Source: Candidatus Omnitrophota bacterium | GTDB taxonomy: Bacteria > Omnitrophota > Omnitrophia > Omnitrophales > Aquincolibacteriaceae | Direction of reading: 5' to 3' | DNA length: 64,000 nt | Assembly: GCA_003140935.1 (NCBI GenBank) | Contig: PLLJ01000038.1 | Coordinates: 6,858-70,857, forward strand | In this document: one piece after another, positions 1-64,000 of the stretch | How the letters are laid out: every line of letters starts with the position of its first letter | Position numbering within the stretch: the stretch's first letter is position 1 | Position numbers and translations under genes: made by a program | Notes under the pieces: model-generated | What the model was told of the DNA's origin: nothing | The model's database searches: none | Seen by the model: the letters and a program-made list of their open reading frames with translations, nothing else

Positions 1-1062
1 GCCGAGCACTTTGAGTCCGGTCTCAATATCCTGCTTCGTGATCGCGCCCATGTGACAAATGCGGACGACCTTTCCTTTCATCTGATCGCCCTGCCCGCCC
101 GCCATCGCGATCCCTTTTTCATCGCGCATCACCTGGCAGAGCTTCTCGCCATCGATCCCTTCGGGCAGCCAGGCGGCCGTTACGGTCGAAGAAGGCGCCT
201 TCGAAAAAAGTTTCAGGCCCATCTTTTGGAGCGACTCGCGCGTGAAAGCCGCGTTCGCGGCGCAGCGCTTGAAAACATTCTCGATCCCTTCCTGTTCGAT
301 CAGATCGAGCGACTTCTGAAGCCCGATCACCAGGGTCAGTGCCGGTGTCCAAGGCGTGTCGCTGTCTTTCAGGGATTTTTCATAATATTTGAGATCGTAG
401 TAAAAGCGCGGCAACTTGGCGGTCGCCATACGCGCCTTTGCCTTTTCACTCACACTCAGGAACGCGAGTCCCGGAGGCAGCATCAGCGCCTTCTGCGAAC
501 CGGCGATCACCAGATCCACATGCCACTGGTCCGTCTCGAGACGATCGGCTCCGAGGCCTGAAATGGCGTCCACGATCAAAAGTGCGTTCGTTTTCGCCAC
601 GATCGCGCCGATCGTTTTGATGGCGCTTAAGACCGCGGTCGAAGTTTCACAAAGTTGGACACAAACGCCCTTGATATCCGGGTCCTTTTGAAGCGCTTCC
701 TCGATCTTTTTCGGGTCCGGGGCCTCTCCGTACGGAACTTTGAGGCTGATCGGAACGAGCCCGAACGCCTTCGCGATCGCGGTAAAACGTTCGGCGAATT
801 TTCCGTTCTCCACCACGAGGACCTTGTCTCCCGCGGAATGAAAATTGACCAAAGCCGCTTCCATCGCCAAGCTGCCCGAACCGGTGAAGGTATAAACGGG
901 ATTCTTTGTCAGGAACACTTTTTTCAGGCGCTCGGAAACATCCCCGAAGATCTTGCGGTATCGCGGCGTGCGATGATGGAAGATCGGCTCCGCCATCAGC
1001 TTGCGGGTGACTTCAGGAACGGGAGTGGGACCGGGAGTTAAAAGGATCGCGGGCTTCGTCAT
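1..1062 (-). CDS. Class V aminotransferase (serine-glyoxylate / alanine-glyoxylate aminotransferase family), partial; N-terminus at 1062, C-terminus runs off the window start
   Basis: Minus-strand translation from ATG at 1060-1062 gives [18 protein letters not shown]..., the typical class V aminotransferase N-terminus (LLxPGPT), with PLP-fold-like sequence downstream (..[11 protein letters not shown].., ..[15 protein letters not shown]..). The frame is open to position 1. Its ATG overlaps the clpP stop as ATGA. Confidence 0.75.
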
Positions 1063-1667
1063 GGTTTTTGAACCTCCGTGCGGGTTGTGATCACTGCGTC
1101 GACAATACCATAATTTTTTGCCTCATCGGCGGACATGAAATAATCCCTGTCGGTGTCCTTCTCGATCTTTTCGAGCGCTTGTCCGGTGTGACGGACAAGG
1201 ATCTGATTCAGTTGTTCTTTAAGTTTTAAGATCTCTCTGGCCTGAATATGGATATCCGAAGCCGTCCCCTGCGTGCCGCCCCAGGGCTGGTGGATCATCA
1301 CGCGGGAATTCGGCAAAGAGTACCGTTTTCCCTTGGTGCCGGCCGCGAGAAGCAGGGAGCCCATGCTTGCGGCCTGCCCAAGACAGTAGGTCGCGACGTC
1401 GCATTTCACGAAGCGCATGGTGTCGTAGATCGCAAGACCTGCGGTCACGGACCCGCCGGGGGAATTGATGTAGATGTTGATATCCTTGCCCGGCTCTTCC
1501 ATGTTGAGGAAAAGGATCTGAGCGATAATAAGATTGGCGATCACGTCATCGATCGGCGTTCCGATAAAAACAATGCGGTCTTTGAGAAGCCGGGAGTAGA
1601 TATCATACGCCCGCTCCCCTTTTCCGGTCGTTTCAATCACCATCGGGACCAAATAGCTCATATTCAA
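1059..1667 (-). CDS. clpP: ATP-dependent Clp protease proteolytic subunit ClpP
   Basis: 202-aa ORF with canonical ClpP sequence (..[24 protein letters not shown].., [17 protein letters not shown].., [16 protein letters not shown].., MIHQPWGG). The Ser-His-Asp triad context is conserved. Confidence 0.95.
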
Positions 1668-1740
1668 CCTCCGTTATCAGCGTGGAGCGTACAGCGCAGA
1701 GAAAATAGAAAAGCTCATACTATTCACTCTACGCCCTGCG

Positions 1741-3084
1741 CTATTTTTTGGCGTGCTGTTTTAAAAATTCAATGACCTTCTCGTTCCGGACCTGGTCCAG
1801 CAAAGTTTCCCGGGCTTCTTTGTGTTCTTTGTAATATTTCTCGATCGTTTCTTTCGGCTGGCGGTACTGCTGGCTCAACGCCTCGTATTTCGTTCCCAGG
1901 TCCGCCTCTTCCGCCTTGATCTTTTGGGTATCGGCGATCTCATCCAGGAGAAAGGCAATGTGGATCTGACGGCGGGCCTCGGTCTCGAACTCTTTTTGCA
2001 TCTTTTCTTTCTCTTTATCAAAGACCTCGTCCGTGCCTCCCTGTTGAAGGAAACGCTGACGCGCCTGGTCCATCAGGTATTCCGCCCGCCGCTGCAAAAG
2101 CCCGCTCGGCAGATCGATCTTATTGTGTTTGACCAACTCGTTTAAGAGTTCCTGTTCAAAAGCAGCTTCTTTGGCGACGGCGTCCTGCTTCTCAAGATCC
2201 TCCGTGAGCTTTTTCTTGAGATCGCTCAGGTCCTTATACTCCCCGGCCTGTTTGGCAAGATCGTCGTTAAGTTCGGGAATTATTTTTTCCTTGATCTCTT
2301 TGATCTTCATTTTGAAGACGGCTGTTTTCCCGGCGGCTCTTTTATCCGCCATATCCTGAGGGAAAGAGATCTGCACGTTCTTTTCGTCGCCCACACTGGC
2401 GCCCACAAGCTGCGCGGAGAACCCTTTGAGGTATTCTTCTTCTTTGAGCTCGATCCAATCATCATTGCGCTTTTCCATTTCCTTGCCGTCGACCGTGCAG
2501 ACGTAATCGGTGATCACGAAATCTCCCAACTTGGCCGCACGGCCCTCGACCGCTTTATATTGAGCGTGCATCTCCTGGGTCTGTTTGAGCGCTTTTTCGA
2601 TATCTTCAGGTTTCGCCCCGGGCTTTTCCTTTTTAGCGCTCAATCCGGCGACACGGGAAAGTTTGACCTTGGGACGGATCTCAATATGCGCTTTATAGGT
2701 GAGCTTTTCCTTGGCAAATTGGATATCCTTGATCTCGGGCGTCGTGAGCGGGCTGAGATCTTTCTCGCGAAGGGCTTTGGGCAGTGATTCCGAAAGGAGT
2801 GCTTCCAGCACCGAATCATTGGCGTTTTTCTCATAATGCATGACCAGCACGTCGCGAGGGATCTTTCCGGGACGGAATCCCGGCACTTTGGCGCGCGGAG
2901 CGATCGAATTATAAAAAGACTCGTATTCTTTGCTGATACGGTCCTGGGCCACTTCAATGGTCAGGATCTTTTCGCAGGTCTTGCCATCCTGCAATTTGAT
3001 CTTGATCGAAGAGTCTTGAGGTTGTGAGGTTTCGATACCAGAAAGGTCTTCGGATGTTTCTTCTTTCTTCTTTTTCAGTAACAC
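1741..3084 (-). CDS. tig: Trigger factor (ribosome-associated peptidyl-prolyl isomerase/chaperone)
   Basis: 447-aa ORF; the N-terminal ribosome-binding region contains GFRPGKIPR (trigger factor signature motif), with an FKBP-like middle and a helical C-terminal arm. It lies immediately upstream of clpP, the conserved tig-clpP order. Confidence 0.9.
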   Translation of the reverse strand: MLLKKKKEETSEDLSGIETSQPQDSSIKIKLQDGKTCEKILTIEVAQDRISKEYESFYNSIAPRAKVPGFRPGKIPRDVLVMHYEKNANDSVLEALLSESLPKALREKDLSPLTTPEIKDIQFAKEKLTYKAHIEIRPKVKLSRVAGLSAKKEKPGAKPEDIEKALKQTQEMHAQYKAVEGRAAKLGDFVITDYVCTVDGKEMEKRNDDWIELKEEEYLKGFSAQLVGASVGDEKNVQISFPQDMADKRAAGKTAVFKMKIKEIKEKIIPELNDDLAKQAGEYKDLSDLKKKLTEDLEKQDAVAKEAAFEQELLNELVKHNKIDLPSGLLQRRAEYLMDQARQRFLQQGGTDEVFDKEKEKMQKEFETEARRQIHIAFLLDEIADTQKIKAEEADLGTKYEALSQQYRQPKETIEKYYKEHKEARETLLDQVRNEKVIEFLKQHAKK

Positions 3085-3120
3085 AAGTACCGCCTTTATC
3101 TATTGAAACATGAAAAAACA

Positions 3121-3194
3121 TGGAGCGAGTGGAGGGAATCGAACCCTCGTAGCTGCCTTGGCAAGGCAGAGCATTACCACTATGCTACACTCGC
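3121..3194 (-). tRNA. tRNA-Gly (anticodon GCC)
   Basis: The reverse complement folds as a cloverleaf: GCGAGTG acceptor, TAGCATAGTGGTAATGC D-arm, anticodon stem CTGCC/GGCAG with loop TTGCCAA (GCC), T-arm GAGGGTTCGATTCCCTC, and a CCA end encoded. Confidence 0.85.
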
Positions 3195-3394
3195 TTGTTA
3201 GATGAGACTTTACGACTTCCGGGAAGGCCGTATTCTAGTCCCAACACTTATCAATTTCAACAAAGTTGAAATTGGGGCAATCCTTGTCAACCATTTGAAA
3301 AACAATAATGGACAAGGATAGAAGCGCGTCCTACCTTTGTCAATTAAAGTACCGCCGAACCACAGCTTCTGTGCGGTGATAGAACCCCGAAAAA

Positions 3395-3497
3395 AGTGCG
3401 GCCGGAGGGACTTGGCGCCTCCGCTTCGCTACGGTCGGCCACCCGCGCTATAAATATGACCCCTGTCATATTTATGAACAGCGCTCCCTTCAAGCCC
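3395..3497 (-). repeat. tRNA-Leu 3'-half-derived element fused to a long hairpin (tRNA-like remnant / possible structured RNA or terminator)
   Basis: The first ~20 nt (agtgcggccggagggacttg) match the T-arm/acceptor 3' end of the neighbouring tRNA-Leu gene exactly, then diverge into a ~16-bp near-perfect hairpin (ataaatatgac-cccT-gtcatatttat). On the minus strand it ends ...CGGCCGCAC followed by TTTTTT. There is no D-arm or anticodon arm, so it is not a functional tRNA. Confidence 0.5.
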
Positions 3498-3574
3498 TCT
3501 ATACTGCCGAATATAATATCGTAGAAGACCTTCCTTAGGTCTTCACGATAGCGTACTTTTTCATTGAGAAAAAG

Positions 3575-3656
3575 TGCGGCCGGAGGGACTTGAACCCCCA
3601 CACCTTACGGTACAGGATCCTAAGTCCTGCGCGTCTGCCAATTCCGCCACGACCGC
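3575..3656 (-). tRNA. tRNA-Leu (anticodon TAG), class II with long variable arm
   Basis: Reverse complement: GCGGTCG acceptor, D-arm TGGCGGAATTGGCAGACGC, anticodon stem CAGGA/TCCTG with loop CTTAGGA (TAG), variable arm ACCGTAAGGTGT, T-arm GGGGGTTCAAGTCCCTC, 3' acceptor CGGCCGC. No CCA is encoded. Confidence 0.85.
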
Positions 3657-3680
3657 AAACCTAGTAATAGTAACAAGAAA

Positions 3681-3795
3681 AGTGCGCCCTGAAGGACTTG
3701 GCTCCTTCCCCGCCACAATCCGGCGGGTTCGGTAGGCCACCCGCCCCGCTATACAATGCTCCTTGAGTCGCATCGGCGGGGCTCCCTTCAAGTCC
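3681..3795 (-). repeat. tRNA-Lys 3'-half-derived element fused to a GC-rich structured region (second member of the same element family)
   Basis: The first ~20 nt (agtgcgccctgaaggacttg) match the T-arm/acceptor end of the adjacent tRNA-Lys exactly. The rest parallels element 1 (ggccacccgcNctataNaat ... gctcccttcaagNcc shared). The minus-strand sequence contains mutually exclusive stems GGCGGGT/ACCCGCC and CCCGCC/GGCGGG. Confidence 0.5.
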
Positions 3796-3817
3796 TTTTC
3801 AACATATTGAAAAAAAG

Positions 3818-3890
3818 TGCGCCCTGAAGGACTTGAACCTTCGACCCAGTGATTAAGAGTCACTTGCTCTACCAACTGAGCTAAGGGCGC
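3818..3890 (-). tRNA. tRNA-Lys (anticodon CTT)
   Basis: Reverse complement GCGCCCTTAGCTCAGTTGGTAGAGCAAGTGACTCTTAATCACTGGGTCGAAGGTTCAAGTCCTTCAGGGCGCA: canonical cloverleaf, anticodon loop CTCTTAA (CTT), U33 and A37 present. Confidence 0.85.
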
Positions 3891-4030
3891 AAAAACTCAA
3901 AGATCAAACCAAAAGTAACGGGTATTGGCGGCCATCAAAAGCCACCAAAGAGCGGGTATTCTACTCAAGAAAGCCTTATTTTACAAGAAAGGGATTCTTG
4001 ATTTTTCTGGAAAAGGAGGATAGAAAACCG

Positions 4031-4882
4031 TCACCTCGCGGTCTTATAGATCTCGCGCACTCCGCGGGTCATTTCCTGATATTCCACGGCATCGGTGATC
4101 AAAGATTTTCCGTTGAGCGGTAATTTCTCGAACCCCTTCTTGATGGCCAGAATACGTTCTTCCGTGATGGGGCGGGATTGGTAATAATCAAAAAAGTAAG
4201 GCGTCATCTTCTCCCCGGCTTTCAGGAAATGTTCCTGTACATCCAACAAAGCCTCCGGGTCGTAGCCGGCGTTCATCAGATACGTCATGGCGGCAGCGTC
4301 ACTTGCCAAAAGCCGTTCCCCGGGAGTTTTGTACGAATTCTCATTGTAAGCCTGTAAAAGCACGAGCCCTAAACTTGCCAAAGACCCGATAGGGCCGAAC
4401 ATGGGACCGACCGCCGAACCGATCTGGGTTGCGGCATTGATCGCGCCATCCCGTTTCGTAAAACGCCGGTCCACGGTCTGCTGCTCCCCGATCTCATGCG
4501 CGAGCACTGCGGCAAGCTCCGCTTCATTCTGAAGAAAACTCAGCATACCGGTTGTGATATAGACATAACCTCCCGGCGCCGAAGTTGCATAGATCTTTTC
4601 GCTGTAAAGGATCGTGAACCGGTATTTGAGGTCGTGGCGTTTAGCCTGGGCGGCAAGCGCATGCCCCAGATCATCGACATACTTCACCACTTTCGGATCC
4701 GTATAAGGATAAAAAGCCGTGAGGATCTGCTGGTGGAGCATCTCACCCGTCTTTTGCTCCTCGGTCAGATGCGAGTTTTGGGAAGGGGTCACCGGACGGT
4801 CGTATTCCGATGTTGTCGCGCAGCCGCTTAAAAGGACCGAACAGCCCAGAAACAGCGATAGAAAATCCGGAAAGTTCCTCAA
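4031..4882 (-). CDS. Lipoprotein, M48-like metallopeptidase-related (HEIGE in place of HExxH)
   Basis: The 4031..4957 ATG-start form of the ORF overlaps tRNA-Arg. A TTG at ~4882 preceded by AGAGGGA gives (M)RNFPDFLSLFLGCSVLLSGC, a classic lipobox signal. The body contains AVLAHEIGEQQ and a C-terminal helical region. The second His of HExxH appears substituted by Glu, so it may be a pseudo-peptidase. Confidence 0.55.
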   Translation of the reverse strand: MRNFPDFLSLFLGCSVLLSGCATTSEYDRPVTPSQNSHLTEEQKTGEMLHQQILTAFYPYTDPKVVKYVDDLGHALAAQAKRHDLKYRFTILYSEKIYATSAPGGYVYITTGMLSFLQNEAELAAVLAHEIGEQQTVDRRFTKRDGAINAATQIGSAVGPMFGPIGSLASLGLVLLQAYNENSYKTPGERLLASDAAAMTYLMNAGYDPEALLDVQEHFLKAGEKMTPYFFDYYQSRPITEERILAIKKGFEKLPLNGKSLITDAVEYQEMTRGVREIYKTAR

Positions 4883-4942
4883 ATCAAAATCCCTCTTGAA
4901 CTTGAATGAAGTTTCGGGATACGATGAACCTTCTTCATACGA

Positions 4943-5016
4943 GCGCCCGTAGCTCAACTGGATAGAGCATCAGCCTTCGGAGCTGAGGGTTGCAGGTTCG
5001 ACCCCTGCCGGGCGCG
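4943..5016 (+). tRNA. tRNA-Arg (anticodon TCG)
   Basis: GCGCCCGTAGCTCAACTGGATAGAGCATCAGCCTTCGGAGCTGAGGGTTGCAGGTTCGACCCCTGCCGGGCGCG: acceptor GCGCCCG/CGGGCGC, anticodon stem TCAGC/GCTGA with loop CTTCGGA (TCG), T-arm GCAGGTTCGACCCCTGC. Confidence 0.85.
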
Positions 5017-5017
5017 C

Positions 5018-5986
5018 TTACTTTTTAAGCGCTGAACGCTTGAACACGAGAGCCAACGCGCCGTGATCGCCGACGTGCCCTTTGAGGAGCGAGGGGACGA
5101 TCTTCGCCGTGCGGAACGCCTCGGGCCACGCATGCTGCTTCACGCTTTTTATCATCGTCCTCCAAAAGATCTTGGGTGCGGTTTTCAAAACGCCGCCGCC
5201 GATCACGATCTTTTCCGGATTCAAAATATTCAGCAGGTTCGCGATCCCGATCCCCAGATAATAACCGGCACTTCGATAACTTTCGATCGCCAGCTTGTCC
5301 CCTTCGCGCGCGGCCATACCGACTTGCTTAGCGCCCACTCTTTTATTTCCGCGAAGAAATTTCCAGAGGCTTGTATTTTTCGAGGTCATCCGGTCGCGGA
5401 CATTGTTCACGATCGCGGTCCCGGACGCGTAGGCCTCAAGACATCCCCGTTTCCCGCAACCACACCGCCGCCCCTCCGGGACAACGCTCATGTGACCGAT
5501 CTCGCCGGCCACACAGCCCGCGCCCTCATGAAGTTCACCGTTCATTACGATCCCGCCGCCGACGCCGGTGCTGACCGTGATATAAATAAGGTCTTGGACC
5601 TTCTTACCCGCACCAAAAAACTTCTCGCCCAAAGCCGCGGCATTCGCGTCATTGGCAAGAAAGACCGGAAGCCCCGTCGCTTTTTGAAGGATGTTCCGGA
5701 GCGGGATCCCCTTCCATCCGGGAAGGTTGGGAGAACGCGGAAGCGTCCCTTTCGAGGAATCGACAGGGCCGGGGCAGCCTACACCGACGCCGAGGATCTT
5801 TTTGGGAGGAACGCAAGCATGAAGGATCAAGGCGCGAAGATTCGAAACGAGTTCTTTGATACAGGCTGCCGTTTTTGTCCGGATCCCTGTCGCAATCTCA
5901 CGCCGCGCAAGGATCTTCCCTTTTTCAGTTCCGAGGACAAGCGAGATCTTTGTCCCGCCGATATCAATGCCAATTGCGTATTTCAT
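5018..5986 (-). CDS. ROK family sugar kinase (glucokinase-like)
   Basis: MKYAIGIDIGGTKISLVLG N-terminal ATP-binding motif, VSTGVGGGIV, and the ROK zinc motif GHMSVVPEGRRCGCGKRGCLEAYASG. ATG at 5986 with a GAGGT RBS; the longer 6094 start adds a non-conserved leader. Confidence 0.85.
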   Translation of the reverse strand: MKYAIGIDIGGTKISLVLGTEKGKILARREIATGIRTKTAACIKELVSNLRALILHACVPPKKILGVGVGCPGPVDSSKGTLPRSPNLPGWKGIPLRNILQKATGLPVFLANDANAAALGEKFFGAGKKVQDLIYITVSTGVGGGIVMNGELHEGAGCVAGEIGHMSVVPEGRRCGCGKRGCLEAYASGTAIVNNVRDRMTSKNTSLWKFLRGNKRVGAKQVGMAAREGDKLAIESYRSAGYYLGIGIANLLNILNPEKIVIGGGVLKTAPKIFWRTMIKSVKQHAWPEAFRTAKIVPSLLKGHVGDHGALALVFKRSALKK

Positions 5987-6064
5987 ATACTGAGACCTCA
6001 GACTGGAGGAGAAAATTTGGGCAGAGGGTAGTCCAAATTTTTTATTTTGTTTTTGAAAAAAATT

Positions 6065-6137
6065 TGGGCAGGGAGGGAATTGAACCCCCGACACAGGGAT
6101 TTTCAGTCCCTTGCTCTACCGACTGAGCTACCTGCCC
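6065..6137 (-). tRNA. tRNA-Phe (anticodon GAA)
   Basis: Reverse complement GGGCAGGTAGCTCAGTCGGTAGAGCAAGGGACTGAAAATCCCTGTGTCGGGGGTTCAATTCCCTCCCTGCCCA; anticodon loop CTGAAAA (GAA). Confidence 0.85.
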
Positions 6138-6262
6138 ACGAGAATGCGGCTATGTTAGGACGGGTGAAAAACTTTGTCGAGTTGTTTATCGAACAGGCAG
6201 GGATTATAAGGCAGCCTTTGGGAATGTCAAAGATTTTGCGGTGCCGTGCGCCTATCTTTGCG

Positions 6263-6706
6263 TCAATGCCCGGAGTGGTAAGGCCGGTGATGGAGGATGG
6301 TGAGTGCCCGGTAGATCTGCTCCGTCGCAATCACCGCGGCGAGCTCATGAGGCAAAGTCAGAGGACCAAAACTCCAACGGAAAGAAGGTCTCATCGCATC
6401 CAGATCTTTATCCGTGAACCCGTCCGGGCCCCCGATCACGATCTCAAGAACCTGAACGCCGGAGTTCATGCATTTTTGGAGTTCCCTCGCAAGATCCTCG
6501 GAAGAGGCCGCCGTGCTCTTCTTGGCTCTCTCGCAAACCCAAACACAGGATCGGGTCTTAGCGGGATAAGCGCCGGCCTCGCAGGGCAGAAAATGCCCGA
6601 TCCTTTCTATATATTCCCGGACCAGGGAAAAGGCCGCGGAGGATTTGAAAGCCTTGGCCGGAGCTTGCGCGGGTTTCAGCCAGGCCAGAGAAAACCGGAG
6701 ACGCAT
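6263..6706 (-). CDS. rlmH: 23S rRNA (pseudouridine1915-N3)-methyltransferase RlmH (SPOUT family)
   Basis: 147-aa ORF with the RlmH C-terminal signature ...LSFGPLTLPHELAAVIATEQIYRALTILHHRPYH and the GGPDG motif. Confidence 0.8.
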   Translation of the reverse strand: MRLRFSLAWLKPAQAPAKAFKSSAAFSLVREYIERIGHFLPCEAGAYPAKTRSCVWVCERAKKSTAASSEDLARELQKCMNSGVQVLEIVIGGPDGFTDKDLDAMRPSFRWSFGPLTLPHELAAVIATEQIYRALTILHHRPYHSGH

Positions 6707-7132
6707 CAGTTGGGACTCCTTTTAAAAACGAATAGTCCTGCAGTGCTAGTATCAACTTTTTGGCCGTTTCTTCAATGATTATTGGTGGAACACGAGGAAT
6801 TCCCAGGATCCTTCTGCGCCGTTCGTTTTTCCCCAGCGAGAAAAAATCTCCCTCGCACCTCGGGTCTTCCTCGGCGGGCAAAAGACCGGGAGGCAGCGTT
6901 CGAGACCCTGGGAGCTTGGCTCCGCCGTGTTTTTCAGGCGGATCCCAGGGGTGAGATCCGAAGGCGGTTGATTCTCGCAGGAAGAAGCGACCGCCGGTGA
7001 CGACAGGCCTTTTGCCCGCCACCTTGCCCGTTCGACCCTCGGAGCGCGCTTCAGGATCCTTGGGAAATTCAACCGGTTTGCTTCGCGCGCATTTCTCTTT
7101 ATCGGAATGAGAAATGCGGGGTAGAATGCGCC

Positions 7133-8290
7133 ATGAACTCAAAATCCATTCCCAGGATCGACCACATCTATCTGGATAGAAATGCCGCGCGTTCGCCTCT
7201 TGCCAAGCGCATCCTGCGGACCCTCCGCGGCATTCCGGTCACGCTCGTCACAAACAAGAACGCCTTTCTCAAAAAGATCGAAAAGATACCGCTTACCACC
7301 GGCAAGAGAAACCTCTGGCTCACGAACTTCAAAGGGGCATTCCTCAAACCCTGTCCCGCCACGGGGACGGATTACCTTTGCTGCGGCTACAGGATCCTCA
7401 ACGCGCAAACCCACTGCCCTCTCGACTGCACCTATTGCATCCTGCAGAATTATTTGAATGTCCCGTTGATCACGGTCTACGTCAATACCGGGAATATCGC
7501 CCGGGAGATCGACACCCTGATCGCAAGTGAGCCCCGGCGTCTTTTCCGGATGGGCACGGGAGAACTGACGGACAGCCTCGCACTGGACCGGCTGACGCGT
7601 TTGAACGAAACCCTTATCCGCCATGTCCTCGGCAAGAAAATGATCCTGGAGATCAAGACCAAGACCGCTCAGATCGATCATTTGCCGGAGATCCCGAAAA
7701 AGAACGTTCTCATCTCCTGGTCGCTGAATCCCGACGCATTCATCCGGACGGAGGAACACAGGACCGTGTCTTTGGAGGTGCGTTTGAAAGCCGCCCGCAA
7801 GGCCCTCAAAAAAGGTTACCGCCTTGGGTTTCATTTCGATCCTCTGCTCATGCTGCCGGGGTGGAAGAAACAGTACGCGGAGCTTTTAGAAAAGTTGACC
7901 TCGGCTGTCCCGGAAAAAGAAGTGATGTGGATCAGTCTCGGCAGCTTGCGCTATCCGTCTTCACTCAAAAAGGTCATCGAGGAACGCTTCCCGAAAACAA
8001 AGATCACGACGGCGGAATTTGTCAAAGGCCTTGATGGGAAAATGCGCTATTTCCGGCCGGAACGGGTCGGGCTTTACCGGCACGTTTACAGCGAGGTCCG
8101 GAAGCGCTGGAAAGATGTCTTCGTTTATTTCTGCATGGAGAACAGCACCGTTTGGCGAGAGGTGACGGGAGATGCCCCAGAAGGCAATGATCATCTGGAT
8201 TACTTGTTCCACGAGAGCCTGGTAAGACGCTTCCCCGATCTCAAGCTTCCCGCTCCCGGCCTTTCTCTTTACCGGCAAACCGCTTCCTGA
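7133..8290 (+). CDS. Spore-photoproduct-lyase-like radical SAM protein (SplB family DNA repair enzyme)
   Basis: 385-aa ORF with the radical SAM motif CPLDCTYCILQ and an SplB-family-like N-terminal layout (short leader before the CxxxCxxC); ATG at 7133. Confidence 0.75.
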   Translation: MNSKSIPRIDHIYLDRNAARSPLAKRILRTLRGIPVTLVTNKNAFLKKIEKIPLTTGKRNLWLTNFKGAFLKPCPATGTDYLCCGYRILNAQTHCPLDCTYCILQNYLNVPLITVYVNTGNIAREIDTLIASEPRRLFRMGTGELTDSLALDRLTRLNETLIRHVLGKKMILEIKTKTAQIDHLPEIPKKNVLISWSLNPDAFIRTEEHRTVSLEVRLKAARKALKKGYRLGFHFDPLLMLPGWKKQYAELLEKLTSAVPEKEVMWISLGSLRYPSSLKKVIEERFPKTKITTAEFVKGLDGKMRYFRPERVGLYRHVYSEVRKRWKDVFVYFCMENSTVWREVTGDAPEGNDHLDYLFHESLVRRFPDLKLPAPGLSLYRQTAS

Positions 8291-8539
8291 ATCCCTCGAA
8301 ATTATCTTCTAAGGAGTTCGATCTCTTCCAGTGATTGTTTTATAGGATACCGCTATTCTATGATTTCGTCAAAGACGCCTTCGGCAGATCCGCTCTGAGC
8401 CATTCAAATATCGAAAGACCTGACCTTGCGCAACACAAATCCCTATTTAAATACTTCCCAATGCCCCTTCCTCCAGATATACTTTTAGAGGATTCTTTTT
8501 TTACACGGCGTGAACTTTCAAAATCCAAGGAGGATTTTC

Positions 8540-9700
8540 ATGGTTGACGATTCTATCTACATTCTCGGGGAACATTCGAACGAGCCCAATGGAGAATCTT
8601 CCAGGCAGGCCGGTCCCGCTTCCAAAAAACCGGAAGATGTGCTCGGCATCTTGAGAAGCGCCCTAGAACGCAACACCTCGGATATCCATTTTCAGGTGGG
8701 AAGCCAGCCGATCTTCAGGATCGACGGCATTCTGACCCCTTTTAAGCAGGCAAAACCCGTCACGAGCGATTTCATGGCCACCTGCACCGATGTATTCCTC
8801 AGCAAAGACCAAAAAGAGTATCTTTTTGAGAACCGCCAAGTGGATTGTTCCGTAACACTCCCGAATTTCACTCATCGGTTCCGCATTAATTTTTTCTATC
8901 AACGGAACCATTTGAGCGGTGTTTTTCGCGCCAATCCCATCCTTCCGCCCACCATGGAGCAACTCGGGCTTCCTCCCCTCATGGAAAAACTGGTCGCTTT
9001 GCCTCATGGGCTCGTGCTGATCACCGGAGCCACGGGCTGCGGCAAGACCACGACCCTGGCGGCGATGGTCCATCATATGAATAATAACAGGAATGCCCAC
9101 ATCATCACGATGTCCGATCCCATTGAATATATCCACAAGAACAAATGCTGCGTGATCAGCCAACGCGAGATCGGAGACGATGCGATCTCTTTTGCAAGCG
9201 CTCTTCGTGTGGCGCTTCGGGAAGACCCGAACGTGCTCGTCGTCGAAGAGATCCGCGACCTGGAAAGCATCTCGATGGCTTTGACCGCGGCCGAAACAGG
9301 TCACCTGGTCTTCGCGACGCTTCACACCAACGATGCCGTCCAAGCCATCGACCGCCTCATTGACGTCTTCCCTCCCAATCAGCAGTCCCAAATAAGGGTC
9401 CAGCTGGCCATGACGCTTCAGGCGGTCGTCTCGCAGGTCCTGCTCAAAAGAAAGGGGAGCGCCGGACGCGTGGCGATCTTTGAAACGATGCCGATCACGG
9501 TCCCGGTCCGTAATCTGATACGCGATAACCAAACCATTCAGATCTACAATGTTATGGCGATGAATCGCGCTCAGGGAATGATCTTGCGTAACGACGCCCT
9601 AAGGGAAGCTGTCCAGAAAGGTCTTATCACGCAGGAAGACGCTGATACGCATCTTCTGGATAACACGATAGTAAAGCACGATCATTGGCGTCGGCCCTAA
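8540..9700 (+). CDS. pilT: Type IV pilus retraction ATPase PilT/PilU family
   Basis: Walker A GATGCGKTTTLAAM, PilT-type motifs (IITMSDPIEY, His-box HLVFATLHTNDA), and an AIRNLIRE-like VPVRNLIRDNQ. ATG at 8540 is preceded by AAGGAGG. Confidence 0.85.
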   Translation: MVDDSIYILGEHSNEPNGESSRQAGPASKKPEDVLGILRSALERNTSDIHFQVGSQPIFRIDGILTPFKQAKPVTSDFMATCTDVFLSKDQKEYLFENRQVDCSVTLPNFTHRFRINFFYQRNHLSGVFRANPILPPTMEQLGLPPLMEKLVALPHGLVLITGATGCGKTTTLAAMVHHMNNNRNAHIITMSDPIEYIHKNKCCVISQREIGDDAISFASALRVALREDPNVLVVEEIRDLESISMALTAAETGHLVFATLHTNDAVQAIDRLIDVFPPNQQSQIRVQLAMTLQAVVSQVLLKRKGSAGRVAIFETMPITVPVRNLIRDNQTIQIYNVMAMNRAQGMILRNDALREAVQKGLITQEDADTHLLDNTIVKHDHWRRP

Positions 9701-9792
9701 AGCGATCGTTCCGGACCCCGGCAAGATACTGACCGAAGTCGCGCTTGGGTCTTTGAAAGTCCCGTGCTCCTGCCCGCCGGTCGGCCTATGCC

Positions 9793-10158
9793 TTATCCTT
9801 TTGCGTTCGATCCTTGAGGGTATGGGATCACCTCGTTCCGGAGCAAGGCATTTTCCTGGGCAAGATTCTTCACCTGGTCTGTCAGATTCGATATCTTGAT
9901 CGAGAGCTGAACCGCGATCATCATGAGAAAGATGATCGCCCCGATGAACAAAGTGGTCGTGGGGAGACCCGCGCCGATCAGACCGGTGAGGGCCACGAGC
10001 CATTCGTAGCGTATCACAAGAATGAACATCAAGAGGCTCGTTGCCAGCCAGAGGACGGAGTATTCCTCGCGGAGTTTTCGCCTCCTCACCAAATTCAGGG
10101 TATACACAAAAACGAAACAGCAGATCACTAAAGCGGATATTTTTTGGCTTTCAAGCAT
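9793..10158 (-). CDS. DUF2304-like small membrane protein (commonly paired with a GT2 glycosyltransferase)
   Basis: 121 aa with two or three TM helices and a C-terminal coiled tail (DQVKNLAQENALLRNEV). Its position directly downstream of the GT2 gene at 10210-10950 matches the known GT2+DUF2304 pairing. Confidence 0.5.
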   Translation of the reverse strand: MLESQKISALVICCFVFVYTLNLVRRRKLREEYSVLWLATSLLMFILVIRYEWLVALTGLIGAGLPTTTLFIGAIIFLMMIAVQLSIKISNLTDQVKNLAQENALLRNEVIPYPQGSNAKG

Positions 10159-10209
10159 GGTTCCCCCGTTTCTTCATAGGTTGACACCGCCGCACGATCG
10201 CAGGGCATC

Positions 10210-10950
10210 TCATTTGTTTTTCCCCTTGGCCCTCATGAGCGTCACGCCAATGGACAGCAGCATCTTGAACATATAGTAGACCGGCTTCAACCCGCCGTGC
10301 ATGGATTTTCCATCGCGGTTCTCAACCATCCGGACCGGGACCTCGATCATGCGAAAACCCGCGCGATGGAGCGTGATCAGCATATCCGCGTCCGGATAGT
10401 CGACCGGAAAAATGTCCGTAGAAAAAAAACGTATGACGTCACGGTTGAACGCTTGATATCCCGAGGTCGTATCCGTGATGAACTTGCCCGTGACCAGAAA
10501 TACGATCCCGCGGAAAAGCGCCATGCCCATCCTGCGCGCGAACGGTGGCCGGTAGCTCTGCCCTAAAAAACGCGAGCCGATCGCAAAGTCGGCCGTTCCC
10601 GCGATCACCGGAGCTAAAAGCGCCGGGATGCAGGACGGGTCGTGCTGGCCGTCGGCATCGAGTTGAACAAGATAGTCGTAATGGTGGGCAAGAGCGTACT
10701 TGTAACCGGTTTGGATCGCAACGCCGTATCCCATGTTAAACGGGTGCGTTACGACGATAGCGCCGGACATGCGGGAGACGTTTGAAGTGTCGTCCTTGGA
10801 GCCGTCATTGACGACAAGAACGGGCATTTCAGGCGCGGCACGCCTGATACTCTCCATAAGCCCTTGGATCCGCACAGCCTCATTGTAGGCCGGGATAAGC
10901 ACCAGTGAACGCGGACTCTTTGTGCCGTTCATCGCCTGATCCTTTCTCAT
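10210..10950 (-). CDS. GT2 family glycosyltransferase (polyprenyl-phosphate sugar transferase-like, Dpm1/GtrB type)
   Basis: LVLIPAYNE..VNDGSKDDT..QLDADGQHDP (DxD) motifs typical of GT-A fold GT2 enzymes. Confidence 0.8.
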   Translation of the reverse strand: MRKDQAMNGTKSPRSLVLIPAYNEAVRIQGLMESIRRAAPEMPVLVVNDGSKDDTSNVSRMSGAIVVTHPFNMGYGVAIQTGYKYALAHHYDYLVQLDADGQHDPSCIPALLAPVIAGTADFAIGSRFLGQSYRPPFARRMGMALFRGIVFLVTGKFITDTTSGYQAFNRDVIRFFSTDIFPVDYPDADMLITLHRAGFRMIEVPVRMVENRDGKSMHGGLKPVYYMFKMLLSIGVTLMRAKGKNK

Positions 10951-11025
10951 TATTTTTTTCCTGTGTGATGCACGTAAGGCATGAAAGCTAAAGCGTCCGG
11001 TGTTCCCGTCATGGGATGAAAAAAA

Positions 11026-11436
11026 TTATCCGCCCCGGGCACGAAAGAAGATCGCATGGATCAAACTCCACTTTCTACGGAGAAGCCCCCCGTCCAGGAT
11101 GCCTTGGGCCACATCGAACATCATATGCATGAGGCATCCGGCCGAGATCCAAAAGATGGCGCCGTGCATGAACAAGACGCCGGCGATATAGACCGCGATC
11201 ACCTCGACCGTATGCAAAACGCAAAGACAATAATAGTGGTCAGATTCTTTGGCTTCAAAAAAACGTATCGCCCGTCTGAACGATCTATCTTTGAATTTTA
11301 CGGCATACCATAAGTAATGGTCTACATCAATTAGCACGCTTCCGGCCAGCACTGAAATACCCGCCTGGGGCGATACGTACCAGCTTACCGCCGTCGCAGC
11401 CACAAGCCCGGTGAGAAGATGCTCTTTAAGGAACAT
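11026..11436 (-). CDS. Integral membrane protein, uncharacterized (LxDxDH motif)
   Basis: 136 aa with 4 predicted TM segments and an LIDVDHYLWY motif; sits inside the glycosyltransferase/radical SAM operon. Confidence 0.45.
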   Translation of the reverse strand: MFLKEHLLTGLVAATAVSWYVSPQAGISVLAGSVLIDVDHYLWYAVKFKDRSFRRAIRFFEAKESDHYYCLCVLHTVEVIAVYIAGVLFMHGAIFWISAGCLMHMMFDVAQGILDGGLLRRKWSLIHAIFFRARGG

Positions 11437-11553
11437 CGAGTACTTTTCTCCATTTTATTTTCCGCCACAATCCTTCAGGCGGATCCGTCCTCTGGCGGAT
11501 AGAGGTTAACGGTGCTCGCACCGCATACCCCTGATTTTAAATGTCATGCGGTG

Positions 11554-12564
11554 CTAGGATCTCGCTTGACCGGTTCCGGAATTCCCCGGATAACCCATGA
11601 AAAAACCCCGCACAAGACCCGCCGCGTAAAAAATATGCGTTCCGATCAAGATAGGCCCTACACGCAGGCCTGAGGCGGGATCCTTAGGCAAAGCCAGAAA
11701 ATAACCGGACAGCAGGGTGAACGGAATGTAGAGCCACACGAGAAAAGCCGGCCGCCACAGGATGCCCAGCAGGCTTGCGATGAATAATCCGGGAAGAAAA
11801 AAAAGAGCGATCACGTACGCCGGAGAAAAGAGGGTCCGGTGCTTCCGCATGATCCTGGCCCGGCCGATCCCGTAATGATACATATTCATGCACCAGGACG
11901 AAAACGACCGCCTCGCAGCATGCTCCACGAGGATCCCCGGAACAAAATACAATCCGTATCCTTTTTGGTCCAGGCGATAATTCATATCCGCATCTTCGCA
12001 CATATTTTCCAAGAGTTCATCGAATCCCCCGGCCGACTCCAGGGCGGCGCGTGAGTAGAGGGCATTCAGGCACGCGATACTTGCCACCCGGCGCCGCTCT
12101 CCAAAGATCTTTCCCTGTACGGAACCGAGGCTGCCGAGGAATGAATCAAGCGCAATGCCGAGAGCGGTCTGGAACGGGGTTTCCCCGGAAGGGGCTTTGT
12201 TGCCGCCGCCTACGCCGGCTAAACGGGGATCGCTTTTTTGGATCTCTTCGAAGGATGCCGAAAGCATTCCAAGCCAGTTCGGCGGCACGATGCAGTCCGA
12301 ATCCGTGAAGGCGATGGAGGGATGGAGGGCCTCGCGAAGGGCCACATTCCGGTTCGAGGCAATGGTCCTCTTCGGATTTTCGACGAGACGGACACGGCCT
12401 GCGAACCCGCGGACGATCTTTTGGGTATCATCCGTGGAGCCTCCGTCGACCACCAGGACCTCGGTCCTGCCGCCATGGGGCACCATCTCCAGGATCGATC
12501 TCAGACAGGCGCCGATATGTTCCGCGGCGTTATAGGTCACAATGCAAACCGATATATCCATCAA
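11554..12564 (-). CDS. GT2 family glycosyltransferase with C-terminal transmembrane anchor
   Basis: VCIVTYNAAEHI..VVDGGSTDDT..FTDSDCIV (DxD) GT-A motifs, with a C-terminal hydrophobic region (VIALFFLPGLFIASLLGILW...). Confidence 0.8.
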   Translation of the reverse strand: MMDISVCIVTYNAAEHIGACLRSILEMVPHGGRTEVLVVDGGSTDDTQKIVRGFAGRVRLVENPKRTIASNRNVALREALHPSIAFTDSDCIVPPNWLGMLSASFEEIQKSDPRLAGVGGGNKAPSGETPFQTALGIALDSFLGSLGSVQGKIFGERRRVASIACLNALYSRAALESAGGFDELLENMCEDADMNYRLDQKGYGLYFVPGILVEHAARRSFSSWCMNMYHYGIGRARIMRKHRTLFSPAYVIALFFLPGLFIASLLGILWRPAFLVWLYIPFTLLSGYFLALPKDPASGLRVGPILIGTHIFYAAGLVRGFFMGYPGNSGTGQARS

Positions 12565-12580
12565 GTGGTTTCTCCCGCCA

Positions 12581-14002
12581 TTACTCTGGAAGGACTTTAC
12601 GCTTCAAGACCTTTGCGATCTGATCGAACAAGGTCTTACGGAACGCTCCATCACTAAGAGCAAGGGCCCCTATTCTTAATGCCGTTTTCCAAAGTTTGCG
12701 TTTCCACGCATCCCGGATACGCGCCACGGCTTTCATCAGGTCCTCCGCGGTAAGCGTCTCCAGATGTAACGGATATTTTCCGGGCCAGACATGATAATAA
12801 TTAAACTCCTCAGGCGACTTTGCCAACACCTTCTCCTTCAAAGACTCATACAGCGGCGTTCCCGGCAACGGCGTGGTAAGCGTCACGGTGAGAACATCCG
12901 GATGCAGGCGGTCCACCATGCGGACGGTCGCCTCGATCTCCTGCCGGTCTTCATCCGGTTGTCCCGGTTGATCGCTCGCGGTACCGATCATGACCGAGCC
13001 CGTGGTAAGAAGTCCTGCTTTTTGCGCGGAACGGAATCCTGCTTCAATTTGGGAAACGGTCAACCCTTTTCCCAGGATCCCCAGGATCCGGTCCGAGGCG
13101 CTTTCCATCCCCATGCTCAGGCCCACGAATCCGCTCCGGCGCAGGGTGCGGCAAAGTTCCTCGTCGATAAGATCGGGACGGGTGAAGCACCAATAGGGCA
13201 TTTTCAGTCGAGCTTTTCTCAATGCGGCGCATAGTTTGATCACCCATTCCCTGTCTTCCGTGAAGATCTCGTCATGGAAAAGAAGTATGTAATTTCCGGG
13301 AAAACGTTTGCGCAACTGCGTCAGCTCAAGCAGAACGCGCTCGATGCTAAGACGCCGCGTGGATTTTTTCGCATAGATCAGCGGCGGCTGATTGAACTTA
13401 TCCTCATAGTTCAGTCCCCGCGAAGCCATGAAAACGGCGTTGTGGGTCGCGTCGATATACCGCCTGTATTCCACCAAATCCCAATCAGGCGGCGGGAGTC
13501 TTTCAACGCCCACCCGGGACGCCGGCCTGGAGTCCGGATTTTCCACGGTGGCGATCCCCGGCCGGGCCAAGATCGTCTTTCGCCTGACCATGTCACGGAA
13601 CATATCGGGGACCACTTCCTCAGGCTCCCCGATCACGCAGGCGTCAAATCCCATTTCCAACAATAACCGGGAAGGCTCCGTCGAGGCCTGGGGACCGAAC
13701 GCGATCGCCTGGAGCGAGGGACATTGGGACCGGAGCCGCCTGATCGCCTCCTGAGTTTCATTGCTGAACCGGATCTGCGTGTTGACGAGAACGATATCGG
13801 GTTTTTGGGAAAGCGCAAAATCCCATCGGCGCCAGTCGTCCTGCTTTTCCCACACATGGTCCACCAGAGAACACGTGTACCCCGCTTGTTTGAGGACAGC
13901 GCCCAAATACATAATGCCCATCGGCGCATCGAGGCCTTCCGGACGGTGCGAGCCGAAAGGCGGGTTCAGGAAAAGGATCTTCAAAGAAAGGCCCTCCACC
14001 AT
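12581..14002 (-). CDS. B12-binding-domain radical-SAM-like protein lacking the CxxxCxxC motif (degenerate class B rSAM paralog)
   Basis: The N-terminus (KILFLNPPFG...GIMYLGAVLKQAGYTCSLVD) matches the cobalamin-binding domain of class B radical SAM enzymes. The position that is TSRGCPFHCxFC in its four paralogs reads ASRGLNYEDKFNQPP, with no Cys triad. ATG at 14002; a TTG at 14068 is an alternative start. Confidence 0.65.
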   Translation of the reverse strand: MVEGLSLKILFLNPPFGSHRPEGLDAPMGIMYLGAVLKQAGYTCSLVDHVWEKQDDWRRWDFALSQKPDIVLVNTQIRFSNETQEAIRRLRSQCPSLQAIAFGPQASTEPSRLLLEMGFDACVIGEPEEVVPDMFRDMVRRKTILARPGIATVENPDSRPASRVGVERLPPPDWDLVEYRRYIDATHNAVFMASRGLNYEDKFNQPPLIYAKKSTRRLSIERVLLELTQLRKRFPGNYILLFHDEIFTEDREWVIKLCAALRKARLKMPYWCFTRPDLIDEELCRTLRRSGFVGLSMGMESASDRILGILGKGLTVSQIEAGFRSAQKAGLLTTGSVMIGTASDQPGQPDEDRQEIEATVRMVDRLHPDVLTVTLTTPLPGTPLYESLKEKVLAKSPEEFNYYHVWPGKYPLHLETLTAEDLMKAVARIRDAWKRKLWKTALRIGALALSDGAFRKTLFDQIAKVLKRKVLPE

Positions 14003-15042
14003 TGGCCGGGATTTAAAAGAAAATTCCGCGTCTGGAAATTGCTGTGCGTGCAGGCGCCGGCGGAACAAAGCCCCGTTTGCCTGGTTTTGCGCACGGCGGT
14101 GCTGTTCCAGAAAGCGGCAAAATCACCGTGCCATTTAAGAAGGTTGCCGATCACGGGGGTCATTTCGCACAAGCGTACGTCGCCGTTGGGTTCGATCACG
14201 GCGAATCCGTCGCCGATCTGACAAGGACGGGCCACCGCTCCGGTGCGTAAAAACTTGAGGAAGGAACGGTTGAGGTGCCGGTGCGCCCGGGCGGCAAGAC
14301 GGGCGGACACCCCCGGATAATGGCCGCCGGCCGCGTAATAACGTTGGGCATAATAATCCACCAGATCCAGGACCTTCTCCACCTCGTCAGGAGGCGGAAG
14401 TTCCAGGCTCTTGTCGGGAAAATCCCCCCTCAAGAGTCCCACATCGTGAAAATCAACGCCCAGTCCCTGGACATGCCGCAACAGTTCCGGGATCTCCCCC
14501 GCATTGTAATTGTTCAGAACGGTGCACACGTTCAAAGCCAACCGGGGATGCTTCGAACGGATCTGTTTGAGTGCTTCGAGTGCCGCCATCATCTTTTGAT
14601 AATTGCCGGGAACACCCCGGAGAAAGTCGTGTGTTTTCTCCGATCCGTCCAAAGACAAAACGATATTGAGCTGCGCCTCCGGACAAAGGTCAAGGATCCG
14701 GCGGGTGCTCTCCAAAAGGTCCTCCCCCGCGAGGCCGTTCGTGGGAATACCGATCTTGCGAACGCCGGAATGCCGGTAGAACTCCGCCACAAGTTCCGGC
14801 AGGTCTTTGCGCAAAAAAGGTTCGCCGCCCGAGAGATGCAGCCACAGAAGATGAGGCAACGAACGCGCGACCTCGGCATAAAAATCGAGCGGCAAGTCCG
14901 CGGACTCCGGACTTTCGATCTGTTCATGATAAAAACAAGTCCGGCACCGGGAGTTGCACCGGTAGGTGACGAAAACGATCATATAGAGCGGCAGGCGGCG
15001 CTCGCGCGAAGTCAGCTTCCACCGGAGGATATCGGTCAGCAT
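13981..15042 (-). CDS. Radical SAM enzyme with C-terminal SPASM/twitch-like Cys-rich domain
   Basis: VTYRCNSRCRTCFY (CxxxCxxC) near the N-terminus; the C-terminal region has additional Cys clusters (CQIGDG...CEMTP...CSAGACTHS). ATG at 15042 is preceded by AAGGGGA and overlaps the upstream GT2 stop by 7 nt. The ORF-track N-terminal extension to 15324 is not conserved-looking. Confidence 0.75.
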   Translation of the reverse strand: MLTDILRWKLTSRERRLPLYMIVFVTYRCNSRCRTCFYHEQIESPESADLPLDFYAEVARSLPHLLWLHLSGGEPFLRKDLPELVAEFYRHSGVRKIGIPTNGLAGEDLLESTRRILDLCPEAQLNIVLSLDGSEKTHDFLRGVPGNYQKMMAALEALKQIRSKHPRLALNVCTVLNNYNAGEIPELLRHVQGLGVDFHDVGLLRGDFPDKSLELPPPDEVEKVLDLVDYYAQRYYAAGGHYPGVSARLAARAHRHLNRSFLKFLRTGAVARPCQIGDGFAVIEPNGDVRLCEMTPVIGNLLKWHGDFAAFWNSTAVRKTRQTGLCSAGACTHSNFQTRNFLLNPGQWWRAFL

Positions 15043-15989
15043 CGGGGATCCCCTTGCGTGCGCGACCCGGCATCCTTGCCGAAGAGCCGCTGATAATCTC
15101 CGCAACCCGCTACGGTGCCAAGATACTCCCAAGTCCGTCCCATCAAGTGGAGGGGGCTCAGCCAAAGCACGGAGAGATCGCGGGGAAGATTGCGCAGTAC
15201 GGTGAAGGCGGTCGCCAAAAGGGCATAACAGGGCCAGAGCAAAGCCAGCAGGACCCGGCTGTTCGGGAACATCCAGGAATAAGGCGGCAAGGGCTTGTGC
15301 TTGAGCACCGTCTGAATGGTCCACCGGCCGTAATTGAAGCGCTGACGGAGAAAAGCGCCCAAGGTGGTACGCGGATGATCGTGCATCACGACCGCCCCCG
15401 GTTCAAAAAAGTTCTCATATCCGCCGCGGTGGATCCGGAACGCCAGATCGGAATCCTCACTCCCCCGGAGGCGGGGATCAAAACCTCCCACCGCGTTGAA
15501 TACGGCCCTGAAGAGGGCCATGTTGGCGGTGGAACCGAAGAGCGTGGGACCGGCGGGAGCTTCCGGCCCGATGGAATGCGCCCAGGCCTGGTGATCCAAA
15601 CGTTGCCAAAGATTGCTTGAGGCCGGAAGAGCGATAGAACCGCTGACGACTCCCCGGCGTTCGTGCTCCTGAAGTCTCAGAACCAATTTTTCCAACCAGT
15701 CTTTTTGAGGGACACAATCGGCATCCGTGAAAGCCAGGATCTGGGCATCGGATCCGGCAATGCCCCTGTTACGGGCCGCGGCCCGGCCGCGATTTTCCTG
15801 CTCCAGTAATTTCACTTCCGGAAATTCCCTGGCCGCTTCCGAAGTGTTATCGGTGGACCCATCGTTGATCACCACCGGCATGACGGCTCCTTGATACGTC
15901 TGGATGCGAAGAGCCCCCAGACAGGCCCTGAGCGTACCCGCACCGTTCAAAACGGGTATGATGACATTCACCGCCGGATGCTTCATCAT
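15036..15989 (-). CDS. GT2 family glycosyltransferase
   Basis: VNVIIPVLNGAGTL..VINDGSTDNT..FTDADCVP (DxD), with a C-terminal hydrophobic tail. The start ATGATGA overlaps the stop of the upstream B12-rSAM gene. Confidence 0.8.
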   Translation of the reverse strand: MMKHPAVNVIIPVLNGAGTLRACLGALRIQTYQGAVMPVVINDGSTDNTSEAAREFPEVKLLEQENRGRAAARNRGIAGSDAQILAFTDADCVPQKDWLEKLVLRLQEHERRGVVSGSIALPASSNLWQRLDHQAWAHSIGPEAPAGPTLFGSTANMALFRAVFNAVGGFDPRLRGSEDSDLAFRIHRGGYENFFEPGAVVMHDHPRTTLGAFLRQRFNYGRWTIQTVLKHKPLPPYSWMFPNSRVLLALLWPCYALLATAFTVLRNLPRDLSVLWLSPLHLMGRTWEYLGTVAGCGDYQRLFGKDAGSRTQGDPRC

Positions 15990-17539
15990 TTGCTGTTTTC
16001 TCCCGGTTGCAAAGAGGCCGGCCTCAAGGCGAATTGATTATACAATTTCTTCAATGCCAGCCGGCAAGTTTTCAAAGACCGGAAGGCCCGTAACAGTTTA
16101 CGCACGGCAGGCAGCCGGAAAAAAACTACGGGGTGCCAAAAGAGCAGAAGCCCGTACCATTGCCACATGGCTTTGTGCCGCCAACGGGCCAGATCCACCC
16201 CCGCGGGCATATCGATCATGGAAAACCGCATGGCACAGAGATAGTCTTCATATTGGGACGACCTCTGCCTGCGATCTTCCTGCTCCCGATAAGCGGGGTA
16301 AAGATCCGTTCCCGGATAAGGCGAACAGATAAAACAGAGCGGAAAGATCCCGGCGCGCGCCAACCGTCTTCCGAAGGTCAGGGTCCGGTCCAGTTCCTTC
16401 TCGGTTTCTCCCGGAAACCCCATCATCAGAAAGCAAGTCACCGAGAGACCCGCCTTGCGGATGATCGCTCCGGCGCGAAAAATGGATTCGAGATCCAGAC
16501 CCTTACGAATGACCTTGCTCAGGAATTCCTGGTCGCCGTGTTCGGCGGCCAAGGTGATCTCGTAACAACCGGCGCGTTTCATGGCATCGATCAAACGGGG
16601 CGTGATCCGGTCCGCCCGCAAACCATTGGGAGTGTTCCAGCGGATCTTGAGGCCTCGCCTGAGGATCTCCTCGCAGATGTTAAAAGCACGCTCTTCATCG
16701 TAAGTGAAATTGCTGTCCTCGATGGAAAAGGAACGGACCCCGTACTGACGGTAAAGAAATTCGATCTCGTCGACCACGCGGGTGGGAGACCGGCCGCGCC
16801 AGCGCCGTCCGTTCAGCCGGTGGGCGGCACAAAAGATACAATGAAAAGGGCATCCCCGGCTGGTGATGACCGGCACCGTCAGTTCGACTTTTTCCCCGCG
16901 CTGGATCACCGCCTTTTCCGCCATCCGGCGGTAAAGTGGAAGATCGAGAAGGTCGTAAGCGGGCATCGGCAGTGAGTCGATATCAAGTATCATCGCCGGC
17001 GGTCCGGAAGTACATATCATATTGTTTTCCTTCCAGTAGATCCCGGAGGGAACGTCAGGAGCTCCTTTGATCAGGTGTGAAAGAAGCGCGGTAAAAGTGT
17101 TCTCGCCTTCCCCGTGAATGACATAATCCACCGCGGGAATTGTGATACTCTCCTCGGGCGCGCAGGAAGGATGAACGCCGCCGAGCACGATCTTGGCATG
17201 GGGCAGGGCCTGCCGGGCCAGTGCCGCGCATTCTTGTGTGCCGCGGAAGATCCCGGTGAACATATTGCCGATGCCCACCACCCGGGCCCCGCTGGCGCGA
17301 AGTTTTTCCACGATGACTGGGTCTGAAAGACCTACGCGGTAAACACGGCGACCCGCGCGCGAAGTCCATTCCCGCTGTTCGTAACCCTCCGCCAAAACGT
17401 CCAGCATGGCAACCGAGTAACCGGACGCCCGGACCGCCGCAGCCACGGCCAACAGGCCGCCGGGCACCGGCAACCAAAGATCGTCCAAGTTGCCTTCGGC
17501 CATGTACCAGTGCGGGTTGACAAGGACAACATCAGGCAT
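15986..17539 (-). CDS. B12-binding radical SAM enzyme (class B rSAM)
   Basis: N-terminal cobalamin-binding domain (VVLVNPH...GYSVAMLD), TSRGCPFHCIFCAAH CxxxCxxC motif, and radical SAM core downstream. Confidence 0.85.
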   Translation of the reverse strand: MPDVVLVNPHWYMAEGNLDDLWLPVPGGLLAVAAAVRASGYSVAMLDVLAEGYEQREWTSRAGRRVYRVGLSDPVIVEKLRASGARVVGIGNMFTGIFRGTQECAALARQALPHAKIVLGGVHPSCAPEESITIPAVDYVIHGEGENTFTALLSHLIKGAPDVPSGIYWKENNMICTSGPPAMILDIDSLPMPAYDLLDLPLYRRMAEKAVIQRGEKVELTVPVITSRGCPFHCIFCAAHRLNGRRWRGRSPTRVVDEIEFLYRQYGVRSFSIEDSNFTYDEERAFNICEEILRRGLKIRWNTPNGLRADRITPRLIDAMKRAGCYEITLAAEHGDQEFLSKVIRKGLDLESIFRAGAIIRKAGLSVTCFLMMGFPGETEKELDRTLTFGRRLARAGIFPLCFICSPYPGTDLYPAYREQEDRRQRSSQYEDYLCAMRFSMIDMPAGVDLARWRHKAMWQWYGLLLFWHPVVFFRLPAVRKLLRAFRSLKTCRLALKKLYNQFALRPASLQPGENSK

Positions 17540-17553
17540 GGCGGATCACTCCG

Positions 17554-18990
17554 TTAATCCTTTGGCCGTTTTTCAAATAAAGACTGAAGAAGGAACAGGA
17601 CAATGAGATACGCGCCGCGGATCATGCCGAACAATGCGGCCGGGGAACGGACACAGAGCAGCTTCCGCCCGATATAACGGGGCCGGAAATAAAACCGCCA
17701 AAAAGCGCGCTTCTGGGCCGCCTGGAGTTCTTCGGGCGTCAATTCGCAAACACTGATCGCCGGGGCCAGCTTGGCATGCCCCAGATAACGGTCCCAGTGA
17801 CTTTCATCGATCAGCCCCTTCTTCATCAGGTCCTCAAAGATCTTGGACCCCGGCATCGGCACCAGCGCGCAAAAATTCGCATAATCCGAGTCCAGCTCCA
17901 GAGCCACGCGGAGCGTATCGTTCATCGTTTGACGCGTGTCCCCCGGATGGCCGAAGATGTAACTGCAGAGCGTGCTGATCCCGTATTTCCTGCACAGGCG
18001 GACCGCCTCACGGGCCTGGTCCAGGGTGATGCCTTTATCTATTTTTTTCAACATTTCCGGGTTCCCGGACTCAATGCCGAACGCCATCCCCGTGCAGTGC
18101 GCCCGCTTCATCGCCGAAACCGTTTCCTCGTCGAGGGTGTTGACGCGCGCGTGGCAATTCCAGCGCATGTTGAGCTTCAACTCACTGAAAAGAGCGCAGA
18201 ATTCCAGGATCCATTTTTTATGGACGGTGAACGTGTCATCCACGATCAGGACCTCGCTGTAACCTTCGCCTTCAAGAAGCCTCATTTCCTCGATCACGTT
18301 CTTCGGGGATCTTTGATTGAAATGACGCCCGTAGATCGATTTGGAGCAGAAAACACAACCGTAAGGACACCCGCGGCTGGTAAGCATGGCGGTGTTTTTC
18401 CCGGAAGTGGCGCGCCGGTTGACATTCATGCCGTATTTGGATGGATCGAAAAGATCGCGCTTGGGAAAAGGTATTTTGTCGATCTCCAGGATCGGGGGAC
18501 GCCTGGGATTGACATGGATCTTCCCGTCGCGGCGGTAAACAAGATTAAGGATACCCGACGGGTCCTTTTTTTCACGGAGCGCGATAAGGAGTTCACGGAA
18601 AGCCTCTTCTCCTTCCCCCACCACCCCATAATCGATGGAAGGTTCCGCAAGAGTGCTCTCGGGCAACGCCGAACAGTGGACGCCGCCCACCACAACGATC
18701 GCGTGAGGATGAATCCCTTTGACCACCCTCGCCATTTCCCACGCAGTCGATACGGTGGCGGTCATCACGCTGATCGCAACAATATCCGGGGCCTCGCGCG
18801 CGATGACCTCGCGATATTGCTCCGGCTTTAATTTCAGGGCATTATTATCCAATCCGGCCAATTCGATCCCCGGAATATCCTGAACGTACGCGCCAAGGTA
18901 GGACAGTCCCAAAGGGACCGATACCCCGCCCTTTTCGCTAAAAGAAGCCGCGAGCTCACTATCGTTGGGGCAGGCCAGCAGGACTTTCAT
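17554..18990 (-). CDS. B12-binding radical SAM enzyme (class B rSAM)
   Basis: KVLLACPN... B12-binding domain and TSRGCPYGCVFCSK motif. The ATG at 18990 overlaps the stop of the upstream paralog as ATGA. Confidence 0.85.
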   Translation of the reverse strand: MKVLLACPNDSELAASFSEKGGVSVPLGLSYLGAYVQDIPGIELAGLDNNALKLKPEQYREVIAREAPDIVAISVMTATVSTAWEMARVVKGIHPHAIVVVGGVHCSALPESTLAEPSIDYGVVGEGEEAFRELLIALREKKDPSGILNLVYRRDGKIHVNPRRPPILEIDKIPFPKRDLFDPSKYGMNVNRRATSGKNTAMLTSRGCPYGCVFCSKSIYGRHFNQRSPKNVIEEMRLLEGEGYSEVLIVDDTFTVHKKWILEFCALFSELKLNMRWNCHARVNTLDEETVSAMKRAHCTGMAFGIESGNPEMLKKIDKGITLDQAREAVRLCRKYGISTLCSYIFGHPGDTRQTMNDTLRVALELDSDYANFCALVPMPGSKIFEDLMKKGLIDESHWDRYLGHAKLAPAISVCELTPEELQAAQKRAFWRFYFRPRYIGRKLLCVRSPAALFGMIRGAYLIVLFLLQSLFEKRPKD

Positions 18991-20456
18991 GCGGAGGCCT
19001 TTCTCAACCAATGGTACATGTTCCATCCCGTCTGTAAGGTGCTCCGGAGCTGTCCGAAAGACCGGATATCGGTCAGGGTCCGTAACATGTTGGAAGGACG
19101 CAAATAAAAACGTCGCGTGGCCAAACGGACCAATGCCTCCATGCGGTCACGGGTCAAACGGCCCTCCACGCCGATCTCAAATGAGTCCTGGAAAGGCGAT
19201 CCTTTTTCACTGCCTTGCTTTGTTAACCGGCAATCCTCATATTTTCCGTTTTTAATATCGAAATAGAAAGGACTCCCCGGATACACGGTCATCACCGCCC
19301 AATTGACATAGTGCAACTTCAGCCGGTCGGCAAAATTCATGGTTTCTTTCACGGTCTCTTCCGTCTCGCCCGGGAGCCCGATCATGAAATAGCCGGTCAC
19401 CCGGATCCCGGCGCGTTTCGTTTCCCGGACCGCGGTTTCGATCTGTTCCCGGGTGACCCCCTTCTGCACGGTATTCCTCAAAGCCTCATTCCCCGATTCA
19501 ATGCCGTAACTGACCATCCAGCATCCGGCCTTTTTCATCAGGCCCAAAAGTTCCGCATCCACGAGATCGCACCGGGTCGTGCAGGACCAGATGAGGTCCA
19601 GATCCGCCGCGATCAGGCGCTCCATGATCTCCGCCGTCCTTTGACGATTCATCGTCAGGTCATCATCATAAAAATGGATCTCCCGCACGTGGTAACGGGT
19701 CACGAGTTCCCGGAGATCATCCACGACACGTTCCGAAGAGAATGCCCGGTAAGAATCCCCGAAGACACTTTTGGAACAATAGGCGCAATGAAAAGGACAG
19801 CCGCGCGAGGTGATCTCATTCATGTAGCGCCACCGCCGGCCATACGGCAGATGAGGACGATACGCATCGATCCGGAAGAGATCTCGGGCGGGACGCGGCA
19901 GACTTTCCAGATCGCGGATATGTTCACGCGGAGGCCCCAGGGTCACGATTTCGCCTTCCCGCCAGATCGTTCCCCGCAAACCTTTGGGTGTCTGGCCGGT
20001 ACGCAGATATTCTTCAAGAATTTCCTTCAATGTGATCTCACCTTCTCCGAAGACGGCGAGATCCGCCTCAGGGAATTCATAAAGGGTTTCTTGGGTCAAA
20101 GCCGAGACATGCGGACCACCGATCACCAAGAGCGTTTTCGGAAAAAGTGTGCGGGCCATAGTGACGGCTTGCCGGGCACCTTCCCGGTTAGGCGTTAACA
20201 CGCTCACTCCGGTCACCTGGGGCGGACGCAGTTCCGCAAAACGACGCTGTAACGCGTCAAGCGTATGGAGGCCTTCGGCCCAAGCATCCACGACCTGGAC
20301 AGAATAACCCGCCTCCAAGGCCACAGCAGCCAGGGACGCCAAGCCGAGAGGGATCATCGGATGAGGGTTCAATGAATAGGGATTGATAAGAAGTAAGTCC
20401 AAAATGGCTTCCTCAGGTTCCAAACATGGCGTATTTAAAAAATTTACGTCCCGCAT
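18987..20456 (-). CDS. B12-binding radical SAM enzyme (class B rSAM)
   Basis: LLLINPYS... B12-binding domain and TSRGCPFHCAYCSK motif. Confidence 0.85.
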   Translation of the reverse strand: MRDVNFLNTPCLEPEEAILDLLLINPYSLNPHPMIPLGLASLAAVALEAGYSVQVVDAWAEGLHTLDALQRRFAELRPPQVTGVSVLTPNREGARQAVTMARTLFPKTLLVIGGPHVSALTQETLYEFPEADLAVFGEGEITLKEILEEYLRTGQTPKGLRGTIWREGEIVTLGPPREHIRDLESLPRPARDLFRIDAYRPHLPYGRRWRYMNEITSRGCPFHCAYCSKSVFGDSYRAFSSERVVDDLRELVTRYHVREIHFYDDDLTMNRQRTAEIMERLIAADLDLIWSCTTRCDLVDAELLGLMKKAGCWMVSYGIESGNEALRNTVQKGVTREQIETAVRETKRAGIRVTGYFMIGLPGETEETVKETMNFADRLKLHYVNWAVMTVYPGSPFYFDIKNGKYEDCRLTKQGSEKGSPFQDSFEIGVEGRLTRDRMEALVRLATRRFYLRPSNMLRTLTDIRSFGQLRSTLQTGWNMYHWLRKASA

Positions 20457-21861
20457 GCCAGAACTTCACGGCCTCGCGGGGATCTTTCACGATCCTCCAA
20501 AGGGCGCCGGCCAGGTAGCCCGGCCGCAAATAGTAACGGACGACGATGCGGTGCATGGCTTTTTTCATGTCTTCGCCCGAAAGACCCGGATAATCCATCA
20601 TCACATTCTGCGCTCCCTCCGGGGTCAGGAATTGCGAGAAATCCTCGGTCTTTAGAAATTTATTCTCTTTAAGCCAGTCGTAAAATTCCGTACCGGGAAG
20701 CGGCAGGGCGATCGAGACCTGCATCGTCGCGGGCTTCAAGCGCAACGCCGCCCTGAAAGTCTCTTCGATCGTTCCGGGAGTTTCGCCCGGAAGACCGATG
20801 ATGAAATCGCCGTGCACCTGGATGCCGGCCTTGCGCGCGGCCCCGGCAAAATCCTCCATCTGCTTCAGGGTGATGCCTTTTTTGATCCGCTTCAGGATCT
20901 CCGGGCTCCCGGATTCGTACCCGGCCACCATCGCGCGGCAGCCCGCTTTTTTCATGAGCCGGAGAAGCCCGAGGTCGGTGATATTGGGCCGGACATTGGC
21001 GCACCAGTTGATCTTGTACCCTCCCGCGATCTTCCGCTCGCAGAATTCCCGGACACGCGGGAGGTCGAAGGTGAAAGTGTCGTCATCGATCATCAGTTCT
21101 TTGACGTAAGGCGCCCGGTCGCGGAAATAGTCCAGTTCGGCAAAAATACTGTCGAGACTGCGCTTGCGGTACTTCCGGCCCATCAGGGTCTGCGGCCACA
21201 GGCAGAAAACACATTGCGCGTAGCAGCCCCGTCCGAAATAGGTCTGGACCCACGGGTAAAGCAAATAATCCATGTGATAATGATAAATATTCAGATGTTT
21301 TTCGATGACCTGGATGGAAAAAGGCAGCTCATCGAGGTTCTCGATCGGGGGCGGCGGTTCATTGGCCGTAAATTTCCCGTCGCGAAGATACGCGAGACCC
21401 GCAAGCGATGAAGGATCGCCTCCCCGGTCCATCACGGCCGCCATATCACGCAGCACATAGTCGAATTCACGGCAGATCACGTAATCCGTCCCCGGTGAGC
21501 GGCGCAGGGAATCCTCGGGCAGGACGGAAACATGAGGTCCTGTGATCACGGTGGTCGCTTGCGGACACGCCCGCTTCAAGAGGTCCGTTATTTCCAGGTC
21601 GTTGACGATGCTTCCGGTCGCCGTGTAAACGACGATCATTTGGGGATCAAATCCCTTCACCTCGGCTAAAAGTTCCTCACGGGATTGCTTTTTGGCCGGG
21701 CTGTCGATCAGACGCGTCTCATGTCCGGCCTTGTCGAGCACTCCGGTCGCATAGATCAGCCAGATCGGCATCCACAGGGCCGTGCCTTTGCTGGAAGCTT
21801 GCCAACGGGCGCCGCGGCAAAACCGGTCCGTAAAGGGCGGATTGATCAGGCAAATTTTCAT
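20413..21861 (-). CDS. B12-binding radical SAM enzyme (class B rSAM), first gene of the operon
   Basis: KICLINPPF... B12-binding domain with a variant cluster motif FGRGCYAQCVFCLWP. ATG at 21861 with a GAGGTG RBS; a GTG at 21873 is an alternative start. Confidence 0.8.
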   Translation of the reverse strand: MKICLINPPFTDRFCRGARWQASSKGTALWMPIWLIYATGVLDKAGHETRLIDSPAKKQSREELLAEVKGFDPQMIVVYTATGSIVNDLEITDLLKRACPQATTVITGPHVSVLPEDSLRRSPGTDYVICREFDYVLRDMAAVMDRGGDPSSLAGLAYLRDGKFTANEPPPPIENLDELPFSIQVIEKHLNIYHYHMDYLLYPWVQTYFGRGCYAQCVFCLWPQTLMGRKYRKRSLDSIFAELDYFRDRAPYVKELMIDDDTFTFDLPRVREFCERKIAGGYKINWCANVRPNITDLGLLRLMKKAGCRAMVAGYESGSPEILKRIKKGITLKQMEDFAGAARKAGIQVHGDFIIGLPGETPGTIEETFRAALRLKPATMQVSIALPLPGTEFYDWLKENKFLKTEDFSQFLTPEGAQNVMMDYPGLSGEDMKKAMHRIVVRYYLRPGYLAGALWRIVKDPREAVKFWHAGRKFFKYAMFGT

Positions 21862-22193
21862 CTTGAATAGCACCTCAACTATGGGATCAAACCATGCCGG
21901 GCATCAACAGACTCGGACGCTCTTTCCCATTCGATCTTTCCCTTGGACACACCCCTCCTTCGCACTCGAAAGAGCCCGGAAGATAGGGCATTGAATGAGC
22001 TTCTCTGAAATTGTAATACATTTCCACGCAATCAAAAATCTTTCTTTTCGTTTCATGACTCTCTAGCGGAAAGTCACCGTGTGGGCCGGGACAGACGGGA
22101 AGAAGGGCCGTAGGGGTACCGGTCCTGAGAGGGAAAAGAAGGCGTGTGAGTCACGGGAGACACTCAAGGAAATTTGCCGGAAAGTGACGCGGA

Positions 22194-22598
22194 CTAACGT
22201 ATCTGAAGGACGTGTTCGATCTTGCCTCTGAGATTGGCCAGATCAAAAGGCTTCTCGATGAAACCGCTGATCCCCTCGAACTCGAAGAGGGGCCGCATCT
22301 TCACCCCCGCTCCGGTGATCACGATCACGGGAGTTTTTCTGATGCGGGTCTGTTTTTCAAGATCCCGGTGGCGATAAAAACGGACGTTGCGGAGATAAGT
22401 CAGTCCATCCTCGCCCTTGGGAATGAGAATATCAAGAAGCACACAATCGGGCTTTGCTTCCTCGGTCTTCCGGAAACCTTCCGCCCCATCGGTTGCGGTC
22501 AGGATCGTATAGCCCAAAGGCTCGAGCTTTTCTTTGATGATCTGGCAGACATCCTCTTCGTCATCGATGACCAGGATACATTTTTTATTCTCTGGCAT
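22194..22598 (-). CDS. Single-domain response regulator (CheY-like receiver)
   Basis: ILVIDDEEDV...DCVLLDILIP...PVIVITG...K receiver motifs. ATG at 22598 with a GAGG RBS; a TTG at 22640 is an alternative start. Confidence 0.7.
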   Translation of the reverse strand: MPENKKCILVIDDEEDVCQIIKEKLEPLGYTILTATDGAEGFRKTEEAKPDCVLLDILIPKGEDGLTYLRNVRFYRHRDLEKQTRIRKTPVIVITGAGVKMRPLFEFEGISGFIEKPFDLANLRGKIEHVLQIR

Positions 22599-22723
22599 TG
22601 CCGCCTCGCTCAAAGGTTTAAACGTCTTTACTATCGTCAAGAACGCCCGCGAACTGAACGAGCCCGGGCAATTCTATGACGCGCTCAGTGGGATATCAGA
22701 ATAATTCCCCAAAAAGCGCCTTT

Positions 22724-23230
22724 TTATTCCTTTTCACTCTTCGCATCCATTTGTTTTTCCAGTTCTTGCATTATTTCTTTCGTTAATGGCTCTTTCTGGT
22801 CATACCGCAACACTCCTTGGATATCCCCGTTCTTGTAAGCCATTTCGCCTTTCAATTCTCCGTTTTCGTAATACGCCTTAAAAGGCCCGTCCCGCTTTCC
22901 ATCCTTGTAAGATATCTCCGACCGCAATTTCCCGCTTTTGTAATATTCCTTAACGGTCCCCTCCTGCTTTCCGTCCTTATAAGGTGTCTCCGACTTCAAG
23001 GGCCCGCTTTCGTAATACTCCTTAACCGTCCACTCCGATGTCTTGTTCCCATAAATCTTCTCTGCAAATAATTGTCCGCTTTTATACTGCCACCTCACGG
23101 GCTTCCTGGCGGGTTCCTGAGCTTGTCCCGTCGCGGGGCCCTCCCCGTATCCCGCAGCATGAAAGAGGAGCACCGAAAAGACAACCCCTCCGATCAACCC
23201 GCCCATAAAAGTCCGCACTTTGATATTCAT
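22724..23230 (-). CDS. MORN-repeat variant protein (YwqK-like), membrane-anchored
   Basis: N-terminal TM helix followed by repeated ..KEYYESGPLKSETPYKDGKQEGTVKEYYKSGKLRSEISYKDGKRDGPFKAYYENGELKGE.. (YxxG.L...x.YKxGxxxG repeats). Confidence 0.65.
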   Translation of the reverse strand: MNIKVRTFMGGLIGGVVFSVLLFHAAGYGEGPATGQAQEPARKPVRWQYKSGQLFAEKIYGNKTSEWTVKEYYESGPLKSETPYKDGKQEGTVKEYYKSGKLRSEISYKDGKRDGPFKAYYENGELKGEMAYKNGDIQGVLRYDQKEPLTKEIMQELEKQMDAKSEKE

Positions 23231-23359
23231 CCCTACGACCCTCTTCTGCTTTCTTAATGGAACGCCTTAAAATAGATATTTGATAGCATTTTACGTCTAA
23301 AAATCAAAAAAGCCACAGAAAGGTACCGGGGACCTTGAGGATAGGTCGCTTGCGTCAGA

Positions 23360-23770
23360 CTAATTGTTTCTCCGCGAGTCCTTCGTATGCCCGGGTTTGT
23401 GCCGGACATAGAGATAGAACAGGATCCCCAGGGCCGTCCAGATCATGTCAGAGAGAGCGTCCTCGAGTTTGCACAATCTCCCGGGAACGAAACCCTGGTG
23501 CCATTCGTCCGAAAAAGCAAAGAGTGTTGTCAGGATCCAGGCGAGGACCGAGGACTTGAGACGTGAGGCGTCAGGCCGGCGGAGTAAGAACGCCCTGATC
23601 CAGAGCCCTGCTAAGACCGAGTATTCGCAGAAATGGGCCCCCTTGTGGAAATACGGCACAGGAATATCGGGAATGTCTTTTCCGGGGACCGAGGAAAGGA
23701 AGAAAATGAAGCCCATCCACAAAAGCACCGGCAGCCAAACTTGTGAAAAACTGTTCCGTGGATCGTTCAC
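23360..23770 (-). CDS. VanZ-like family membrane protein
   Basis: 4 TM segments with VanZ-like motifs (PGKDIP..HKGAHFCEY, DEWHQGFVPGR..D). Confidence 0.65.
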   Translation of the reverse strand: MNDPRNSFSQVWLPVLLWMGFIFFLSSVPGKDIPDIPVPYFHKGAHFCEYSVLAGLWIRAFLLRRPDASRLKSSVLAWILTTLFAFSDEWHQGFVPGRLCKLEDALSDMIWTALGILFYLYVRHKPGHTKDSRRNN

Positions 23771-23824
23771 CCCGCGTATCTCCCTGGCCGTGTTTGAAAG
23801 GCTTTTGCCCGCGAACCTTAACTC

Positions 23825-24331
23825 TTAAAGAATGTTTTGATAGATCTCAAGATCCCGCTCTGAAAATAAAACGAAGATCACTTTTTCAAAAGCGTCCGGA
23901 TTTTCCTCCAAGAACTTCTTGACCGTTCCCACGGCGATGGCGGCGGCCTTCCGGATGGGAAACCTGTAGGCCCCGGTCGAAATGGAGGGGAACGCGACCG
24001 TTTTTAAGTGCTGGGTTTGGGCGCATGCTAAGGAATTCCTGTAACAAGCGACTAAAAGTTCTTCCTCTTGATACTTTCCCCCGTGCCAAACAGGCCCGAC
24101 GGTATGGATGATGGCGCTGACCGGCAGCTGATACCCCTTCGTGATCTTGGCTTGCCCCGTCTCGCAGCCTCCGAGACTCTTGCATTCTTCAAGCAGCTCC
24201 GGGCCGGCGGCCCGGTGAATCGCACCATCGACTCCCCCGCCCCCGAGCAGGGTCCGATTGGCCGCGTTCACGATCGCATCGCAGATAAGACGGGTAATAT
24301 CGCCTTGAATGAATTGGATCTCGGTTTTCAT
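23825..24331 (-). CDS. Macro domain protein (O-acetyl-ADP-ribose deacetylase-like, YmdB/MacroD type)
   Basis: [37 protein letters not shown] macro-domain signature. Confidence 0.85.
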
Positions 24332-24339
24332 AGAAGTGA

Positions 24340-24777
24340 TTATTTTATCTTATACTGAGCCTTTATATTTTTCGAGACTTCCGGGGCATCGTAAACGATC
24401 CCAGAGGCATCGGCCGGTTTTTCTTTATAACATCGGATGATATAAACGCTGACGGGGTAATAGTCGGGAGCCACTCGCCGGTATCCCACCGAAGTCAGGC
24501 CCGAGACGGTTTCTGATTTATCATCGGAAATAGTGAAATACTTGTAGCCGTCCCTCAGCGTGACTTCGGCGCTCCTTAACATGGAAAGATCGGCCGCGCG
24601 GGAACTCGTGGTAAAGCTGTCCCCGTCAAAGCTGATCCGATAAAGCCCTTCCTGGATCTTGGTATCGGAATAGCCCCCCGAAGAAATAAGACCCGTTCCA
24701 TAAGGTTTGTAGGCTACCGGAACAGCACACCCGCTCAGGATCAGAAGGGTCATGAATCCCACGGCAAGTTTTCTCAT
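24340..24777 (-). CDS. Lipoprotein, uncharacterized
   Basis: [17 protein letters not shown] lipobox signal; the small beta-rich body has no recognizable motif. Confidence 0.5.
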
Positions 24778-25041
24778 ACCCGCTCCTTTTTCTCCCATCG
24801 AAAAACGTCTGAATCACCTTATCCCGCTTACGCGCGGGTCCGGTCATGGTGGATCCTCATCCTCCATACCAGAATATCCCCAGAGTGACCAAAATGTCGA
24901 GTGCAATAACAAAAAAATGTCTCCTCGACAGGATCCCCCGTCACCGCCACCGTAATTCCCCTACTCCCATTTCCGTTTTCACCTGATTCCGGAAAGCCCC
25001 CGTTTGAGCGTTAATAGTGGTGCCCGAAGGAGGGAGATCCT

Positions 25042-25446
25042 ATGCGACAGTTCTCATGGTTCGTTTGTATGTTTTGGCTGGGGGCGGGCATGTTCTTCGC
25101 AGGAGAGACCGCAAAGGCGTTACCCGAACAAGTGTCCTGTGTCATTGCTCCGGACAGGGCGGAAATTGCCGATTCAGGGGCGGGCTACAGCTCGATTCCC
25201 AGCGGCATCACGCCAGAGGCGAAGACAGAGGGTCTTCCCCGAGTCCGGAGCACTTTTTTTGACGCCCGGCAGGTCCGAAAACTCATCGAAAACTTCGATG
25301 GGGCTCTCGATTGTGAAACAGTCGAAACAACGGTTCTGCATGACGGGATCGCGGCCCCCCCGCGTTCTCAAGGATCGCGGAGACCGGACCTGAACGGGCT
25401 ACTGCTCAGCATGAGACTTCAACACGCCCTCGAGACCTCGGCCTAG
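25042..25446 (+). CDS. Secreted small protein, uncharacterized
   Basis: 134-aa ORF with an N-terminal hydrophobic signal-like segment; ATG is preceded by GAAGGAGGGAG. One of the few plus-strand genes here. Confidence 0.45.
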   Translation: MRQFSWFVCMFWLGAGMFFAGETAKALPEQVSCVIAPDRAEIADSGAGYSSIPSGITPEAKTEGLPRVRSTFFDARQVRKLIENFDGALDCETVETTVLHDGIAAPPRSQGSRRPDLNGLLLSMRLQHALETSA

Positions 25447-25511
25447 TAGAAAGGCGCCCCCGGTCGACGCCTTACGATGAACGCGATTTTACAACGGGAA
25501 GCAGGATCTTT

Positions 25512-26126
25512 TTACTGTCGCTGGCGAAGAACGAATTTTCCCATGCCGCTGTAAAAAACCACGCTGTCTACGTTCTGAGACAGGATGAGGCTCCGGATCA
25601 GGGGGTCTTTGTTGTAGAAAACTTTTTCCACGGCGCCGCCCGGGTTTATCAGTTGAATTGATTTTTGTTTAGACGCTTCTTCCAGTTCCTGAGTCAGGGG
25701 CAAAGATAATTTCTCAAAAGACGACGTTTTTTGAAGTTCCGGATGGTGGGCGACGGTATCCGCGACCTTTTCAGGGGTCACCTTCCCCGGGATCTCAAAG
25801 ATCCTTCCGTCCTTCAATTCAACCTCCCCCGAATACCAGGACATTTCATAGGTTTTCCCGTCTTTGGAAACGACCTCCGCTTTCTGAGAAAAGAACGGGT
25901 CTCCTTTGAGCGGAACATTGCCCGTATTGATAAATCGAAAGGCCGCTCTCACCTCCCCCGACGGTGAAGACTCGTCCGCGGAGAAGCTGACGGTACACAT
26001 GCGGGATTTATCGTCAGAGCCGAACCATTTGGTTCCATGCCCGGAGAAGGAATACTCGCCCGCGCAAACGCAACAGAGGTTTGCCGTCAGAAACCATATC
26101 AAGGCTGTCAGAGAAAGTTTTTTCAT
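25512..26126 (-). CDS. Secreted protein, uncharacterized
   Basis: 204 aa with an N-terminal signal peptide (MKKLSLTALIWFLTANLCCVCAGEY); no recognizable domain. Confidence 0.5.
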   Translation of the reverse strand: MKKLSLTALIWFLTANLCCVCAGEYSFSGHGTKWFGSDDKSRMCTVSFSADESSPSGEVRAAFRFINTGNVPLKGDPFFSQKAEVVSKDGKTYEMSWYSGEVELKDGRIFEIPGKVTPEKVADTVAHHPELQKTSSFEKLSLPLTQELEEASKQKSIQLINPGGAVEKVFYNKDPLIRSLILSQNVDSVVFYSGMGKFVLRQRQ

Positions 26127-26204
26127 TGTTCTGTCTCCCTATCCTTAAAAGCAAGCGTCCTGCAAACGGACATCCTGCATTTCTATCGCCGGCTTGACTC
26201 AACT

Positions 26205-27095
26205 TCAGGATGCCAAAAGATAATAGACCGATTGTGCCATACTGTGAATGTCTACTTTGCCATCCGCGGAGTTGGTATCGGTTTGAATTTTAGTGATCGC
26301 GGCCGCTCGAGCATGAGTTCTATAATCTAGATAAGCTGTTTCCTGCACTTGAGCCCGGTGATAAAGTATTTTATTTTTGAAAAATATTTTTGAACGCTGC
26401 GTCTCGATCTGCTTAGCGTTAGTTTCAATGACGGCACAACGACGCCCTTTCACTTCAGCAAAGCCCACGAGCTTACTTTGAGCTTCAAACTTATGTTGCG
26501 AAGGGACTGCCTTGGGATCGATCAGGAGAGTCATGGATTCTTCATAATGCCAGGTATCTCCGATCTTTACGGGTTTTTCAGGGAGTACCGGCGTGCGGGT
26601 CCAATGCGTTACCTTGAATTTCCCGGATTGAGTATCGTGAAGACCTTGAATTAATTTCACGATTTCATCGCGATCGGTGACTTCGAGTTCATCTGTAAGT
26701 TTATCCATCATGGCCCCGGACTGTTTTTCGATGACAGATTCGGAACGAACGCGATAGGAATCGGGCTGGCTCCCAAGCGCATAAAAAGAGGTCCGGAATT
26801 CGTTCAGCTTGACCTGGATGCCTTGGTTTTCCTTTTGCGGAATGAGCGCATACATCGTCGTTTCTTCGCGCGACTTCAGGATATTCGTCGGAGGAGGTTT
26901 AAGGCGCAGAAGGACCCCTCTTTGTTCTTCGGAATCCGGCTTGACGTTGACAACCTCCAAACGCTGGAAAGGGTTTTCGAACGCAACCTCCGTGATATGA
27001 AAATCCAGTCCTGCACAGCCATAGAACGGCAGAAGAACCATGATGAAAAGCATCCGAGGGAAAAACCGTACTAATATCTTCTTCATGCTCATCAT
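26205..27095 (-). CDS. Lipoprotein, uncharacterized
   Basis: 296 aa with signal/lipobox LLPFYGCAG; no recognizable domain. Confidence 0.5.
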   Translation of the reverse strand: MMSMKKILVRFFPRMLFIMVLLPFYGCAGLDFHITEVAFENPFQRLEVVNVKPDSEEQRGVLLRLKPPPTNILKSREETTMYALIPQKENQGIQVKLNEFRTSFYALGSQPDSYRVRSESVIEKQSGAMMDKLTDELEVTDRDEIVKLIQGLHDTQSGKFKVTHWTRTPVLPEKPVKIGDTWHYEESMTLLIDPKAVPSQHKFEAQSKLVGFAEVKGRRCAVIETNAKQIETQRSKIFFKNKILYHRAQVQETAYLDYRTHARAAAITKIQTDTNSADGKVDIHSMAQSVYYLLAS

Positions 27096-27194
27096 ATCTC
27101 TTTTTAATGCTGTGGTTCAAAACCCGCCATTTCCCTTCCCGGAGGTTTTTAGGATCGTGATGTTCGCGGGTCACGGCTCCCTTTTTCTTTTCTC

Positions 27195-27398
27195 TCAGTG
27201 ACTCGCATAGGGACCAAGGATCGGCTGGCAATCCCTCTTCATGGCCTCCCCGTTACCCAAATTCTTCTCAATGCACTCCCGGTACATCCGTGTTAATTTC
27301 GCTTCGTCCCGGCTTACTTGCAAGTCCACGGCTGACTGAGTACTGCAACAACCGCTTAATGTCAAAACCAGCAGGGCCAACAGAATCATACGCATCAT
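27195..27398 (-). CDS. Small lipoprotein (67 aa)
   Basis: MMRMILLALLVLTLSGCCSTQ lipobox; the short mature peptide contains Cys. Confidence 0.4.
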   Translation of the reverse strand: MMRMILLALLVLTLSGCCSTQSAVDLQVSRDEAKLTRMYRECIEKNLGNGEAMKRDCQPILGPYASH

Positions 27399-27408
27399 GG
27401 AGTCTCCT

Positions 27409-27915
27409 TTAGATAGTCACACCTTCCGCACTCAATATTTCCCATTCATAATGTGCATTTTTACTCCCGGAAAGGACCGGAAAGCCGAAATTGCCGACCT
27501 GAAGTGGGGCGATGGATAAATTATCATCCATATAAACCCGTTGGATCTGGCGATCTTGTTCATTGATCGTTAATTGAATAAAAACCTTTGTGATTTTAAG
27601 ATTATAATTACCATTATAAATCCTGCCGGAGTAATAATCGGGAGTATAACCAAGGCCTGTAGAACCGATCAACATTTCTAATTCCGCCGGAGATAATTTC
27701 CTTCCTTTCGGCTTTTTTTTAACAGAAAACTTATCGCGGCAGGCCAATGCTATCTGCGCCTCGCCTAACTGAGTGTGTACGCTGCGCATATTTCGTAATA
27801 AGCAATCGTCATAATTTTTGGGTTCGTAACCCACATAACTCAATAGGACCGCCGAAGTGACGACCACTCCGATCAAACTGCCGATGAAAACTCCCGTTTT
27901 AACATTCATCTCCAC
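27409..27915 (-). CDS. Membrane-anchored hypothetical protein
   Basis: 168 aa with an N-terminal TM helix; no recognizable domain. Confidence 0.45.
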   Translation of the reverse strand: MEMNVKTGVFIGSLIGVVVTSAVLLSYVGYEPKNYDDCLLRNMRSVHTQLGEAQIALACRDKFSVKKKPKGRKLSPAELEMLIGSTGLGYTPDYYSGRIYNGNYNLKITKVFIQLTINEQDRQIQRVYMDDNLSIAPLQVGNFGFPVLSGSKNAHYEWEILSAEGVTI

Positions 27916-28140
27916 GCCCTCCTCTTATTTCTCTTCACCATTCTATCTCCTCATCCTCAACTCGAAAACGTCTAAATAACTTCGATCTGCTCCGTTGGTT
28001 TGATCTCTCCCGGCTCAAGACGCTTACTTTAAAACGCTCACCGTTTTACTCACGCCCCTTATTCCGGGGGCTTTAAAAACACGAAGGCCACCGGGGTTAT
28101 CCCCCGATGGCCTTTTAAAATAAACGATAAACCCGTACGT

Positions 28141-28746
28141 CTATTTGAGCACGGGCACTGCAGCATTCTTCAAGAACCCGGCCTCGTCATACTCGCTAGC
28201 GGCTCCTATCAGAACGCCATTTTTGGTGTTTCGCTGGGCCTTCAGCTTTCCGTCCTCATAATATTCCTTGACGGTTGCTATGCCGGACTGACCGTTAAGG
28301 GAGGACTCTGATTTCAGTTGCCCGCTTTCAAAATACTCTTTAACGGTCCTCTCCACGACCCTCCCCTGCTGGAAGATCACGTATGTTTTTAATCGTCCGC
28401 TGTCGTAGTACTCCTTAAGCCATCTCTCGTCGATCTTCCCGTTTTTATACATGGTTTCCGTCTCCAATTTCCCGTCCGGGAAATAGGTTTTGCGCGGGCC
28501 ATCGAATACTCCGTTATCAAAAAACTCCGAGAGTCTCAATTGTCCGCTCGGATAATAAGTTTTACACAGACCATCGCGCTCTCCATTCTCGTAAGAGCAT
28601 TCAAACTCTAATTGTCCGTTGCTAAAATAGCTCTTTCTTGTCTCGATCTTTGCGGTCTTATGCGGAAGAAGAAACATGGCCAAAATAATAATGACAACCC
28701 CTATGATACTGCCAGCAAGCACCTTTGTTTTTATATCCTTCTTCAT
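28141..28746 (-). CDS. MORN-repeat variant protein (YwqK-like), membrane-anchored; paralog of 22724-23230
   Basis: MKKDIKTKVLAGSIIGVVIIILAMFLL TM anchor followed by repeats ..KTYYPSGQLR..KTYFPDGKLETETMYKNGKIDE..KEYYDSGRLK..KEYFESGQLK..KEYYEDGKLK. ATG at 28746 is preceded by AGGGGGA. Confidence 0.65.
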   Translation of the reverse strand: MKKDIKTKVLAGSIIGVVIIILAMFLLPHKTAKIETRKSYFSNGQLEFECSYENGERDGLCKTYYPSGQLRLSEFFDNGVFDGPRKTYFPDGKLETETMYKNGKIDERWLKEYYDSGRLKTYVIFQQGRVVERTVKEYFESGQLKSESSLNGQSGIATVKEYYEDGKLKAQRNTKNGVLIGAASEYDEAGFLKNAAVPVLK

Positions 28747-28888
28747 GGTTCCCCCTATTTTTCCCGCATGATAATGGTTATGGTTGATATCACCATGGCG
28801 CTCCCACGCTCTATATATTGTTCTAATCGGGGACAATCGTCAATAGAAAGGTGCGGGGTGCTGTTCGATAACGAAACGATAAACAGAG

Positions 28889-29125
28889 TCAGGATGGCTC
28901 TCTCATTTTCACCCAACCCATGTCGGGCCCCTCAAAACGCCATGTTTCGTCCGTCTTGGTATTAATACGGAAGAGCTGTTCTTCATCCCCCTTTTTCCGT
29001 GTGATGATATTGTCATCATCGCAACTGATATGGGCAGTCTCTCCCGCCAGCACCGGTTCTCTATCCTGAAATAGAACTATCGTGGCCGTTAAAAACAGGA
29101 GAACCAACGCGACGATTTTTCTCAT
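28889..29125 (-). CDS. Small secreted protein (78 aa), uncharacterized
   Basis: MRKIVALVLLFLTATIVLF signal-like N-terminus. Confidence 0.35.
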   Translation of the reverse strand: MRKIVALVLLFLTATIVLFQDREPVLAGETAHISCDDDNIITRKKGDEEQLFRINTKTDETWRFEGPDMGWVKMREPS

Positions 29126-29410
29126 TTCTTTTTCCTATTGCTCCTCTTGTTTTTATGCCTGATACCGCCCGCAGAAGGGTACGCGGTACCTTTTTACGGT
29201 TTTACCACGGAATGGCCATGCCAGCCTCAACCGTGATTTCCTTAAGCGGGAAGATACCGGGGACCTTCCTACAAGAGCCTCCCCATAACGTGGCCCCGCG
29301 TTTTTTCCCAAGGAGCTATTGCAAAAAGACGTTTCTGGTGTTAACTTTTCTACCGTCGTAAAAGAATTCCTGAGAATCGGGACTTATTTAAAAGAAAGGC
29401 GGAGATTGCT

Positions 29411-30646
29411 TTGATCCATGACCGGTTTGAGAAAGTATCTGCCGCAAAAAAGGGCTTCCTAGGGATCGCTGCCCTCTATTTTGTTCTCTCGCAAGCCGCT
29501 CTGCCGGGCTTCGCGGCAACGACGCAGCCTGAGGCCGGCATCCAGGCCGGATCGAACCAGCCTCAGACGGATGCCCTTGCGCAAAAAAACTCCGCGGCGG
29601 AAAAGGCCCCCGCACCTGGCACGATACGGCTTCCTCCCGCGATCCTTGATTTTTTGGCCACCGGCGCGCTCTCCGCTCCTTCGGCCGATGCAGAAACGCA
29701 GACCCGAACGGCTCCCGGAACGCCGGAGGTCGTGCCACCCCCTGGAGTCACGCCACCGCCCGAGACCGTCAGCACGAGAACGATCACACTCGGCGGGACC
29801 AAGGCCCCGGGACAAAGCCTCTGGATCTCTTCGAACGGCGGCAGGTCGTACACAATGTGTGTGGCGGAGAACACAGAGACCGCCTGGTCCGCTTCGGTGA
29901 ACCTTGTTGACGGAGCCAATGATTTCAGGATCGTCGCAGTGGATGAGTTTTTAAATCCAAGCACCGAAGTGAACGTGCCGACCATCACCTACAGTTATAC
30001 GGTGGCCACTCCCACGGTGACGCCGCCGCCCTTGTCCGTGTCGGACCGTCCATGGCTCATGTTAAGCGGAACGAAAGCGGCCGGAGAAAGCATCCGGGTC
30101 TCATCCAACGGAGGCCGGTCCTACACACAGCTTGTGCCCAAAACGACCGCCACGACGTGGTCCGCTTGGGTGAAACTGGCGAACGGTGCCAATGATTTCA
30201 TGGTTCTTGCCAAGGACAGGGCCGGCCATCCAAGCGCCGTGGTGACCCTTCCTCCGATCACTTATGCGATGAGCGCCCCCGCGGTGACGCCACCGCCCGC
30301 GACCGTGACCGCTCGTACCGTCACCTTAAGCGGAAGCAAGGTTATCGGAGCAAGCATCTGGATCTCCTCCGATGGCGGTCTCTCGTACACGCCGCTCGTC
30401 ATAAACGATATTTTTACGGCCTGGTCGGCTCCGGTAGATCTCGTCCGGGGGGATAATCATTTTACGGTCCTCGCGGAGGACTTGGCCGGCAATGCAAGCG
30501 CCCCCGTGGACATTCCCGCCATCCGGTGCACTTCGGTCATGCCGGCGCCGGGGAGCCACGAGATCCTGTTCCTGCAAGGTCCGACGCTGATCCCCGCCGG
30601 CACCGACAGAAACATGTGGCAGTCCCCTTTGGGGGGACAGACCTAA
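29411..30646 (+). CDS. Secreted repeat protein with four ~95-aa beta-sandwich-like repeats separated by TVTPPP linkers
   Basis: TTG start at 29411 (GGCGGAG upstream) gives a signal peptide KKGFLGIAALYFVLSQAALPGFAA. Four repeats of R(T/P)(I/V)TL(G/S)G(T/S)KA.G.S(L/I)(W/R)(I/V)SSNGG(R/L)SYT....T.TAWSA.V.L..G.N.F.(V/I)(V/L)A.D each follow a (V/A)TPPP linker. Confidence 0.6.
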   Translation: MIHDRFEKVSAAKKGFLGIAALYFVLSQAALPGFAATTQPEAGIQAGSNQPQTDALAQKNSAAEKAPAPGTIRLPPAILDFLATGALSAPSADAETQTRTAPGTPEVVPPPGVTPPPETVSTRTITLGGTKAPGQSLWISSNGGRSYTMCVAENTETAWSASVNLVDGANDFRIVAVDEFLNPSTEVNVPTITYSYTVATPTVTPPPLSVSDRPWLMLSGTKAAGESIRVSSNGGRSYTQLVPKTTATTWSAWVKLANGANDFMVLAKDRAGHPSAVVTLPPITYAMSAPAVTPPPATVTARTVTLSGSKVIGASIWISSDGGLSYTPLVINDIFTAWSAPVDLVRGDNHFTVLAEDLAGNASAPVDIPAIRCTSVMPAPGSHEILFLQGPTLIPAGTDRNMWQSPLGGQT

Positions 30647-30701
30647 CGGCATAGAAAAGTACCCGGGACCGCGTTTTAAGCCAAATCCTTGATCCGTTCT
30701 T

Positions 30702-32516
30702 TCAGGTGGGCTTGGTATGAAAAGCAGGAGGCGGCTGAACGCTAAAAGCAACGATCTTTAGGATCGCGCTTATAAAAATAACGAACGAGCAGAGGATCAT
30801 GAGCGCGATAAGCGCGATATTGAAATGGACCATGAACGGCGTCGCGGTCTCCGGCCAATAATGATGGGCGATCATCTGATAAGCGGCGGTCAGCGTGGTG
30901 ACGGCCACAAACACCCAGGGAACCGCGGTCGTCCAAGCGTACCGGCCCTTTCCCATTTTAACGAGCATCATCGTGCCGATGGCCAGCGAGATCGATGCCA
31001 GGAGCTGGTTCGCGATCCCGAACATGGGCCAGATCGTGTTGATACTCGCGTTCCAGATCAAAAATCCCCAGGCCAGGACCACGGCGAGGCTCGTGAGAAT
31101 GCTGCCCGGGACCCAGCGGGTATTCTTAAAGGGGGCATACACTTTCCCCAGCAGCTCCTGAAGAATGAACCGCCCGATCCTCGTGCCCGCATCCACCGTC
31201 GTAAGAATAAAGAGGGCCTCGAACATGATGAGGAAGTGATAGCAATACTTCATCAGAAAGCCTAGTCCCCTGATCGAGCCTAAAATGTGGGCCACTCCGA
31301 CCGCAAGCGATACCGCGCCCCCCGTCCTCCCCAGCAGGCTTTGCTCGCCGATCGCTTTCGTGAGCCAGGCGAGGTCCACGGGATGCATTCCGAGGGTGGC
31401 ATAAACAGAAGGAGAAACGTTGATGGCGTAATAATCGCCGGGGTGCATGGCGCAAGCCGCGATCAGACAGACAATGCTGATCAGGGACTCCGTCAGCATG
31501 CAACCATAACCGATCGGCCTGGCATGAAGCTCATTGGATAGCATTTTAGGCGTCGTCCCGGATGAAACCAACGCATGGAACCCTGATATCGCGCCGCACA
31601 TGATCGTGATAAAACAGAACGGCCACACCTTCCCGGGGACGATCGGCCCGCCGCCGTGAATGAATGGGGTGAACGCGGGAAATTCGATCTTGGGATTCAC
31701 GAGCACGATCCCGGCGACCAAAAGAAAGATCGTCCCGATCTTCATGTAGGAACTCAGATAATCCCGCGGCGCAAGGAGGAGCCAAACAGGAAGCACGGAC
31801 GCCGCGAAGCCGTAAATCGCCATGGCGATCACGATGCCGCCGCGGCTCAAAAGAAAGCAATGATTTAAAGCGGGGATCTCCGGGACCCATTTCCCGAAAA
31901 TGACCGCGGCCGAAAGGGCCGCCACTCCGAAGATCGTCGCCAGCTGGACCGCCCGGGGTGATCCCTGGTTCATGGCGTAGATATAGATCCCCATGGCCAT
32001 GGCGATCACGATCGAGGCCGCGATCGTGAAAGTCCCCCAGCTGCTTTCCGCCAGCGCATTGACCACGACAAACCCGAGTCCGGCAAGCGTGAGGGTAATA
32101 ATAAAAAGAAGCGCCACGGCACACGCGATCCCGGCGGGTTTCCCGAGTTCGGCGCGCGTGATCTCGGCAAGCGATTTCCCGTCCTGACGCGTCGAAATGA
32201 CGAGGATCACAAGATCATGGACCGCGCCGGCCAGCACGCTGCCGATCACCATCCAGAGAAGCCCCGGCATATAACCGAACTGGGCCGCAAGGACGGGCCC
32301 GACCAAGGGACCTGCCCCCGCGATCGCCGCGAAATGATGGCCGAAGAGCACCCACTTGGACATCGGATAATAATTGTGACCGTCGCGGAGACGATGAGCG
32401 GGTGTGACCCTAGCACTGTCGAGGGCGAGGACTTTACTTGCCAGAAAAGCGCTGTAATAACGGTAAGCAAGCGCGAAGATGCAAAGAACGATGATGAGGA
32501 TCGGAAGTGCTCTCAT
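30702..32516 (-). CDS. cstA: Carbon starvation protein CstA (peptide/pyruvate transporter family)
   Basis: 604 aa, polytopic; the N-terminus (ILIIVLCIFALAYRYYSAFLASKVL...FGHHFAAIAGAGPLVGPVLAAQFGY) is the conserved CstA N-terminal signature. Confidence 0.9.
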   Translation of the reverse strand: MRALPILIIVLCIFALAYRYYSAFLASKVLALDSARVTPAHRLRDGHNYYPMSKWVLFGHHFAAIAGAGPLVGPVLAAQFGYMPGLLWMVIGSVLAGAVHDLVILVISTRQDGKSLAEITRAELGKPAGIACAVALLFIITLTLAGLGFVVVNALAESSWGTFTIAASIVIAMAMGIYIYAMNQGSPRAVQLATIFGVAALSAAVIFGKWVPEIPALNHCFLLSRGGIVIAMAIYGFAASVLPVWLLLAPRDYLSSYMKIGTIFLLVAGIVLVNPKIEFPAFTPFIHGGGPIVPGKVWPFCFITIMCGAISGFHALVSSGTTPKMLSNELHARPIGYGCMLTESLISIVCLIAACAMHPGDYYAINVSPSVYATLGMHPVDLAWLTKAIGEQSLLGRTGGAVSLAVGVAHILGSIRGLGFLMKYCYHFLIMFEALFILTTVDAGTRIGRFILQELLGKVYAPFKNTRWVPGSILTSLAVVLAWGFLIWNASINTIWPMFGIANQLLASISLAIGTMMLVKMGKGRYAWTTAVPWVFVAVTTLTAAYQMIAHHYWPETATPFMVHFNIALIALMILCSFVIFISAILKIVAFSVQPPPAFHTKPT

Positions 32517-32649
32517 AGGGGGGAAGGCGATGCCTGTATGCCGTTACCTTTTTTAAGAAGTTCAAAGCGGCCAACATTATAGACTCATTGAAATCTCTTG
32601 GATAGACGAGTTTCAAAATGAGCCGGTTCACCGACAGGGTCTGCGTTCC

Positions 32650-33375
32650 TTAATAATGATGCGCCCAAAAAGTGACCGCATACGCTTTGGCGAAGAAAAG
32701 CCGGGGATTTTCCAGCATGGCCGAAGGCGGATATTTTTGCACATGCTGTAATGAATGTTTGCGCCAATCAAGGGGGCACAACAAATCGCCCGGATGGATT
32801 TTTAACTCATTTTTAAACGGTTTTCGGGTCATCCACGATTTGAGCCACAAGCCTCGATATTTTGAAACAGCATTTTTGAGCATGATAGGCCCCGTCGCGG
32901 CTTCAACTTGTGGAAGCATTTTATGGGCCGTAAGCTCTTTAAAAACAACCTCCCAAAAACGCGTTTTCCTTGCCGAGGCCATAATCGCATTCGAGATCGA
33001 ATGGGCCCACATCCTGGATTTTCCGACAAAAGATAAGATGACCTCATGATCGTTTAATAAGGGTTCGATGTTTTTCAGACACACATAATCGAGGTCCACA
33101 TAGAGCCCGCCATAATGGTAAAGAATAAAATAGTGGACCGCATCGGCCCTGAATATCTCCCGGGGATAATGATCATAGATGTCCAGGAACCAAGGGTATT
33201 CTTTTTCAATAAAACGCCTGTTGTCTTCATCCGTCCAAAGCCGGTATTCCCAATCGGGATGAAATTCCCTCCAAGAGTTGATCCATTCCTTTTTGTACAC
33301 ATGGTAAGGGATCTCTTTCGTTTTCCATGTCTGGTGAATGATTTTCGGAATTTTCATGGTAAAAGACTTTAACAA
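32650..33375 (-). CDS. Glycosyltransferase sugar-binding region protein (GT32/Och1-like, DxD motif)
   Basis: IPKIIHQTWKTKEIP... followed by YGGLYVDLDYVCL (DxD); this Gly_transf_sug-type architecture resembles capsular/mannosyltransferase enzymes. TTG at 33375 or ATG (MKIPK) at ~33357. Confidence 0.65.
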   Translation of the reverse strand: MLKSFTMKIPKIIHQTWKTKEIPYHVYKKEWINSWREFHPDWEYRLWTDEDNRRFIEKEYPWFLDIYDHYPREIFRADAVHYFILYHYGGLYVDLDYVCLKNIEPLLNDHEVILSFVGKSRMWAHSISNAIMASARKTRFWEVVFKELTAHKMLPQVEAATGPIMLKNAVSKYRGLWLKSWMTRKPFKNELKIHPGDLLCPLDWRKHSLQHVQKYPPSAMLENPRLFFAKAYAVTFWAHHY

Positions 33376-33567
33376 AAAGCGATGAGAATGTCTTTAGAGA
33401 TTTATCTTAAAATAGTTCGGTGCCGGTGAGTGTCCGGCCGCATTCGCAGGTATCAAAATAAATATAATTCCAGCAGGGGGAGATGGGTTGGGTTTCGGGG
33501 GCAATAACGAGGGTATGATGTTTAACTTTTAACGGGGATGATATTCGACGGAACGCAGAAGCTTCTT

Positions 33568-33897
33568 CTATGTTTCCATTTGAAAGAACCCTTCGATACA
33601 TGCGATCGCGCTGTCAGCATCTTCCCCTTCAGCTTCGATATAGAGTTTTGATTTCCAGGCAGCCGCCAGGAGAAGGAGGCTCATGATATTTTTACCATCG
33701 ACCGTGATTTTCCCTTGCCGGACACGAATGGTCGAGCTGAACCGTTTCATGTGGACCACGAATTTCGCTATCACTCGCAAGTGAAAACCAAGATGGCTTG
33801 GCATCGTAATCTCGATCGTCCGGACTAATAACTCAGCCGTTTTTTCCGTCGCGGCTTCGGTCCGTTGTCTGGATTCTGCGGTGCTTTGTGCCGTCAT
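33568..33897 (-). CDS. HPr-like phosphocarrier protein
   Basis: ..TIEITMPSHLGFHLRVIAKFV (His-15-region analog GLHARP -> GFHLRV) ..VDGKNIMSLL..AEGEDADSAIACI, the HPr family pattern. The N-terminal 20 aa are probably a leader or mis-called start. Confidence 0.6.
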   Translation of the reverse strand: MTAQSTAESRQRTEAATEKTAELLVRTIEITMPSHLGFHLRVIAKFVVHMKRFSSTIRVRQGKITVDGKNIMSLLLLAAAWKSKLYIEAEGEDADSAIACIEGFFQMET

Positions 33898-34268
33898 AGA
33901 GCACCTCCGCTGGTTTTAGGCTGCCAAGGGCTTCGATCGACACTCCAAAACTCACCGAAGGCTTCATTCTGCTTTCAGCGCAGAGGTTCGACCGCCTTTC
34001 AGCGAGAGCGTAGGAAAGATAAAAGATACGTTCTTCGTAGGCATTTATTATACACCTCAAAATATCTCTCATGGCAATTAATACCTCTCCTAAAAATCGT
34101 CTCGAAATGAGCCTACTTCCAGCATCGGGGAATGGGGAAAATAAGAGTCGGGACGGACATAAAAGCATTTCAGCGCGTACAAAACATTGCCGTTAACATG
34201 ATCGTCTTATACTCATAGCTGTACCACCGTTATGAACACAGCCATCGTGGGAGCCTAGATCTATTAAG

Positions 34269-34730
34269 ATGAATCAACGAGGTTTTACATTGGTTGAAAT
34301 CACGATTACAGCCGCAGTCATTGGACTTTTAGCGGCGATCGCTATTCCCAACTTATTGCGCGCCAGGATCAATGCCAATGAAGGCGCGATCAAAGCGGAT
34401 TTGAAAACGTTCAGTGAGGCGTGCGAAAGTTTCCGCTCTAGTCAAAATCCGCCGGCTTATCCGGCCGATATTGCGACCCTTGTGGTGCCGGCGGTTGGAC
34501 CCGGATATATCGACGCTTCATGGAATAATCCGACGAAGCATGGTTTTAACTTGACCTACGCAGTTGCGACCTACACCTATTCGTTACTAGCGGCTCCTGC
34601 GGTCGCTAACAAAACAGCCATTAATACCTATTGCATTGACCACGGAGGTGTCATTGTTGGGTCCGTGAACGGTGCGGACGCCCCAACAGCAACAGAAACG
34701 GGTTGCGCTGGAGGCACTCCGATTGTCTGA
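34269..34730 (+). CDS. Type IV pilin / pseudopilin-like protein (prepilin-type N-terminal cleavage/methylation domain)
   Basis: MNQRGFTLVEITITAAVIGLLAAIAIPNLLRAR: the GFTLVE prepilin motif plus a hydrophobic alpha1 helix. Confidence 0.75.
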   Translation: MNQRGFTLVEITITAAVIGLLAAIAIPNLLRARINANEGAIKADLKTFSEACESFRSSQNPPAYPADIATLVVPAVGPGYIDASWNNPTKHGFNLTYAVATYTYSLLAAPAVANKTAINTYCIDHGGVIVGSVNGADAPTATETGCAGGTPIV

Positions 34731-34874
34731 TGAGGGGCGTGCCCTGATTCGCCCCATGCAACTCCCAGCGCGCCCCGGGAGGGTGTTTTACTTATATCCT
34801 CGCGGTACCCCGTACCGTTCTATGATCAAGCAACTTGCCGCAAGCCTTTTCCCAGGACGCCCACTTTAGGACGC

Positions 34875-35117
34875 CTACTTTAATTTCGCGATCTTACCGC
34901 CGAGAAATTGCCCCGCAAAAAACGCGCCGACAAGGACCGGATACGTGACGGGATGAAAGCCGAGCCGCAAGAGGAAGCGGATCGCGATCACCAGCGGAAC
35001 GGGAAGATGCACCGCCAGGAACCAGGCGAGTGAAAATTTCCGGACGCGGGCGCGCCAATATCCGAAGGGAAGATTCAAAAGCATGACCGCGATTCCCGCA
35101 AGCCATAATGGATTCAT
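34875..35117 (-). CDS. Small membrane protein (80 aa, 2 TM)
   Basis: Hydrophobic ORF downstream of and adjacent to the 2H phosphoesterase gene; no motif. Confidence 0.4.
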   Translation of the reverse strand: MNPLWLAGIAVMLLNLPFGYWRARVRKFSLAWFLAVHLPVPLVIAIRFLLRLGFHPVTYPVLVGAFFAGQFLGGKIAKLK

Positions 35118-35132
35118 GAGTGTTAGGTATTC

Positions 35133-35858
35133 CTATCGAGAAGAGACTGTCGAAGCCCAAAGCTTCTTCCTGGCTGTCCCGAAATTTCCGAGTTGATAAA
35201 CGCCCACGCTTTCAATCTTGAAAGTGAACGGGGCATAAGGAGCCGCCATCATTTTTTTAAGAAAGTCCTCCTTGCCCAGCCCGATGGTAACATGCGGACG
35301 GTAATGATCTCCGCTGTGATGGATATAAGCTTCGATGTCAGCCACGGTCGTCTCGCCGATAGGAGCGCCGTTCTCGTTCGGAACAAAAGCGTCAGCAGTT
35401 CCGTTCGCAACCATGAACGGGCGTGCGGCATCGATCACTTCCTTTTGATATTCGAGCAGTTCCGGCGTTCGGGCGATCGCGATCACGGCCAGTCCCACCC
35501 CTTGTTCGGACGAGTAGGTATAATAACCCGTCGTCTTCAGTTCCATCCCGACAGGTTTCTGGGTATCCACCACCCGCTTCACAACAGCGGAAACCTTGTC
35601 GAGATCATTGGTGTGAACGTAGCACTGGAGGACAGAGATGTGCGCGATGTGTGTCGCATCCAGGGCAAAACCCTCCGGGTAGTGTTCCCGAAGGCGGGCG
35701 TTGTCGGCCTTGGCTTGTACGAGCATAGCATCATCGGGTTCGAGCAGAATGTCAATGGCGGTAAGGGCCTCGGATCGGGTTGAAACTTGCGGATCAGCGG
35801 AAAAGGCAACGTAAGGCAGTGAGAAAAATATCACGAGAATGAAACAGAATCTTTTCAT
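35133..35858 (-). CDS. Secreted 2H phosphoesterase superfamily protein (LigT-like, two H-x-[ST]-x motifs)
   Basis: ATG at 35858 gives an MKRFCFILVIFFSLPYVAFSA signal peptide. HISVL and HVTIG motifs are spaced ~100 aa apart, as in 2',5' RNA ligase / cyclic phosphodiesterase folds. Confidence 0.5.
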   Translation of the reverse strand: MKRFCFILVIFFSLPYVAFSADPQVSTRSEALTAIDILLEPDDAMLVQAKADNARLREHYPEGFALDATHIAHISVLQCYVHTNDLDKVSAVVKRVVDTQKPVGMELKTTGYYTYSSEQGVGLAVIAIARTPELLEYQKEVIDAARPFMVANGTADAFVPNENGAPIGETTVADIEAYIHHSGDHYRPHVTIGLGKEDFLKKMMAAPYAPFTFKIESVGVYQLGNFGTARKKLWASTVSSR

Positions 35859-36033
35859 GAAGGAATGATACCTTTCCTCTTTTTCACTACCACGGGATCG
35901 TGATGCCGGCCTCGAATCGGACGAGATTATCAAAATCTCGCCGAAGCCGTACCAAACCATTGGAATTTGGTACCGACCGCGTTTCCTTGAGCGATTCCCG
36001 AGGGCGCCTATTTTAGCGGCTCGATTCTCTGGG

Positions 36034-36867
36034 TTAAAATAGAAAAAACGCGCCTAAAACAAGACATACCAACAAAAATAATATATAGAGACCCATTAAA
36101 AACCAAAACAAATGCACGACCCAGGCGTTTTCTCTATTTGCGCCTTGAGATCCCACGGCGAAACTCGGGACCGGACGATGGACTGCGCCGGTTATTATAT
36201 CGTTCGCACCATACGGAATGTTTTCCGGGGTCCCTCGGGGCCGGGAGGCTGAAGGGTGAGCGGAGCTGAACGACATTTTGATTTTTTTTAGAATATCAAG
36301 TAACGCCACGACTCTGATCCGTTTACGCCGCCCCGGGTCGATCCCGTCTTTGAATCCGGGCGGTTCCGTGTCTTCTTGATCTTCAGTCCGCCATCTGAAT
36401 TTAATTTCAATGGAGTAGCTCATTTCTATGGCATAGATCACGATCCTGACCGCCAGGACGCTCAAGACCCCTGCGAACAAGAATCCCCAGGGGATCTTGT
36501 CGAATAGATCAGGACCGGAAGGCGTTGGGCTCAGGGGGCCCGGCGGCGGAGAGTTCTCCCCGGGCTTCGGCGAAATAACTGCCGTAGCGCCCTGGACCGC
36601 CCGGGGCGGTTCTTTCACGGGCGCGACCCCGAATGTTTTTTCGAGTTCCTTCCATCCTTTTATATATTCTCCGACGCGCACATATTGAAAACTCCGCACA
36701 AAAAATTCGCGCGTGGGTTCTGTCGCGAAATAGGCGAAAACTAAGGACAACCCGAGCATGACCGCGAGAGTGATCCAAAATTGGGGCACTTTGATCAGCG
36801 CCCGGGTGTGCGCCCACCAGCGCGAAAAGAACCAGGCCACTTGCTCCATGATCTTCTTAACATTCAT
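36034..36867 (-). CDS. Membrane protein, uncharacterized (last gene of the giant-protein operon)
   Basis: ATG at 36867 with an AGAGG RBS; 3-4 TM segments, a Pro/Gly-rich cytoplasmic loop and a C-terminal hydrophobic tail. Confidence 0.5.
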   Translation of the reverse strand: MNVKKIMEQVAWFFSRWWAHTRALIKVPQFWITLAVMLGLSLVFAYFATEPTREFFVRSFQYVRVGEYIKGWKELEKTFGVAPVKEPPRAVQGATAVISPKPGENSPPPGPLSPTPSGPDLFDKIPWGFLFAGVLSVLAVRIVIYAIEMSYSIEIKFRWRTEDQEDTEPPGFKDGIDPGRRKRIRVVALLDILKKIKMSFSSAHPSASRPRGTPENIPYGANDIITGAVHRPVPSFAVGSQGANRENAWVVHLFWFLMGLYILFLLVCLVLGAFFLF

Positions 36868-36916
36868 CCCCACAACCTCTTTTTTCTGTTCTCATGTAAA
36901 CTGGACGTTATCCGGC

Positions 36917-37687
36917 TTACCACGGAAAATAATCGGACTGGATGAGGGCTTTCGTCGCTCGGCCCATGCAAGCTTCGCCGGGTTTGGCCTCCAAACAACC
37001 CTTGAATCCTTCGGCTTTGTCCTGTTCGAAGGCTTGCCGGATAAGAAAATATTGATTTTTATTACCGAGTCGATGTAAATTTTGGCCTGATTTCTTCTCC
37101 ATGTATTTTAGGATCTCATCGCAAAAAGCAATCCCCTTCTCCACATCACCTATGTGATCGTAAAGATAAATGATTTTGCTGGTAATAATCGGCGCATAAT
37201 TCCCATCATATTTAATCGGAGGAAGTAATTTTTTGTATTTTTCTCGAAGATATTTGATGTATTCAAAAACGGGTTGTTCCAAGTGTGTGTTTTGAGCTTT
37301 GCAAAGTGCTTCGAGTTCGAGTTTGTCATTGATATATTCTTCTTTTTTTGGATTTTGATGAATGAACCAATCCATTTCATTTAGGGCATCTCGATATTTT
37401 CCCTGCAACCGATGAACATGCCTTATACGTGCTAAAGGCTGACATTTATCTTCTTCTCTTTTGATAAATTGAGGTGTCAAAGCTTCCTGATATTTATTAA
37501 TAGCATCTTCATACAAACCTTGTTCAACAAGTCGGTCGCCTTTGCGTTCAAGTTGAACTCGGCCGCCAATGACTGCAACCGATTGAAAAGATAGATCTTG
37601 TTTATCAACGCCATTAGCTAAAAGACACGAAAGAAAGAGAGTATTTGCTATCAAAAAAAACAAAAGGATAAACATAAACCGTTTCAT
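36917..37687 (-). CDS. TPR-like repeat lipoprotein (paralog A)
   Basis: MKRFMFILLFFLIANTLFLSC lipobox; helical repeat body (GLYEDAINKYQEAL.., YRDALNEMDWFI..). The C-terminal 60 aa are nearly identical to paralog B (..KKSGQNLHR.GNKNQYFLIRQAFEQD..G.KGC.....G..C.GRATKALIQSDYFPW). Confidence 0.6.
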   Translation of the reverse strand: MKRFMFILLFFLIANTLFLSCLLANGVDKQDLSFQSVAVIGGRVQLERKGDRLVEQGLYEDAINKYQEALTPQFIKREEDKCQPLARIRHVHRLQGKYRDALNEMDWFIHQNPKKEEYINDKLELEALCKAQNTHLEQPVFEYIKYLREKYKKLLPPIKYDGNYAPIITSKIIYLYDHIGDVEKGIAFCDEILKYMEKKSGQNLHRLGNKNQYFLIRQAFEQDKAEGFKGCLEAKPGEACMGRATKALIQSDYFPW

Positions 37688-37705
37688 GGATAAACAACCC
37701 AAATT

Positions 37706-37720
37706 TGACGTGTCACGTCA
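37706..37720. promoter_or_regulatory. Perfect 15-bp palindrome TGACGTGTCACGTCA in the promoter region of TPR lipoprotein A
   Basis: Inverted repeat TGACGTG/CACGTCA seen directly in the sequence, ~20 nt upstream of the 37687 start codon; candidate dimeric regulator operator. Confidence 0.25.
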
Positions 37721-37808
37721 TAAGTAACTCTTTGGTTTGTTTCTAGAAAAGCAGAAAGTTTTGTTACTGAATCGCTATTGATAAGCAATTCCGTCACAAA
37801 TGCATTTA

Positions 37809-37892
37809 CCGTTGGCTGATTAAGAGAAGGATCCATCCCGGCGCATATAGCTGGAATGATCCCTCTCTTACTATGATCTTTTTAATATTCAT
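37809..37892 (-). pseudogene. Gene-start remnant (duplicated 5' end of the 36034-36867 membrane-protein gene)
   Basis: The segment 37870-37915 is near-identical to 36845-36890 (ttaaNattcatccccaNaacctNttttttctgttctcatg), including the ATG and RBS, but the frame terminates after 27 codons (MNIKKIIVRGSFQLYAPGWILLLISQR*). Confidence 0.35.
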
Positions 37893-37940
37893 CCCCATAA
37901 CCTTTTTTTCTGTTCTCATGAAAACCGGACGCCATCCGGT

Positions 37941-38678
37941 TTACCACGGGAAATAGTCGGACTGGATGAGAGCTTTCGTTGCTCGACCGACACATCCAGC
38001 CTTCCCCATGCAGCCTTTCTTGCCTTCTTTTTCGTCCTGTTCAAACGCTTGGCGAATAAGAAAATACTGATTTTTATTATCGGGACGATGCAAATTTTGA
38101 CCGGATTTTTTTTCCCAATATGCAAGCGCCTTGTCCATAAAAGTGATGCCGCCCTTATAATTTCCTATTTGGTCATAGCATCGAATAAACGCTGAAGCAA
38201 CGGTTGGGGTTAATCCTGGATTATATTTTGAGGGTGGCAAGATATCTTTGTATTTGCTTTCCATGTACTTGATAAATTCAAGTATTGCCTCGGGAGATTT
38301 CGCGTCTCGTATTTTTATGACTGCTTCCAACTCTGTTTTTTCGTTCTGCCAATTCCATTGCGTAGGGTTCATTTTGACCATAGGGTTCAAGACGTCTAAA
38401 GCTTTTTCATATTCACCTTCCAAGTAATATGTTTCAACAATTAACCCTTTCACTAAAGAATCTTGAAAGGCTTTCATCTTAAGGGCGGGATTATCCGCCT
38501 CTTTGAATTTTGAAAGCGCTTCGTCGTAAAAACCTTGTTTGAGAAATGACTGCCCTTCTCTCTCAAGTTTGTCCTGACGAAAAGCCTTCCATAAGTCATC
38601 ATCCGGAATAGCCTCTGACCAAACGATAGGAACAACATTAAGAAATAAAAAAATAAGCAATACAACTAGTCGCTTCAC
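37941..38678 (-). CDS. TPR-like repeat lipoprotein (paralog B), translationally coupled to the giant gene
   Basis: GTG at 38678 (AGGGAA RBS) gives (M)KRLVVLLIFLFLNVVPIVWS, parallel to paralog A, and overlaps the giant gene stop as GTGA. An alternative TTG at 38699 is possible. TPR-like helical repeats and the shared C-terminal Cys-containing motif are present. Confidence 0.6.
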   Translation of the reverse strand: MKRLVVLLIFLFLNVVPIVWSEAIPDDDLWKAFRQDKLEREGQSFLKQGFYDEALSKFKEADNPALKMKAFQDSLVKGLIVETYYLEGEYEKALDVLNPMVKMNPTQWNWQNEKTELEAVIKIRDAKSPEAILEFIKYMESKYKDILPPSKYNPGLTPTVASAFIRCYDQIGNYKGGITFMDKALAYWEKKSGQNLHRPDNKNQYFLIRQAFEQDEKEGKKGCMGKAGCVGRATKALIQSDYFPW

Positions 38679-41600
38679 GTTTGTTCCCTTGTTTGCCAAC
38701 CCGGCAATCTAATTACCCAGCGATTATTTTCATAGCTAAAACAACCGTCATACTCGAGAGGTGGCCATGTAAGAAAATATGACAGTTCTTCAGTAGAATC
38801 AGCTTTCAACATCAACCGTGTTACAAAATCGCTGACGGTGGTATTCCATCCGGGATCTGAGAGATCATTGCGCTTCATGTAGTAAAGATGTTCGGCCCCC
38901 ACAATTTCAATATTAAAAAGCTGTCGTGTAATTTCTCCATTGGGACCGATGACGCCATCCACAGAAAATCCGAACAAACTATCCCGATATCCAGCAATGC
39001 CTGTCTGGTAAAGAATATCTTTTGTCCCGTAGATATTTACGAATGTCTCGGCTCCACGATTGGCCAGTGTCGGGAAATTCCATGCTGGAACTTTCGGCAA
39101 CACACTGATGATCTCACGCAGCTTGTCTATTGCCAAGCTTGAACCTCTGGATACCAAATCCACAAATTCGTCAGCTAAATGTCCGACATTCAGCACATCG
39201 AGATGCAGCTTCCCTAAAAGGGATTTTAGCATCGCATTCAAAGCGCCCGTAAGCCATCCGAGCACTTTCCCAATACTGCTTTGTGCAAAATCAATGAGAG
39301 AAAGCACCACATTTAATAACTCTGACGATGCTAAACTTAACGTTGCCGCACCAAGACCAACAAGACTTTTGACATTATAAAACTCTGTGGCCAGGCCTTC
39401 AACCAGCGGAAGCAATCCCCCTGAAAATCCCATACCGACGATGGGTCGCACCATGGCTTGTACATTGCTAGCAAGTTGTCGCATTACATCTATAACTAAT
39501 AGCGAATGGAAGCTACCGCTCTGTGATTCAAGAACCCACTTAAGAATATCGATGCCACCGTCGACCACATCATCACCGATAGTTGAGTGATACAGTTCGA
39601 TAGGCAAGGTATCTTCTCGCGGGACAATCGTCTGATTACTTTTTTGGAAAAGATCATATTCCAAATTTGTTATATAAGCCGGCACACCTCCCGAATCGTT
39701 ATCAATCCCGTTAGCCAAAGCATAAAGATCTCCGGAGTCATTCTGCGACGCTCCGTTTCCCGTGTTGACCTGAGTATTAACCTGTTGTAGAAGTCCGTTT
39801 TTGAACACAAAATCCATGGCCATCGGCAAAAACTTGAAAACCATGTTCCAAAAGCTTGGCGAAGAATCAAATTGCTGAGCATCGGGGTGACTACCGTCGA
39901 TAATGATCGTCCCGTCATTGTTCTCTGGTTCAAATTCACCCATGAGTGCTCCATTTTGATAAAGTTTCCCTCTTTTGAGTTGGCCATTACTCACCTCTCC
40001 GGCGAATGCCCAATCGGCTACGACATTACTGATGAAAGTTCCGGACAGAAGGGCCCATTTGCCGGCAGCATCGAAACCAAAAGTGCCGAGTTGCGTAACA
40101 CCATTTTCTTTTTTACCGATAAAATTGCCCGCAAGGTCATAAAAAAGAGATGCTGTGCCGTCGAGTTTCTGTTCCAGGACGCTTTGTCCGTTAAGCGTGG
40201 CGGGGATCTTTGCCGCAGAACCGATGAATCCTCCGATACCCCCGAAACTTAACAATTTCTCTATTGTCTGGCGACTAAAAATGGATGTCACCATCGATTC
40301 CAACGCCCCGGCAAGGCTTTTTTCCTGGATCAAAGAAGCAAAATCGCGTACCCCCTGAAGCGCTGTCTGGATAATGCTGTTCACGGCGTTAAATGGGGTG
40401 AAGACCGCCATTTTGAGAATATCCAGAATGCTGCTGAAGAGACTTCCGCTACCCACAGCGCTCCCTATAGAACTTAAAATATTTCCACTCAGGAGCGAAC
40501 CGAAAATTGGATTACTTGTCGCGCCTCCAAAATCGAATCCTATCGACTTCGCACCGGCGGCAAAACCGTTTTTGATCGCAGCGGAAAGACTGGTGAAATT
40601 GATCGTGTTCGCATGAAATAAACTGTCAAAACCAACACCGACACCGGCTCCAAGTGGCAGAGATATGAGTGAGGTCAGACGCGGGTCGATGCCGAGGGCG
40701 TTTCCCAAGGCCCAGACACCGGAGAGGGTTAATTCTTTCATCAGGTCCGGGGCGACGGTCTTGAAAGCCTCCGGGAGACTTGCCCCGCCTTCCACGGAGC
40801 CGGTGATAATACTCGCAAGAATGCCCAGGTTCGTTGCTATTGGGGGAGGAAGACCGATATGCAGGGCAAGCTCATTAACGCCCGACATGGCAAGATTGGC
40901 CACGGCGGAGTTTAAAAACGTGGTTCCCAATCCAATCTGACCACCGGCAAAGCCAAATACCCCGCCCGTGATGAAACTGCCGATCAGGTTTTTAATCACC
41001 GGGCTTTTGATTCCGATCTTATCCAGAACGATGCCGGTCCCTTTACTCAAGGCGATGCTTAAGACTTGGAAACCGATTACTTGAAGCGGGGCCAACCCGA
41101 GAAATCCACCCGCTGCAGCAAAAAACAAGAAATTCCCAAAATGACCAACCGCTCGCTGAAGCGACTGAAACCCACCATTCAGATCCCCGCTCAAAATGGC
41201 CCCGACAAAGCGAACAGCCTCAAAAAAGAACTGACCGAACGAGACGAGGCTTTTCCCGAGCTCCAACACAAAATCCGTGAGCGACCGGACCACATCGACC
41301 ACAAGATCGACGACATAACGCAATACTGTTTTCACCGCTTCAAAAACAGCCTTCACCACCTGGATCACCGTATCAAAGATCTTCTTCAGGATTCCGAAGA
41401 TGAAACCGAAGAATGCGCCTGTGATCTGCTGCGTCTCCCGGCCCGTCATGATCTTGGCGTTGTTCGAAACTTGCGTCGGCGTTAGCGCGATCCCCTCGCC
41501 CTCTACGGTCACCATCCATATTTTTTCAAATTCCGATCGCGCAAGCGTTTGCGCCTCGCCTGACGGCCCCACGTTTTTTTCGATATAGGTCACCACCTCG

Positions 41601-44600
41601 ATCATGACGGGAGCGCCTTGTTCATCTAGTACCGGATCGCCGTTTTCGTCTATTTGTGCCGCAAGTTCGATTTTCGTGACCACAACATAATGGTTGCCAT
41701 TCATATGAACCAAAACCCCTTTGCCCAGGGCAACTTCGCGCTTGAGTTCATCAAAAGTGACTTTGGCGGGGGTTAAGAGTACGTTCCGGTTCTCGGCAAC
41801 CCGGTTGAGGGCGAAAAGGGAAAGCTCAAGATCCCCGGTCGTGAGCGGATGGATCACGCCTATCATAATGTCAATCAGGATCGCTTCGCGGGCGATATCA
41901 AAAAGCGTCGCGTGAACGTTGCCTTCTTCGATCAACTGCTGGATCGCGAAAAAGGCGGAATGACCGAAATGAAGGTCTCGGGAATCGAGCCAGGCCAGGA
42001 TCGTTTCTATTTCAGGAGCCGTGACGGAGATGACCTCATCCAAAGCCAGACCCAAGGATCGTATCTTGGCAGAACGTTCCGCTTCGTCTGACGCGAGATA
42101 CTGTTCCAGAAAATCCCGGACCGCCGCTTTGATCGCGTTTACTTGCTCCAAACGGGCACTGTATTCTTCACTGCCGCTCAATTCGCCGGCAAGTTTCGGA
42201 ACATTGGCCCGTTCAGGATCGATCCCAAACGCTGATTTGAAATATTCCACAAGGATATCCCAGGAAAATAATCCGGAGATGGCTTTCGCCTCATCGGCCG
42301 TGATCAGAACGGAACCCGGCGCGAGCGGCTGATCGGTGAACACCGCTCCTTGAAGGCTGTTTTCCTTAAGCCAGCGGCTCAAGAACTCGCTTTCAGTCAC
42401 GGTTACTTTTTCTCCGCCAAAGCCGTCATCTTTGGGAACGAAGACATATCTTTCAATATAAATGATATTGCCACCGGCATCCGGAATCGGCACCCCGTTT
42501 GCGTCGAGCCACGGCACGAGCTCGATCTTCAGTTCCTGGGTCCGGTTGCCAAGACTCCGTTGGACAAAAGTCACATTCCCGCCGCTCACGTCTGTCACCA
42601 TCACAAAACCGACATCCTTAAGAAAGGCTAAAACGCCCTCTTGAGACAAACCCGACAACGCTTTCAGCTGATCAAAATTCATCCAAACTCCTGTAAAATT
42701 CAATCCGCGAGCCTCGACGACCTTCTCTAATGAAAAGAGACTCACTTGATCGTCTCCGATCTCGCGCTCAATCCATGCATTGATCTCGTCTTCGGACGGG
42801 TCTCTTCCGAGGATCTTTCGGTAGTGATGGAAAAGAACGGGGCTTAATTCTTGTTTCAGGATCTCGCGGTAGGTGACCAGCTGCTGTTTCTCCAACTCGA
42901 CAAATGCTGTCTTGGCATCTGTTTCTATCTCCATTTTCTTCTGGGCCACGACGGTATCCAGTCCGGCAAGCGCCCCGACCGTTTGTTCGCGGAGGTCCTT
43001 CTCCATCCGATCCAATTCCGAAAGAGGTGCGCTCACATCAACTTGAACGTTCTCGCAAGATTTAAAAAACAGGATTGTATGGCAGACCTTCTGAGAACTG
43101 AGCTGCCGAATTCTCTCACGCTCGGCGTTGATCGCAGCCAAGCCTTCGTTCAATTTGTTCTGGATCGCCTCGATCGCGTAACCGCGCTCAACGGCAAGCG
43201 TCATCAATGCTTCCGTTTCCTGACGCGAAACTTGCGTCTGAGCGGCGATGATCTGTTCCTCTAGTTCTTTCCTTGCATCAATGAGATGGACGGCGATCAG
43301 ATCCCCGGAGGCGTCATACTCGTGATCGATAAGCAAATTCCCGTCCAAGTCCGTAACGTAGTCGATTTGATCATCGACGTAGTGCGCCACGGTGTTATTG
43401 GCGCGGGCGGCCATCAAGAGTTTGCTGTCAGAGGCCCGATAAGCCGCCGCGATGATCGTTTCAGGGTCGAGCACCGCACCCTTCACGATGCCGAGAGTTG
43501 AATTATAGAGCGTCTGCGCTTGGCCTTCATCAAGCTGATCCGGCGACCGGAGAGAGAATTGGGCCGCGGCCTGGGTCTCAAGAGCCGCCTTTTTCAAAAG
43601 CGTCTCATTGATGATCGACGGCACTTCCGGCCTGTCTTTTTGATCCTTAAACGCGATTGCGATCCCGGTCCAATCTATGGCGGGCATATCCCCACTCGAA
43701 AAGACGAGCGGAGCATCCGTGATATCCATCGCAACATTCCCTTTGGGAGAAATCTCGATCGCGTAAAGATATTTTACGGAAAGGTCGGGAAGTGGAATGT
43801 AGACATAGGGAGACCCGACTGCGGATTGGTAAGTTTGCTGACTAAAAAGAGAGTTCGTGAAATTCGTGGCGTAGAAACTCACCGTGAAATTCGAACCCGT
43901 CATTTTAATCCGGAGATAATTTTGATTCGCACCGTGTAACGGGATTGAATTAACGCTTCGCCAATAATCACCGTTGAAATCAAAAAACTCATTAGCAGTC
44001 CCGACCTGCGTCCCTGGAGCTTGAAGAACCCCGTTCACCAGCGGTCTTTCCTTGGACCCGATCCCGGGAAGCGCTGCGTTCAATACCGCTCCGTTAAATA
44101 GAGGCGCGTAAATGATCGCGTTGACCAGGTTGTCTTGAGAATCAACAGTGATCTGACGCGCTCGGGAACCGTCTGCGCGTTCAACCGCGGTCAAAACTCC
44201 GTTCGCGTCATAGATCAATCGGTCGCAACCCGCACCCACCGGTTTCCGGATCTCGGACACTTTCCCGGAAGGGCCGTAGAAGAAAAGAGTGCCATCCAAC
44301 GTTTTTTTGCTGGTAACAACGCCGTTTTGAAGGGTGGTAACGATACCGTCCTTCGTGTAAATGCAGGATTGCGCGTTTCCTGCCGCATCTAAAACGATCT
44401 GCTCAATCTTTCCGCCACCCCCCGTCAAGGTCACCGAACTTAAACTTCCTGAGGAGTATTCCCAGATTTCTCCGCCCGGAGTCTGGAGCCGGAGCAAGCG
44501 GCCGTTTGCATCATAATCGATCTGCGTGGTGTCCGGAAGAACCGCACGGATCAATAGGCCGTTCTTATCATAAATTCTCTGACCGTTTTTGTCCTCAACG

Positions 44601-47600
44601 CCGATTGATTCGATCTCCCCGGAAGCGTTTCTCGTATAAATAAGATCCGTGATCTCGCTCTGGGCGTTGATCAATCTTTCCAAAAATCCATTCTCAAATT
44701 CCTGGATCTCTCCGCCTGGAGAGCTCATATAAAACACTTTCCCGTTCTCGATCAAAGCGACCCTTCCGTCTGGAACTGGCAGATGTACTTCGGCCCGCTG
44801 GATCACCATTTGAGTTATATGATTTTCGTCCACGAAAGATTGAACGATCAGGTTTTTGATCACGGTGCCGTCTGTGGTGATGATCTCGACGGGTTTTTCC
44901 CTGCTGTATTCGATCGTGCCGCGGGAATCTACGATCTTCACCAGTTCCTGAAGCAGGAGATCCTCGGCTTGCCCGTCCGAAAGAACGGAATATTTATAAT
45001 ATTCGCCTTTGGCCGTGATCAGTTCTTTCAAGAACCCGTCAGCGCCGTAACGCCTCGAAATGCCTGTCGCTTCTTCCGTGATCAGGGTATCGTCGCCGGA
45101 GTAAGCGTAAGCAAATGAACCGAAAATGCGGCCCGAACGAAAGGTGACCGCTTTTGCGATCCGACCGGAGCCGTCGTAATCATAGGCCGTCTGAAAACCA
45201 CTATTTATATTGTTGATCGAGATGAGTTTGCCTTTCAAGAAACGACGGATCTGATTTTCCACCGTATCTTCAATCACGGTGATCTCGTCCCCTATTTCGT
45301 TGAACTCGTAGGAGTAAAGATAAATAAGCACCCCGGCTTTTCTGATCTCGCGTATTTTTCCGTACTCGTATTTCACTTCGGTCGTTTCGGGATCGATCTG
45401 ATCGGGATCAAAAATCACCCGATTGACATCACTGGACCCGGCAGCATAAGAGTAATGAACGGCCTTCCCTTCCGGAGTGATGATGGTCTCAATGCGATCG
45501 TTTTGATAGATGGCCTGGGATGCGTTTTGAAAAGACACCGTTGCATTTCCGCCATTTGAGGTATATTCGATCTTAAGCGGAACGTCCCCGGACGGTGTAG
45601 TGACCGCGGGCGCAAATTCAAATCCGGCATCCTCCCAGCCTGACACCGATTTTTTCCATGCTCCGTTTACGTCTACCGAAGGATCAAAAGCAGGATCGCT
45701 GTGAACCGCGGAAAGGAGGTTCATATTCCGGTCATAAACAGCCGAGAGAACAGTGTCCGGCGATAGTCGCGCTTGCAGCACTCCGTTCTTGAGACTGGTT
45801 ATTTGAAATTGGCCATCACTCACTTTAGATGAGTTGAAATTTTCAGCAGCAGTAAAATTTTGAGAGCTGCTTTCCAAGGCCGACTTTTTAGACAGAGCTA
45901 CGCCGATTCTTGCTGGAAAACCGGGAGCCGTCTTTTGATTTACGAAAGATGTAGCTGTATTGACCCACGCCACTGGCTGATAATTTGCACTCGAGCAGGC
46001 AAGTGGAGTGTCCGTGATATCCACCGTGGCATTCGCTTTTGGAGAAATCTCGATTGCGTAAATATAGTTCGTGGAAAGATCGGGAAGCGGGATATAGACG
46101 TAAGGGGACCCCGCCACAGACTGATAAGTTTGCTGGTTGAACAGAGAGGAAATGCTTGAAGAGGAGTAGAATTTGACTGTCACGTTTGAACCGGTCATCT
46201 TGATACGGATATAATTTTGGTTCGAGCCATGCAGCGTGGTCGAATTAACTTCACGCCAATAAAGCCCGTTAAAGTCAAAAAACTTACCGGCAGTCCTGAC
46301 CTGCGGCCCCGGAGTTTGAAGACTCCCGTTTACCAGCGGTCTTTCATTAGATCCTATCCCGGCAAGCGCCGAACTCAACACCGCGCTGTCAAATGAAGGT
46401 GAGTAAATAATCGCGTTAACGAGAGCATCCTGAGAATTGGTGGTAATTTGACGAGCTCGAGAACCGTCCGCCCAAGTGATCTGAGTGATCTGGCCGGAGG
46501 GACTGTAGGTGATCCGATCGCCATTCGTTTTGACGATCTGAGTGACATGTCCTCCTGAGTAATAAAGAGTATTTCCGCTTACATCCCGGATCTGGCTTAT
46601 CGCGCCGCCCGCAATCGTCCAGAGTGAACCGTCCTTGGGATCGTACGTCCCGCTCGCAAGATTGCCGTTCGTATCAAGAACAATGCCGGTCAGCATTTCC
46701 CCTGTGGAAAACTTGATCGAAGATAAAGTTTGGCCTGAATAATTAAATTCTTCATTAGCGTTCGTTTTGACTTTGATCAAATTTCCCGAAACATCATAAG
46801 TAAAAATATCGCCGCTCGGATCGACCGCAGAACTCAAAACCCCCGCCGCCGTATAGGTCCTGGAGCCTAAACCGTCCTGAACGGTGACGGTGGTGACATT
46901 TCCCGATCCATCGAACGTATAACTGAAGTTCATCGCTTCAAAAGTCGGAAGAGTGATCTTCTGGAGAAGACCGGCCGCATATTCTTTCTTTGTTCCGTCT
47001 GTTTCAATAATTTGTTTCAGCTCGCCCGCTTCGATAAGACCTTCCGCGCCGCTGGGATAGACCAATACGGCACTGAGAAGCGAGCCGCCGAGATTGAGAA
47101 CAATATTCTTTATTTCGATCGAGTCCGGCCGGACGATCCGGACCGGTTTCCCATTTTGATAATTGATCGTCCCTTCGAGTTGGCTGACGACTTTTACCAA
47201 TATTTGAAGGAAAGTAACAGCCCCGCTCGGATCTGTAATCTGACTAAACGAGTACTCCTCCCCACGGGGCGTGGTCAGTTTCATGAGTTTCCCAGCCGAG
47301 TCGTAATAACGGATCGATCTCACATCGTTCGTGACGACGGTTCCACTAGTCTGATAGTCATAGACAAACCGCGCAGTCCGAACACCGTCTTGATCGATGA
47401 CGGCCTCAATGATCCTCCCCGAACCGTCATAAGTAAATCCTGTCTTGATCAGCACACCGTTGCGGGTTTCTTCCATACCGTTGACACGACCGTTTGCGAC
47501 GAAAACGTGGTTTCCTTTGTCGTTGATAAATTCCGTTAAATCCCCGATAAAAACGGGGTTGCCGTTTGCATCCGTCGACTCATGGTACTGATAGACTCTT

Positions 47601-50600
47601 CCGTCAGCGGTCAGGGATCGGGCTGGTCTGTCATTTTGGATTTCAAGGATCGTTCCGTCGACCGCCTTGATCTGCGTCAGTTGCTGATTCGCGATAACAA
47701 GCTCTCTTCCGTCCGGTAGTTTCACTAAAGCATTTTGCAGATTTCCTGTCGCGTCATAAGCCAGGTCCCGGTATAAGGTCCCGTCCGGTTTTTGAATCGT
47801 GACGACCTTGTCCTGATCGATTGTAAAGACCGTTCCGTCCGCATCTTTCAATTGAGTCAGCTTACCCTGCTCGCCGTAAACTCTTGTAATGCCGTCGCGG
47901 GTTACTGAAAAGCTATGGAATGCGCCGAACAAATCCTTCTCGGGATCATAAAGGGTTTCTTTGCCGGTAGAGTCCACCACGCGGGTCACCGCACCTGAAA
48001 GATCAAATTGATAAATGGTTCCGTCCGGCATCACTGTTTGAGAAAGCGCTAAATCAGATGTGTAATGAAGCGATGCGGGATAAGAAGAATCGGCAGGTAA
48101 GGGATTAATCGATTCGGAGATCCATTCGCTGCCTACTTGCCGGAGATGATAGGGGTATTCGCCTGCGTCCTTTTTGATCTTGGTCAGACGGCCGGAATCG
48201 AAGGAAAACTCGGTGCCGTCTCCTTTTTTCCAGAAGAGGGCTAAACCGTTACTATCCAGATCAACCTGATCATTTCCTTCTTCAATATGCGTGCTTAATA
48301 AATTGCCTGCACTGTTGACCTTATACTGATAATTGGTAATCTTGCCGTTTTTATCTATTTTTGAATGAATGCGTCCCAAGGAATCATAATAAATATGCGT
48401 GCTATCGGGCCGAAATTCCTCCGAGAGCAGGCCTCCCGAAAGCCGGTAAGCAGTTCCATTCTTGGATTTGATCCATCCCCCTTGGATCAATCCTGAAGCG
48501 TCGAAGCTTGGATTAACGAGCGTAGCGTCGGTTCCGTTCAGATTGAAAATGAGTTCGGTCTCTTTTGCCGGGAAAACGGGGTCGGTAATCGCGTTGAGCA
48601 CCACCAGATAATGCGCAGTTACTTTACCGGAAGCGTTGGGCTCCTCGATCGTAAGAAGATTCGCGCCTTCTTGCAAAGCGTAGATCTCTCTTTTTTCCGT
48701 TCCATCCACGGCATAAACCAATTCATAATTCGAGGTTGTAACGATTTGAGGAGAACGAAACTCAAGAACGGGAAAGGTCGTGTTCGTGGAAGGCGTATAG
48801 GTTACGCTATGGGTCAAGGTCGTTATGTTCCCCGCAAGATCGGTTTCTGTAACGGCAAGTGTATTCTCCCCTTCTGTTAGACCAGTAAAGGTCTTTAATT
48901 TCGACGTACCATCTGCGGTATAGCTGATAGTGAACGTATTCGTATTTGTCAAACTGGGTGTCGCGGGATCGATCACGATCGCGGGGGGAACTGTATCCAG
49001 CATCACCTTGGATAGGAGGACTGTCCTTGTATTCATCGCAGCATCCACTTCCGTGATGGTTAACGCGTCATTGTCACCCTCCGCGAGCGTAAAGATCTGT
49101 TGCTTCACAATCCCATCCGCCGTGTAATCCACCACGAGTGCGGCTTGATTCGTCAGGCTAGGAATCTGGCTCGTTACAACGATCACAGGCGGAACCGTAT
49201 CAAGCACCACCTTCGCCAGCGTGATCGTCCGGATATTTCCCGCAGCATCTGCTTCTGTGATTGTCAGGCCGGTATTATCACCTTCAGCAAGTGTGAAAGT
49301 CTTCTGCTTCGCTACGCCGTCCACCGAATAGTCCACGACCAGCACGGGTTGATTCGTCAAGCTTGGCACAGAACTTGTTATTACGACTGCAGGAGGAACT
49401 GTATCAAGTACTACCTTTGGCAGTGTGATCGTCTGCGAATTGCCTGCAGCATCCGATTCCGTAATCGTTAATCCTGTGTTATCGCCTTCCAAAAACGTAA
49501 AGATTTTCTGCTTTACAACATCATCTGCCGTGTAATTCACCACTAACGTCGGACTTTTTGTTAGGGTCGGGACTGTGCTCGTTACCACAATCACTGGCGC
49601 GATCGTATCCAGTACAACTTTCGCTAACGTGACCTTCTGGATATTTCCCGCAGCGTCCACCTCCGTAATTGCCAGTCCGATATTGTCGCCCTCTGCTAAT
49701 GTGAAAGCTTTCTGCTTTACGACACCATCTGCCGTGTAGTCCACAATCAGGGTCGGATTCTTCGTTAAGTTTGGTACCGTGCTCGTCACTATGATCGCGG
49801 GCGGGATCGTATCAAGCGTAATGGCGCTTGAATAGACGAGGCTGGCATTTCCCGCCTTATCGAAAAATTTTGCGTAAACGGTTTTATGGCCATCGTCAGT
49901 GGATAGTGTAAAAGCCTTTGAGGTCGCATAAGTTTCTGCCGCGGTCCATGTCATGTTATCCACTGAAAAACTCATGGCGCCGATCCCGCTTCCAGAATCG
50001 CTTTCCAAAAGGTTTAAAGTCACATTTTCTGAATTCGTATAAGCAGCGCCCGAATTGATATCGATTGTCCCGGTCGGTTTCACTGTATCCAAAAGCACGG
50101 TCACAGAAACAGGGCTAGACCACTTCCCGAATTTATCCATGAATTTGGCATAAACGGTTTTGTTCCCATCACCGGATGCAAAGGTCCAGGACTTTGAGGC
50201 GCTGTAAGTTTGCGCTGCTGTCCAGGTCACGTTATCAGATGAGAAACTCATTTGCGACAAGCCACTCCCCGCATCCGCGGCCGAAAGGTTCAAGGTCACA
50301 GCCGTCTGTTTGATGTACTGCGCGCCACTATTTATAGTCACGATCCCGGTGGGCGGAAGCGTGTCGAGAACAATTGATTTCGAATAAACAGAACTGGCCT
50401 TGCCGGCCTTGTCATAATATTTCACGTACACCGTCTTACGACCATCGCCGGCAGAGAACGTAAAGGTTTGGGTGGTTGCGTAGGTCTCGGCCGTCGTCCA
50501 ATTCGCGTTGTCCTCGGAAAAACTCATTTTATCGATGCCGCTTCCCGCGTCAGTGGCGGAAAGATTTAAAGTCACGGTTGGAGACGATGTGTAAGTTGCG

Positions 50601-52783
50601 CCGTCATTAATGTTGATTGTGCCGGCTGGTTTTGTGGTATCGAGCTGAATGGATTTCGAATAGACCGCGCTTACATTACCAGCCTTGTTGTAATACTTTA
50701 CGTAAACGGTCTTATTGCCGTCGCCGGATGAAAAGGTCCAGGACTTCGTGGCGTTGTAAGTTTGCGCCGTTGTCCAGGTCACATTGTCTGTTGAAAAGCT
50801 CATCTTACCGATTCCGCTGCCAGAATCACCCGCGGAAAGATTCAAGGTCACGCTAGTTGAAACGGTATAAAGCGCACCGGAATTAATATCGATCGATCCG
50901 GCGGGAACCGTCGTATCCAAGATAATGGATTTGCTGTAGACATTACTCGCATTCCCAACCTTGTCGTAATATTTGACGTATACCGTCTGAGGACCGTCAG
51001 CGACGGGAAGCGCAAAAGTTTGGGTAGTTGCATAGGCCTCGGGAGCAGTCCAGTTCACGTTGTCCGTGGAAAAACTCATTTTGTCAATACCGCTTCCTGC
51101 GTCAGCGGCGGAAAGATTTAATGTCACGTTTGGGGACGCCGTGGTGGCAGCACTTGAATTAATATTGAGGGAACCGGTGGGGATCACCGTGTCCCGCTTG
51201 ATCGTAATGCTTGTAGCCAGGCTGACAAGGCCGATCGAATTCTTTGAGGTAATGCTTAACGTGTTGTTCCCCTCGACCGTGAGGTTCTTCGTCGCGGACC
51301 AGGTTGTGGAGCTGTTGGGCGCCACCATCTCCACGCCATTAATCAGGATTGAGGTGTTAGCTTCTTTAGTGCCGGAGATTGTGATCGAAGTTTCTTTCGT
51401 GACCGCGGGAAAGCCCGTAGTCACAACCGGCGCCGAAGGCACGTCCGTATTAAGCCCGTAGCTGCGGATCACCAGGGTGCCCGTGCGAGTGGTGGAAGTG
51501 GTGTTCGCCTGTGTCACTATAAAATTCATGGATTTGATTTTTGCTTTATCAAGCGTCTTTGCAATCGCGGCAACAGGAATCTTCCAAAACCGCTCCGAAT
51601 TATTCGATATCCCCGTCAAGGTGAACGTATCCTTGATATTGTTGATATCAACCACTTCGAAGCTAAGTGACGTGTCGGGGCCTTTTAATCCGAAAACGAG
51701 GTCCTCTAAAAGTGAAATGTCACACGATTCGATCTCTGGCGTCGTCGCATTATCAAAGGAAACCGTGAATCCTGAGCTATCCGTAGTTCCGGGAACACTG
51801 TAGACAAACGAAAATTTCAGGGTTGAAATGCTGTAGGAAAGCTTGGTGGCAACACTGGAGCCGGTTGTAACGTAAGGATACGGGCTACCAGGCAAAGCAG
51901 TGACATTTGCCGAGGTCAGACCTGATGCGTAAGAAAGAGTCCCTCCCATACGAAAGGTTTCGCGTTCGTCTTCTTGAGCGCGGTTATACTCATCCTGCGC
52001 CTCAACAAACTGATTAAGATCCTTTCTCGCCTCAATCTGATCTTGTTCCGTTTTTGAAGCCTCCAAAGCTTCCTTAAACTTTGAAAGAAACTGATCATAG
52101 CCATAGAGATTACTGTTATTCAAAATCCCTTTGTTGTCATACGCATAGACCCCGGTATGCGTGATCACATATTCCTCGCCCGGAGCTGCAATGGCCTCGT
52201 TAATGTCCTCACCGCTCGGACCTTCGTTGGAATAAATGCTGCTATGCGTATGTGAAATCAGGTTAGCTTTCCCGGCCAGTTCCTTCGCTGCAGGTAGAAC
52301 GCCTATCTCATCCGCGCTCCCCGAAGTGAATAAAACGATTTCGCCGTGAAGCACGATAACGCCAGTTTCAAACGGCAACTCGGCAAGTTTCTTCAAATCT
52401 TCGGCTGAAATTTCTTTCACAATCACAGCACTTGCAAATTCAAGCCTTAAAAGATCAAGCGCTTCTTGAAAATCATAACGTTCATATTCATAGTGAGTGG
52501 TGTCCGGAGAAGCGATCGCCTGGGGAACAGTTTCAGCTATGTCTTGAGTCGCGGATGATAAAGGACCTTGCTTATTCGTTAAAAAATCTATTGTTGTGGA
52601 AGGTTGGACGGTCGGGTTGGAGGAATTGGTTGAAACGGAAGTGATAGCCACGACCGGCTGATTCGGATTTGGCTGATATTCCCGCGGAAGGATCTCACCC
52701 GCCCAAACGATCTGGTTCCAGCCAAAGATCAATGTAATGCAAAACGCAATCAATCGAAGAGAGAATGAAAAGGAACGTTTCAT
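38675..52783 (-). CDS. Giant secreted multidomain protein (~4700 aa): signal peptide, N-terminal domain with HxH..SxxD motif, ~6 Ig-like 92-aa repeats, ~6 68-aa beta repeats, two YD/RHS-repeat blocks each followed by a duplicated ~180-aa module, coiled-coil, C39-like peptidase-fold domain (Ser at Cys position), long Gly/Ala-rich hydrophobic (glycine-zipper-like) region, C-terminal ~500-aa domain
   Basis: Single uninterrupted frame of 14.1 kb. ATG at 52783 with an AGGAAA RBS gives MKRSFSFSLRLIAFCITLIFGWNQIVWA (Sec signal); the ORF-track start at 52966 adds a basic non-signal leader. Repeat families are visible at both protein and DNA level: period ~276 nt from 49810-51430 and ~204 nt from 48790-49810. 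YD-type repeats include ..YDSLGRIHSKIDKNGKIT.Y.Y.., ..YDATGNL.., ..YDGSGRI... The duplicated modules are WADGSRARQIT...DITDTPLACSS and RADGSRARQIT...DITDAPLVFSS. The C39-like segment is ..LHFGHSAFFAIQQL.. and ..VHMNGNHYVVVTKIE. The Gly-rich hydrophobic segment is GAFFGFIFGIL...GGFLGLAPLQVIGF...GSFITGGVFGFAGGQIGLG. Confidence 0.85.
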   Translation of the reverse strand: MKRSFSFSLRLIAFCITLIFGWNQIVWAGEILPREYQPNPNQPVVAITSVSTNSSNPTVQPSTTIDFLTNKQGPLSSATQDIAETVPQAIASPDTTHYEYERYDFQEALDLLRLEFASAVIVKEISAEDLKKLAELPFETGVIVLHGEIVLFTSGSADEIGVLPAAKELAGKANLISHTHSSIYSNEGPSGEDINEAIAAPGEEYVITHTGVYAYDNKGILNNSNLYGYDQFLSKFKEALEASKTEQDQIEARKDLNQFVEAQDEYNRAQEDERETFRMGGTLSYASGLTSANVTALPGSPYPYVTTGSSVATKLSYSISTLKFSFVYSVPGTTDSSGFTVSFDNATTPEIESCDISLLEDLVFGLKGPDTSLSFEVVDINNIKDTFTLTGISNNSERFWKIPVAAIAKTLDKAKIKSMNFIVTQANTTSTTRTGTLVIRSYGLNTDVPSAPVVTTGFPAVTKETSITISGTKEANTSILINGVEMVAPNSSTTWSATKNLTVEGNNTLSITSKNSIGLVSLATSITIKRDTVIPTGSLNINSSAATTASPNVTLNLSAADAGSGIDKMSFSTDNVNWTAPEAYATTQTFALPVADGPQTVYVKYYDKVGNASNVYSKSIILDTTVPAGSIDINSGALYTVSTSVTLNLSAGDSGSGIGKMSFSTDNVTWTTAQTYNATKSWTFSSGDGNKTVYVKYYNKAGNVSAVYSKSIQLDTTKPAGTININDGATYTSSPTVTLNLSATDAGSGIDKMSFSEDNANWTTAETYATTQTFTFSAGDGRKTVYVKYYDKAGKASSVYSKSIVLDTLPPTGIVTINSGAQYIKQTAVTLNLSAADAGSGLSQMSFSSDNVTWTAAQTYSASKSWTFASGDGNKTVYAKFMDKFGKWSSPVSVTVLLDTVKPTGTIDINSGAAYTNSENVTLNLLESDSGSGIGAMSFSVDNMTWTAAETYATSKAFTLSTDDGHKTVYAKFFDKAGNASLVYSSAITLDTIPPAIIVTSTVPNLTKNPTLIVDYTADGVVKQKAFTLAEGDNIGLAITEVDAAGNIQKVTLAKVVLDTIAPVIVVTSTVPTLTKSPTLVVNYTADDVVKQKIFTFLEGDNTGLTITESDAAGNSQTITLPKVVLDTVPPAVVITSSVPSLTNQPVLVVDYSVDGVAKQKTFTLAEGDNTGLTITEADAAGNIRTITLAKVVLDTVPPVIVVTSQIPSLTNQAALVVDYTADGIVKQQIFTLAEGDNDALTITEVDAAMNTRTVLLSKVMLDTVPPAIVIDPATPSLTNTNTFTISYTADGTSKLKTFTGLTEGENTLAVTETDLAGNITTLTHSVTYTPSTNTTFPVLEFRSPQIVTTSNYELVYAVDGTEKREIYALQEGANLLTIEEPNASGKVTAHYLVVLNAITDPVFPAKETELIFNLNGTDATLVNPSFDASGLIQGGWIKSKNGTAYRLSGGLLSEEFRPDSTHIYYDSLGRIHSKIDKNGKITNYQYKVNSAGNLLSTHIEEGNDQVDLDSNGLALFWKKGDGTEFSFDSGRLTKIKKDAGEYPYHLRQVGSEWISESINPLPADSSYPASLHYTSDLALSQTVMPDGTIYQFDLSGAVTRVVDSTGKETLYDPEKDLFGAFHSFSVTRDGITRVYGEQGKLTQLKDADGTVFTIDQDKVVTIQKPDGTLYRDLAYDATGNLQNALVKLPDGRELVIANQQLTQIKAVDGTILEIQNDRPARSLTADGRVYQYHESTDANGNPVFIGDLTEFINDKGNHVFVANGRVNGMEETRNGVLIKTGFTYDGSGRIIEAVIDQDGVRTARFVYDYQTSGTVVTNDVRSIRYYDSAGKLMKLTTPRGEEYSFSQITDPSGAVTFLQILVKVVSQLEGTINYQNGKPVRIVRPDSIEIKNIVLNLGGSLLSAVLVYPSGAEGLIEAGELKQIIETDGTKKEYAAGLLQKITLPTFEAMNFSYTFDGSGNVTTVTVQDGLGSRTYTAAGVLSSAVDPSGDIFTYDVSGNLIKVKTNANEEFNYSGQTLSSIKFSTGEMLTGIVLDTNGNLASGTYDPKDGSLWTIAGGAISQIRDVSGNTLYYSGGHVTQIVKTNGDRITYSPSGQITQITWADGSRARQITTNSQDALVNAIIYSPSFDSAVLSSALAGIGSNERPLVNGSLQTPGPQVRTAGKFFDFNGLYWREVNSTTLHGSNQNYIRIKMTGSNVTVKFYSSSSISSLFNQQTYQSVAGSPYVYIPLPDLSTNYIYAIEISPKANATVDITDTPLACSSANYQPVAWVNTATSFVNQKTAPGFPARIGVALSKKSALESSSQNFTAAENFNSSKVSDGQFQITSLKNGVLQARLSPDTVLSAVYDRNMNLLSAVHSDPAFDPSVDVNGAWKKSVSGWEDAGFEFAPAVTTPSGDVPLKIEYTSNGGNATVSFQNASQAIYQNDRIETIITPEGKAVHYSYAAGSSDVNRVIFDPDQIDPETTEVKYEYGKIREIRKAGVLIYLYSYEFNEIGDEITVIEDTVENQIRRFLKGKLISINNINSGFQTAYDYDGSGRIAKAVTFRSGRIFGSFAYAYSGDDTLITEEATGISRRYGADGFLKELITAKGEYYKYSVLSDGQAEDLLLQELVKIVDSRGTIEYSREKPVEIITTDGTVIKNLIVQSFVDENHITQMVIQRAEVHLPVPDGRVALIENGKVFYMSSPGGEIQEFENGFLERLINAQSEITDLIYTRNASGEIESIGVEDKNGQRIYDKNGLLIRAVLPDTTQIDYDANGRLLRLQTPGGEIWEYSSGSLSSVTLTGGGGKIEQIVLDAAGNAQSCIYTKDGIVTTLQNGVVTSKKTLDGTLFFYGPSGKVSEIRKPVGAGCDRLIYDANGVLTAVERADGSRARQITVDSQDNLVNAIIYAPLFNGAVLNAALPGIGSKERPLVNGVLQAPGTQVGTANEFFDFNGDYWRSVNSIPLHGANQNYLRIKMTGSNFTVSFYATNFTNSLFSQQTYQSAVGSPYVYIPLPDLSVKYLYAIEISPKGNVAMDITDAPLVFSSGDMPAIDWTGIAIAFKDQKDRPEVPSIINETLLKKAALETQAAAQFSLRSPDQLDEGQAQTLYNSTLGIVKGAVLDPETIIAAAYRASDSKLLMAARANNTVAHYVDDQIDYVTDLDGNLLIDHEYDASGDLIAVHLIDARKELEEQIIAAQTQVSRQETEALMTLAVERGYAIEAIQNKLNEGLAAINAERERIRQLSSQKVCHTILFFKSCENVQVDVSAPLSELDRMEKDLREQTVGALAGLDTVVAQKKMEIETDAKTAFVELEKQQLVTYREILKQELSPVLFHHYRKILGRDPSEDEINAWIEREIGDDQVSLFSLEKVVEARGLNFTGVWMNFDQLKALSGLSQEGVLAFLKDVGFVMVTDVSGGNVTFVQRSLGNRTQELKIELVPWLDANGVPIPDAGGNIIYIERYVFVPKDDGFGGEKVTVTESEFLSRWLKENSLQGAVFTDQPLAPGSVLITADEAKAISGLFSWDILVEYFKSAFGIDPERANVPKLAGELSGSEEYSARLEQVNAIKAAVRDFLEQYLASDEAERSAKIRSLGLALDEVISVTAPEIETILAWLDSRDLHFGHSAFFAIQQLIEEGNVHATLFDIAREAILIDIMIGVIHPLTTGDLELSLFALNRVAENRNVLLTPAKVTFDELKREVALGKGVLVHMNGNHYVVVTKIELAAQIDENGDPVLDEQGAPVMIEVVTYIEKNVGPSGEAQTLARSEFEKIWMVTVEGEGIALTPTQVSNNAKIMTGRETQQITGAFFGFIFGILKKIFDTVIQVVKAVFEAVKTVLRYVVDLVVDVVRSLTDFVLELGKSLVSFGQFFFEAVRFVGAILSGDLNGGFQSLQRAVGHFGNFLFFAAAGGFLGLAPLQVIGFQVLSIALSKGTGIVLDKIGIKSPVIKNLIGSFITGGVFGFAGGQIGLGTTFLNSAVANLAMSGVNELALHIGLPPPIATNLGILASIITGSVEGGASLPEAFKTVAPDLMKELTLSGVWALGNALGIDPRLTSLISLPLGAGVGVGFDSLFHANTINFTSLSAAIKNGFAAGAKSIGFDFGGATSNPIFGSLLSGNILSSIGSAVGSGSLFSSILDILKMAVFTPFNAVNSIIQTALQGVRDFASLIQEKSLAGALESMVTSIFSRQTIEKLLSFGGIGGFIGSAAKIPATLNGQSVLEQKLDGTASLFYDLAGNFIGKKENGVTQLGTFGFDAAGKWALLSGTFISNVVADWAFAGEVSNGQLKRGKLYQNGALMGEFEPENNDGTIIIDGSHPDAQQFDSSPSFWNMVFKFLPMAMDFVFKNGLLQQVNTQVNTGNGASQNDSGDLYALANGIDNDSGGVPAYITNLEYDLFQKSNQTIVPREDTLPIELYHSTIGDDVVDGGIDILKWVLESQSGSFHSLLVIDVMRQLASNVQAMVRPIVGMGFSGGLLPLVEGLATEFYNVKSLVGLGAATLSLASSELLNVVLSLIDFAQSSIGKVLGWLTGALNAMLKSLLGKLHLDVLNVGHLADEFVDLVSRGSSLAIDKLREIISVLPKVPAWNFPTLANRGAETFVNIYGTKDILYQTGIAGYRDSLFGFSVDGVIGPNGEITRQLFNIEIVGAEHLYYMKRNDLSDPGWNTTVSDFVTRLMLKADSTEELSYFLTWPPLEYDGCFSYENNRWVIRLPGWQTREQT
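43640..44183 (-). repeat. Internal duplicated module copy 2 of the giant gene
   Basis: See copy 1. Each copy follows a YD-repeat block, which suggests an ancestral duplication of a [YD block + module] unit. Confidence 0.7.
45965..46474 (-). repeat. Internal duplicated module copy 1 of the giant gene (paralogous to 43640-44183)
   Basis: Protein WADGSRARQITTNSQDALVNAIIYSPSFDSAVLSSALAGIGSNERPLVNG...YIRIKMTGSNVTVKFY...SPYVYIPLPDLSTNYIYAIEISPK.. versus copy 2 RADGSRARQITVDSQDNLVNAIIYAPLFNGAVLNAALPGIGSKERPLVNG...; DNA similarity is also obvious (e.g. ggagaaatctcgat(c/t)gcgtaaa(g/t)ata). Confidence 0.7.
48790..49810 (-). repeat. Tandem array of ~5-6 short beta-domain repeats (period ~204 nt / 68 aa) inside the giant gene
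   Basis: The markers ctgtatccag / ccgtatcaag / ctgtatcaag / atcgtatcc / atcgtatcaag recur at ~48993, 49197, 49401, 49614, 49808. Protein consensus: VVLDT(V/I)PP.IV(V/I)TS.VP.LT..P.LVVDYTADGV.KQK.FTLAEGDN.GLTITE.DAAGN..T(I/V)TL.K. Confidence 0.7.
49810..51430 (-). repeat. Tandem array of ~6 Ig-like domain repeats (period ~276 nt / 92 aa) inside the giant gene
   Basis: Recurrent DNA motifs (e.g. ..gg(a/t)atcgag.., ..tgaaagaaac..) and the protein consensus LNLSA.D.GSGI.KMSFS.DN..WT....Y...K..T.S.GDG.KTVY.K..DKAGN.S.VYS.SI.LDT..P.G.I.IN.GA.YT. Confidence 0.7.
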
Positions 52784-52824
52784 GACAGATTTCCTATGTT
52801 TCGTTCCACAGATGTTTTTTTCTT

Positions 52825-53007
52825 TCAAGATTTGTTTTTTATTTCTTCCAAAAATCCGACGACGCTTTCGCGGACAACATCGGAACGGGTCCGGTGTTCT
52901 TCTTCGGCCCGGTCCCAAAGCTTTTGGTAATGCGCGGGATCGAGCGTGAAGGTGATCTGGATCCACGTGCCTTCCGTCGCCTGGGGTGCTACCTGAATGT
53001 TCTGCAT
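52825..53007 (-). CDS. Ribbon-helix-helix (CopG/Arc/MetJ-like) DNA-binding protein, immediately upstream of the giant gene
   Basis: ATG at 53007 preceded by a strong AAAGGAGGAAGCC RBS; 60 aa with ..WIQITFTLDPAHYQKLWDRAEEEHRTRSDVVRESVVGFL.., a beta-strand then two helices as in RHH repressors. The stop lies 42 nt upstream of the giant gene ATG. Confidence 0.55.
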   Translation of the reverse strand: MQNIQVAPQATEGTWIQITFTLDPAHYQKLWDRAEEEHRTRSDVVRESVVGFLEEIKNKS

Positions 53008-53233
53008 GGCTTCCTCCTTTAAAACTTTTTTCCTGTTTGGCTGTCTCAACCCTAACTCCGGGAGGACGAAAAGAAAATCGAAAGAGGAGAAAATTTTGGA
53101 GGAAGTCGACTCAGGAGTGATAAATATCTTCTAATGATAGGAGGCAGCGGATGGGGCACTGCCCGTCTGAGCTTGCGGGGACAAACTTATCCATGGTTCT
53201 GTGGCGTAAATAAGATCCCGTCGATCAGGAGGG

Positions 53234-54556
53234 CTATGTCTTTCTCCCTAGGGGGCGACTGATCTCACGGTCACGGTCCTTAATATCGCTGAAACGGTCC
53301 GCAGATGAGGGAATGCCATTTCCCAGGACCACACCCCCAAAACCCAGCGGCCTGCCTCCCGGCGTGTAAAGATTTTCCGATAGCTTCTGGCCCTTCGCGT
53401 CCACAAAAGTCCGGCGCTGCAAGCCTCCGACAAGGTACGTGACGAGCATATGCGTTTTCAGGGCGCCGTTTTCCGGGTCCCAGCTTTTCCGCATCACCAG
53501 TTTTTCCTTGGAGTTATACCAGTCCGCCTGGAGCTTTTTCCCTTGAGCATTCTCGTACTCCACGAGTCCGCCGGTTTGTTTCCCTTGACTATCAAAGATG
53601 CGGTTGACCTTCACCCTTTCGCCGTTTGCCTGGTAATGCCATTCCGCGATACGGTATTGTTGAAGTTTTTCCTTACGGTACTCATAAGATTCATAGCCCA
53701 TGATCCGGCCCTTAGCGTCCGGGTCGAAGATCCAACGTTCGATCAGGTGCCCCTTGCTATCCATGAGGCTTTTTTCCGTTCTTCGATCCTGGGGATCCAG
53801 GATCTCAAGGCCCAGGCTTCCGTCCGGCTGCGCCGTCCGGCGTTCTTTTTGATGAAGCACCGGCATAGCCTTAGGGACAAGCGCCCCTTCATCGGATTTC
53901 GTACCCGTTTCATCCAAAGGCCCGGGGATCTCTTGCTTTTTCTCAAGTTTTTTCGGGACGACATTCGACAACAGCGCCCCGGTGTCAGGGTCCCATGTTT
54001 TCCTGTCTGTCAGACGGCCTTCGGGGTCGAACCATTCTTCCTTGAATTTGATGCCGTTCGGCCCGGCATACTCCACATAAGAATTGGTCAAATGCCGCTT
54101 TGAATCGTAGACCTGATTATTTTTAACGTAACCGCCTTTTTCATCATAATCCCAAAAAGCGACGCGCTCATCGAGCAGCTCCATATTATTATAATGCACG
54201 ATCTTATAACGAAGGATGCGGTTACCCGCCGACGGACTAAAAAACCATTCCTCCACAAGCTGTCCCGACGCATTTAAAAAACGTTTTGCCGTCCGGACCT
54301 TTTTTTCGTTAAAGATCTCCAAAGTCACCGATCGGTCCGGATGGACGGTTTTGTGTTCAAAATCTCCTTCGAGCGCCGGCAAAGCTCCCCCTCCCAAAAC
54401 CGTGGCGGTATCCATGCCGCCTGTACTCTGGGGGACTACTGCGTGACCCGGGCTTGGGTCTGCGAACCCGGTGGGGACCGAAGACATACTGCCTGAAAAA
54501 AACACGAGCACTCCTGTCAAAATCAATTTAATCGTTGATTGGCAGATGCCGTTCAT
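53234..54556 (-). CDS. Secreted protein with two internally duplicated ~100-aa repeat units (W..DP..G.L, YxY-rich; MORN/YwqK-like flavour)
   Basis: 440 aa, with an N-terminal signal/TM (ILTGVLVFFSGSMSS). The repeats are ..EEWFFSPSAGNRILRYKIVHYNNMELLDERVAFWDYDEKG..SYVEYAGPNGIKFKEEWFDPEGRLTDRKTWDPDTGALLS.. versus ..ERWIFDPDAKGRIMGYESYEYRKEKLQQYRIAEWHYQANG..GLVEYENAQGKKLQADWYNSKEKLVMRKSWDPENGALKT.. Confidence 0.55.
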   Translation of the reverse strand: MNGICQSTIKLILTGVLVFFSGSMSSVPTGFADPSPGHAVVPQSTGGMDTATVLGGGALPALEGDFEHKTVHPDRSVTLEIFNEKKVRTAKRFLNASGQLVEEWFFSPSAGNRILRYKIVHYNNMELLDERVAFWDYDEKGGYVKNNQVYDSKRHLTNSYVEYAGPNGIKFKEEWFDPEGRLTDRKTWDPDTGALLSNVVPKKLEKKQEIPGPLDETGTKSDEGALVPKAMPVLHQKERRTAQPDGSLGLEILDPQDRRTEKSLMDSKGHLIERWIFDPDAKGRIMGYESYEYRKEKLQQYRIAEWHYQANGERVKVNRIFDSQGKQTGGLVEYENAQGKKLQADWYNSKEKLVMRKSWDPENGALKTHMLVTYLVGGLQRRTFVDAKGQKLSENLYTPGGRPLGFGGVVLGNGIPSSADRFSDIKDRDREISRPLGRKT

Positions 54557-54914
54557 AACCCACCTCCTTATGAAGAACTTTTTGTGCCTCGCAGAGCTTT
54601 TATTTTTATGACTCCGGAAAACAAAGAAAGTATAAATATCAAAATCTTGCCGGCCCAGAGCCCCATGATTCTTTTTTCTGACTTTTTTCTACCCCGCAAA
54701 AACGCGCCTCTGCGAGGAAAAACTTTAGGCGGGATAGCGACTCAGGAACGTTTAGATAGGGACCCGGGGCGAGGGCACAGGACGTCCGGGAGGGGGGCCA
54801 GGTGAGTTTCTCTAAAACAGATTGAATCGTACAGCTGAGTCTTTAAACTGCAAATTCTTTTCCGTAATGGATCTTCCTGCGGCAAGAAGCACGCACGCGA
54901 ACTTTTCTCTCATA

Positions 54915-55499
54915 TTAGCGTCTGAAATAGGCAACCACGCGGTAACTGGAAGTTTTCCCCGGCGTTCTGTTGGCGATCGTCACACGTAAATATTTTCCGT
55001 AAACAGGCGTGTGAAGCGCCCGGCCCGCTGTCAGCCCTGTGGTAAGTTTCGTGAAATTCGAATGCCCTTCGACGCTGTCTCCGACAAGATAAGCACCAAA
55101 CTCCTGAACGCCTTGATCCACCAGCCGCTTTTCCTCACCTCCCATCGCACGATGCTTCGTCGTCGACGCCGTCATCGAGAAATAGGCGTTCAGCTCATAC
55201 ATGGGCCTAGTCAACTCTTCGGTGAAAATGGATTCCGGAAAAGTTTCGACAAAAAGCGTCACCTGTTCATATCCGCTTACATCAATATATTCGGACTCTT
55301 TGCTCTCGCCGCCTTTAAGCTGGACTTTGGCGAGAACCTCCAACTCAACTTTGTCTTGGGATTTGATCTCAAGGGGCTGCTTCGCAACAATCACTTCCGT
55401 GGCGGCTGCATCCGCAGAGTTCGGAGCGGCATAAGCGTGTGGAGCGGAGAAAACTGTCAGAAGAAGCAAGATTGCGAGGACGGATATTTTCTTGATCAT
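54915..55499 (-). CDS. Secreted protein, uncharacterized
   Basis: ATG at 55499 preceded by an AAGGGAGG RBS; MIKKISVLAILLLLTVFSAPHAYA signal peptide; 194 aa with no known motif. Confidence 0.5.
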   Translation of the reverse strand: MIKKISVLAILLLLTVFSAPHAYAAPNSADAAATEVIVAKQPLEIKSQDKVELEVLAKVQLKGGESKESEYIDVSGYEQVTLFVETFPESIFTEELTRPMYELNAYFSMTASTTKHRAMGGEEKRLVDQGVQEFGAYLVGDSVEGHSNFTKLTTGLTAGRALHTPVYGKYLRVTIANRTPGKTSSYRVVAYFRR

Positions 55500-55733
55500 G
55501 GTGAGCCTCCCTTGATTGGAGGACATTATAAGCTGAGTCGATCGGACTGGCTAGGCGGGTTTTACGAGGAAAACTGCGATGGTATAGACGAAGACTTTTC
55601 GGAGCGGTTGTTGTTTGTTAACGCATGGGTGGAGAAAGGGAGAAGTCAGGCGGGTTTCAGGGACTCAAGGGAGCCACACCGGAAAGCAGAGGTCCCCTGC
55701 GGCAGATCCTTCTCAACATCCCGCTTTATGTCT

Positions 55734-55868
55734 TTAACGTCTAAGAAACGTTACGGTGACCGTGGGATGGTCTTGGGACGGATGCGGTCCATTGGCGTAG
55801 ACAAAGGCCTCTGCGGCAAATACGCCAAGCACTACGAGGGTGAGTAAAAAAACCATCATCTTTTTCAT
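55734..55868 (-). CDS. Small secreted peptide (44 aa)
   Basis: ATG at 55868 preceded by GAAGGAGCCCC; MKKMMVFLLTLVVLGVFAAEAFVYA signal followed by a ~20-aa mature peptide. Coding status is uncertain. Confidence 0.3.
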   Translation of the reverse strand: MKKMMVFLLTLVVLGVFAAEAFVYANGPHPSQDHPTVTVTFLRR

Positions 55869-56095
55869 GGGGCTCCTTCTCGCGCCCGGTTTTATTGGAT
55901 TTCCCGCAGAGAAAGCTAGGTGGGAGTCCTGCTGCCCGAAGGATTCCATACAAACCTCACTTTGTCAAGATTCCCCCAATAGAAATACCCCGCAGGGGAT
56001 CTGAAAAGCGGGCCCCATCAAGAATACAGGCTCATGCTACGGATGCCCGGGGTAGGTCAGGGAACTACTATTTGCAGAGAATAGAAACTTTTCTC

Positions 56096-64000: not shown

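Follow-up and report, generated by a model that had tools for sequence, protein, structure and literature searches.

tRNA genes and repeated elements at the trigger factor locus

The window, i.e., the entire 64,000-nucleotide stretch of Candidatus Omnitrophota DNA that was analyzed, contains genes for tRNA-Gly(GCC), tRNA-Leu(TAG), and tRNA-Lys(CTT) in the local context of genes for trigger factor (tig), ClpP (clpP), and an M48 peptidase. ARAGORN and Rfam agreed on all three tRNAs of this cluster, as named in the original prediction, and placed all of them on the minus strand. Along this strand, one repeated element, the el2 module, follows tRNA-Lys and a second one, el1, follows tRNA-Leu; an element is absent after tRNA-Gly(GCC), where it is present in the relatives L007, L010, L023, and L027. 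No recombinase or integrase was found in the local context of el1 and el2. The features of the locus, in the direction of the tRNA strand, are the following (P1 to P3 are the helices of the fold described below):

3958..3986, minus strand: promoter-like site upstream of tRNA-Lys (consensus match only)
3817..3890, minus strand: tRNA-Lys(CTT), complete, partner of el2 (ARAGORN; Rfam tRNA, 74.2 bits)
3796..3816, minus strand: el2 linker, short A/U hairpin UUUUUUUCAAUAUGUUGAAAA that abuts the tRNA-Lys discriminator (sequence, MFE fold)
3787..3799, minus strand: el2 P1 5' arm AAAAGGACUUGAA, antisense to tRNA-Lys nt 54-64 (inverted repeat I6, P1 covariation)
3743..3782, minus strand: el2 P2 hairpin, type B, apical GCGAC...GGAGC (fold, junction invariance)
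3704..3742, minus strand: el2 junction CGGGUGGCCUACC and long-form P3, CCCGCC...GGCGGG (covariation)
3683..3700, minus strand: el2 3' copy of tRNA-Lys nt 56-73, identical to 3818-3835 (repeat comparison)
3574..3656, minus strand: tRNA-Leu(TAG), complete, partner of el1 (ARAGORN and Rfam)
3553..3576, minus strand: H1 hairpin including the tRNA-Leu discriminator and T-tract, CACUUUUUC-UCAAU-GAAAAAGUAC (inverted repeat I8)
3517..3551, minus strand: H2 hairpin, 12 bp with one bulged U and a UAAGGAA loop, AUCGUGAAGACC...GGUCUUC-U-ACGAU (compensatory changes versus L001)
3489..3499, minus strand: el1 P1 5' arm GAGGGCUUGAA, antisense to the tRNA-Leu T-loop and T-stem 3' strand, one bulge
3445..3484, minus strand: el1 P2 hairpin, type A, AUGAC-N4-GUCAU apex, 4-nt bulge on the 5' side (inverted repeat I4)
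3415..3444, minus strand: el1 junction CGGGUGGCCGACC, short P3 (CCGUAGC-GAA-GCGG), and GGAGGCGC
3391..3414, minus strand: el1 3' copy of tRNA-Leu nt 56-73 (3397-3414) with the repeated CTTTTT trailer
3121..3194, minus strand: tRNA-Gly(GCC) (ARAGORN and Rfam)

The elements are connected to their tRNAs by two exact repeats, one of 24 nt (3391-3414 = 3569-3592; tRNA-Leu nt 56-73 plus CTTTTT) and one of 23 nt (3678-3700 = 3813-3835; tRNA-Lys nt 56-73 plus CTTTT), for which we estimate a joint chance of about 1e-8 within 1.1 kb. The original prediction had placed these copies upstream of the tRNAs, which holds in the plus-strand view only; since the tRNAs are encoded on the minus strand, the elements actually lie downstream on the tRNA strand. 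Common to el1 and el2 are, in this order, CTTGAAGGGAGC, a 38-nt hairpin, GGGTGGCC, a second hairpin, and GCCAAGTCC, and the claim of a shared element was borne out by the covariance model R1, which gave the two window copies 108.5 and 89.4 bits. A feature missed at first reading is that the 5' end of the element is complementary to the T-loop and the T-stem 3' strand of the same tRNA; the earlier observation on duplicated tRNA ends was real and understated. In el2, the invariant junction strand GAAGGGAG precedes P2, the long form of P3 represents the U...A variant of a covarying G:C pair (family counts: G:C 89, U:A 14), and the copy is laid out as the P1 3' arm (56-65), followed by the single-stranded acceptor 3' strand and the discriminator. 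The tRNA-Lys(CTT) gene has no encoded CCA. With respect to the linker after tRNA-Leu, covarying variants of H1 were seen in relatives, and H2 is a positioned motif in 36 of 199 tRNA trailers.

ARAGORN and the Rfam tRNA model called only the five real tRNAs, and none at 3391-3516 or 3683-3816 (E up to 10), while the likeness of the elements to tRNA ends is exact. A pseudo-tRNA, as proposed originally, or an intron-bearing, split, or permuted tRNA would account for the 18 nt of tRNA sequence at the 3' end, but the elements are devoid of a D arm and an anticodon arm, escape both tRNA search tools, and follow a tRNA that is already complete or carries its own 3' end, which refutes this explanation and leaves it with a negligible probability. 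The split tRNA genes of Nanoarchaeum likewise comprise a separate tRNA 3' part preceded by a partner-pairing sequence; unlike there, the upstream tRNA of Omnitrophota is already complete, and a second 3' part is therefore redundant. On the tRNA strand, Rfam 15 yielded no family match to the elements, even at E values up to 10, and the Rfam ribozyme models did not match them either. The only overlap, on the opposite strand at 3395-3477, is with the KDPG-aldolase RNA model, at 15 bits and thus far below its gathering score (54.6; E = 6.3). Literature searches on RNAs linked to tRNAs in Omnitrophota, on motifs of tRNA trailers, and on miniature elements that target tRNAs yielded nothing relevant, and to our knowledge no RNA family or mobile element has been described that places exact sense and antisense copies of the T-arm and acceptor 3' strand of the neighboring tRNA around an invariant core at dozens of tRNAs.

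A family of tRNA-matched three-way junctions

We are highly confident that el1 and el2 are members of an undescribed family of folded tRNA-trailer elements. A family, for which the original prediction had suggested a search, indeed exists, and pattern scans and a covariance model recovered about 165 copies from Candidatus Omnitrophota MAGs and metagenomes. The copies are about 115 nt long and reside in tRNA 3' trailers, on the tRNA strand, 2 to 257 nt past the tRNA. So far, the family has been found in Omnitrophota only; five matches in genomes from other lineages (L003, L006, L012, L014, and L019) were judged to be due to chance because they lacked a tRNA and the hairpins, two of them being located in apparent coding sequence. 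A same-strand tRNA is present no more than 700 nt upstream of 143 copies, covering 37 anticodons, and the other 22 copies are mostly situated at contig edges or after tRNA fragments, a tmRNA-like 3' end (one copy), or a tRNA that appears to carry a group I intron. All copies with enough flank are placed behind tRNA-type genes, and wherever the sequence suffices, a complete tRNA, or at least its own 3' end, is found upstream of the element.

Every copy has the fold of a three-way junction with the order P1 5' arm, GAAGGGAG, P2, CGGGUGGCC(G/U)ACC, P3, GGCGC, and tRNA copy, the last two being joined without a gap. P2 is a hairpin of 38 to 44 nt that occurs in two types, P3 is a hairpin with G.A mismatches, and both covary. 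Paired cells amount to 94.5% and 92.6% versus 83% and 78% in shuffled controls and 31 to 48% with slid partners, double changes occur in 13 of the 20 modelled pairs, and the covariation score was matched by no shuffle. The strands GAAGGGAG and CGGGUGGCC(G/U)ACC are nearly invariant (about 150 of the 165 copies), and the rare variant AAG[A/U]GAG occurs together with CG[A]GUGG in four of four cases, a co-occurrence in the sequences that suggests a tertiary contact. In 30 of 38 copies, the tRNA strand gives the more stable P2 (G:U pairs, 23 versus 8). Counting G:U versus A.C over the 20 modelled pairs (71 versus 76) revealed no strand bias and was uninformative for strand assignment; the A.C cases are found mostly at the outer P1 pairs and at one P2 base pair.

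The arms of P1 correspond to the neighboring tRNA. The 3' arm and the adjacent 8-nt tail are a copy of its nt 56-73, without any mismatch in 116 of 121 pairs, that ends at the discriminator even when CCA follows only one of the two copies (8 and 8 cases); the tail itself, which is unpaired beyond P1, represents the acceptor 3' strand and the discriminator (66-73). The 5' arm is antisense to nt 56/57-65, i.e., T-loop and T-stem, with pairing at 8.05 of 9 positions for the cognate versus 6.52 of 9 for non-cognate tRNAs, and the P1 pairs facing T-loop nt 57 and 59/60 change among two to four pair types. The direct repeat has a modal length of exactly 18 nt, and the sequence between the repeats is conserved and non-coding.

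Further pairings were tried and rejected. The conserved GGGUGGCC could form a tRNA-like minihelix with the 3' tail that is perfect in el1 but does not covary, and the energies of this duplex are -8.2 versus -8.0 kcal/mol for tRNAs with versus without an element (p = 0.67). Pairing of the tail with the sequence upstream of the 5' arm reaches 3.5 of 8 positions versus 3.06 of 8 in controls, and a T-stem-like 5' strand (GGAGG) within the element does not track the tRNA when read from the alignment. A 4-bp GUGC:GCAC tail match is limited to the Lys copies.

Occupancy and insertion footprints

Genomes with trigger factors of 80 to 100% identity differ freely in the occupancy of the Lys-Leu-Gly-tig locus, and any host function must therefore be dispensable. 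The relative L002 has no element at this locus, and L001, whose trigger factor is 96% identical, exhibits a clean empty site at tRNA-Leu and a type of element at tRNA-Lys that differs from that of the window. In addition, the elements form tandem arrays of two to four units, and 97 to 100% identical cores are found behind different tRNAs (Val, Gly, Gln, Ser, and Leu), in some cases within contigs of a single metagenome, which together look like selfish spread or gene conversion. The compact subfamily matches only about 8 bp of P1 at T-loop positions common to many tRNAs, and retargeting would therefore need few changes.

All of these traits, as well as the mostly perfect copies with their 18-nt mode, speak for mobile DNA of a non-autonomous kind, whose insertion at the T-loop or 3' end of tRNA genes would be carried out by a recombinase encoded elsewhere in the genome. 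The same holds for the directly repeated tRNA 3' part, since elements that insert into tRNA genes classically leave such a footprint. The junction would then be a cis-acting site on a folded single strand, as in integron attC or CTX-phage attP, and the 18-nt copy would have arisen as a target duplication of fixed length, anchored on the universal GTTC of the T-loop, or would be an element-borne part that restores the tRNA. However, no recombinase is located beside any copy examined, the left terminal sequence is not conserved, the linkers differ despite identical cores, and an arm that fails to fit its own tRNA, the expected trace of a fresh jump, was not found in any copy. The divergence between orthologous elements roughly keeps pace with that of the flanks, which indicates vertical descent, with saturated linkers and an 18-nt copy that stays perfect. 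With its twenty invariant nucleotides and its tertiary covariation, the junction resembles a functional RNA core more than it does known recombination sites. All 120 viral loci that matched the 16-base pattern proved to be chance matches without a single copy of the family, so that a viral origin was rejected as well. Taken together, mobile DNA of this kind is the main rival of the RNA reading given below, conceivable and rather unlikely.

Integrative elements with tyrosine integrases target tRNA genes at the T-loop and leave attL/attR footprints. The Omnitrophota element resembles these footprints in the succession of an intact tRNA and a direct partial copy from the T-loop to the 3' end, in the possibility of precise loss, and in tandem accretion. 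It differs in that only 100 to 250 nt lie between the repeats, with neither integrase nor cargo, in that one core serves 37 anticodons and a tmRNA-like 3' end, and in an extra antisense arm that covaries with the tRNA. The original prediction had considered remnants of integrase-mediated insertion. In such a remnant, attL would correspond to the intact tRNA and attR to the partial copy, and the cargo of an ordinary island would since have been lost. The partial 3' copy in direct orientation downstream of the intact tRNA remains valid, and a true 3.3-kb island does exist in L268, where duplicated 3' halves of tRNA-His enclose only a methyltransferase and a GT87 glycosyltransferase. But a series of independent deletions would not have spared one conserved, covarying core of 95 nt at 37 anticodons, no integrase was found in the local context of el1 and el2 or in the L268 island, and the identity ends at the discriminator and not at an arbitrary att boundary. 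The interpretation as island remnants is hence close to refuted.

Integron attC and CTX-phage attP have in common with the element inverted target-like segments about 90 nt apart that pair into a target-like duplex, a structure that is kept while the sequence varies, and the formation of arrays. In contrast to attC, the Omnitrophota element lacks the RYYYAAC/GTTRRRY core, and its 3' arm starts with GCGCC(A/G)A instead of GTT; in contrast to both, its junction is long and invariant and its arms are specific to each tRNA. An intI or Xer context was not seen in the flanks examined. From a MITE, the element is distinguished by inverted arms that change with the neighboring tRNA, the absence of conserved terminal inverted repeats, a repeat of 18 nt or longer that is always tRNA 56-73, and, for all copies with enough flank, a place behind tRNA-type genes instead of at many unrelated sites. 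The modal 18-nt repeat is compatible with casposon- or CRISPR-repeat-like integration (Cas1 type, long fixed duplication). Readings as bridge RNA, omega RNA, or retron were dropped because the element has no neighboring gene for a recombinase, TnpB/IscB, or reverse transcriptase and because both of its segments, sense and antisense, address one set of target positions and not adjacent ones.

Transcription signals and a candidate role as RNA

The promoter-like site at 3958..3986 is the likely start of a Lys-el2-Leu-el1 transcript, as judged from its consensus match. No promoter-like or terminator-like site was detected by the consensus scan between a tRNA and its element, and el2 is flanked by two same-strand tRNAs. 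Together with the covarying helices and the nearly invariant junction, these observations make a small structured RNA that is co-transcribed with the tRNAs the best supported of the origins proposed originally, and the elements are presumably transcribed and processed.

Each unit had also been regarded as an intrinsic terminator, i.e., as a T-arm/acceptor copy that acts as the hairpin before a T-tract and was spread by template switching. In the window, tRNA-Leu, tRNA-Lys, and both elements do end with GCAC followed by 4 to 7 T, and GUGGCCG of el1 can pair with CGGCCGC just before the T-tract in a third fold. Yet this ending is not family-wide, and a T run of four or more occurs after only 51 of 120 element copies versus 55 of 120 tRNAs, so that T-tracts are not enriched after the element copy relative to the tRNA. 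The terminator scan was blank at el1 and el2, and 8 or 9 unpaired nt separate P1 from the T-tract, whereas the G+C-rich hairpin of an intrinsic terminator ends 0 to 2 nt before its U-tract. For the final 8 nt ahead of the T-tract, the element offers no partner with conserved pairing, the above-mentioned junction:tail duplex being neither covarying nor energetically better in element-bearing tRNAs. Moreover, another tRNA of the same presumed operon is located 26 nt past el2. Termination does not generalize as an explanation and is very improbable.

In our view, the best reading, with a probability of roughly one-half, is a dispensable, co-transcribed trailer RNA that is cognate to its own tRNA and may swap strands with it. 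The element would be transcribed together with its tRNA and act as RNA. Its antisense arm could pair with either copy of nt 56-65, fitting the real tRNA 2 to 3 bp better because GAA faces U54-U55-C56, and the acceptor 5' strand of the tRNA could pair with either copy of 66-72; since arm and acceptor each have two possible partners, tRNA and element may constitute a two-state strand-swap pair. In state 1, a normal tRNA would be released at copy 1 and a closed three-way-junction RNA left over, and in state 2, a single long RNA would be closed by copy 2. The strand swap is suggested by sequence logic and MFE folds; in folds of the full-length tRNA plus element, the acceptor 5' strand pairs with the second copy (z-scores, -4.1 and -5.5). 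Co-transcriptional folding would favor the normal tRNA. The invariant junction is probably bound by a putative factor of tRNA 3'-end handling. The direct repeat of 18 to 25 nt permits precise loss that leaves the tRNA gene intact, and copies appear to exchange core sequence by recombination; the element would therefore be a dispensable, semi-selfish resident of tRNA operons.

A bolder proposal, which we regard as unlikely, is that the element, as a new functional RNA class or as a mobile element with an RNA structure, finds its tRNA by base pairing. Here, the antisense arm would read the T-loop/T-stem of one tRNA, the sense copy would replace its 3' strand, and the junction would be a core for catalysis or protein recruitment that acts on the 3' end of the tRNA by cleavage, strand exchange, or guided insertion beside any tRNA gene.

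An action of the trailer element as RNA would point to a so far unrecognized step in the quality control of tRNAs or the handling of their 3' ends, in a phylum about which little is known. As mobile DNA, the element would amount to a small insertion system able to settle behind any tRNA gene without damage, and its addressing segment of only 8 to 12 nt would be relevant to guided recombination. In both cases, RNA biologists gain a three-way junction that is compact and well defined and has about 165 natural variants to test.

Functional bacterial small RNAs from the 3' external transcribed spacer of tRNAs, released by tRNA processing, are exemplified by 3'ETS-leuZ of E. coli. The trailer elements share with it the derivation from a tRNA trailer, but RNAs of the 3'ETS-leuZ type are short, unstructured sponges of a single operon, whereas the Omnitrophota family is multi-copy, structured, and tRNA-matched. 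The mascRNA at the MALAT1 3' end (RF01684) is comparable as an RNA module with borrowed tRNA features at the end of a longer transcript; it is a full cloverleaf mimic, in contrast to the Omnitrophota element, which copies only nt 56-73 of its neighbor and pairs them with an antisense arm. The weak RF01684 match in the window (16.8 bits, E = 1.9) falls on tRNA-Leu, outside the elements.

Folded elements behind tRNA-Lys and tRNA-Leu

ARAGORN and Rfam agree on all three tRNAs of the cluster, two of which are directly followed by a folded element (el2 and el1). The features of the locus, in window coordinates, are as follows.

Upstream of the tRNAs: M48 peptidase
3890-3817, minus strand: tRNA-Lys(CTT)
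3816-3683, minus strand: el2, directly behind tRNA-Lys
3656-3574, minus strand: tRNA-Leu(TAG)
3573-3391, minus strand: el1, directly behind tRNA-Leu
3517-3576, minus strand: two-hairpin module H1+H2 (also at 3906-3975 of the related locus L001)
3280-3319: inverted repeat 2 of the interval from el1 to tRNA-Gly
3252-3274: inverted repeat 1 of the same interval, CAATTTCAAC/GTTGAAATTG
3194-3121, minus strand: tRNA-Gly(GCC)
3084-1741, minus strand: trigger factor, downstream of the tRNAs
Downstream of the tRNAs, minus strand: ClpP

The duplication of tRNA 3' ends described in the original prediction is exact over 24 nt for el1, which closes with a repeat of tRNA-Leu (3391-3414 and 3569-3592), and over 23 nt for el2, which closes with one of tRNA-Lys (3678-3700 and 3813-3835). 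The proposed shared element was likewise recovered, both copies consisting of CUUGAAGGGAGC, a 38-nt hairpin, GGGUGGCC, a second hairpin, and GCCAAGUCC. The possibility that they are ordinary tRNAs was checked, and neither was called as one; comparison with Rfam families gave no call even at E values of up to 10. A feature absent from the prediction is complementarity between an element's 5' end and its own tRNA, at the T-loop and the 3' strand of the T-stem; both elements show it (inverted repeat I6). The suggestion that the units are intrinsic terminators did not hold up, as they failed the membership test. Membership tests also failed for remnants of integrase-mediated insertion and for pseudo-tRNAs.

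Promoter-like sites at the tRNA cluster lie only upstream of tRNA-Lys and of tRNA-Gly, and the site scan of the window found no promoter-like or terminator-like site between each tRNA and its following sequence. The interval from el1 to tRNA-Gly (3232-3343, minus strand) contains a pair of promoter-like sites and two inverted repeats that are perfect or nearly so; the repeat at 3252-3274, together with its TAGAAT box, is kept upstream of tRNA-Gly in two related loci (L010 and L023). Homologues of its trigger factor assign the window to Candidatus Omnitrophota. An open reading frame at 7133-8290 (plus strand) matches the spore photoproduct lyase and radical SAM families; to our knowledge, spore formation is not known in this phylum.

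Distribution and turnover of the family

Checked as possible dispersed repeats, el1 and el2 were found by a pattern scan and a covariance model to belong to a multicopy family that extends beyond the window. When one genome per species was scanned for the exact pattern, 30 loci matched, 25 of which were judged real; five matches in other phyla, without a tRNA and without the hairpins, were rejected. All taxon-named loci among the 25 are from Omnitrophota/Omnitrophica MAGs, the others being "uncultured bacterium" MAGs. The covariance model, trained on 28 copies, yielded 45 matches within the pattern-scan loci, 131 across 120 metagenome loci, none in 120 viral loci, and nothing beyond el1 and el2 in the 64-kb window. 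A same-strand tRNA lies at most 700 nt upstream of 143 of the 165 full-length copies (median distance, 48 nt), and these partners have 37 anticodons among them and cover almost every amino acid. For most of the other 22 copies, the contig ends too soon to show an upstream tRNA; those remaining come after tRNA fragments, after a tmRNA-like 3' end (L252), or after a tRNA apparently bearing a group I intron (L257). We conclude with high confidence that this is a real, previously undescribed family of structured elements cognate to their tRNAs; a literature search returned nothing relevant to it, and no Rfam family matched.

At L252 (7000-7205), the element copies the apparent tmRNA 3' end (GGGGTTCAACTCCCCTCAGGTCCACCA) including its encoded CCA. 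In the tRNA of L257, about 330 nt upstream of the element (1447-1565, minus strand), visual inspection picked out strings resembling P7 and P3; ARAGORN did not call this tRNA.

Among genomes with trigger factors 80 to 100% identical to that of the window, many of the possible combinations of occupancy behind tRNA-Lys, tRNA-Leu, and tRNA-Gly occur: L001 (96% identical) has a different element type behind tRNA-Lys and a clean empty site behind tRNA-Leu, and L002 (88% identical) has no element at the locus. Tandem arrays comprise two to four units. Cores that are 97 to 100% identical stand behind tRNAs for Val, Gly, Gln, Ser, and Leu, and some of these cores lie on contigs from one metagenome; in each, the arms fit the local tRNA, and the linkers are unlike. 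Since the elements are dispensable and their copies show these dynamics, the serious rival explanation is a non-autonomous mobile element, which we consider less likely than a role at the RNA level. A copy with a mismatched arm, the expected trace of a fresh jump, was not seen among the copies. The hybrid at L267 (181-302, minus strand), whose 5' arm fits the upstream tRNA-Leu(CAA) and whose 3' copy fits another tRNA (...CCCCCCCTCGCTAC), suggests a rearrangement via recombination between two element copies; orthologous copies otherwise diverge at about the rate of their flanks.

At L268 (2735-6330), a 3.3-kb segment with methyltransferase and GT87 glycosyltransferase genes is flanked by direct repeats, each comprising the tRNA-His 3' half (49 nt, from the anticodon loop) and the downstream element (162 nt, 96% identical). 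It resembles a small island that has inserted at this anticodon loop; no integrase was found within the available stretch.

Core structure and tRNA-cognate arms

Three helices around a junction (P1, formed by the tRNA-cognate arms, and the hairpins P2 and P3) are supported by RNAalifold and pair counts. Paired cells amounted to 92.6% in the independent metagenome set versus 78.3% in shuffles and 31 to 48% with partners slid by one to three columns, and the observed covariation score was above that of all 500 shuffles. The junction strands AAGGGAG and CGGGUGGCC(G/U)ACC are near-invariant (about 150 of 165 copies), and the rare AAG[A/U]GAG variant is accompanied by CG[A]GUGG in 4/4 cases, a co-occurrence that suggests a putative tertiary contact. 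The G:C pair at the base of P3 is replaced by U:A in 14/105 copies, including el2. Stability of the P2 hairpin favors the tRNA strand in 30/38 copies, with 23 versus 8 G:U pairs; counts of G:U versus A.C over 20 modelled pairs are uninformative on strand.

The block of identity with the tRNA begins at C56 in 130/143 cases and ends at the discriminator, including 16 cases with CCA after just one of the two copies; the 18-nt copy of nucleotides 56-73 is perfect in 116/121 pairs. The 5' arm, the complement of the T-loop and T-stem 3' strand, pairs at 8.05 of 9 positions with the cognate tRNA versus 6.52 of 9 with non-cognate tRNAs. Elements of tRNA-Gly have AAUCGAAGGGAG...GCGCCGAUUCC versus ACUUGAAGGGAG...GCGCCAAGUCC in those of tRNA-Leu and tRNA-Lys, so that T-loop positions 57, 59, and 60 covary too. 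Judged from sequence, GAA at the end of the 5' arm would lie opposite U54-U55-C56 in the real tRNA and opposite GC-C in the element's own copy, and the arm is thus predicted to match the tRNA better by 2 to 3 bp than its own partner. Within the element, no conserved pairing partner exists for the 8-nt tail (66-73), and the tail's identity with the tRNA is kept although the linkers of orthologous copies are unalignable. Some process holds the tail identical, candidates being selection, repeated re-insertion, and gene conversion.

Possible role of the elements and the adjoining hairpins

A role at the RNA level is favored, with a probability of about one-half, because of the junction conservation, the putative tertiary covariation, the sense-strand bias of P2, and the position inside predicted tRNA transcription units. 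By sequence logic, the antisense arm could pair with either copy of nucleotides 56-65 and the acceptor 5' strand of the tRNA with either copy of 66-72. In MFE folds of tRNA-Lys with el2 and tRNA-Leu with el1, the second copy closes the whole RNA (z-scores of -4.1 and -5.5, respectively), and we infer that a tRNA and its element might swap strands. The RNA-level role and mobility are not mutually exclusive. The closest parallels are with attL/attR footprints at tRNA genes, with recombination sites that are folded single strands, and with tRNA-like 3' modules; each of these has one feature in common with the family and lacks the others.

In the long forms, el1 among them, the stretch from the tRNA to the core contains two further hairpins. 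In the first, H1, the discriminator and trailer pair with a complementary sequence downstream. The second, H2, has a 12-bp stem in which one U is bulged, an AAGGA-type loop, and CGU/ACG flanks that are conserved. It begins about 26 nt past the tRNA end in 36 of 199 tRNAs of related loci versus 3 in upstream controls and also occurs without the three-way-junction element, e.g., behind tRNA-Gly in L001. H1/H2 appears as a module separate from the core element, at a fixed offset behind tRNAs.

Follow-up and report, generated by a model that had tools for sequence, protein, structure and literature searches.

A conserved Omnitrophota operon combining membrane glycosyltransferases with an HpnJ-like radical SAM enzyme and its B12-domain paralogs

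An operon of 11 genes (g1 to g11) lies head-to-tail on the minus strand at positions 9793-21873 of the window, the 64,000-nucleotide stretch of Candidatus Omnitrophota DNA analysed here. The operon is real, conserved and undescribed: literature searches returned no description of the cluster and none of its proteins reached a curated NCBIfam cutoff, in agreement with the original prediction that no described pathway fits. With a probability of roughly 45%, we consider it to encode a membrane-associated pathway in which GT2 glycosyltransferases make a lipid-anchored sugar that is then altered by radical chemistry, through ring contraction or C-methylation. Because g1 encodes a close cousin of HpnJ and g7 a permanently "dead" copy, the operon probably equips a membrane-anchored carrier with an unusual sugar head group.

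All open reading frames were found at their predicted coordinates, and together with Pfam they bear out the predicted gene content: four intact B12-domain radical SAM (rSAM) enzymes (g1-g4), a paralog without the cluster cysteines (g7), an rSAM with a twitch/SPASM-like end (g6), three GT2 glycosyltransferases (g5, g8, g10), a DUF2304 protein (g11) and a small membrane protein (g9). Mechanically listed longer frames run into upstream genes; revised starts are 21861 for g1 (ATG), 20402 for g2 (TTG after GAGGA), 18990 for g3, 15042 for g6 and 14002 for g7. The expected 4- and 7-nt junction overlaps are seen as ATGA (g2/g3), ATGATGA (g4/g5) and ATGCTGA (g5/g6). Both PF02310 (B12-binding) and PF04055 (Radical_SAM) were detected by Pfam in each of g1-g4, where CxxxCxxC appears as GCYAQCVFC, GCPFHCAYC, GCPYGCVFC and GCPFHCIFC, respectively. 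Pairwise identity among the B12-rSAM paralogs is 23-31%, indicating ancient divergence and not recent duplication, and profile searches placed them in no characterised subfamily. All genes compared with the closest relative, locus L087, showed dN/dS of 0.06-0.20 (g4, missing from L087, was excluded). Directly upstream of the operon, a stand-alone response-regulator receiver gene (22194-22640, minus strand; PF00072, 66.7 bits) is present, which likewise precedes g1 in L001 and L087 and is absent from L002, L003, L086, and L090; since it is kept in Omnitrophota relatives only, it is a possible regulator and not part of the core.

The operon is kept as a unit in nine further loci, from Omnitrophota, Thermodesulfobacteriota and a Desulfuromonadaceae-labelled MAG, so the gene set was not assembled by chance. 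A core of g1, g7, and the GT2 g8 was found in all nine wherever the contig extends that far, and a GT2/DUF2304 pair of the g10/g11 type in eight of them. Modules outside this core are swappable between loci: g5 and g6 occur together in L086, L087, L090, and L003, and are swapped for another rSAM and a class I methyltransferase in L001, L002, and the ERZ1426835 contig; L086 also holds a CMAS-like class I methyltransferase, and L002 alone a weak LA_3751-like putative glycosyltransferase. Housekeeping genes surround the cluster in several lineages.

The first gene of the operon, g1 (20413-21861; 482 aa from the ATG; PF02310, PF04055, CYAQCVFC), belongs to the invariant core, is the most constrained of the operon genes (dN/dS 0.061) and, judged by profile scores and phylogeny, is clearly HpnJ-like. 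In NCBIfam it scored 429.4 bits against HpnJ (TIGR03471; cutoff 577.6), with BchE second at 153.7 bits; true HpnJ proteins, to which g1 is 37% identical, scored 706-790 bits. The earlier claim that pathway markers are absent holds for precursor peptide and PKS/NRPS genes but, as regards hpn, overlooks g1. True hopanoid HpnJ proteins were split from all other relatives, g1 included, with 99% bootstrap, g1 was nested within the hopanoid clade in 0 of 100 bootstraps, and the HpnJ-like family was separated from g2, g3, g4, and g7 with 91% bootstrap. HpnJ is believed to contract a sugar ring and is not a methylase, so the "battery of methylases" first assumed is not the safest default. According to previous studies, conversion of a sugar to a cyclopentitol by an rSAM enzyme acting after a glycosyltransferase was proposed for HpnI/K/J, PtmJ/PtmC and Cds, and the pactamycin pathway additionally has rSAM C-methylases (PMC9092360; PMC13459092); HpnJ has never yet been reconstituted (PMC13459092).

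In bacteria and archaea alike, non-hopanoid HpnJ-like genes mostly have a GT2 gene as direct neighbour: one lies within 400 bp in 27 of 45 loci, nearly always on the same strand and often overlapping; g8-like GT2s abut or overlap HpnJ-like genes in L004, L006, L007, L010, L011, L018, L023, and others, and HpnK adjoins true HpnJ genes in 16 loci. Archaeal HpnJ-like genes are located within surface-glycan clusters (with Wzx flippase, GT4s, pyruvyl transferase, and UDP-GlcNAc 2-epimerase), one of which, ordered GT2 - ATP-grasp - polysaccharide deacetylase - GT2 - HpnJ-like, mirrors HpnI/HpnK/HpnJ. GT2, HpnJ-like and g6-like rSAM genes occur together in L023 (Woesebacteria, CPR) and L018 (Pseudomonadales), the latter also with a nucleotide-sugar epimerase/dehydratase. 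Within the window, no GT2 gene directly borders g1 and the coupling is at operon level, while in L002 g1 abuts g8. This context points to chemistry on the sugar that the neighbouring GT2 makes, and away from lipid tails; of the original tailoring claim, the glyco-substrate at the membrane stands. The closest solved relative of g1-g4 and g7 is the sugar-acting AprD4.

The core gene g7 (12581-14002) encodes a class-B rSAM-like protein without the [4Fe-4S] cysteine triad, as had been predicted for the fifth paralog: its Pfam scores are weak (PF02310, 34.5 bits; PF04055, 38.2 bits), and SRGLNYEDKFNQPP stands in place of CxxxCxxC. The latter motif was present in 0 of 35 close database homologs (50-93% identity), 33 of which keep SRGxxxxDxFxxPxL; by script, the remaining two (one a fragment) showed no such motif. 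The family is rare and tight (about 34 sequence clusters, all without CxxxCxxC), and the dN/dS of g7 against L087 (0.157) reflects purifying selection. An AF2 model (pLDDT 88.7, pTM 0.87) had AprD4 as top fold match (TM 0.72-0.75), and the class-B fold is confidently predicted to be retained. Judged from its sequence, g7 is a conserved non-radical paralog in the invariant core, not a decayed copy.

Of the four intact paralogs, all but g1 are accessory: g2-g4 are reduced or missing in L002, L003, and L087. Orthologs of g2 (18987-20402; Shine-Dalgarno GAGGA) were found in L001, L086, and L087, with a 39% relative in Margulisiibacteriota locus L005, and its top NCBIfam matches (HpnJ, 182 bits; BchE, 170 bits) are all far under cutoff. 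The g3 product (17554-18990) matched HpnJ (194 bits) and BchE (184 bits), neither at cutoff, and carries a C-terminal hydrophobic helix with a TM segment at residues 450-468; g4 (15986-17539) was best matched by the Sden_1168 P-methyltransferase family (197 bits, cutoff 575). The SPASM-type assignment of g6 (13981-15042; 353 aa; CNSRCRTC; PF04055, 49.6 bits) held for the rSAM domain and not for a full SPASM: PF13186 scored 20.6 bits (cutoff 21.5) and only four C-terminal cysteines are conserved, and the domain is therefore termed twitch/SPASM-like. Its closest solved relative is the sugar-acting BlsE (38.9 bits), and relatives with 29-31% identity adjoin GT2 and HpnJ-like genes in L018 and L023.

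The three GT2 proteins matched PF00535 at 79-96 bits. Among them, g5 (15036-15989; PF00535, 95.7 bits; PF13506 (GT21), 22.7, gathering 21.7) is membrane-anchored by a TM segment at residues 246-264; g8 (11554-12564; PF00535, 87.1; PF13506, 34.2, gathering 21.7) is a GT2/GT21-like protein with C-terminal TM segments at residues 251-269 and 274-292, of the type found elsewhere beside HpnJ-like genes; g10 (10210-10950; PF00535, 79.3 bits) is a predicted polyprenyl-phosphate sugar synthase of the Dpm1/GtrB/GacI/PpgS type, with PpgS (98.4 bits, cutoff 370), AglJ (75.8), and dolichyl-phosphate hexose transferase (67.6) as top NCBIfam matches. Its partner g11 (9793-10158; PF10066, 89.9 bits) is a DUF2304 membrane protein of the GacJ/Rv3632 type with four TM segments; the streptococcal GT2 and DUF2304 pair is presumably the one named GacI/GacJ. 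A small helical membrane protein of 136 aa with conserved His/Asp, g9 (11026-11436), is accessory, lineage-restricted and weakly YdjM-like, and the Pfam search gave no significant match for it. TM helices are predicted in g3, g5, g8, g9, and g11 (5 of 11 products), which makes the membrane setting clear, and the helices of the GT2s and the DUF2304 partner agree with the membrane glyco-substrate first proposed. A study (bioRxiv 10.1101/180810) discusses a GT2 and DUF2304 pair in the attachment of streptococcal GlcNAc side chains.

In the pathway proposed here, g10 and g11 (GacI/GacJ- or PpgS/Rv3632-type) would attach a sugar to polyprenyl phosphate; g8, and here also g5 (GT2/GT21-like, held by C-terminal helices), would glycosylate a membrane-bound acceptor; then, g1 would take the g8 product, its 5'-deoxyadenosyl radical abstracting a sugar hydrogen, and might either C-methylate the sugar, as proposed for MoeK5, or rearrange its pyranose ring into a five-membered carbocyclic cyclitol, in line with the proposals for HpnJ, PtmC, and Cds. 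The non-radical partner g7 may have a scaffolding role, bind cobalamin or keep the substrate in place; g2-g4 and g6 could perform optional tailoring, such as further C-methylation or sugar oxidation/deoxygenation; the completed unit would be exported and become a glycolipid head group or glycan side chain of the envelope. Neither the acceptor nor the export route is visible among the genes of the cluster, which has no deacetylase, flippase or GT-C transferase. Two observations count against a sugar substrate: the class-B rSAM enzymes Grs, Hgm, and HpnP/R modify lipid chains, and the CMAS-like methyltransferase of L086 hints at acyl-chain chemistry.

It is unlikely, in our estimate, that the rSAM enzymes act on the alkyl chains of membrane-spanning or ether lipids, by methylation, cyclisation or bridging, and that the GT2s only add head groups, on the model of archaeal GrsA/B, Hgm/Gmm, and Hbs/Gms. 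Clusters of B12-rSAM and SPASM/twitch rSAM genes are the hallmark of GDGT tailoring, and Hbs homologs were reported in Mss-encoding Omnitrophota genomes (bioRxiv 10.1101/2023.10.20.563219; PMC13459092); the C-terminal TM helix of g3, the L086 methyltransferase, and weak matches of g6 and the alternative rSAM to the AhbD and Tes models are consistent with such a role. However, the published Hbs criteria exclude g6 because of its size (353 aa), the missing N-terminal COG4001 extension of ~100 aa, its four C-terminal cysteines, and a score of 62 bits against AhbD (cutoff 500); Tes scored 47.8 (cutoff 450), and the window ORFs that were scanned yielded no tes, mss or ether-lipid gene. Moreover, the putative chain modifiers g2-g4 are dispensable, the invariant core being an HpnJ-like enzyme, a GT2 and a polyprenyl-phosphate sugar synthase, and the trio of GT2, HpnJ-like and g6-like genes recurs in the Woesebacteria locus and archaeal glycan clusters.

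An ordinary surface polysaccharide (EPS- or O-antigen-like), in which the rSAMs only decorate repeat-unit sugars with C-methyl or deoxy groups, without rearranging a ring, and g7 has no special role, overlaps heavily with the lipid-anchored sugar and differs only in g1 chemistry and final acceptor. In archaea and Firmicutes, relatives of g1 occur in conventional glycan clusters, the C-methylases Fom3 and MoeK5 co-cluster with HpnJ in a published sequence-similarity network (PMC9204698), and EpsD and MftF are among the top GT2 matches; this product nevertheless seems improbable, as an initiating phosphoglycosyl transferase, Wzx/Wzy, an ABC exporter and a chain-length regulator are all missing from the operon, and the obligatory tight conservation of the cluster-less g7 would be left unexplained. 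A soluble specialised metabolite instead of an envelope component, either a pactamycin-type aminocyclitol/aminoglycoside-like antibiotic or a RiPP, is very doubtful. A glycosyltransferase, an HpnJ/PtmC-like rSAM and several rSAM C-methylases together make up the pactamycin recipe (PMC9092360), the top PDB relatives include AprD4 (apramycin) and BlsE (blasticidin S), and several NCBIfam matches, well under cutoff, are to RiPP rSAM families. Against this, aminotransferase, PKS/NRPS, carrier protein, nucleotide-sugar, transporter, and resistance genes are all absent, no plausible precursor-peptide ORF lies within or beside the operon, nearly half of the products bear TM helices, the polyprenyl-phosphate sugar synthase and DUF2304 protein form an envelope-glycan device that recurs in most loci, and housekeeping genes flank the cluster in several lineages.

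Overall, the original interpretation is partly supported, and its union of membrane GT2s with a battery of B12-type radical enzymes can be understood as a conserved pairing with an HpnJ-like enzyme outside the hopanoid clade. Read as the source of a remodelled, lipid-anchored sugar, the operon would follow the logic of HpnI/HpnJ and PtmJ/PtmC, in which a glycosyltransferase acts before an rSAM enzyme works on the sugar.

The operon at 9793-21873 is a real, conserved and undescribed gene cluster. As stated in the original prediction, its genes are arranged head-to-tail, and ORF calling together with Pfam searches confirmed eleven of them, tightly packed on the minus strand (g1 to g11, g1 first). 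Four intact radical SAM (rSAM) genes with a cobalamin-binding domain (g1, 20413-21861; g2, 18987-20402; g3, 17554-18990; g4, 15986-17539) are followed by a GT2 glycosyltransferase gene (g5, 15036-15989), a twitch/SPASM-like rSAM gene (g6, 13981-15042), a paralog of g1-g4 without the cluster cysteines (g7, 12581-14002), a second GT2 gene (g8, 11554-12564), a gene for a small membrane protein with no Pfam match (g9, 11026-11436), a third GT2 gene (g10, 10210-10950) and a DUF2304 gene (g11, 9793-10158). Start codons were refined using the DNA sequence plus gene calls in related loci, which concerned g1, g2, g3, g6 and g7; a longer ORF for g6, with 94 extra codons overlapping g5 out of frame, is called in no relative. 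Most junctions overlap or are shorter than 60 nt, the widest gap being 117 nt between g8 and g9, and the overlaps first read from the sequence are real (ATGA at g2/g3, ATGATGA at g4/g5, ATGCTGA at g5/g6). One edge is set by a convergent PilT-like gene (8510-9700, plus strand), the other by a 320-nt gap followed by a stand-alone response-regulator gene (22194-22640), which is conserved in Omnitrophota relatives only. The scan for promoters and terminators was uninformative (counts within roughly 1-2 sd of shuffles), the Rfam scan returned tRNAs only, with no cobalamin riboswitch at the gathering score, and no cobalamin families were found among the window ORFs scanned.

Several neighbours of the operon deserve mention. 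A spore-photoproduct-lyase-like (SPL-like) rSAM gene (7133-8290, plus strand; PF20903, 106.5 bits) runs opposite to the operon and is not part of it; its position is kept in the Omnitrophota locus L087. Genes of type IV pili or type II secretion, such as a PilT-like ATPase, prepilins, T2SS F/E components or a secretin, adjoin the cluster in four of ten loci (window, 8510-9700, plus strand; L087, 14368-15534; L086, 13263-21404; L091, 8939-12249), which may be coincidence, or the product may decorate a pilus or secretion-related surface structure. A single ORF of 4763 aa (38675-52966, minus strand) contains RHS repeats plus a Big_13 Ig-like domain, in keeping with a recent description of 'very long proteins' in Omnitrophota (bioRxiv 10.64898/2026.06.07.730766); giant ORFs also occur near HpnJ-like genes in L001 (5121 aa) and L089 (4652+ aa). 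At 3121-6138, a gene for an M48 peptidase and one of the ROK family are interspersed among five tRNA genes (Gly-GCC, Leu-TAG, Lys-CTT, Arg-TCG, Phe-GAA). Two MORN-repeat genes (22724-23230, 28141-28836), a Macro-domain gene (23825-24331) and a DXD-motif glycosyltransferase gene (Gly_transf_sug, 32650-33375), all on the minus strand, have no evident link to the operon.

MAGs of Candidatus Omnitrophota supply the closest proteins to the operon, the nearest MAGs being GCA_043821445.1 and GCA_043803685.1. Gene order in locus L087 (GCA_043821445.1) matches that of the window, with amino-acid identities of 80-96%, and the synteny reaches both flanks, with VanZ and a receiver-domain gene upstream and the PilT-like ATPase and SPL-like rSAM downstream. 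No close relative of the window was found in the genome contigs scanned (best 43%), and close synteny was therefore drawn from protein-identity look-ups. The same cluster is present in nine further loci, including L001 and L087 from Omnitrophota, L086 labelled Desulfuromonadaceae, L002 and L091 from Thermodesulfobacteriota, and the unassigned L003, L090 and ERZ1426835 contig. This recurrence, together with dN/dS values of 0.06-0.20 against L087 for all operon genes except g4 (L087 has no g4), g7 and g9 included, bears out the expectation that the cluster is conserved as a unit. According to orthology mapping, the core of g1, g7 and g8 is present wherever the contig reaches; a g10/g11-type pair joins it in eight of the nine other loci, while L091 shows none. 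The L091 locus is truncated at its upstream end. The genes g2-g4 are accessory: g4 is missing from L087, L002 keeps a single distant paralog, and none of the three occurs in L003. Two modules are interchangeable: either the GT2 g5 with the rSAM g6, or an unrelated rSAM of about 333 aa with a class I methyltransferase, which takes the g5/g6 slot in L001 (15946-17758), L002 (13874-15731) and L003 (12802-14600); L003 has both modules. The rSAM of the alternative module, unrelated to g6, gave weak matches to MoaA, viperin and W-cofactor maturase. In L086 (GCA_028712075.1, 1-12407), gene order is as in the window and identity is mosaic, at 86% for g1, 69% for g5 and 63% for g6 versus only 60% for g4 and g7, suggesting that modules were transferred horizontally or recombined between phyla, or that the contig is mis-binned.

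The proteins g1-g4 combine PF02310 (60-81 bits), PF04055 (77-94 bits) and an intact CxxxCxxC motif, and are thus class B by domain content; the five class-B paralogs share only 23-31% pairwise identity. In the NCBIfam search no operon protein reaches any curated cutoff, which agrees with the earlier placement of the operon outside described pathways. Membership of g1-g4 in the modelled class-B families (BchE, HpnR, PhpK, ladderane, BzaD, MCR glutamine methylase, TsrM-type, KedN5, ApyD) was rejected, all matches being far below cutoff (HpnR, 61-93 bits vs 650; PhpK, 56-155 vs 600; BchE, 96-184 vs 481), and lipid-type or other rSAM models were likewise below cutoff (Tes, 47.8 vs 450; TIGR04072, 82-136 vs 360). 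Matches of g2-g4 are diffuse and low, to HpnJ or BchE at about 127-194 bits and to Sden_1168 at 197 bits for g4. The best solved-structure relatives are AprD4 for g1-g4 and g7 and BlsE for g6, both distant and both sugar-acting enzymes; AprD4 is reported not to bind cobalamin although the B12 domain is present.

The match of g1 to the HpnJ model TIGR03471 is end to end (residues 6-482 over model positions 2-467) at 429.4 bits, against a cutoff of 577.6 and 154 bits for the next family. True HpnJ proteins (Trichlorobacter, Terriglobales, Nitrospirae and one Deltaproteobacteria MAG) score 706-790 bits and are 37-40% identical to g1, and most non-hopanoid relatives of g1 score 426-517 bits. When 85 relatives and the window paralogs were joined in a neighbour-joining tree, the hopanoid HpnJ clade and the g1 group were each recovered in 99 of 100 bootstraps, g1 fell inside the hopanoid clade in none, and the whole HpnJ-like family was split from g2, g3, g4 and g7 in 91. 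Because its score is below the cutoff and it is never nested in the hopanoid clade, g1 is classed by sequence as HpnJ-like, not HpnJ. No HpnK-like ORF was found in L001-L005, the scanned window ORFs include no member of the HpnK/YdjC family, the HpnI matches of g5 and g8 stay at 23-28 bits (cutoff 310), and the HpnH model reaches only 50.8 (cutoff 225).

Among HpnJ-like genes elsewhere, a GT2 gene lies within 400 bp in 27 of 45 non-hopanoid loci, in almost every case on the same strand and frequently overlapping; this count is a lower bound, since some contigs are short. True HpnJ genes abut HpnK in 16 loci. In methanogen-type genomes, the GT2/HpnJ-like pair is found in surface-glycan clusters with Wzx flippase, GT4s, pyruvyl transferase and UDP-GlcNAc 2-epimerase, and one such cluster (GT2, ATP-grasp, polysaccharide deacetylase, GT2, HpnJ-like) echoes HpnI-HpnK-HpnJ. 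Comparable batteries of B12-domain rSAMs, methyltransferases and GT2s are present in Margulisiibacteriota (L005) and Pseudomonadales (L018), the latter with an additional g6-like rSAM and a nucleotide-sugar epimerase/dehydratase, and a Woesebacteria locus has the order GT2, HpnJ-like, g6-like rSAM, GT2. The recurring order of GT2 then HpnJ-like speaks for action of the radical enzyme on the sugar just attached by the GT2. The HpnJ-like protein of the Pseudomonadales MAG (L018, 10001-11446), whose gene is set in a GT2, rSAM and methyltransferase battery, scored 612.8 bits, above the HpnJ cutoff of 577.6, while neither an HpnK-like ORF in the 21 kb of this locus nor, in a scan of ten flanking ORFs, any hopanoid family was found. 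Such a score outside a hopanoid setting indicates that automatic 'HpnJ' annotation can over-call hopanoid side-chain chemistry.

The paralog g7 gives only weak B12-binding and Radical_SAM matches, and its CxxxCxxC motif is replaced by SRGLNYEDKFNQPP; the class-B domains are thus there, and the cluster motif is missing. A search of 5.8 billion proteins with g7 returned only about 34 clusters at 50-93% identity, followed by a sharp drop to below 30%. None of 35 close sequences has CxxxCxxC, and 33 carry the replacement SRGxxxxDxFxxPxL (for the other two, one of them a fragment, the script returned no motif); in the next, distant matches CxxxCxxC is mostly intact. The AlphaFold2 model of g7 has the full class-B fold (pLDDT 88.7, pTM 0.87), with only the former cluster loop disordered, and its best fold match is AprD4 (TM 0.72-0.75). 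A decaying pseudogene was ruled out by a dN/dS of 0.157, the roughly 34 conserved orthologs and the confident fold. The dead motif, the orthologs and the fold together identify g7 as a maintained, non-radical member of the class-B fold. Judging from gene content, g7 always travels with g1 and g8, and it may serve as a partner, substrate holder or cobalamin carrier.

The glycosyltransferases point towards the membrane. TM helices are present at the C-termini of g5 and g8, and both proteins score above the gathering score of the GT21 model PF13506 (22.7 and 34.2 bits; gathering score 21.7), though under stronger related-GT2 matches, so that the GT21 matches are taken as a hint of a lipid acceptor, not as a family assignment. 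The g10 protein (PF00535, 79.3 bits) has PpgS, AglJ and dolichyl-phosphate hexose transferase as its top NCBIfam matches, none sugar-defining at equivalog level (PpgS, 98.4 bits vs 370; ArnC, PRK10714, 35.5 vs 529). Its partner g11 (PF10066, 89.9 bits; four TM segments) lies 52 nt away, and this GT2-DUF2304 pairing is kept in L001-L003, L005, L086, L087, L090 and the ERZ1426835 contig. Next to the cluster, genes for large proteins that lack Pfam domains occur in L002 (6784-8409, minus strand), L003 (7966-9267) and the ERZ1426835 contig (10904-12367); one matches the LA_3751/LA_3752 putative glycosyltransferase family (44.5 bits), and another directly follows the GT2-DUF2304 pair. They are candidates for the missing transferase that would use the polyprenyl-phosphate sugar, and the window has no equivalent. 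The g9 protein, restricted to certain lineages, is helical, membrane-embedded and conserved at His/Asp residues; its YdjM (PF04307) matches are consistent but below the gathering score of 29 bits, and a fold search against solved structures gave generic helical-bundle matches only; a hydrolase role, e.g., an HpnK-like or phosphodiesterase step, is speculation. The description of g6 as a SPASM-type rSAM needs one nuance. A full SPASM domain has a 7-Cys pattern for two auxiliary clusters, whereas in g6 just four C-terminal cysteines are conserved (C274, C292, C326/329, C331) and the SPASM match is sub-threshold (PF13186, 20.6 bits vs 21.5; the L086 ortholog is marked 'weak'), so g6 probably has a one-cluster twitch-like domain rather than a full SPASM domain.

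Based on the literature on glycosyltransferase-then-rSAM pathways, the g10/g11 architecture and the TM-anchored, GT21-passing g5 and g8, we infer all chemical steps of a three-step proposal. A membrane-anchored sugar would be assembled by g10/g11 and g8, plus g5; g1, with g7, would remodel this sugar by ring contraction or C-methylation; and g2-g4 and g6 would perform further tailoring. Radical remodelling of a lipid-anchored sugar is a tentative reading, to which we assign a probability of roughly 0.45, and ring contraction specifically is held with lower confidence. Plain C-methylation of a polysaccharide, which overlaps with this model, appears unlikely. Tailoring of a lipid core by Grs/Hgm/Hbs-like chemistry would accord with the Hbs and Mss homologs reported in Omnitrophota (bioRxiv 10.1101/2023.10.20.563219) but is improbable for this operon, whose candidate chain-modifying paralogs (g2-g4) are the dispensable ones; in the scan of window ORFs, no tes or mss gene was identified. 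The g6 protein was also rejected as a GDGT bridge synthase (Hbs/Gms): Hbs is an AhbD-like SPASM rSAM of at least 400 aa with an N-terminal COG4001 domain of about 100 aa and 7-8 C-terminal cysteines, whereas g6 and its orthologs have 353-354 aa, no COG4001 extension and only four conserved C-terminal cysteines, and the AhbD score is 62 bits (cutoff 500).

A soluble antibiotic or RiPP pathway is very unlikely, as the expected genes are missing. No precursor-peptide ORF was detected in the operon junctions, and the 320-nt region upstream of g1 holds short, featureless ORFs only, in line with the earlier statement that a peptide precursor is not present. The sugar-remodelling model also has a more far-reaching form, which we regard as doubtful. 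The operon would make a new class of envelope glycoconjugate, in which a lipid-anchored sugar becomes a carbocyclic, possibly multiply C-methylated cyclitol head group, with g7 as obligate dead partner of the HpnJ-like enzyme; such a product would parallel calditol and BHT-cyclitol ether, but in bacteria that make neither hopanoids nor tetraethers. By extension, the GT2 and HpnJ-like pairs that are widespread in glycan clusters of archaea, CPR and Firmicutes would make radical sugar-ring remodelling a general, overlooked step of surface-glycan biosynthesis.

Cobalamin-domain rSAM enzymes form one of the largest pools of unassigned chemistry. While the enzyme superfamilies and the GT-then-rSAM logic are already known, the novelty is in the HpnJ-like clade that is coupled to GT2 and not to hopanoids, the obligatory paralog without a cluster, and the modular class-B battery. 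The locus defines a large non-hopanoid sister group of HpnJ, genetically coupled to GT2 in both prokaryotic domains, contains a rare, strictly conserved rSAM pseudoenzyme (g7), and has a compact five-gene core (g1, g7, g8, g10, g11) suited to heterologous reconstitution. Should the operon make a lipid-linked sugar that is cyclitol-type or C-methylated, this product would represent new head-group chemistry for bacterial envelopes, could yield acid-stable biomarkers, and would bear on inferring hopanoid side-chain chemistry from 'HpnJ' annotations. The operon is also relevant to how Omnitrophota, a phylum that is poorly known and mostly uncultured, build their cell surface.

Compared with known systems, the g10/g11 architecture is exactly that of GacI/GacJ (Streptococcus) and PpgS/Rv3632 (Mycobacterium), with a Dpm1/GtrB-type GT2 beside a DUF2304 membrane protein; unlike these, the operon encodes neither a GT-C transferase nor a flippase, the usual consumers of the product. 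The proteins g1-g4 and g7 share the Rossmann domain, partial TIM barrel and C-terminal helices of AprD4, TsrM, TokK, CysS, MgmA and OxsB, of which AprD4 acts on an aminoglycoside sugar; identity of the solved enzymes to the operon proteins is only 14-21%, and all solved rSAMs of this fold retain the [4Fe-4S] site, whereas g7 has no cluster cysteines.

The operon resembles the hopanoid HpnI/HpnJ system, in which a membrane lipid receives a hexosamine from a GT2-type transferase and this sugar is then the target of a cobalamin-domain rSAM. However, it has no adjacent HpnK deacetylase, the scan of window ORFs showed no HpnH, HpnG or shc, and the operon adds four more class-B paralogs and a polyprenyl-phosphate sugar synthase pair. 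HpnJ has never been reconstituted (PMC13459092), and a published similarity network groups it with the C-methylases Fom3 and MoeK5 (PMC9204698). In the pactamycin pathway, a carrier-bound acceptor is glycosylated, an rSAM makes the cyclopentitol and further rSAMs C-methylate it (PMC9092360). The likeness to PtmJ/PtmG/PtmC and rSAM C-methylases such as PtmH is one of pathway logic; the pactamycin route is soluble and ACP-tethered, with PKS, aminotransferase and oxidoreductase genes that are all missing in the operon, whose proteins are membrane-anchored. In Sulfolobus, the rSAM calditol synthase Cds turns the lipid-attached hexose head group (hexose-GDGT to calditol-GDGT) into a five-membered carbocycle after glycosylation (PMC13459092; PMC9092360). 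The comparison of Cds with g1 is a functional analogy; Cds is archaeal, acts on tetraether lipids and is linked to acidophily. HpnJ, PtmC and Cds have each been proposed to convert an attached hexose or hexosamine to a five-membered carbocycle (PMC9092360; PMC13459092), and, by analogy, a Cds-type reaction is the kind proposed for g1.

Follow-up and report, generated by a model that had tools for sequence, protein, structure and literature searches.

Organization of the locus

The window, by which we mean the whole 64,000-nucleotide stretch of Candidatus Omnitrophota DNA analysed here (GCA_003140935.1 PLLJ01000038.1:6858-70857), carries on its minus strand all five ORFs that an earlier note on this sequence had placed on one strand. 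A 60-aa ribbon-helix-helix (RHH)-like ORF (53007..52825, minus strand) begins with an ATG preceded by the ribosome-binding site AAAGGAGGA, in agreement with that note. Between the end of this ORF and the ATG of the giant gene at 52783 there are 41 nt, where 42 nt had been given. The giant gene (52783..38675, minus) specifies a product of 4,702 aa that carries the signal peptide MKRSFSFSLRLIAFCITLIFGWNQIVWA and matches RHS_repeat. TPR1 (37941..38678, minus, 245 aa) has a signal peptide and a TPR_2 match, and its GTG start at 38678 overlaps the TGA of the giant gene, so the GTGA coupling is confirmed. TPR2 (37687..36917, minus, 256 aa) also has a signal peptide and is indeed a paralogue of TPR1, with 43% identity. 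The last gene (36873..36034, minus, 279 aa) encodes a membrane protein with three hydrophobic segments, as described before. The gaps are short at three of the four junctions, but the spacer between TPR1 and TPR2 is 253 nt. Translation and comparison with B-type giants revealed one more ORF, of 50 codons (37684..37836, minus), which is a remnant of a B-type giant C-terminus.

Both TPR proteins had been called lipoproteins. This may hold for TPR2 only, in which the sequence LFLSC fits a PROSITE-type lipobox pattern; there is no cysteine in the signal peptide of TPR1, so it is not a lipoprotein. A lipobox occurs in only 6 of 97 TPR family members and, by this pattern, lipoprotein status is not a trait of the family. 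VgrG, PAAR, TpsB and usher genes had been reported to be missing nearby, and we found none in the subset of window ORFs that was scanned. A scan for promoters and terminators gave counts no higher than in shuffled sequence, and it is thus uninformative on transcription units.

The RHH-like protein has a strand-helix-helix pattern by eye, no match in Pfam, and an NCBIfam match to a RelB-like antitoxin with E = 0.03 (14 bits vs a cut-off of 50). Besides the window, homologues lie upstream of giants only at L033 (76% identity) and L006 (49%). They are absent upstream of the giants at L030, L031, L036/37, L040/42 and L043, that is, at five of the eight giant loci with visible upstream DNA. Because its occurrence is limited to close relatives, we rejected the RHH-like protein as a conserved component; it is probably a lineage-specific regulator outside the conserved system. 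The membrane protein has no family match in Pfam, NCBIfam or a further database search, and no homologue was found downstream of the TPR gene in any other locus compared. The GC content of its gene, 0.52–0.56, is like that of the backbone and unlike that of the cassette block described below. Since homologues are absent at other loci and the GC matches the backbone, the membrane protein was also rejected as a component, and on these grounds we regard it as a neighbour.

Domains of the giant protein

Over the whole protein, the giant matches RHS_repeat (PF05593) with E = 8e-23, and its Pfam matches are RHS_repeat, Big_13 and, weakly, Peptidase_C39. Homologous giants adjoining TPR genes have 4,357–5,141 aa, and the family is small, with 220 cluster representatives in a set of 1.84 billion proteins. 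The N-terminal domain, aa 98–280 (51944..52492, minus), has no Pfam or NCBIfam match and contains an E…SHxH…GP..D motif like that of JAMM metalloproteases, the residues of which are invariant in an alignment with the giants of L031, L033, L036 and L043. An array of Ig-like repeats at about aa 450–1400 (48584..51436, minus) gives matches to Big_13, Big_3_2 and DUF7743, and the repeats are also evident in the translation. Next are two blocks of YD/RHS repeats (43484..48436, minus; RHS_repeat E = 3e-19 and 4e-12), each ending in a duplicated domain of about 200 aa (aa 2100–2300 and about 2865–3065, 64% identity).

A domain resembling C39 peptidases (41414..42106, minus) matches Peptidase_C39 with E = 4e-4, which is sub-threshold, at 20.7 bits vs a cut-off of 22. 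It is kept in all related giants and has a conserved His in NGNHYVVV, and a second, degenerate copy lies just upstream (aa 3343–3521). The catalytic Cys of Peptidase C39 was not found in this domain, as none of the eight cysteines of the giant is within aa 3560–3790. Lacking a cysteine, the domain is probably not a cysteine protease, and it resembles inactive C39-like domains. The glycine-rich hydrophobic domain that follows, aa 3790–4180 (40244..41413, minus), has no Pfam or NCBIfam family match. Giants of all C-terminal classes retain it, including the motifs GVSExGLKLxLPPPI and LGRSLGxDPRxT, and we infer that it may enter a membrane or pass through one. A β-rich domain, termed 'pre' (aa 4181–4335; 39779..40243, minus), ends in …NGLLQ and forms the junction with the C-terminal cassette.

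The C-terminal cassette and its relatives

The last domain of the giant, 'hyd' (aa 4336–4702; 38678..39778, minus), is an esterase/lipase-like α/β-hydrolase domain. It has the nucleophile elbow GxSxG, the Asp and the His in the order expected of an α/β-hydrolase on a β-α-β core, and the candidate catalytic triad is S4454 (in GFSGG), D4589 and H4632. The motifs GxSGG, VNxYGTxD and NIEIxGAxH are invariant among relatives, and hyd looks like an active enzyme. No match to hyd was found in Pfam, NCBIfam, PADLOC or PDB sequences, and a structure model from an alignment of nine sequences is of low confidence (pLDDT 55). Protein searches with the C-terminus of the giant (1,203 aa and 373 aa) returned 3 and 5 matches and no full-length giants; for the 1,203-aa query, scoring was limited to the 8,000 candidates with the most common words. 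After these sparse results, our comparisons were based on DNA loci. They point to hyd as the putative toxin domain of the giant. A hydrolase of this kind could also serve feeding or surface remodelling instead of killing.

In all 22 of the Omnitrophota loci that were retrieved with a TPR seed and include upstream DNA, the TPR gene lies directly 3' of a hyd domain of about 360 aa. The stop and start codons overlap by 4 nt at 18 of the 26 cassette junctions listed, and the remaining junctions mostly have an overlap of 1 or 8 nt or a gap of 2–3 nt. Pairwise identities of hyd and TPR are correlated, with r = 0.83 (Mantel p = 2e-4); the corresponding r for the C39-like domain, which is encoded by the same gene as hyd, is 0.24 with TPR and 0.07 with hyd. 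Identity to related giants is 52–86% in the 'pre' domain, and at aa ~4342 the B-type giants drop to 26–51%; for most of the B-type comparisons the change is from ~70–86% before this point to ~30–40% after it. The block of hyd, TPR1, orphan ORF and TPR2 has a GC content of 0.36–0.46, with flanks of 0.50–0.56 on both sides. Judged by these comparisons, the last 360 or so aa of the giant are an exchangeable cassette that travels with the TPR1 gene. Thus, of the dedicated accessory set proposed in the earlier note, the TPR gene stands, with its position behind hyd at all 22 loci, its preserved overlap and its co-divergence, but the RHH-like and membrane proteins do not. The same division applies to the conservation of the neighbourhood across related genomes, which that note had proposed as a check: the pairing of the giant C-terminal domain with the TPR gene is the sole conserved part of the locus.

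The match of TPR1 to TPR_2 scores 28.5 bits vs a cut-off of 27, while TPR2 gives sub-threshold scores of 16.4 bits for TPR_2 and 23.5 bits for TPR_11. A profile of the family matches consensus TPR proteins with E = 6e-30. The AF2 model of TPR1 is an all-α solenoid of 11 helices with pLDDT 92.5, and its fold matches are the TPR domains of KLC, BamD and MamA, with TM-scores of only 0.3–0.46. The family has 99 homologues, nearly all with the ending SDYFPW. At the extreme C-terminus, S-x-[YH]-F-[PS]-W is present in 96 of 97 family members, and the last 15 residues vary hardly at all within the phylum. No earlier description of the SDYFPW motif was found in a literature search. TPR1 is most likely the cognate periplasmic immunity protein of hyd, as judged from its gene position and sequence. 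The near-invariant C-terminus is atypical of fast-evolving immunity proteins, and a chaperone or sorting role would fit it too.

What is the origin of TPR2? The stop codon of the 50-codon ORF overlaps the ATG of TPR2 (ATGA). Its translation aligns at 59% identity (E = 1e-15) with the C-terminal 49 aa of the giants from L004/L024/L029 and L009/L035, and it gave no match to the window's own giant. TPR2 is 55–63% identical to the TPR proteins of the B-type loci L004, L007, L008 and L009. In a blastn comparison of the two cassettes, a tract of 243 nt (37873..38115, minus) aligns with 36848–37100 at 79% identity, and no DNA similarity was detected outside it. This tract spans the 3' end of the TPR gene, the spacer and about 10 codons at the start of the membrane gene. 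A recent simple tandem duplication of the TPR gene was rejected, both for the restriction of DNA similarity (79%) to the last 243 nt and for the remnant, which derives from a different giant subtype. The tract itself is likely the result of gene conversion or recombination between the two cassettes. From these comparisons, the 50-codon ORF and TPR2 are the apparent remains of a second, B-type cassette, of which TPR2 would be the orphan immunity gene. Second cassettes are also present in L014, L022 and L013, and many database proteins of 66–200 aa match only the last ~100 profile positions. Short 'hypothetical' ORFs annotated beside giant genes may thus be explained as orphan fragments. By analogy, the remnant and TPR2 recall the orphan CT toxin and immunity modules known from Rhs and CDI loci, which are sometimes accompanied by IS elements (PMC3150448). 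Y1 transposases recur behind the TPR gene, which may be compared with the IS-interrupted orphan modules of CDI loci.

Sister giants were retrieved with a probe from the YD region, and their alignment was made from a closer subset since the wider set was too divergent. Their N-terminal and middle parts are common and their C-terminal domains are unrelated; the scaffold shared across classes consists of the YD repeats, the C39-like domain and the glycine-rich domain. There are at least four C-terminal classes: hyd, the distant hyd-like domain of L033, those of L031 and L036 (with L037), and a class comprising L040/42, L039/38 and L034. Each alternative C-terminus is followed by a different small gene, which overlaps its stop codon or starts no more than 4 nt away. 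Three of these partners have a signal peptide, and one class, of 118–122 aa, does not. In L033 both the C-terminal domain and its partner are distant relatives of the hyd/TPR pair, and L036 keeps the 'pre' region, followed by an unrelated C-terminal domain. The alternative C-terminal domains and their partners gave no match to Pfam or to known toxin/immunity families.

Interpretation and comparison with known systems

The earlier note had seen in this arrangement something beyond canonical toxin/immunity systems. The data contradict this, since the variable C-termini with their own coupled genes, the orphan module of remnant and TPR2, the low-GC cassette block and the mosaic sequence are classic signs of polymorphic toxins. 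Among the functions offered for the small lipoproteins, that of an immunity-like protein is the one favoured by the evidence. We therefore consider, with moderate confidence, that this is a polymorphic toxin locus with cognate and orphan periplasmic immunity proteins; its design is familiar and its parts are new. In the proposed mechanism, the giant would be a Sec-exported polymorphic toxin, and hyd would be an esterase/lipase-type toxin attacking the envelope of another cell, whether prey, host or competitor. TPR1 would bind and block hyd in the periplasm of the producer, and TPR2 may be retained as an orphan immunity protein against relatives with a B-type toxin. The repeats would form a stalk, and the glycine-rich domain may help the toxin to reach or cross the target membrane.

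Read in this way, the locus is like those of Rhs and WapA, with their RhsI and WapI immunity proteins, in having a large YD/RHS protein with a variable C-terminal toxin, a small downstream immunity gene, orphan C-terminal fragments and immunity genes behind the main gene, and a low-GC cassette. The export of WapA of Bacillus begins with a Sec signal peptide and does not use a T6SS, and the export of the giant begins in the same way. However, the giant lacks the DPxGL/PxxxxDPxGL motif that ends the Rhs core: the pattern DP.G[LWIVM] does not occur in its 4,702 aa, and strict membership in the Rhs family was rejected because of this absence. Furthermore, the YD repeats of the giant are in the middle of the protein, and about 1,200 aa separate the last of their blocks from the toxin, a distance that speaks against enclosure of the toxin in an Rhs β-cocoon. 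The C39-like domain and the glycine-rich hydrophobic domain of about 400 aa are located between the repeats and the toxin, and the giant is three to four times the typical length of an Rhs protein. T6SS parts (VgrG, PAAR, adaptor) were found neither in the window ORFs scanned nor in the gene tables of related loci. The delivery scaffold is unusual and has no earlier description: it lacks the DPxGL motif of the Rhs core, and genes of a T5SS or T6SS were not seen.

With CdiA/CdiI, the locus shares an exported filamentous protein of great length, in which a conserved junction precedes an exchangeable C-terminal toxin, an adjacent downstream immunity gene, and the order of stalk, membrane-translocation region and toxin. 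It differs in having no TPS domain, CdiB/TpsB partner, FHA repeats or VENN motif, and the junction is instead …NGLLQ after the β-rich domain, or lies directly after the glycine-rich domain. Like the T6SS Tle/Tli pairs, it combines a putative α/β-hydrolase toxin that has a GxSxG nucleophile with α-helical repeat immunity proteins in tandem paralogues, which bear a Sec or lipoprotein signal that implies periplasmic action. We know of no report of an invariant SDYFPW C-terminus for Tli proteins. Immunity proteins against lipases have signals of the Sec or lipoprotein kind, and the Tli5b immunity proteins of PldB have Sel1-like repeats and tandem paralogues (PMC13133936). However, neither hyd nor TPR resembles a Tle or Tli family in sequence, and hyd forms the C-terminus of a giant with Sec export and is not T6SS cargo. 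The combination of repeats, a protease-like domain, a glycine-rich/hydrophobic region and an effector enzyme in one polypeptide recalls MARTX and the large clostridial toxins as an analogy of layout only. There is no sequence relationship to them, the protease-like domain of the giant has no cysteine, the effector is at the extreme C-terminus with an immunity partner, and export is by a Sec signal rather than type I secretion. Other Omnitrophota giants ('Archaeovorins' and others) are likewise very long exported proteins, of the same phylum. Those treated in the papers describing them have about 10,000 to >100,000 aa and many enzyme domains, and the authors mention C39-like domains as well as β-helical regions of RHS-like type (bioRxiv 10.1101/2023.11.21.568195, 10.64898/2026.06.07.730766); in a term search of both papers, a TPR partner encoded downstream did not come up.

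A more specific proposal, which we offer tentatively as one possibility, is that the giants form a toxin platform of the Omnitrophota's own, independent of T5SS and T6SS. A Sec-exported scaffold of ~4–7 thousand residues, with its cysteine-less C39-like and glycine-rich domains, might carry exchangeable toxins into prey or host, and the commonest toxin might be a new esterase/lipase family with its pocket plugged by the SDYFPW tail of TPR.

Could TPR1 be a folding or export helper of hyd, either Lif-like or an immunity protein that also activates the toxin, rather than primarily an inhibitor? The gene for Lif, the lipase-specific foldase, is directly behind lipA in Pseudomonas and Burkholderia. 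The conserved translational coupling and the all-α repeat of TPR1 favour such a role, and the C-terminal 15 residues, near-invariant across the phylum, fit a conserved mechanistic contact. In E. cloacae, Tli is needed for both the activation and the neutralisation of the Tle phospholipase (bioRxiv 10.1101/2023.03.28.534661). However, intact TPR genes persist beside decayed hydrolase fragments, as for TPR2 in the window and in L014, and this speaks against a foldase, which would be expected to disappear once its enzyme is gone. Behind the other C-termini of sister giants, the coupled position is taken by unrelated small proteins, and the partner class with no signal peptide fits compartment-matched immunity, not an export chaperone. 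There is also no sequence or fold match to Lif: Pfam and NCBIfam gave no Lif match for TPR, and the 50 best PDB fold matches include only generic TPR proteins and no Lif. Hence we think a primary helper function unlikely.

It is less probable still that the giant is a surface adhesin with an enzyme tip, for host attachment or for the degradation of polymers or lipids as food, with TPR1 as a latency factor or anchor. The long Ig-like and YD arrays and the signal peptide would suit an adhesin, nutrition is a possible role for an esterase, and giant Omnitrophota proteins have been read as cell-surface degraders in a predatory or episymbiotic life (bioRxiv 10.1101/2023.11.21.568195). However, the swapping of unrelated C-termini with coupled partners on one scaffold, the orphan cassettes and the low-GC mosaic indicate a conflict system and not a housekeeping enzyme, and the partner lacking a signal peptide in one C-terminal class implies a cytoplasmic target. 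Very improbable, in our view, is the five-part, self-contained system for display or delivery put forward in the earlier note, in which the RHH protein, the giant, two TPR lipoproteins and the membrane protein would be one machine, with the small proteins as outer-membrane tether or export apparatus. The common strand and short gaps at most junctions are consistent with it, and the TPR region has sub-threshold NCBIfam matches to BamD and Tgl (E = 0.002–0.01), but these are far below the cut-offs and reflect generic TPR repeats only. The membrane protein has no counterpart at any other locus, the RHH-like protein is confined to close relatives, and TPR1 lacks a lipobox, as do nearly all members of its family. 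Because the neighbourhood is not conserved in the loci compared, this reading is already refuted for the most part.

The Omnitrophota are very small bacteria with a wide distribution, most of them uncultivated, and they are thought to be predators or parasites of other microbes. As a polymorphic toxin locus, the type described here is a concrete candidate for a weapon: a modular giant whose toxic tips would be exchangeable, each with an antidote to match. The sequences add a candidate new hydrolase toxin family and a candidate new TPR immunity family with an invariant tail. They may further add several unannotated toxin/immunity pairs, as well as a scaffold that would use no known contact-dependent secretion route.

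Gene layout and anatomy of the giant protein

The five genes assigned to one operon by the earlier note all lie on the minus strand in the order described, although several details need correction. The first is a 60-aa ribbon-helix-helix (RHH)-like ORF (53007..52825) with an ATG start and a strong ribosome-binding site, AAAGGAGGA. Its sequence pattern fits the RHH assignment, but family support consists of one NCBIfam match far below threshold. The giant gene begins 41 nt downstream, most plausibly with the ATG at 52783, and encodes a 4,702-aa protein with a typical signal peptide. Its TGA stop codon (38677..38675) is overlapped by the GTG start, at 38678, of the 245-aa TPR1. TPR2 (256 aa, 37687..36917) is 43% identical to TPR1, and a 279-aa membrane-type ORF with three hydrophobic stretches begins 43 nt after it. 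Both TPR proteins had been described as lipoproteins, which may hold only for TPR2, with its lipobox-like LFLSC; the signal peptide of TPR1 contains no cysteine, so TPR1 is not a lipoprotein. The spacer between the TPR genes, previously thought short, measures 253 nt.

The giant protein consists, in order, of the signal peptide, an N-terminal domain, Ig-like repeats (Big_13 and others), YD/RHS repeats in two blocks, a C39-peptidase-like domain, a glycine-rich hydrophobic domain of ~400 aa, a β-rich domain terminating in …NGLLQ, and a final domain of ~360 aa. The conserved N-terminal domain (aa 98–280; 51944-52492, minus strand) has an invariant E…SHxH…GP..D and no family match; the motif is reminiscent of that of JAMM metalloproteases. 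Among related loci on contigs from other genomes and metagenomes, this domain is found in L031, L033, L036, and L043 and is absent from L030 and L040. Each YD/RHS block is closed by a copy of a duplicated ~200-aa domain (45884-46486, aa 2100-2300, and about 43589-44191, aa ~2865-3065, minus strand). The copies are 64% identical, match no family, and were not found in the other loci. The C39-like domain scores just under threshold and has zero cysteines.

In the 64-kb window, just two secretion-related genes were seen, one for a T2SSE type II/IV secretion ATPase (8510-9700, plus strand) and one for a pilin-like N_methyl protein (34269-34730, plus strand). Elsewhere, a family-2 glycosyltransferase (11554-12564) precedes six tandem genes for proteins of ~450–520 aa (12581-21873, minus strand). 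All four of those scanned are B12-binding radical-SAM enzymes, and the six look like an array of paralogues.

The terminal domain and its TPR partner

The final domain of the giant protein has no sequence match in Pfam, NCBIfam, or the PDB. In an alignment of 23 homologues (25–71% identity), a serine in GxSGG, an aspartate in VNxYGTxD, and a histidine in NIEIxGAxH are invariant, corresponding to S4454, D4589, and H4632 of the window protein. A shallow alignment underlies the AlphaFold model, which is weak (pLDDT 55, pTM 0.60); at this low confidence, its strands and helices follow the order of an α/β-hydrolase carrying a helical lid. Because of these residues and this order, we named the domain an esterase/lipase-like hydrolase, hyd (aa 4336–4702). 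It has the invariant triad and, as modeled with low confidence, the fold of a serine hydrolase. A profile search over 1.84 billion representatives matched just 220 clusters. In the matches, hyd sits at or near the protein C-terminus, and many are fragments of 66–200 aa covering its last ~100 positions.

TPR1 has 99 homologues, and the named ones are almost all from Candidatus Omnitrophota MAGs. Its confident, all-helical AlphaFold model (pLDDT 92.5) resembles generic TPR solenoids only. The last 15 residues, GRATKALIQSDYFPW, are near-invariant (minus strand; 37941-37985 in TPR1 and 36917-36961 in TPR2), despite overall identity in the family down to 27%. S-x-[YH]-F-[PS]-W ends 96 of the 97 full-length members, and exactly SDYFPW ends 85; this tail motif was not found in the literature searched. 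A lipobox is present in just 6 of the 97.

Loci were collected from the contigs of TPR homologues and from GTDB genomes scanned with the TPR alignment. A TPR gene lies directly behind hyd in 22/22 loci with upstream DNA. On the long contigs, hyd terminates a giant ORF (4,357–5,141 aa where called), and the order C39-like, glycine-rich, hyd is kept throughout. The stop and start codons overlap by 4 nt (ATGA or GTGA) at 18 of the 26 listed junctions of the hyd-TPR cassette; most others overlap by 1 or 8 nt or have a gap of 2–3 nt. Of the gene neighborhood whose conservation the earlier note proposed to assess, only this pair is conserved. No counterpart of the membrane protein lies downstream of TPR in any related locus; the genes there vary, being unrelated lipoproteins, toxin–antitoxin genes, or Y1 transposases. 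RHH homologues precede the giants only in two close relatives, L033 (76% identity) and L006 (49%); for five other giants, the upstream DNA is visible and contains different small genes.

Several loci have further features. L006 includes a collapsed locus (6468-8040) with the RHH gene, the first ~110 giant codons, a frame-shifted hyd, and a TPR gene, which reflects either the loss of a large internal segment or faulty assembly. Upstream of giants, a divergent gene for ~470–490 aa with a signal peptide (L006 4378-6245, L030 296-2179, L040/L042 652-2492) looks by eye like a FadL-like outer-membrane protein. A conserved 64–85-aa protein (…DKKLATEVRxFLxNLFxLFD…) is likewise encoded upstream of several giants in the same regions; the window has neither gene. 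In L023, a 298-aa ORF (5836-6732) that looks by eye like a tyrosine recombinase/integrase lies directly upstream of a truncated giant (1,069 aa, beginning within the C39-like domain), so a mobile element appears to have interrupted this locus.

Exchange of C-terminal cassettes

In 12 loci, the pairwise identities of hyd and TPR are correlated (r = 0.83, Mantel p = 2e-4), whereas those of the C39-like domain, 2 kb upstream in the same gene, are correlated with neither (r = 0.24 with TPR, 0.07 with hyd). The hyd-TPR pairs form two subtypes, A and B, and the window giant is of A-type. Before aa ~4100, it is 20–45% identical to its relatives; in the β-rich domain ahead of hyd, the figure rises to 52–86% for both subtypes. 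From aa ~4342, the A-type L001 and L041 keep 57–83%, while the B-type L004 and L009 drop to 26–51%. From 0.50–0.55 across the body of the giant gene, the GC content declines to 0.45–0.46 for hyd, about 0.39–0.43 for TPR1, and 0.36–0.37 for TPR2, before recovering to 0.52–0.56 in the membrane gene. Hence a low-GC island (0.36–0.46; 36900-40600) comprising hyd, TPR1, an orphan ORF, and TPR2 lies between flanks of 0.50–0.56.

The orphan ORF, of 50 codons, is in the TPR1–TPR2 spacer (37836..37684, minus strand), and its stop codon overlaps the ATG of TPR2. It shares 59% identity with the 49 C-terminal residues of B-type giants (E = 1e-15) and has no match to the window's own giant. The closest relatives of TPR2 are also B-type genes (55–63% identity). 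Since both are B-type-like, we read the window as containing an entire A-type cassette and, behind it, the remnant of a B-type one whose partner gene is intact. At the DNA level, likeness between the two cassettes is limited to the last 243 nt (79%). That this stretch takes in the initial ~10 codons of the membrane gene points to a tract of recombination or conversion. L013, L014, and L022 likewise have a second cassette, and in L022 Y1 transposases lie between the two. Orphan CT/immunity modules, at times with IS elements, are well known in CDI and Rhs loci (PMC3150448).

Y1 (IS200/IS605-type) transposase genes recur just behind the TPR gene or between cassettes (L004/L024 10893-11483; L008 11055-11663; L022 8734-9584 and 11912-12577; L025 1273-1881; the contig of P0018). 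The conserved TPR 3' end, or a hairpin there, may be an insertion target, or the Y1 elements may move cassettes.

A metagenome scan with a conserved YD-region block found whole giants without selection on TPR. All 15 loci have a common scaffold, in which the glycine-rich domain bears GVSExGLKLxLPPPI and LGRSLGxDPRxT, and diverge after that domain. L029, L030, L035, and L041 carry hyd and TPR. L033, which has an N-terminus 67% identical to that of the window giant and the RHH gene, has a distantly hyd-like C-terminal domain (hhalign probability 88%) and a 287-aa TPR protein whose family match is confined to its N-terminal half. The C-terminal domains of L031 and L036/37 are unrelated, and the gene behind each encodes a different signal-peptide protein. 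A fourth domain (25–28% identical), common to L040/42, L039/38, and L034, is followed by a protein of 118–122 aa that co-diverges with it and lacks a signal peptide. In every class, the small gene behind the giant overlaps its stop codon or begins ≤4 nt from it. At the level of sequence, these comparisons show that hyd, the tip of a Sec-exported giant, and TPR, which carries a signal peptide, form a dedicated pair that is translationally coupled, co-evolves, and is exchangeable.

Proposed function and comparison with known systems

What is the function of the TPR protein? It is probably an immunity protein. In the proposed mechanism, hyd would be an envelope-directed esterase/lipase toxin, which TPR1 would neutralise in the producer's periplasm, and TPR2 would be an orphan immunity gene. 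The giant's repeats may serve as a stalk, and its glycine-rich domain may aid membrane insertion or translocation. The main rival, which we consider unlikely, would make TPR a foldase or activator of hyd; the coupling and the invariant TPR tail would fit this role, and the Tli of E. cloacae has both roles, immunity and activation (bioRxiv 10.1101/2023.03.28.534661). However, intact TPR genes persist beside decayed hyd fragments, and in other classes unrelated partners, one of them cytoplasmic, occupy the same position. We favor immunity for these reasons. There are precedents for such a pair: Tli immunity proteins of Tle lipase effectors have Sec or lipoprotein signals, and the Tli5b immunity paralogues of PldB are Sel1-like-repeat proteins (PMC13133936).

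The window locus would work in like manner to Rhs/WapA and CdiA. We reject strict Rhs membership, because the giant lacks DPxGL, a long distance separates its YD repeats from the putative toxin, and the ORFs scanned within the 64 kb include no T6SS parts. It is also not a CDI system, since it has no TPS domain and the ORFs scanned include no TpsB partner. The giant proteins treated in the Omnitrophota giant-gene papers are far larger than 4,702 aa and multi-enzyme, and term searches of those texts found no mention of a downstream TPR partner. A constant delivery part, a variable, putatively toxic tip, and a predicted immunity gene with a location signal matching the toxin's site make up a polymorphic toxin architecture. 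The logic of the locus is thus that of known polymorphic toxins; what appears new is the scaffold, together with the putative hydrolase toxin family and the putative TPR immunity family.

Follow-up and report, generated by a model that had tools for sequence, protein, structure and literature searches.

The window (the whole stretch of DNA that we analysed, 64,000 nucleotides long) carries on its minus strand one giant gene, followed downstream by two genes encoding TPR proteins. Taken at its maximum in the list of open reading frames, the uninterrupted frame of the giant gene spans 38675..52966 from the first GTG. The likely start, judging from the DNA, is the ATG at 52783, which has AGGAAA upstream and gives a product of 4702 aa. 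The features of the locus, with residues numbered along the encoded proteins, are the following.

38675..52783, minus strand: giant gene, 4702 codons plus stop (ORF list and translation)
52700..52783, minus strand: signal-peptide-like N-terminus, aa 1-28, MKRSFSFSLRLIAFCITLIFGWNQIVWA, read from the sequence (hydrophobic segment KD19 1.66)
51314..52699, minus strand: N-terminal domain, aa 29-490, common to 21 of 150 relatives
49784..51313, minus strand: about 5.5 tandem 92-aa OmpL47-type Ig-like barrels, aa 491-1000 (NCBIfam NF047446 and self-BLAST)
48584..49783, minus strand: about six tandem 68-aa Big_13 Ig-like repeats, aa 1001-1400 (PF19077, 1.9e-8; self-BLAST from aa ~975)
46514..48583, minus strand: YD/RHS repeat block 1, aa 1401-2090 (PF05593, 66.8 bits; in 103 of 150 relatives)
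45854..46513, minus strand: duplicated module copy 1, aa 2091-2310, 'WADGSRARQIT...', 52-72% identical to copy 2
45194..45853, minus strand: conserved linker region, aa 2311-2530, in 67 of 150 relatives, no Pfam match
44174..45193, minus strand: YD/RHS repeat block 2, aa 2531-2870 (PF05593, 33.1 bits), 30-38% identical to block 1
43559..44173, minus strand: duplicated module copy 2, aa 2871-3075 (self-BLAST)
42758..43558, minus strand: helical/coiled-coil region, aa 3076-3342, with a Cys pair (C3234, C3243), in 136 of 150 relatives
42254..42757, minus strand: C39-like half-copy, degenerate, aa 3343-3510 (30% identity with aa 3650-3791)
41414..42253, minus strand: linker helices and complete C39-like domain, aa 3511-3790, proposed triad S3609 / H3698 / E3735
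40136..41413, minus strand: hydrophobic helices rich in Gly, Ala, and Ser, aa 3791-4216, including an LPPP motif (composition, GxxxG enrichment)
39764..40135, minus strand: beta-rich pre-toxin subdomain, aa 4217-4340 (the AF2 model shows strands)
38678..39763, minus strand: alpha/beta-hydrolase domain with helical insert, aa 4341-4702, triad S4454 (GMGFSGG), D4589 (YGTKD), H4632 (GAEH)
37941..38678, minus strand: TPR1, 245 aa, signal peptide, proposed cognate immunity protein (TPR_2, 28.4 bits, cut-off 27)
36917..37687, minus strand: TPR2, 256 aa, paralogue of TPR1, signal peptide, proposed second (orphan) immunity gene (TPR_2 below threshold)

The giant protein belongs to a large undescribed family of proteins of 3-5 kaa. 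Exhaustive searching with a family profile (the C39 domain plus the hydrophobic core) finds at least 540 cluster representatives at 50% identity, 207 of them at E<=1e-30; this corrected a word-indexed homologue search that had returned only three relatives of the C-terminal third. The best 150 of the 540 relatives are mostly 3-5 kaa long, and their core lies a median of 457 aa from the C-terminus, so that a length which the sequence-only reading had called extraordinary is ordinary within the protein's own lineage. The same reading had guessed at Omnitrophota, and rightly: every named genome among 20 related loci, retrieved by a genome scan with a four-sequence alignment, is an Omnitrophota MAG, except for a weak 73-residue match in a Planctomycetia MAG (L022).

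The body of the protein is constant and comprises the signal peptide, the N-terminal domain, the Ig-like stalk, the YD-repeat region, and the helical, C39-fold, and hydrophobic regions. The signal peptide, noticed earlier and judged by eye, reads MKRSFSFSLRLIAFCITLIFGWNQIVWA/GE. Behind it, the N-terminal domain carries at aa ~150-195 a JAMM/JAB-like motif (DEIG ... SHTHS-x8-PSGED) that is conserved in 19 of the 21 relatives sharing the domain; its Pfam matches to DUF4329 and Prok-JAB are weak (E~0.05-0.1), and a profile search against the PDB gave no match. The Ig-like repeats seen in the letters are borne out by NCBIfam (NF047446, 9.9e-22, five stretches), by the Big_13 match, and by the repeat periods in self-BLAST, and the copy number of the OmpL47-type barrels differs between the giant protein and a close relative, L006. 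Equally well founded are the YD/RHS repeats (PF05593 8e-23 and TIGR01643 3.6e-9 over the whole protein) and their arrangement in two units of YD block plus module, since self-BLAST aligns aa 2050-2305 with aa 2811-3070 at 52-72% identity and the YD blocks with each other at 30-38%. The WADGSRARQIT module had been considered as a possible toxin or immunity cassette; it occurs in one of the 150 relatives, no homologues were found elsewhere, and judged by this distribution it is a lineage-specific insertion and not such a cassette. Searched singly against Pfam, the N-terminal domain, duplicated module, linker, helical region, and hydrophobic region gave no family above a weak level.

The helical region contains four stretches of 38-40 aa free of Pro and Gly (within aa 3108-3314), which agrees with the candidate coiled coil noted before, and the motif YRxILGRDPSxxE, in which R3322, G3326, R3327, D3328, and E3333 are invariant. 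The domain at aa 3511-3790 has the C39 fold. It scores 17.9-21.1 bits against PF03412, below the gathering cut-off of 22, and 27 of 30 relatives match this model, the best at 5.7e-11. The half-copy preceding it, found in 22 of the 150 relatives, lacks the nucleophile helix and the catalytic His. As had been read from the sequence, the fold is Cys-less with Ser at the Cys position: S3609 lies in the motif HFG(H/Q)SAF at the N-terminus of the first core helix of the structure model, and is near-invariant across the family. H3698 is invariant and aligned with the catalytic His of PCAT1, the Asp column of the C39 triad holds an invariant Glu (E3735), and one relative has Cys in the S3609 column. 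The conservation of Ser, His, and Glu, the member with Cys, and the PCAT1 alignment together suggest that the domain may keep an active site with a switch of nucleophile. Alternatively, like the Cys-less C39-like domain of HlyB, it could be a pseudo-protease that docks or chaperones the hydrophobic region or an export partner, and the tip would stay attached. The absence of the catalytic Cys from almost all family members and the clear degeneration of the second copy (aa 3343-3510) speak for such a role, which is a real possibility but not the one we favour, because Ser, His, and Glu vary hardly or not at all at the three catalytic positions of a very divergent family, Cys stands in the Ser column of one member, and the catalytic His aligns with that of PCAT1.

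The tip is exchangeable. The version in this protein is an alpha/beta hydrolase whose Ser-Asp-His triad is intact. The toxin-like part is thus neither the YD region nor the glycine zipper but the C-terminal domain, which the earlier reading had left unassigned and which has the alpha/beta-hydrolase fold, with a nucleophile elbow G-F-S4454-G-G after the strand 232-237 of the structure model, the Ser-Asp-His order, and D4589 and H4632 invariant across 23 sequences. None of these 23 members matches a Pfam family, the domain has no PDB profile match, and nothing meaningful came out of PDB searches that started from the C-terminal 1402 aa or from the profiles of the core and of the hydrolase. In a comparison of folds, thioesterases and esterases score level with lipases, and the substrate is not readable from the fold. 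Across the family, 77 of 132 distal tails (58%) are of the hydrolase type and the other 55 fall into 32 clusters. The hydrolase, being the majority tip, could thus be an original functional domain of the family and not just one of many toxins. Tip types are scattered on a core tree, made quickly by neighbour joining from sequences that diverge strongly: they need 26 changes, compared with 27.8 for shuffled labels. The C-terminal profile matches 97 of 118 tails, about 30 of them only over the ~125-aa pre-toxin stretch. Five alternative tips and their partners, when searched, matched no Pfam family and no known toxin or immunity family.

Overlooked by the earlier reading, the two TPR genes that follow the giant gene belong to its system; they co-vary and co-evolve with the hydrolase domain. 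The GTG start of TPR1 overlaps the TGA stop of the giant gene (ACGTGA in the DNA). A small ORF starts at, or at most ~65 nt from, the giant-gene stop in 19 of 19 loci examined, and a homologous signal-peptide TPR family stands directly downstream in all 11 hydrolase-type loci and in none of the eight of other types; in L023, a non-hydrolase locus, the downstream gene is TPR-like with no detectable homology. Signal-like segments, read by eye, open all 12 TPR homologues, and TPR2 is 55% identical to the downstream proteins of three related loci (L003-L005). The similarity of hydrolases correlates with that of TPR proteins (rho 0.75) but not with that of bodies (rho 0.23), the pairs of loci behind these values not being independent. 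No conserved upstream partner genes were found across the loci, a scan of 20 neighbouring ORFs of the window showed no T6SS (VgrG/PAAR/Hcp), ABC transporter, or secretion-system genes, and neither the giant protein nor its neighbours match a PADLOC defence model.

The tip and the gene next to it downstream travel as one unit, in inheritance as in exchange, and do so independently of the body; four observations point to this exchange of cassettes. First, the downstream gene co-varies with the tip, as described above. Second, L006 is ~89% identical through the body (80-97% over aa 1400-4246), and this identity collapses at a recombination breakpoint after '...GKWALLSG' (aa ~4247), falling to 28-29% from aa ~4300, with the downstream protein 25% identical. 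Third, a hydrolase fragment that lacks the body and is 65% identical to aa 4371-4701 forms an orphan cassette together with a TPR gene, and has grpE/dnaJ and a YoeB toxin-antitoxin pair as neighbours (one case, in two assemblies); two further orphan candidates sit at contig ends. Fourth, the GC content is 0.43-0.45 over the cassette and ~0.50 in the gene body.

Between the C39-like domain and the tip lies the hydrophobic region, where the Gly-rich tract of the sequence-only reading is evident: GxxxG is 8.5 times denser in aa 3790-4216 than in the rest of the protein. A structure model predicts it to be all-helical at low confidence (pLDDT ~30), and not the beta-helix that would have spoken against membrane activity. 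It is the best-conserved part of the protein, 90-97% identical to L006 and found in 131 of the 150 relatives. A TM-like segment occurs family-wide at aa 3784-3850, and 63 of 87 family members have one or two strongly hydrophobic segments directly after the C39 domain. The giant protein itself has no window with the hydrophobicity expected of a constitutive transmembrane helix, and a scan of membrane-insertion energy gave no favourable window, which weakens the case for a classical transmembrane anchor in this protein.

We consider it reasonably probable that the giant gene and its two TPR neighbours make up a polymorphic toxin-immunity system whose delivery module, the Ser-type C39 domain plus the hydrophobic helical region, is not of the canonical type. 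The general idea of an adhesin-toxin hybrid, proposed from the sequence, fits the evidence; the toxicity, substrate, and processing of the giant protein are what we infer from it. The process would involve 1) exit of the giant protein from the cytoplasm via Sec; 2) extension of the Ig-like repeats and the YD region toward a neighbouring cell (competitor, prey, or host), or binding to it; 3) insertion of the marginally hydrophobic glycine-zipper helices in the target envelope, presenting the tip or passing it across; 4) possibly a cut by the C39-fold domain that frees the tip, with Ser in place of the catalytic Cys, the His kept, and Glu in place of Asp; 5) attack by the hydrolase on an ester substrate of the envelope, most likely a membrane lipid; and 6) binding and blocking of the hydrolase in the producer by the periplasmic TPR proteins, with TPR1 as the cognate partner and TPR2 as extra immunity against the variants of relatives. 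More speculatively, and with considerable doubt on our part, the constant module beside the tip could be a toxin-delivery device that is complete in itself and undescribed so far. This module, the best-conserved part of the protein, consists of the helical region, the Ser-His-Glu C39-fold domain, ~430 aa of helices with glycine zippers, and the small beta domain, and it would combine an autoprocessing Ser-variant papain-fold protease with a conditionally inserting translocation region.

Several features of the locus could also be accommodated by a surface fibre anchored in the producer, in which the hydrophobic region is the anchor, the Ig-like and YD repeats form an adhesin, the hydrolase acts on the cell's own envelope or on scavenged substrates, and the TPR proteins are assembly factors or chaperones. 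The hydrophobic segments behind the C39 domain in 63 of 87 members fit such a fibre, as do the C39-like domains followed by TM anchors near the C-terminus of Omnitrophota giants (bioRxiv 10.1101/2023.11.21.568195), the common use of TPR proteins as chaperones or scaffolds, and the majority status of the hydrolase. Yet an abrupt drop from 90% to 28% identity at a fixed junction between close relatives would not be expected of a housekeeping enzyme and its chaperone. The same holds for 32 alternative clusters of tips whose partners all differ, for an orphan copy that is truncated and has no body, and for a GC discontinuity; furthermore, this protein has no segment predicted to insert constitutively. 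We therefore think the fibre unlikely and retain the toxin-immunity system as the preferred explanation.

The earlier reading had also drawn an analogy with the Rhs/Tc cocoon, in which a YD shell encloses the C-terminal toxin and the Rhs aspartyl autoprotease releases it. Significant RHS repeats in two blocks, a faint TEN_YD-shell match in the contig table, and the retention of YD regions in 103 of 150 relatives are in its favour. Against it, the Rhs-core motif DPxGL / DPxG[LIVM] is absent from all 4702 aa, the Rhs-associated core model is missing from the NCBIfam matches (the scan gave only OmpL47 and YD_repeat models), the last YD block and module (ending at aa ~3075) are separated from the variable tip by ~1150 residues of other domains (the helical region, 1.5 C39 domains, 430 aa of hydrophobic helices, and the beta subdomain), and the recombination junction lies at aa ~4247 and not at the end of the YD region. 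A canonical cocoon is thus highly improbable, though the YD region could still form part of a shell, and on the best reading the giant protein is not a classical Rhs cocoon toxin.

That the frame is an artefact, i.e., several genes read through or an assembly chimera, has nothing beyond its unusual length to recommend it and a negligible probability, because an identical 4702-aa product is called on eight contigs (up to 655 kb) of independent assemblies from ENA and JGI, many MAGs carry collinear full-length homologues (4.3-4.6 kaa), and L006 stays 80-97% identical from aa 1400 to aa 4246, with no break at any of the body's domain junctions. These contigs and homologues exclude a chimera or a hidden frameshift, and the single frame of ~4700 codons proposed earlier is real; by simple arithmetic, 4700 stop-free codons would arise by chance at ~50% GC with a probability of about e^-225.

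The Omnitrophota, uncultivated bacteria of very small size, are regarded as probable predators or parasites. The locus gives a large class of their giant genes a concrete and testable function, with defined catalytic residues (S4454, D4589, H4632; S3609, H3698), a recombination junction, and candidate immunity proteins. If the toxin-immunity system is confirmed, polymorphic toxin warfare extends to Omnitrophota, with a new pre-toxin and delivery module, a new family of hydrolase toxins with TPR immunity, and ~30 further tip-partner families open to toxin discovery. If the delivery device is also real, it would let these ultra-small cells push interchangeable enzymes, lipase-like and ~30 other kinds, into the envelopes of prey or hosts without a dedicated secretion machine, as an independently evolved functional analogue of the protease-plus-delivery core of large clostridial toxins.

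In large clostridial and MARTX toxins, binding repeats, a papain-like or cysteine-protease-type autoprocessing domain, a hydrophobic translocation region, and effectors are found in one polypeptide, and the MARTX effectors include an alpha/beta hydrolase. We detected no relationship to them in sequence or fold; the giant protein orders its domains differently, with the effector on the C-terminal side of the hydrophobic region, its protease fold is C39 with Ser, and the accompanying immunity gene suggests a target in bacterial envelopes, unlike that of these toxins. CdiA/CdiI systems resemble the locus in their giant filamentous constant region, the sharp identity breakpoint at a conserved pre-toxin motif, the polymorphic tip, the co-evolving immunity gene, and the truncated orphan tip-immunity pairs. 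They differ in their phylum and in having a TPS secretion domain, FHA repeats, a CdiB partner, and a VENN motif, none of which the giant protein has, its constant region being made of Ig-like and YD repeats. The C39 domains of PCAT/ComA/LahT and the C39-like domain of HlyB match ours by profile (2.2e-8) with the catalytic His aligned, and PCATs also have hydrophobic helices directly after the C39 domain; here, however, the domain is not fused to an ABC transporter, has no double-glycine leader context, carries Ser for Cys and Glu for Asp, and lies ~1100 aa from the C-terminus.

Sec-dependent RHS/YD toxins of the WapA type (Zhang et al. 2012, PMC3482391) share with the giant protein the signal peptide, YD repeats, an internal peptidase-fold domain, a variable enzymatic tip, a cognate downstream gene, and orphan tip-partner cassettes. 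That study describes RHS polymorphic toxins that depend on Sec and carry releasing peptidases, as well as Tox-PLC39 and lipase-like Tox-ABhydrolase tips, and it lists lipase-like alpha/beta hydrolases as a toxin class. The giant protein differs in that it has no Rhs-associated core or DPxGL autoprotease, its tip lies ~1150 aa beyond the YD region, its family's junction follows another conserved motif (…FG.D..GKW.LL.G), and its hydrolase, pre-toxin module, and TPR partner match no Pfam family. T6SS Tle/Tli pairs likewise combine an alpha/beta-hydrolase toxin having a GxSxG-type nucleophile with a signal-peptide immunity protein, and an immunity protein of the TPR superfamily (Sel1) is known from T6SS (PMC7108748), where helical-repeat immunity proteins also occur in small arrays. 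In contrast to Tle, the hydrolase has no T6SS genes among the neighbours scanned and no Pfam Tle match, and it is the tip of a 4702-aa Sec substrate. The giants already described from Omnitrophota (Archaeovorin and Dockerin types; bioRxiv 10.1101/2023.11.21.568195, 10.64898/2026.06.07.730766; PMC10066038) come from the same phylum, are very long, mostly unannotated, and probably surface-exposed, and C39-like domains and C-terminal hydrophobic segments recur in them. The proteins treated there are of at least 10-30 kaa and contain SecA-like, dockerin, or metabolic domains, and these studies report no YD toxins, hydrolase tips, immunity genes, or tip polymorphism, the function of the giant genes being described as poorly understood (PMC10066038). 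The general kind of system to which the locus would belong, the polymorphic toxin, is thus known; the giant family and its proposed delivery module are not.

The minus-strand frame that holds the giant gene runs without a stop over 38675..52966 in the window's ORF list, counted from its first GTG, and translation from the ATG at 52783, which has AGGAAA 7-12 nt 5' of it, yields 4702 residues starting with an export-signal-type N-terminus (MKRSFSFSLRLIAFCITLIFGWNQIVWA/GE). Calls of the identical 4702-aa product come from 8 contigs of independent assemblies, up to 655 kb in length, and other genomes have collinear homologues of 4.3-4.6 kaa. A chance frame or an assembly artefact such as a chimera can therefore be ruled out for the giant ORF, and the uninterrupted frame of ~4700 codons described in the sequence-only reading is real. 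Its setting is that of an ordinary chromosome, with trigger factor, five tRNAs, CstA and a radical-SAM cluster.

Giant gene and features around it
12581-21873, minus strand: at least five tandem paralogous radical-SAM genes, four scoring a B12-binding domain, adjoining a family-2 glycosyltransferase; resembles a cluster for modification or biosynthesis
36034-36873, minus strand, 3' of TPR2: predicted membrane protein of 277-279 aa, no Pfam match, not kept in related loci
36917..37687 and 37941..38678: TPR2 and TPR1, the TPR-protein genes directly downstream of the giant gene
38675-52783, minus strand: giant gene
53234-54556, minus strand, 5' of the giant gene: exported 440-aa protein, obviously duplicated internally (two similar ~170-aa halves), no Pfam match; other loci do not keep it 5' of their giant gene
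56244-58357, minus strand: DUF488 gene between two hemerythrin-domain genes
58651-59553: divergent polysaccharide deacetylase gene, after the hemerythrin/DUF488 genes

Pfam, NCBIfam and self-comparison of the protein bear out most of the architecture proposed earlier, including its Ig-like repeats and its two units of a YD/RHS block followed by a module.

Architecture of the giant protein (aa of the product)
491-1000: five Ig-like barrels, OmpL47-type, 92-aa repeats (NCBIfam 9.9e-22, self-comparison)
975-1400: ~six Big_13 repeats of 68 aa each (1.9e-8, self-comparison)
1401-2090: YD/RHS block 1 (66.8 bits)
2531-2870: YD/RHS block 2 (33.1 bits)
2091-2310 and 2871-3075: 200-aa module behind each YD block (52-72% identity between the two)
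3076-3342: Pro/Gly-free helical region with the invariant motif YRxILGRDPS (sequence, family alignment)
3343-3510: degenerate half C39 domain
3590-3790: complete C39-like domain
3790-4216: Gly/Ala/Ser-rich hydrophobic region of 430 aa (GxxxG density 8.5x the rest of the protein)
4217-4702: C-terminal region of 486 aa

The number of OmpL47-type repeats (49784-51313, minus strand) differs from that of a ~89%-identical relative, L006, which has no counterpart of aa ~600-1000; the stalk thus varies in length through repeat gain or loss. The giant protein and 19 of the 21 relatives that have its N-terminal domain share, within that domain, a JAMM/JAB-like metalloprotease motif (SGSxDEIG ... SHTH(P/S)-x8-PSGxD; 52199-52336, minus strand, aa ~150-195). 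Pfam matches, to DUF4329 and Prok-JAB, are weak (E 0.05-0.1), and profile searching of PDB gave no match.

A word-indexed search returned three relatives only; an exhaustive profile search with the core (C39-like domain and hydrophobic region) returned 540 cluster representatives, of which 207 reach E<=1e-30. The top 150 of these 540 are mostly of 3000-5000 aa, the core lying at a median of 457 aa from the C-terminus. Among them, the C39 domain is found in 146, the helical region in 136, the hydrophobic region in 131 and the YD region in 103; Big_13 repeats occur in 30, OmpL47-type repeats in 24, the N-terminal domain in 21 and the duplicated module in 1. The named genomes of 20 related loci from a species-level collection are all Omnitrophota MAGs (L006 having 89% identity in the core), except for one weak match over 73 residues, L022, which lies in a Planctomycetia MAG. 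Open-access papers on the giant genes of Omnitrophota describe proteins of at least 10-30 kaa; C39 domains and hydrophobic segments near the C-terminus come up in them, but they are silent on this family, on YD toxins, on hydrolase tips and on immunity genes.

Against PF03412 the giant protein scores 21.1 bits, just under the 22-bit Pfam threshold. The model is matched by 27/30 family members (best 5.7e-11), and the family profile recovers the PCAT1 peptidase domain (2.2e-8), LahT (4e-5) and ComA (1.6e-3), in alignments that pair the catalytic His. Ser3609 occupies the nucleophile position, where the first core helix begins, as part of the near-invariant motif HFG(H/Q)SAF; His3698 is invariant, and so is Glu3735 in the Asp column. 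These matches and residues support the Cys-less C39 fold first suggested, with Ser in the Cys position as a putative nucleophile. In one divergent relative (last sequence of alignment A4, motif INFARCSVV) a Cys takes the place of this Ser, which is consistent with a Cys-to-Ser nucleophile switch within the family.

The hydrophobic region has the highest sequence conservation in the giant protein. Family-averaged hydropathy shows a conserved TM-like stretch directly after the C39 domain (aa 3784-3850; KD 2.05, 3% charged), and strongly hydrophobic segments, one or two per protein, are present in 63 of 87 relatives. No segment of the giant protein is predicted to insert constitutively (best window +2.9 kcal/mol). 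From this marginal hydrophobicity, the strong glycine-zipper enrichment and the conservation, we infer a conditionally inserting translocation or pore region; a simple anchor would fit less well. The region is modelled as wholly helical, and so not as the soluble beta-helix that would have refuted the membrane-active glycine zippers proposed earlier; at a pLDDT of ~30 the model offers them nothing positive.

The C-terminal domain is an alpha/beta hydrolase. Six positions, among them Ser4454 (GMGFSGG), Asp4589 (YGTKD) and His4632 (GAEH), are invariant in an alignment of 23 tails, and the model built from it (pLDDT 73.6, pTM 0.66) has a small beta subdomain, after which come a strand-Ser-helix nucleophile elbow and an inserted helical part. 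Neither a Pfam family nor a PDB sequence was detected, and the tip is a new sequence family of known fold. Lipid is the most likely guess for its substrate.

We have high confidence in these folds, and equally that tip and downstream gene form an exchangeable cassette. First, 77 of 132 tails carry the hydrolase, and the other 55 fall into 32 clusters. In an iterative search the C-terminal profile was matched by 97/118 tails, ~30 of them over the first ~125 aa only, and 21/118 had no detectable similarity. Hydrolase presence required 26 changes on the core tree, a crude neighbour-joining tree of divergent sequences, versus 27.8 with shuffled labels, so tip type is unlinked to core relatedness as far as such a tree can tell. 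Second, identity to L006 is 80-97% from aa 1400 to ~4246, peaking at 90-97% in the hydrophobic region, and falls to 28-29% directly after the motif ...FGFDxAGKWALLxG. Third, a small ORF begins at the giant-gene stop, or at most ~65 nt from it, in 19/19 loci examined; in the window the GTG of TPR1, preceded by an AAGGGA ribosome-binding site, overlaps the giant-gene TGA (ACGTGA). One homologous TPR family with N-terminal signal-like segments occupies this place in 11/11 hydrolase-type loci and in 0/8 loci with other tips, where unrelated small proteins are found instead. The two also co-evolve: over 55 locus pairs, hydrolase similarity follows TPR similarity (Spearman 0.75) and is uncorrelated with that of the hydrophobic region (0.23). 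Fourth, another genome holds an orphan cassette, seen in two assemblies: a 331-codon hydrolase fragment, 65% identical to aa 4371-4701 and far closer to the giant protein's tip than the L006 tip is, lacks the first strand and the giant body and is followed by a TPR gene that overlaps it and has 50% identity to TPR1, with grpE, dnaJ and a PhdYeFM/YoeB pair as neighbours. Fifth, GC is 0.43-0.45 over 36-40 kb (36001-40000; hydrolase and two TPR genes) versus ~0.50 in the rest of the giant gene.

The PhdYeFM/YoeB toxin-antitoxin pair (L026, 7669-8258) directly adjoins the orphan cassette, and IS200/IS605-type transposase genes immediately follow a hydrolase and TPR pair in L028; these neighbours suggest a mobile or accessory context. 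A single MAG (CAYMER01, binchicken_co18_506) carries two family members, one with a non-hydrolase tip and one with a hydrolase (L011 and L012), and their downstream genes differ. An arsenal of variants can therefore reside in one genome.

Beyond the architecture, two folds, conserved catalytic residues, cassette behaviour and coupling to exported TPR proteins documented here, we propose that Sec would export the giant protein, whose Ig/YD part would act as stalk and adhesin. The glycine-zipper helices would enter the target envelope, the Ser-His-Glu C39 domain may free the tip, and the hydrolase would attack an ester-linked component of the envelope, the producer's periplasm being protected by TPR1 (cognate) and TPR2 (additional). 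Targets may be competitors, or prey/host cells. A toxin/immunity function of the locus seems reasonably probable; the lipid substrate, autoprocessing and membrane translocation are held with less confidence. The observation that started this analysis is confirmed, and its interpretation partly supported.

Among known systems, a canonical Rhs/Tc cocoon toxin was rejected: the giant protein has no DPxGL motif and no match to the Rhs core model, and carries its tip ~1150 residues beyond the YD region. A T6SS Tle effector was rejected for want of T6SS linkage among the 20 neighbouring ORFs scanned and of a family match in Pfam, and PADLOC recognised no known defence system at the locus. PMC3482391 sets out the defining signatures of polymorphic toxin-immunity systems, and these are the traits that the tip and its downstream gene show. 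Sec-dependent RHS toxins, peptidases that release the tip, a papain-fold domain related to C39 and lipase-like alpha/beta-hydrolase tips are listed there as well; for immunity proteins of the TPR superfamily (Sel1), arranged in small arrays, PMC7108748 offers a precedent. The locus is best filed as a polymorphic toxin-immunity system, set apart by a delivery module not described before, by a new family of hydrolase tips and their TPR partners, and by belonging to a large Omnitrophota-specific family.
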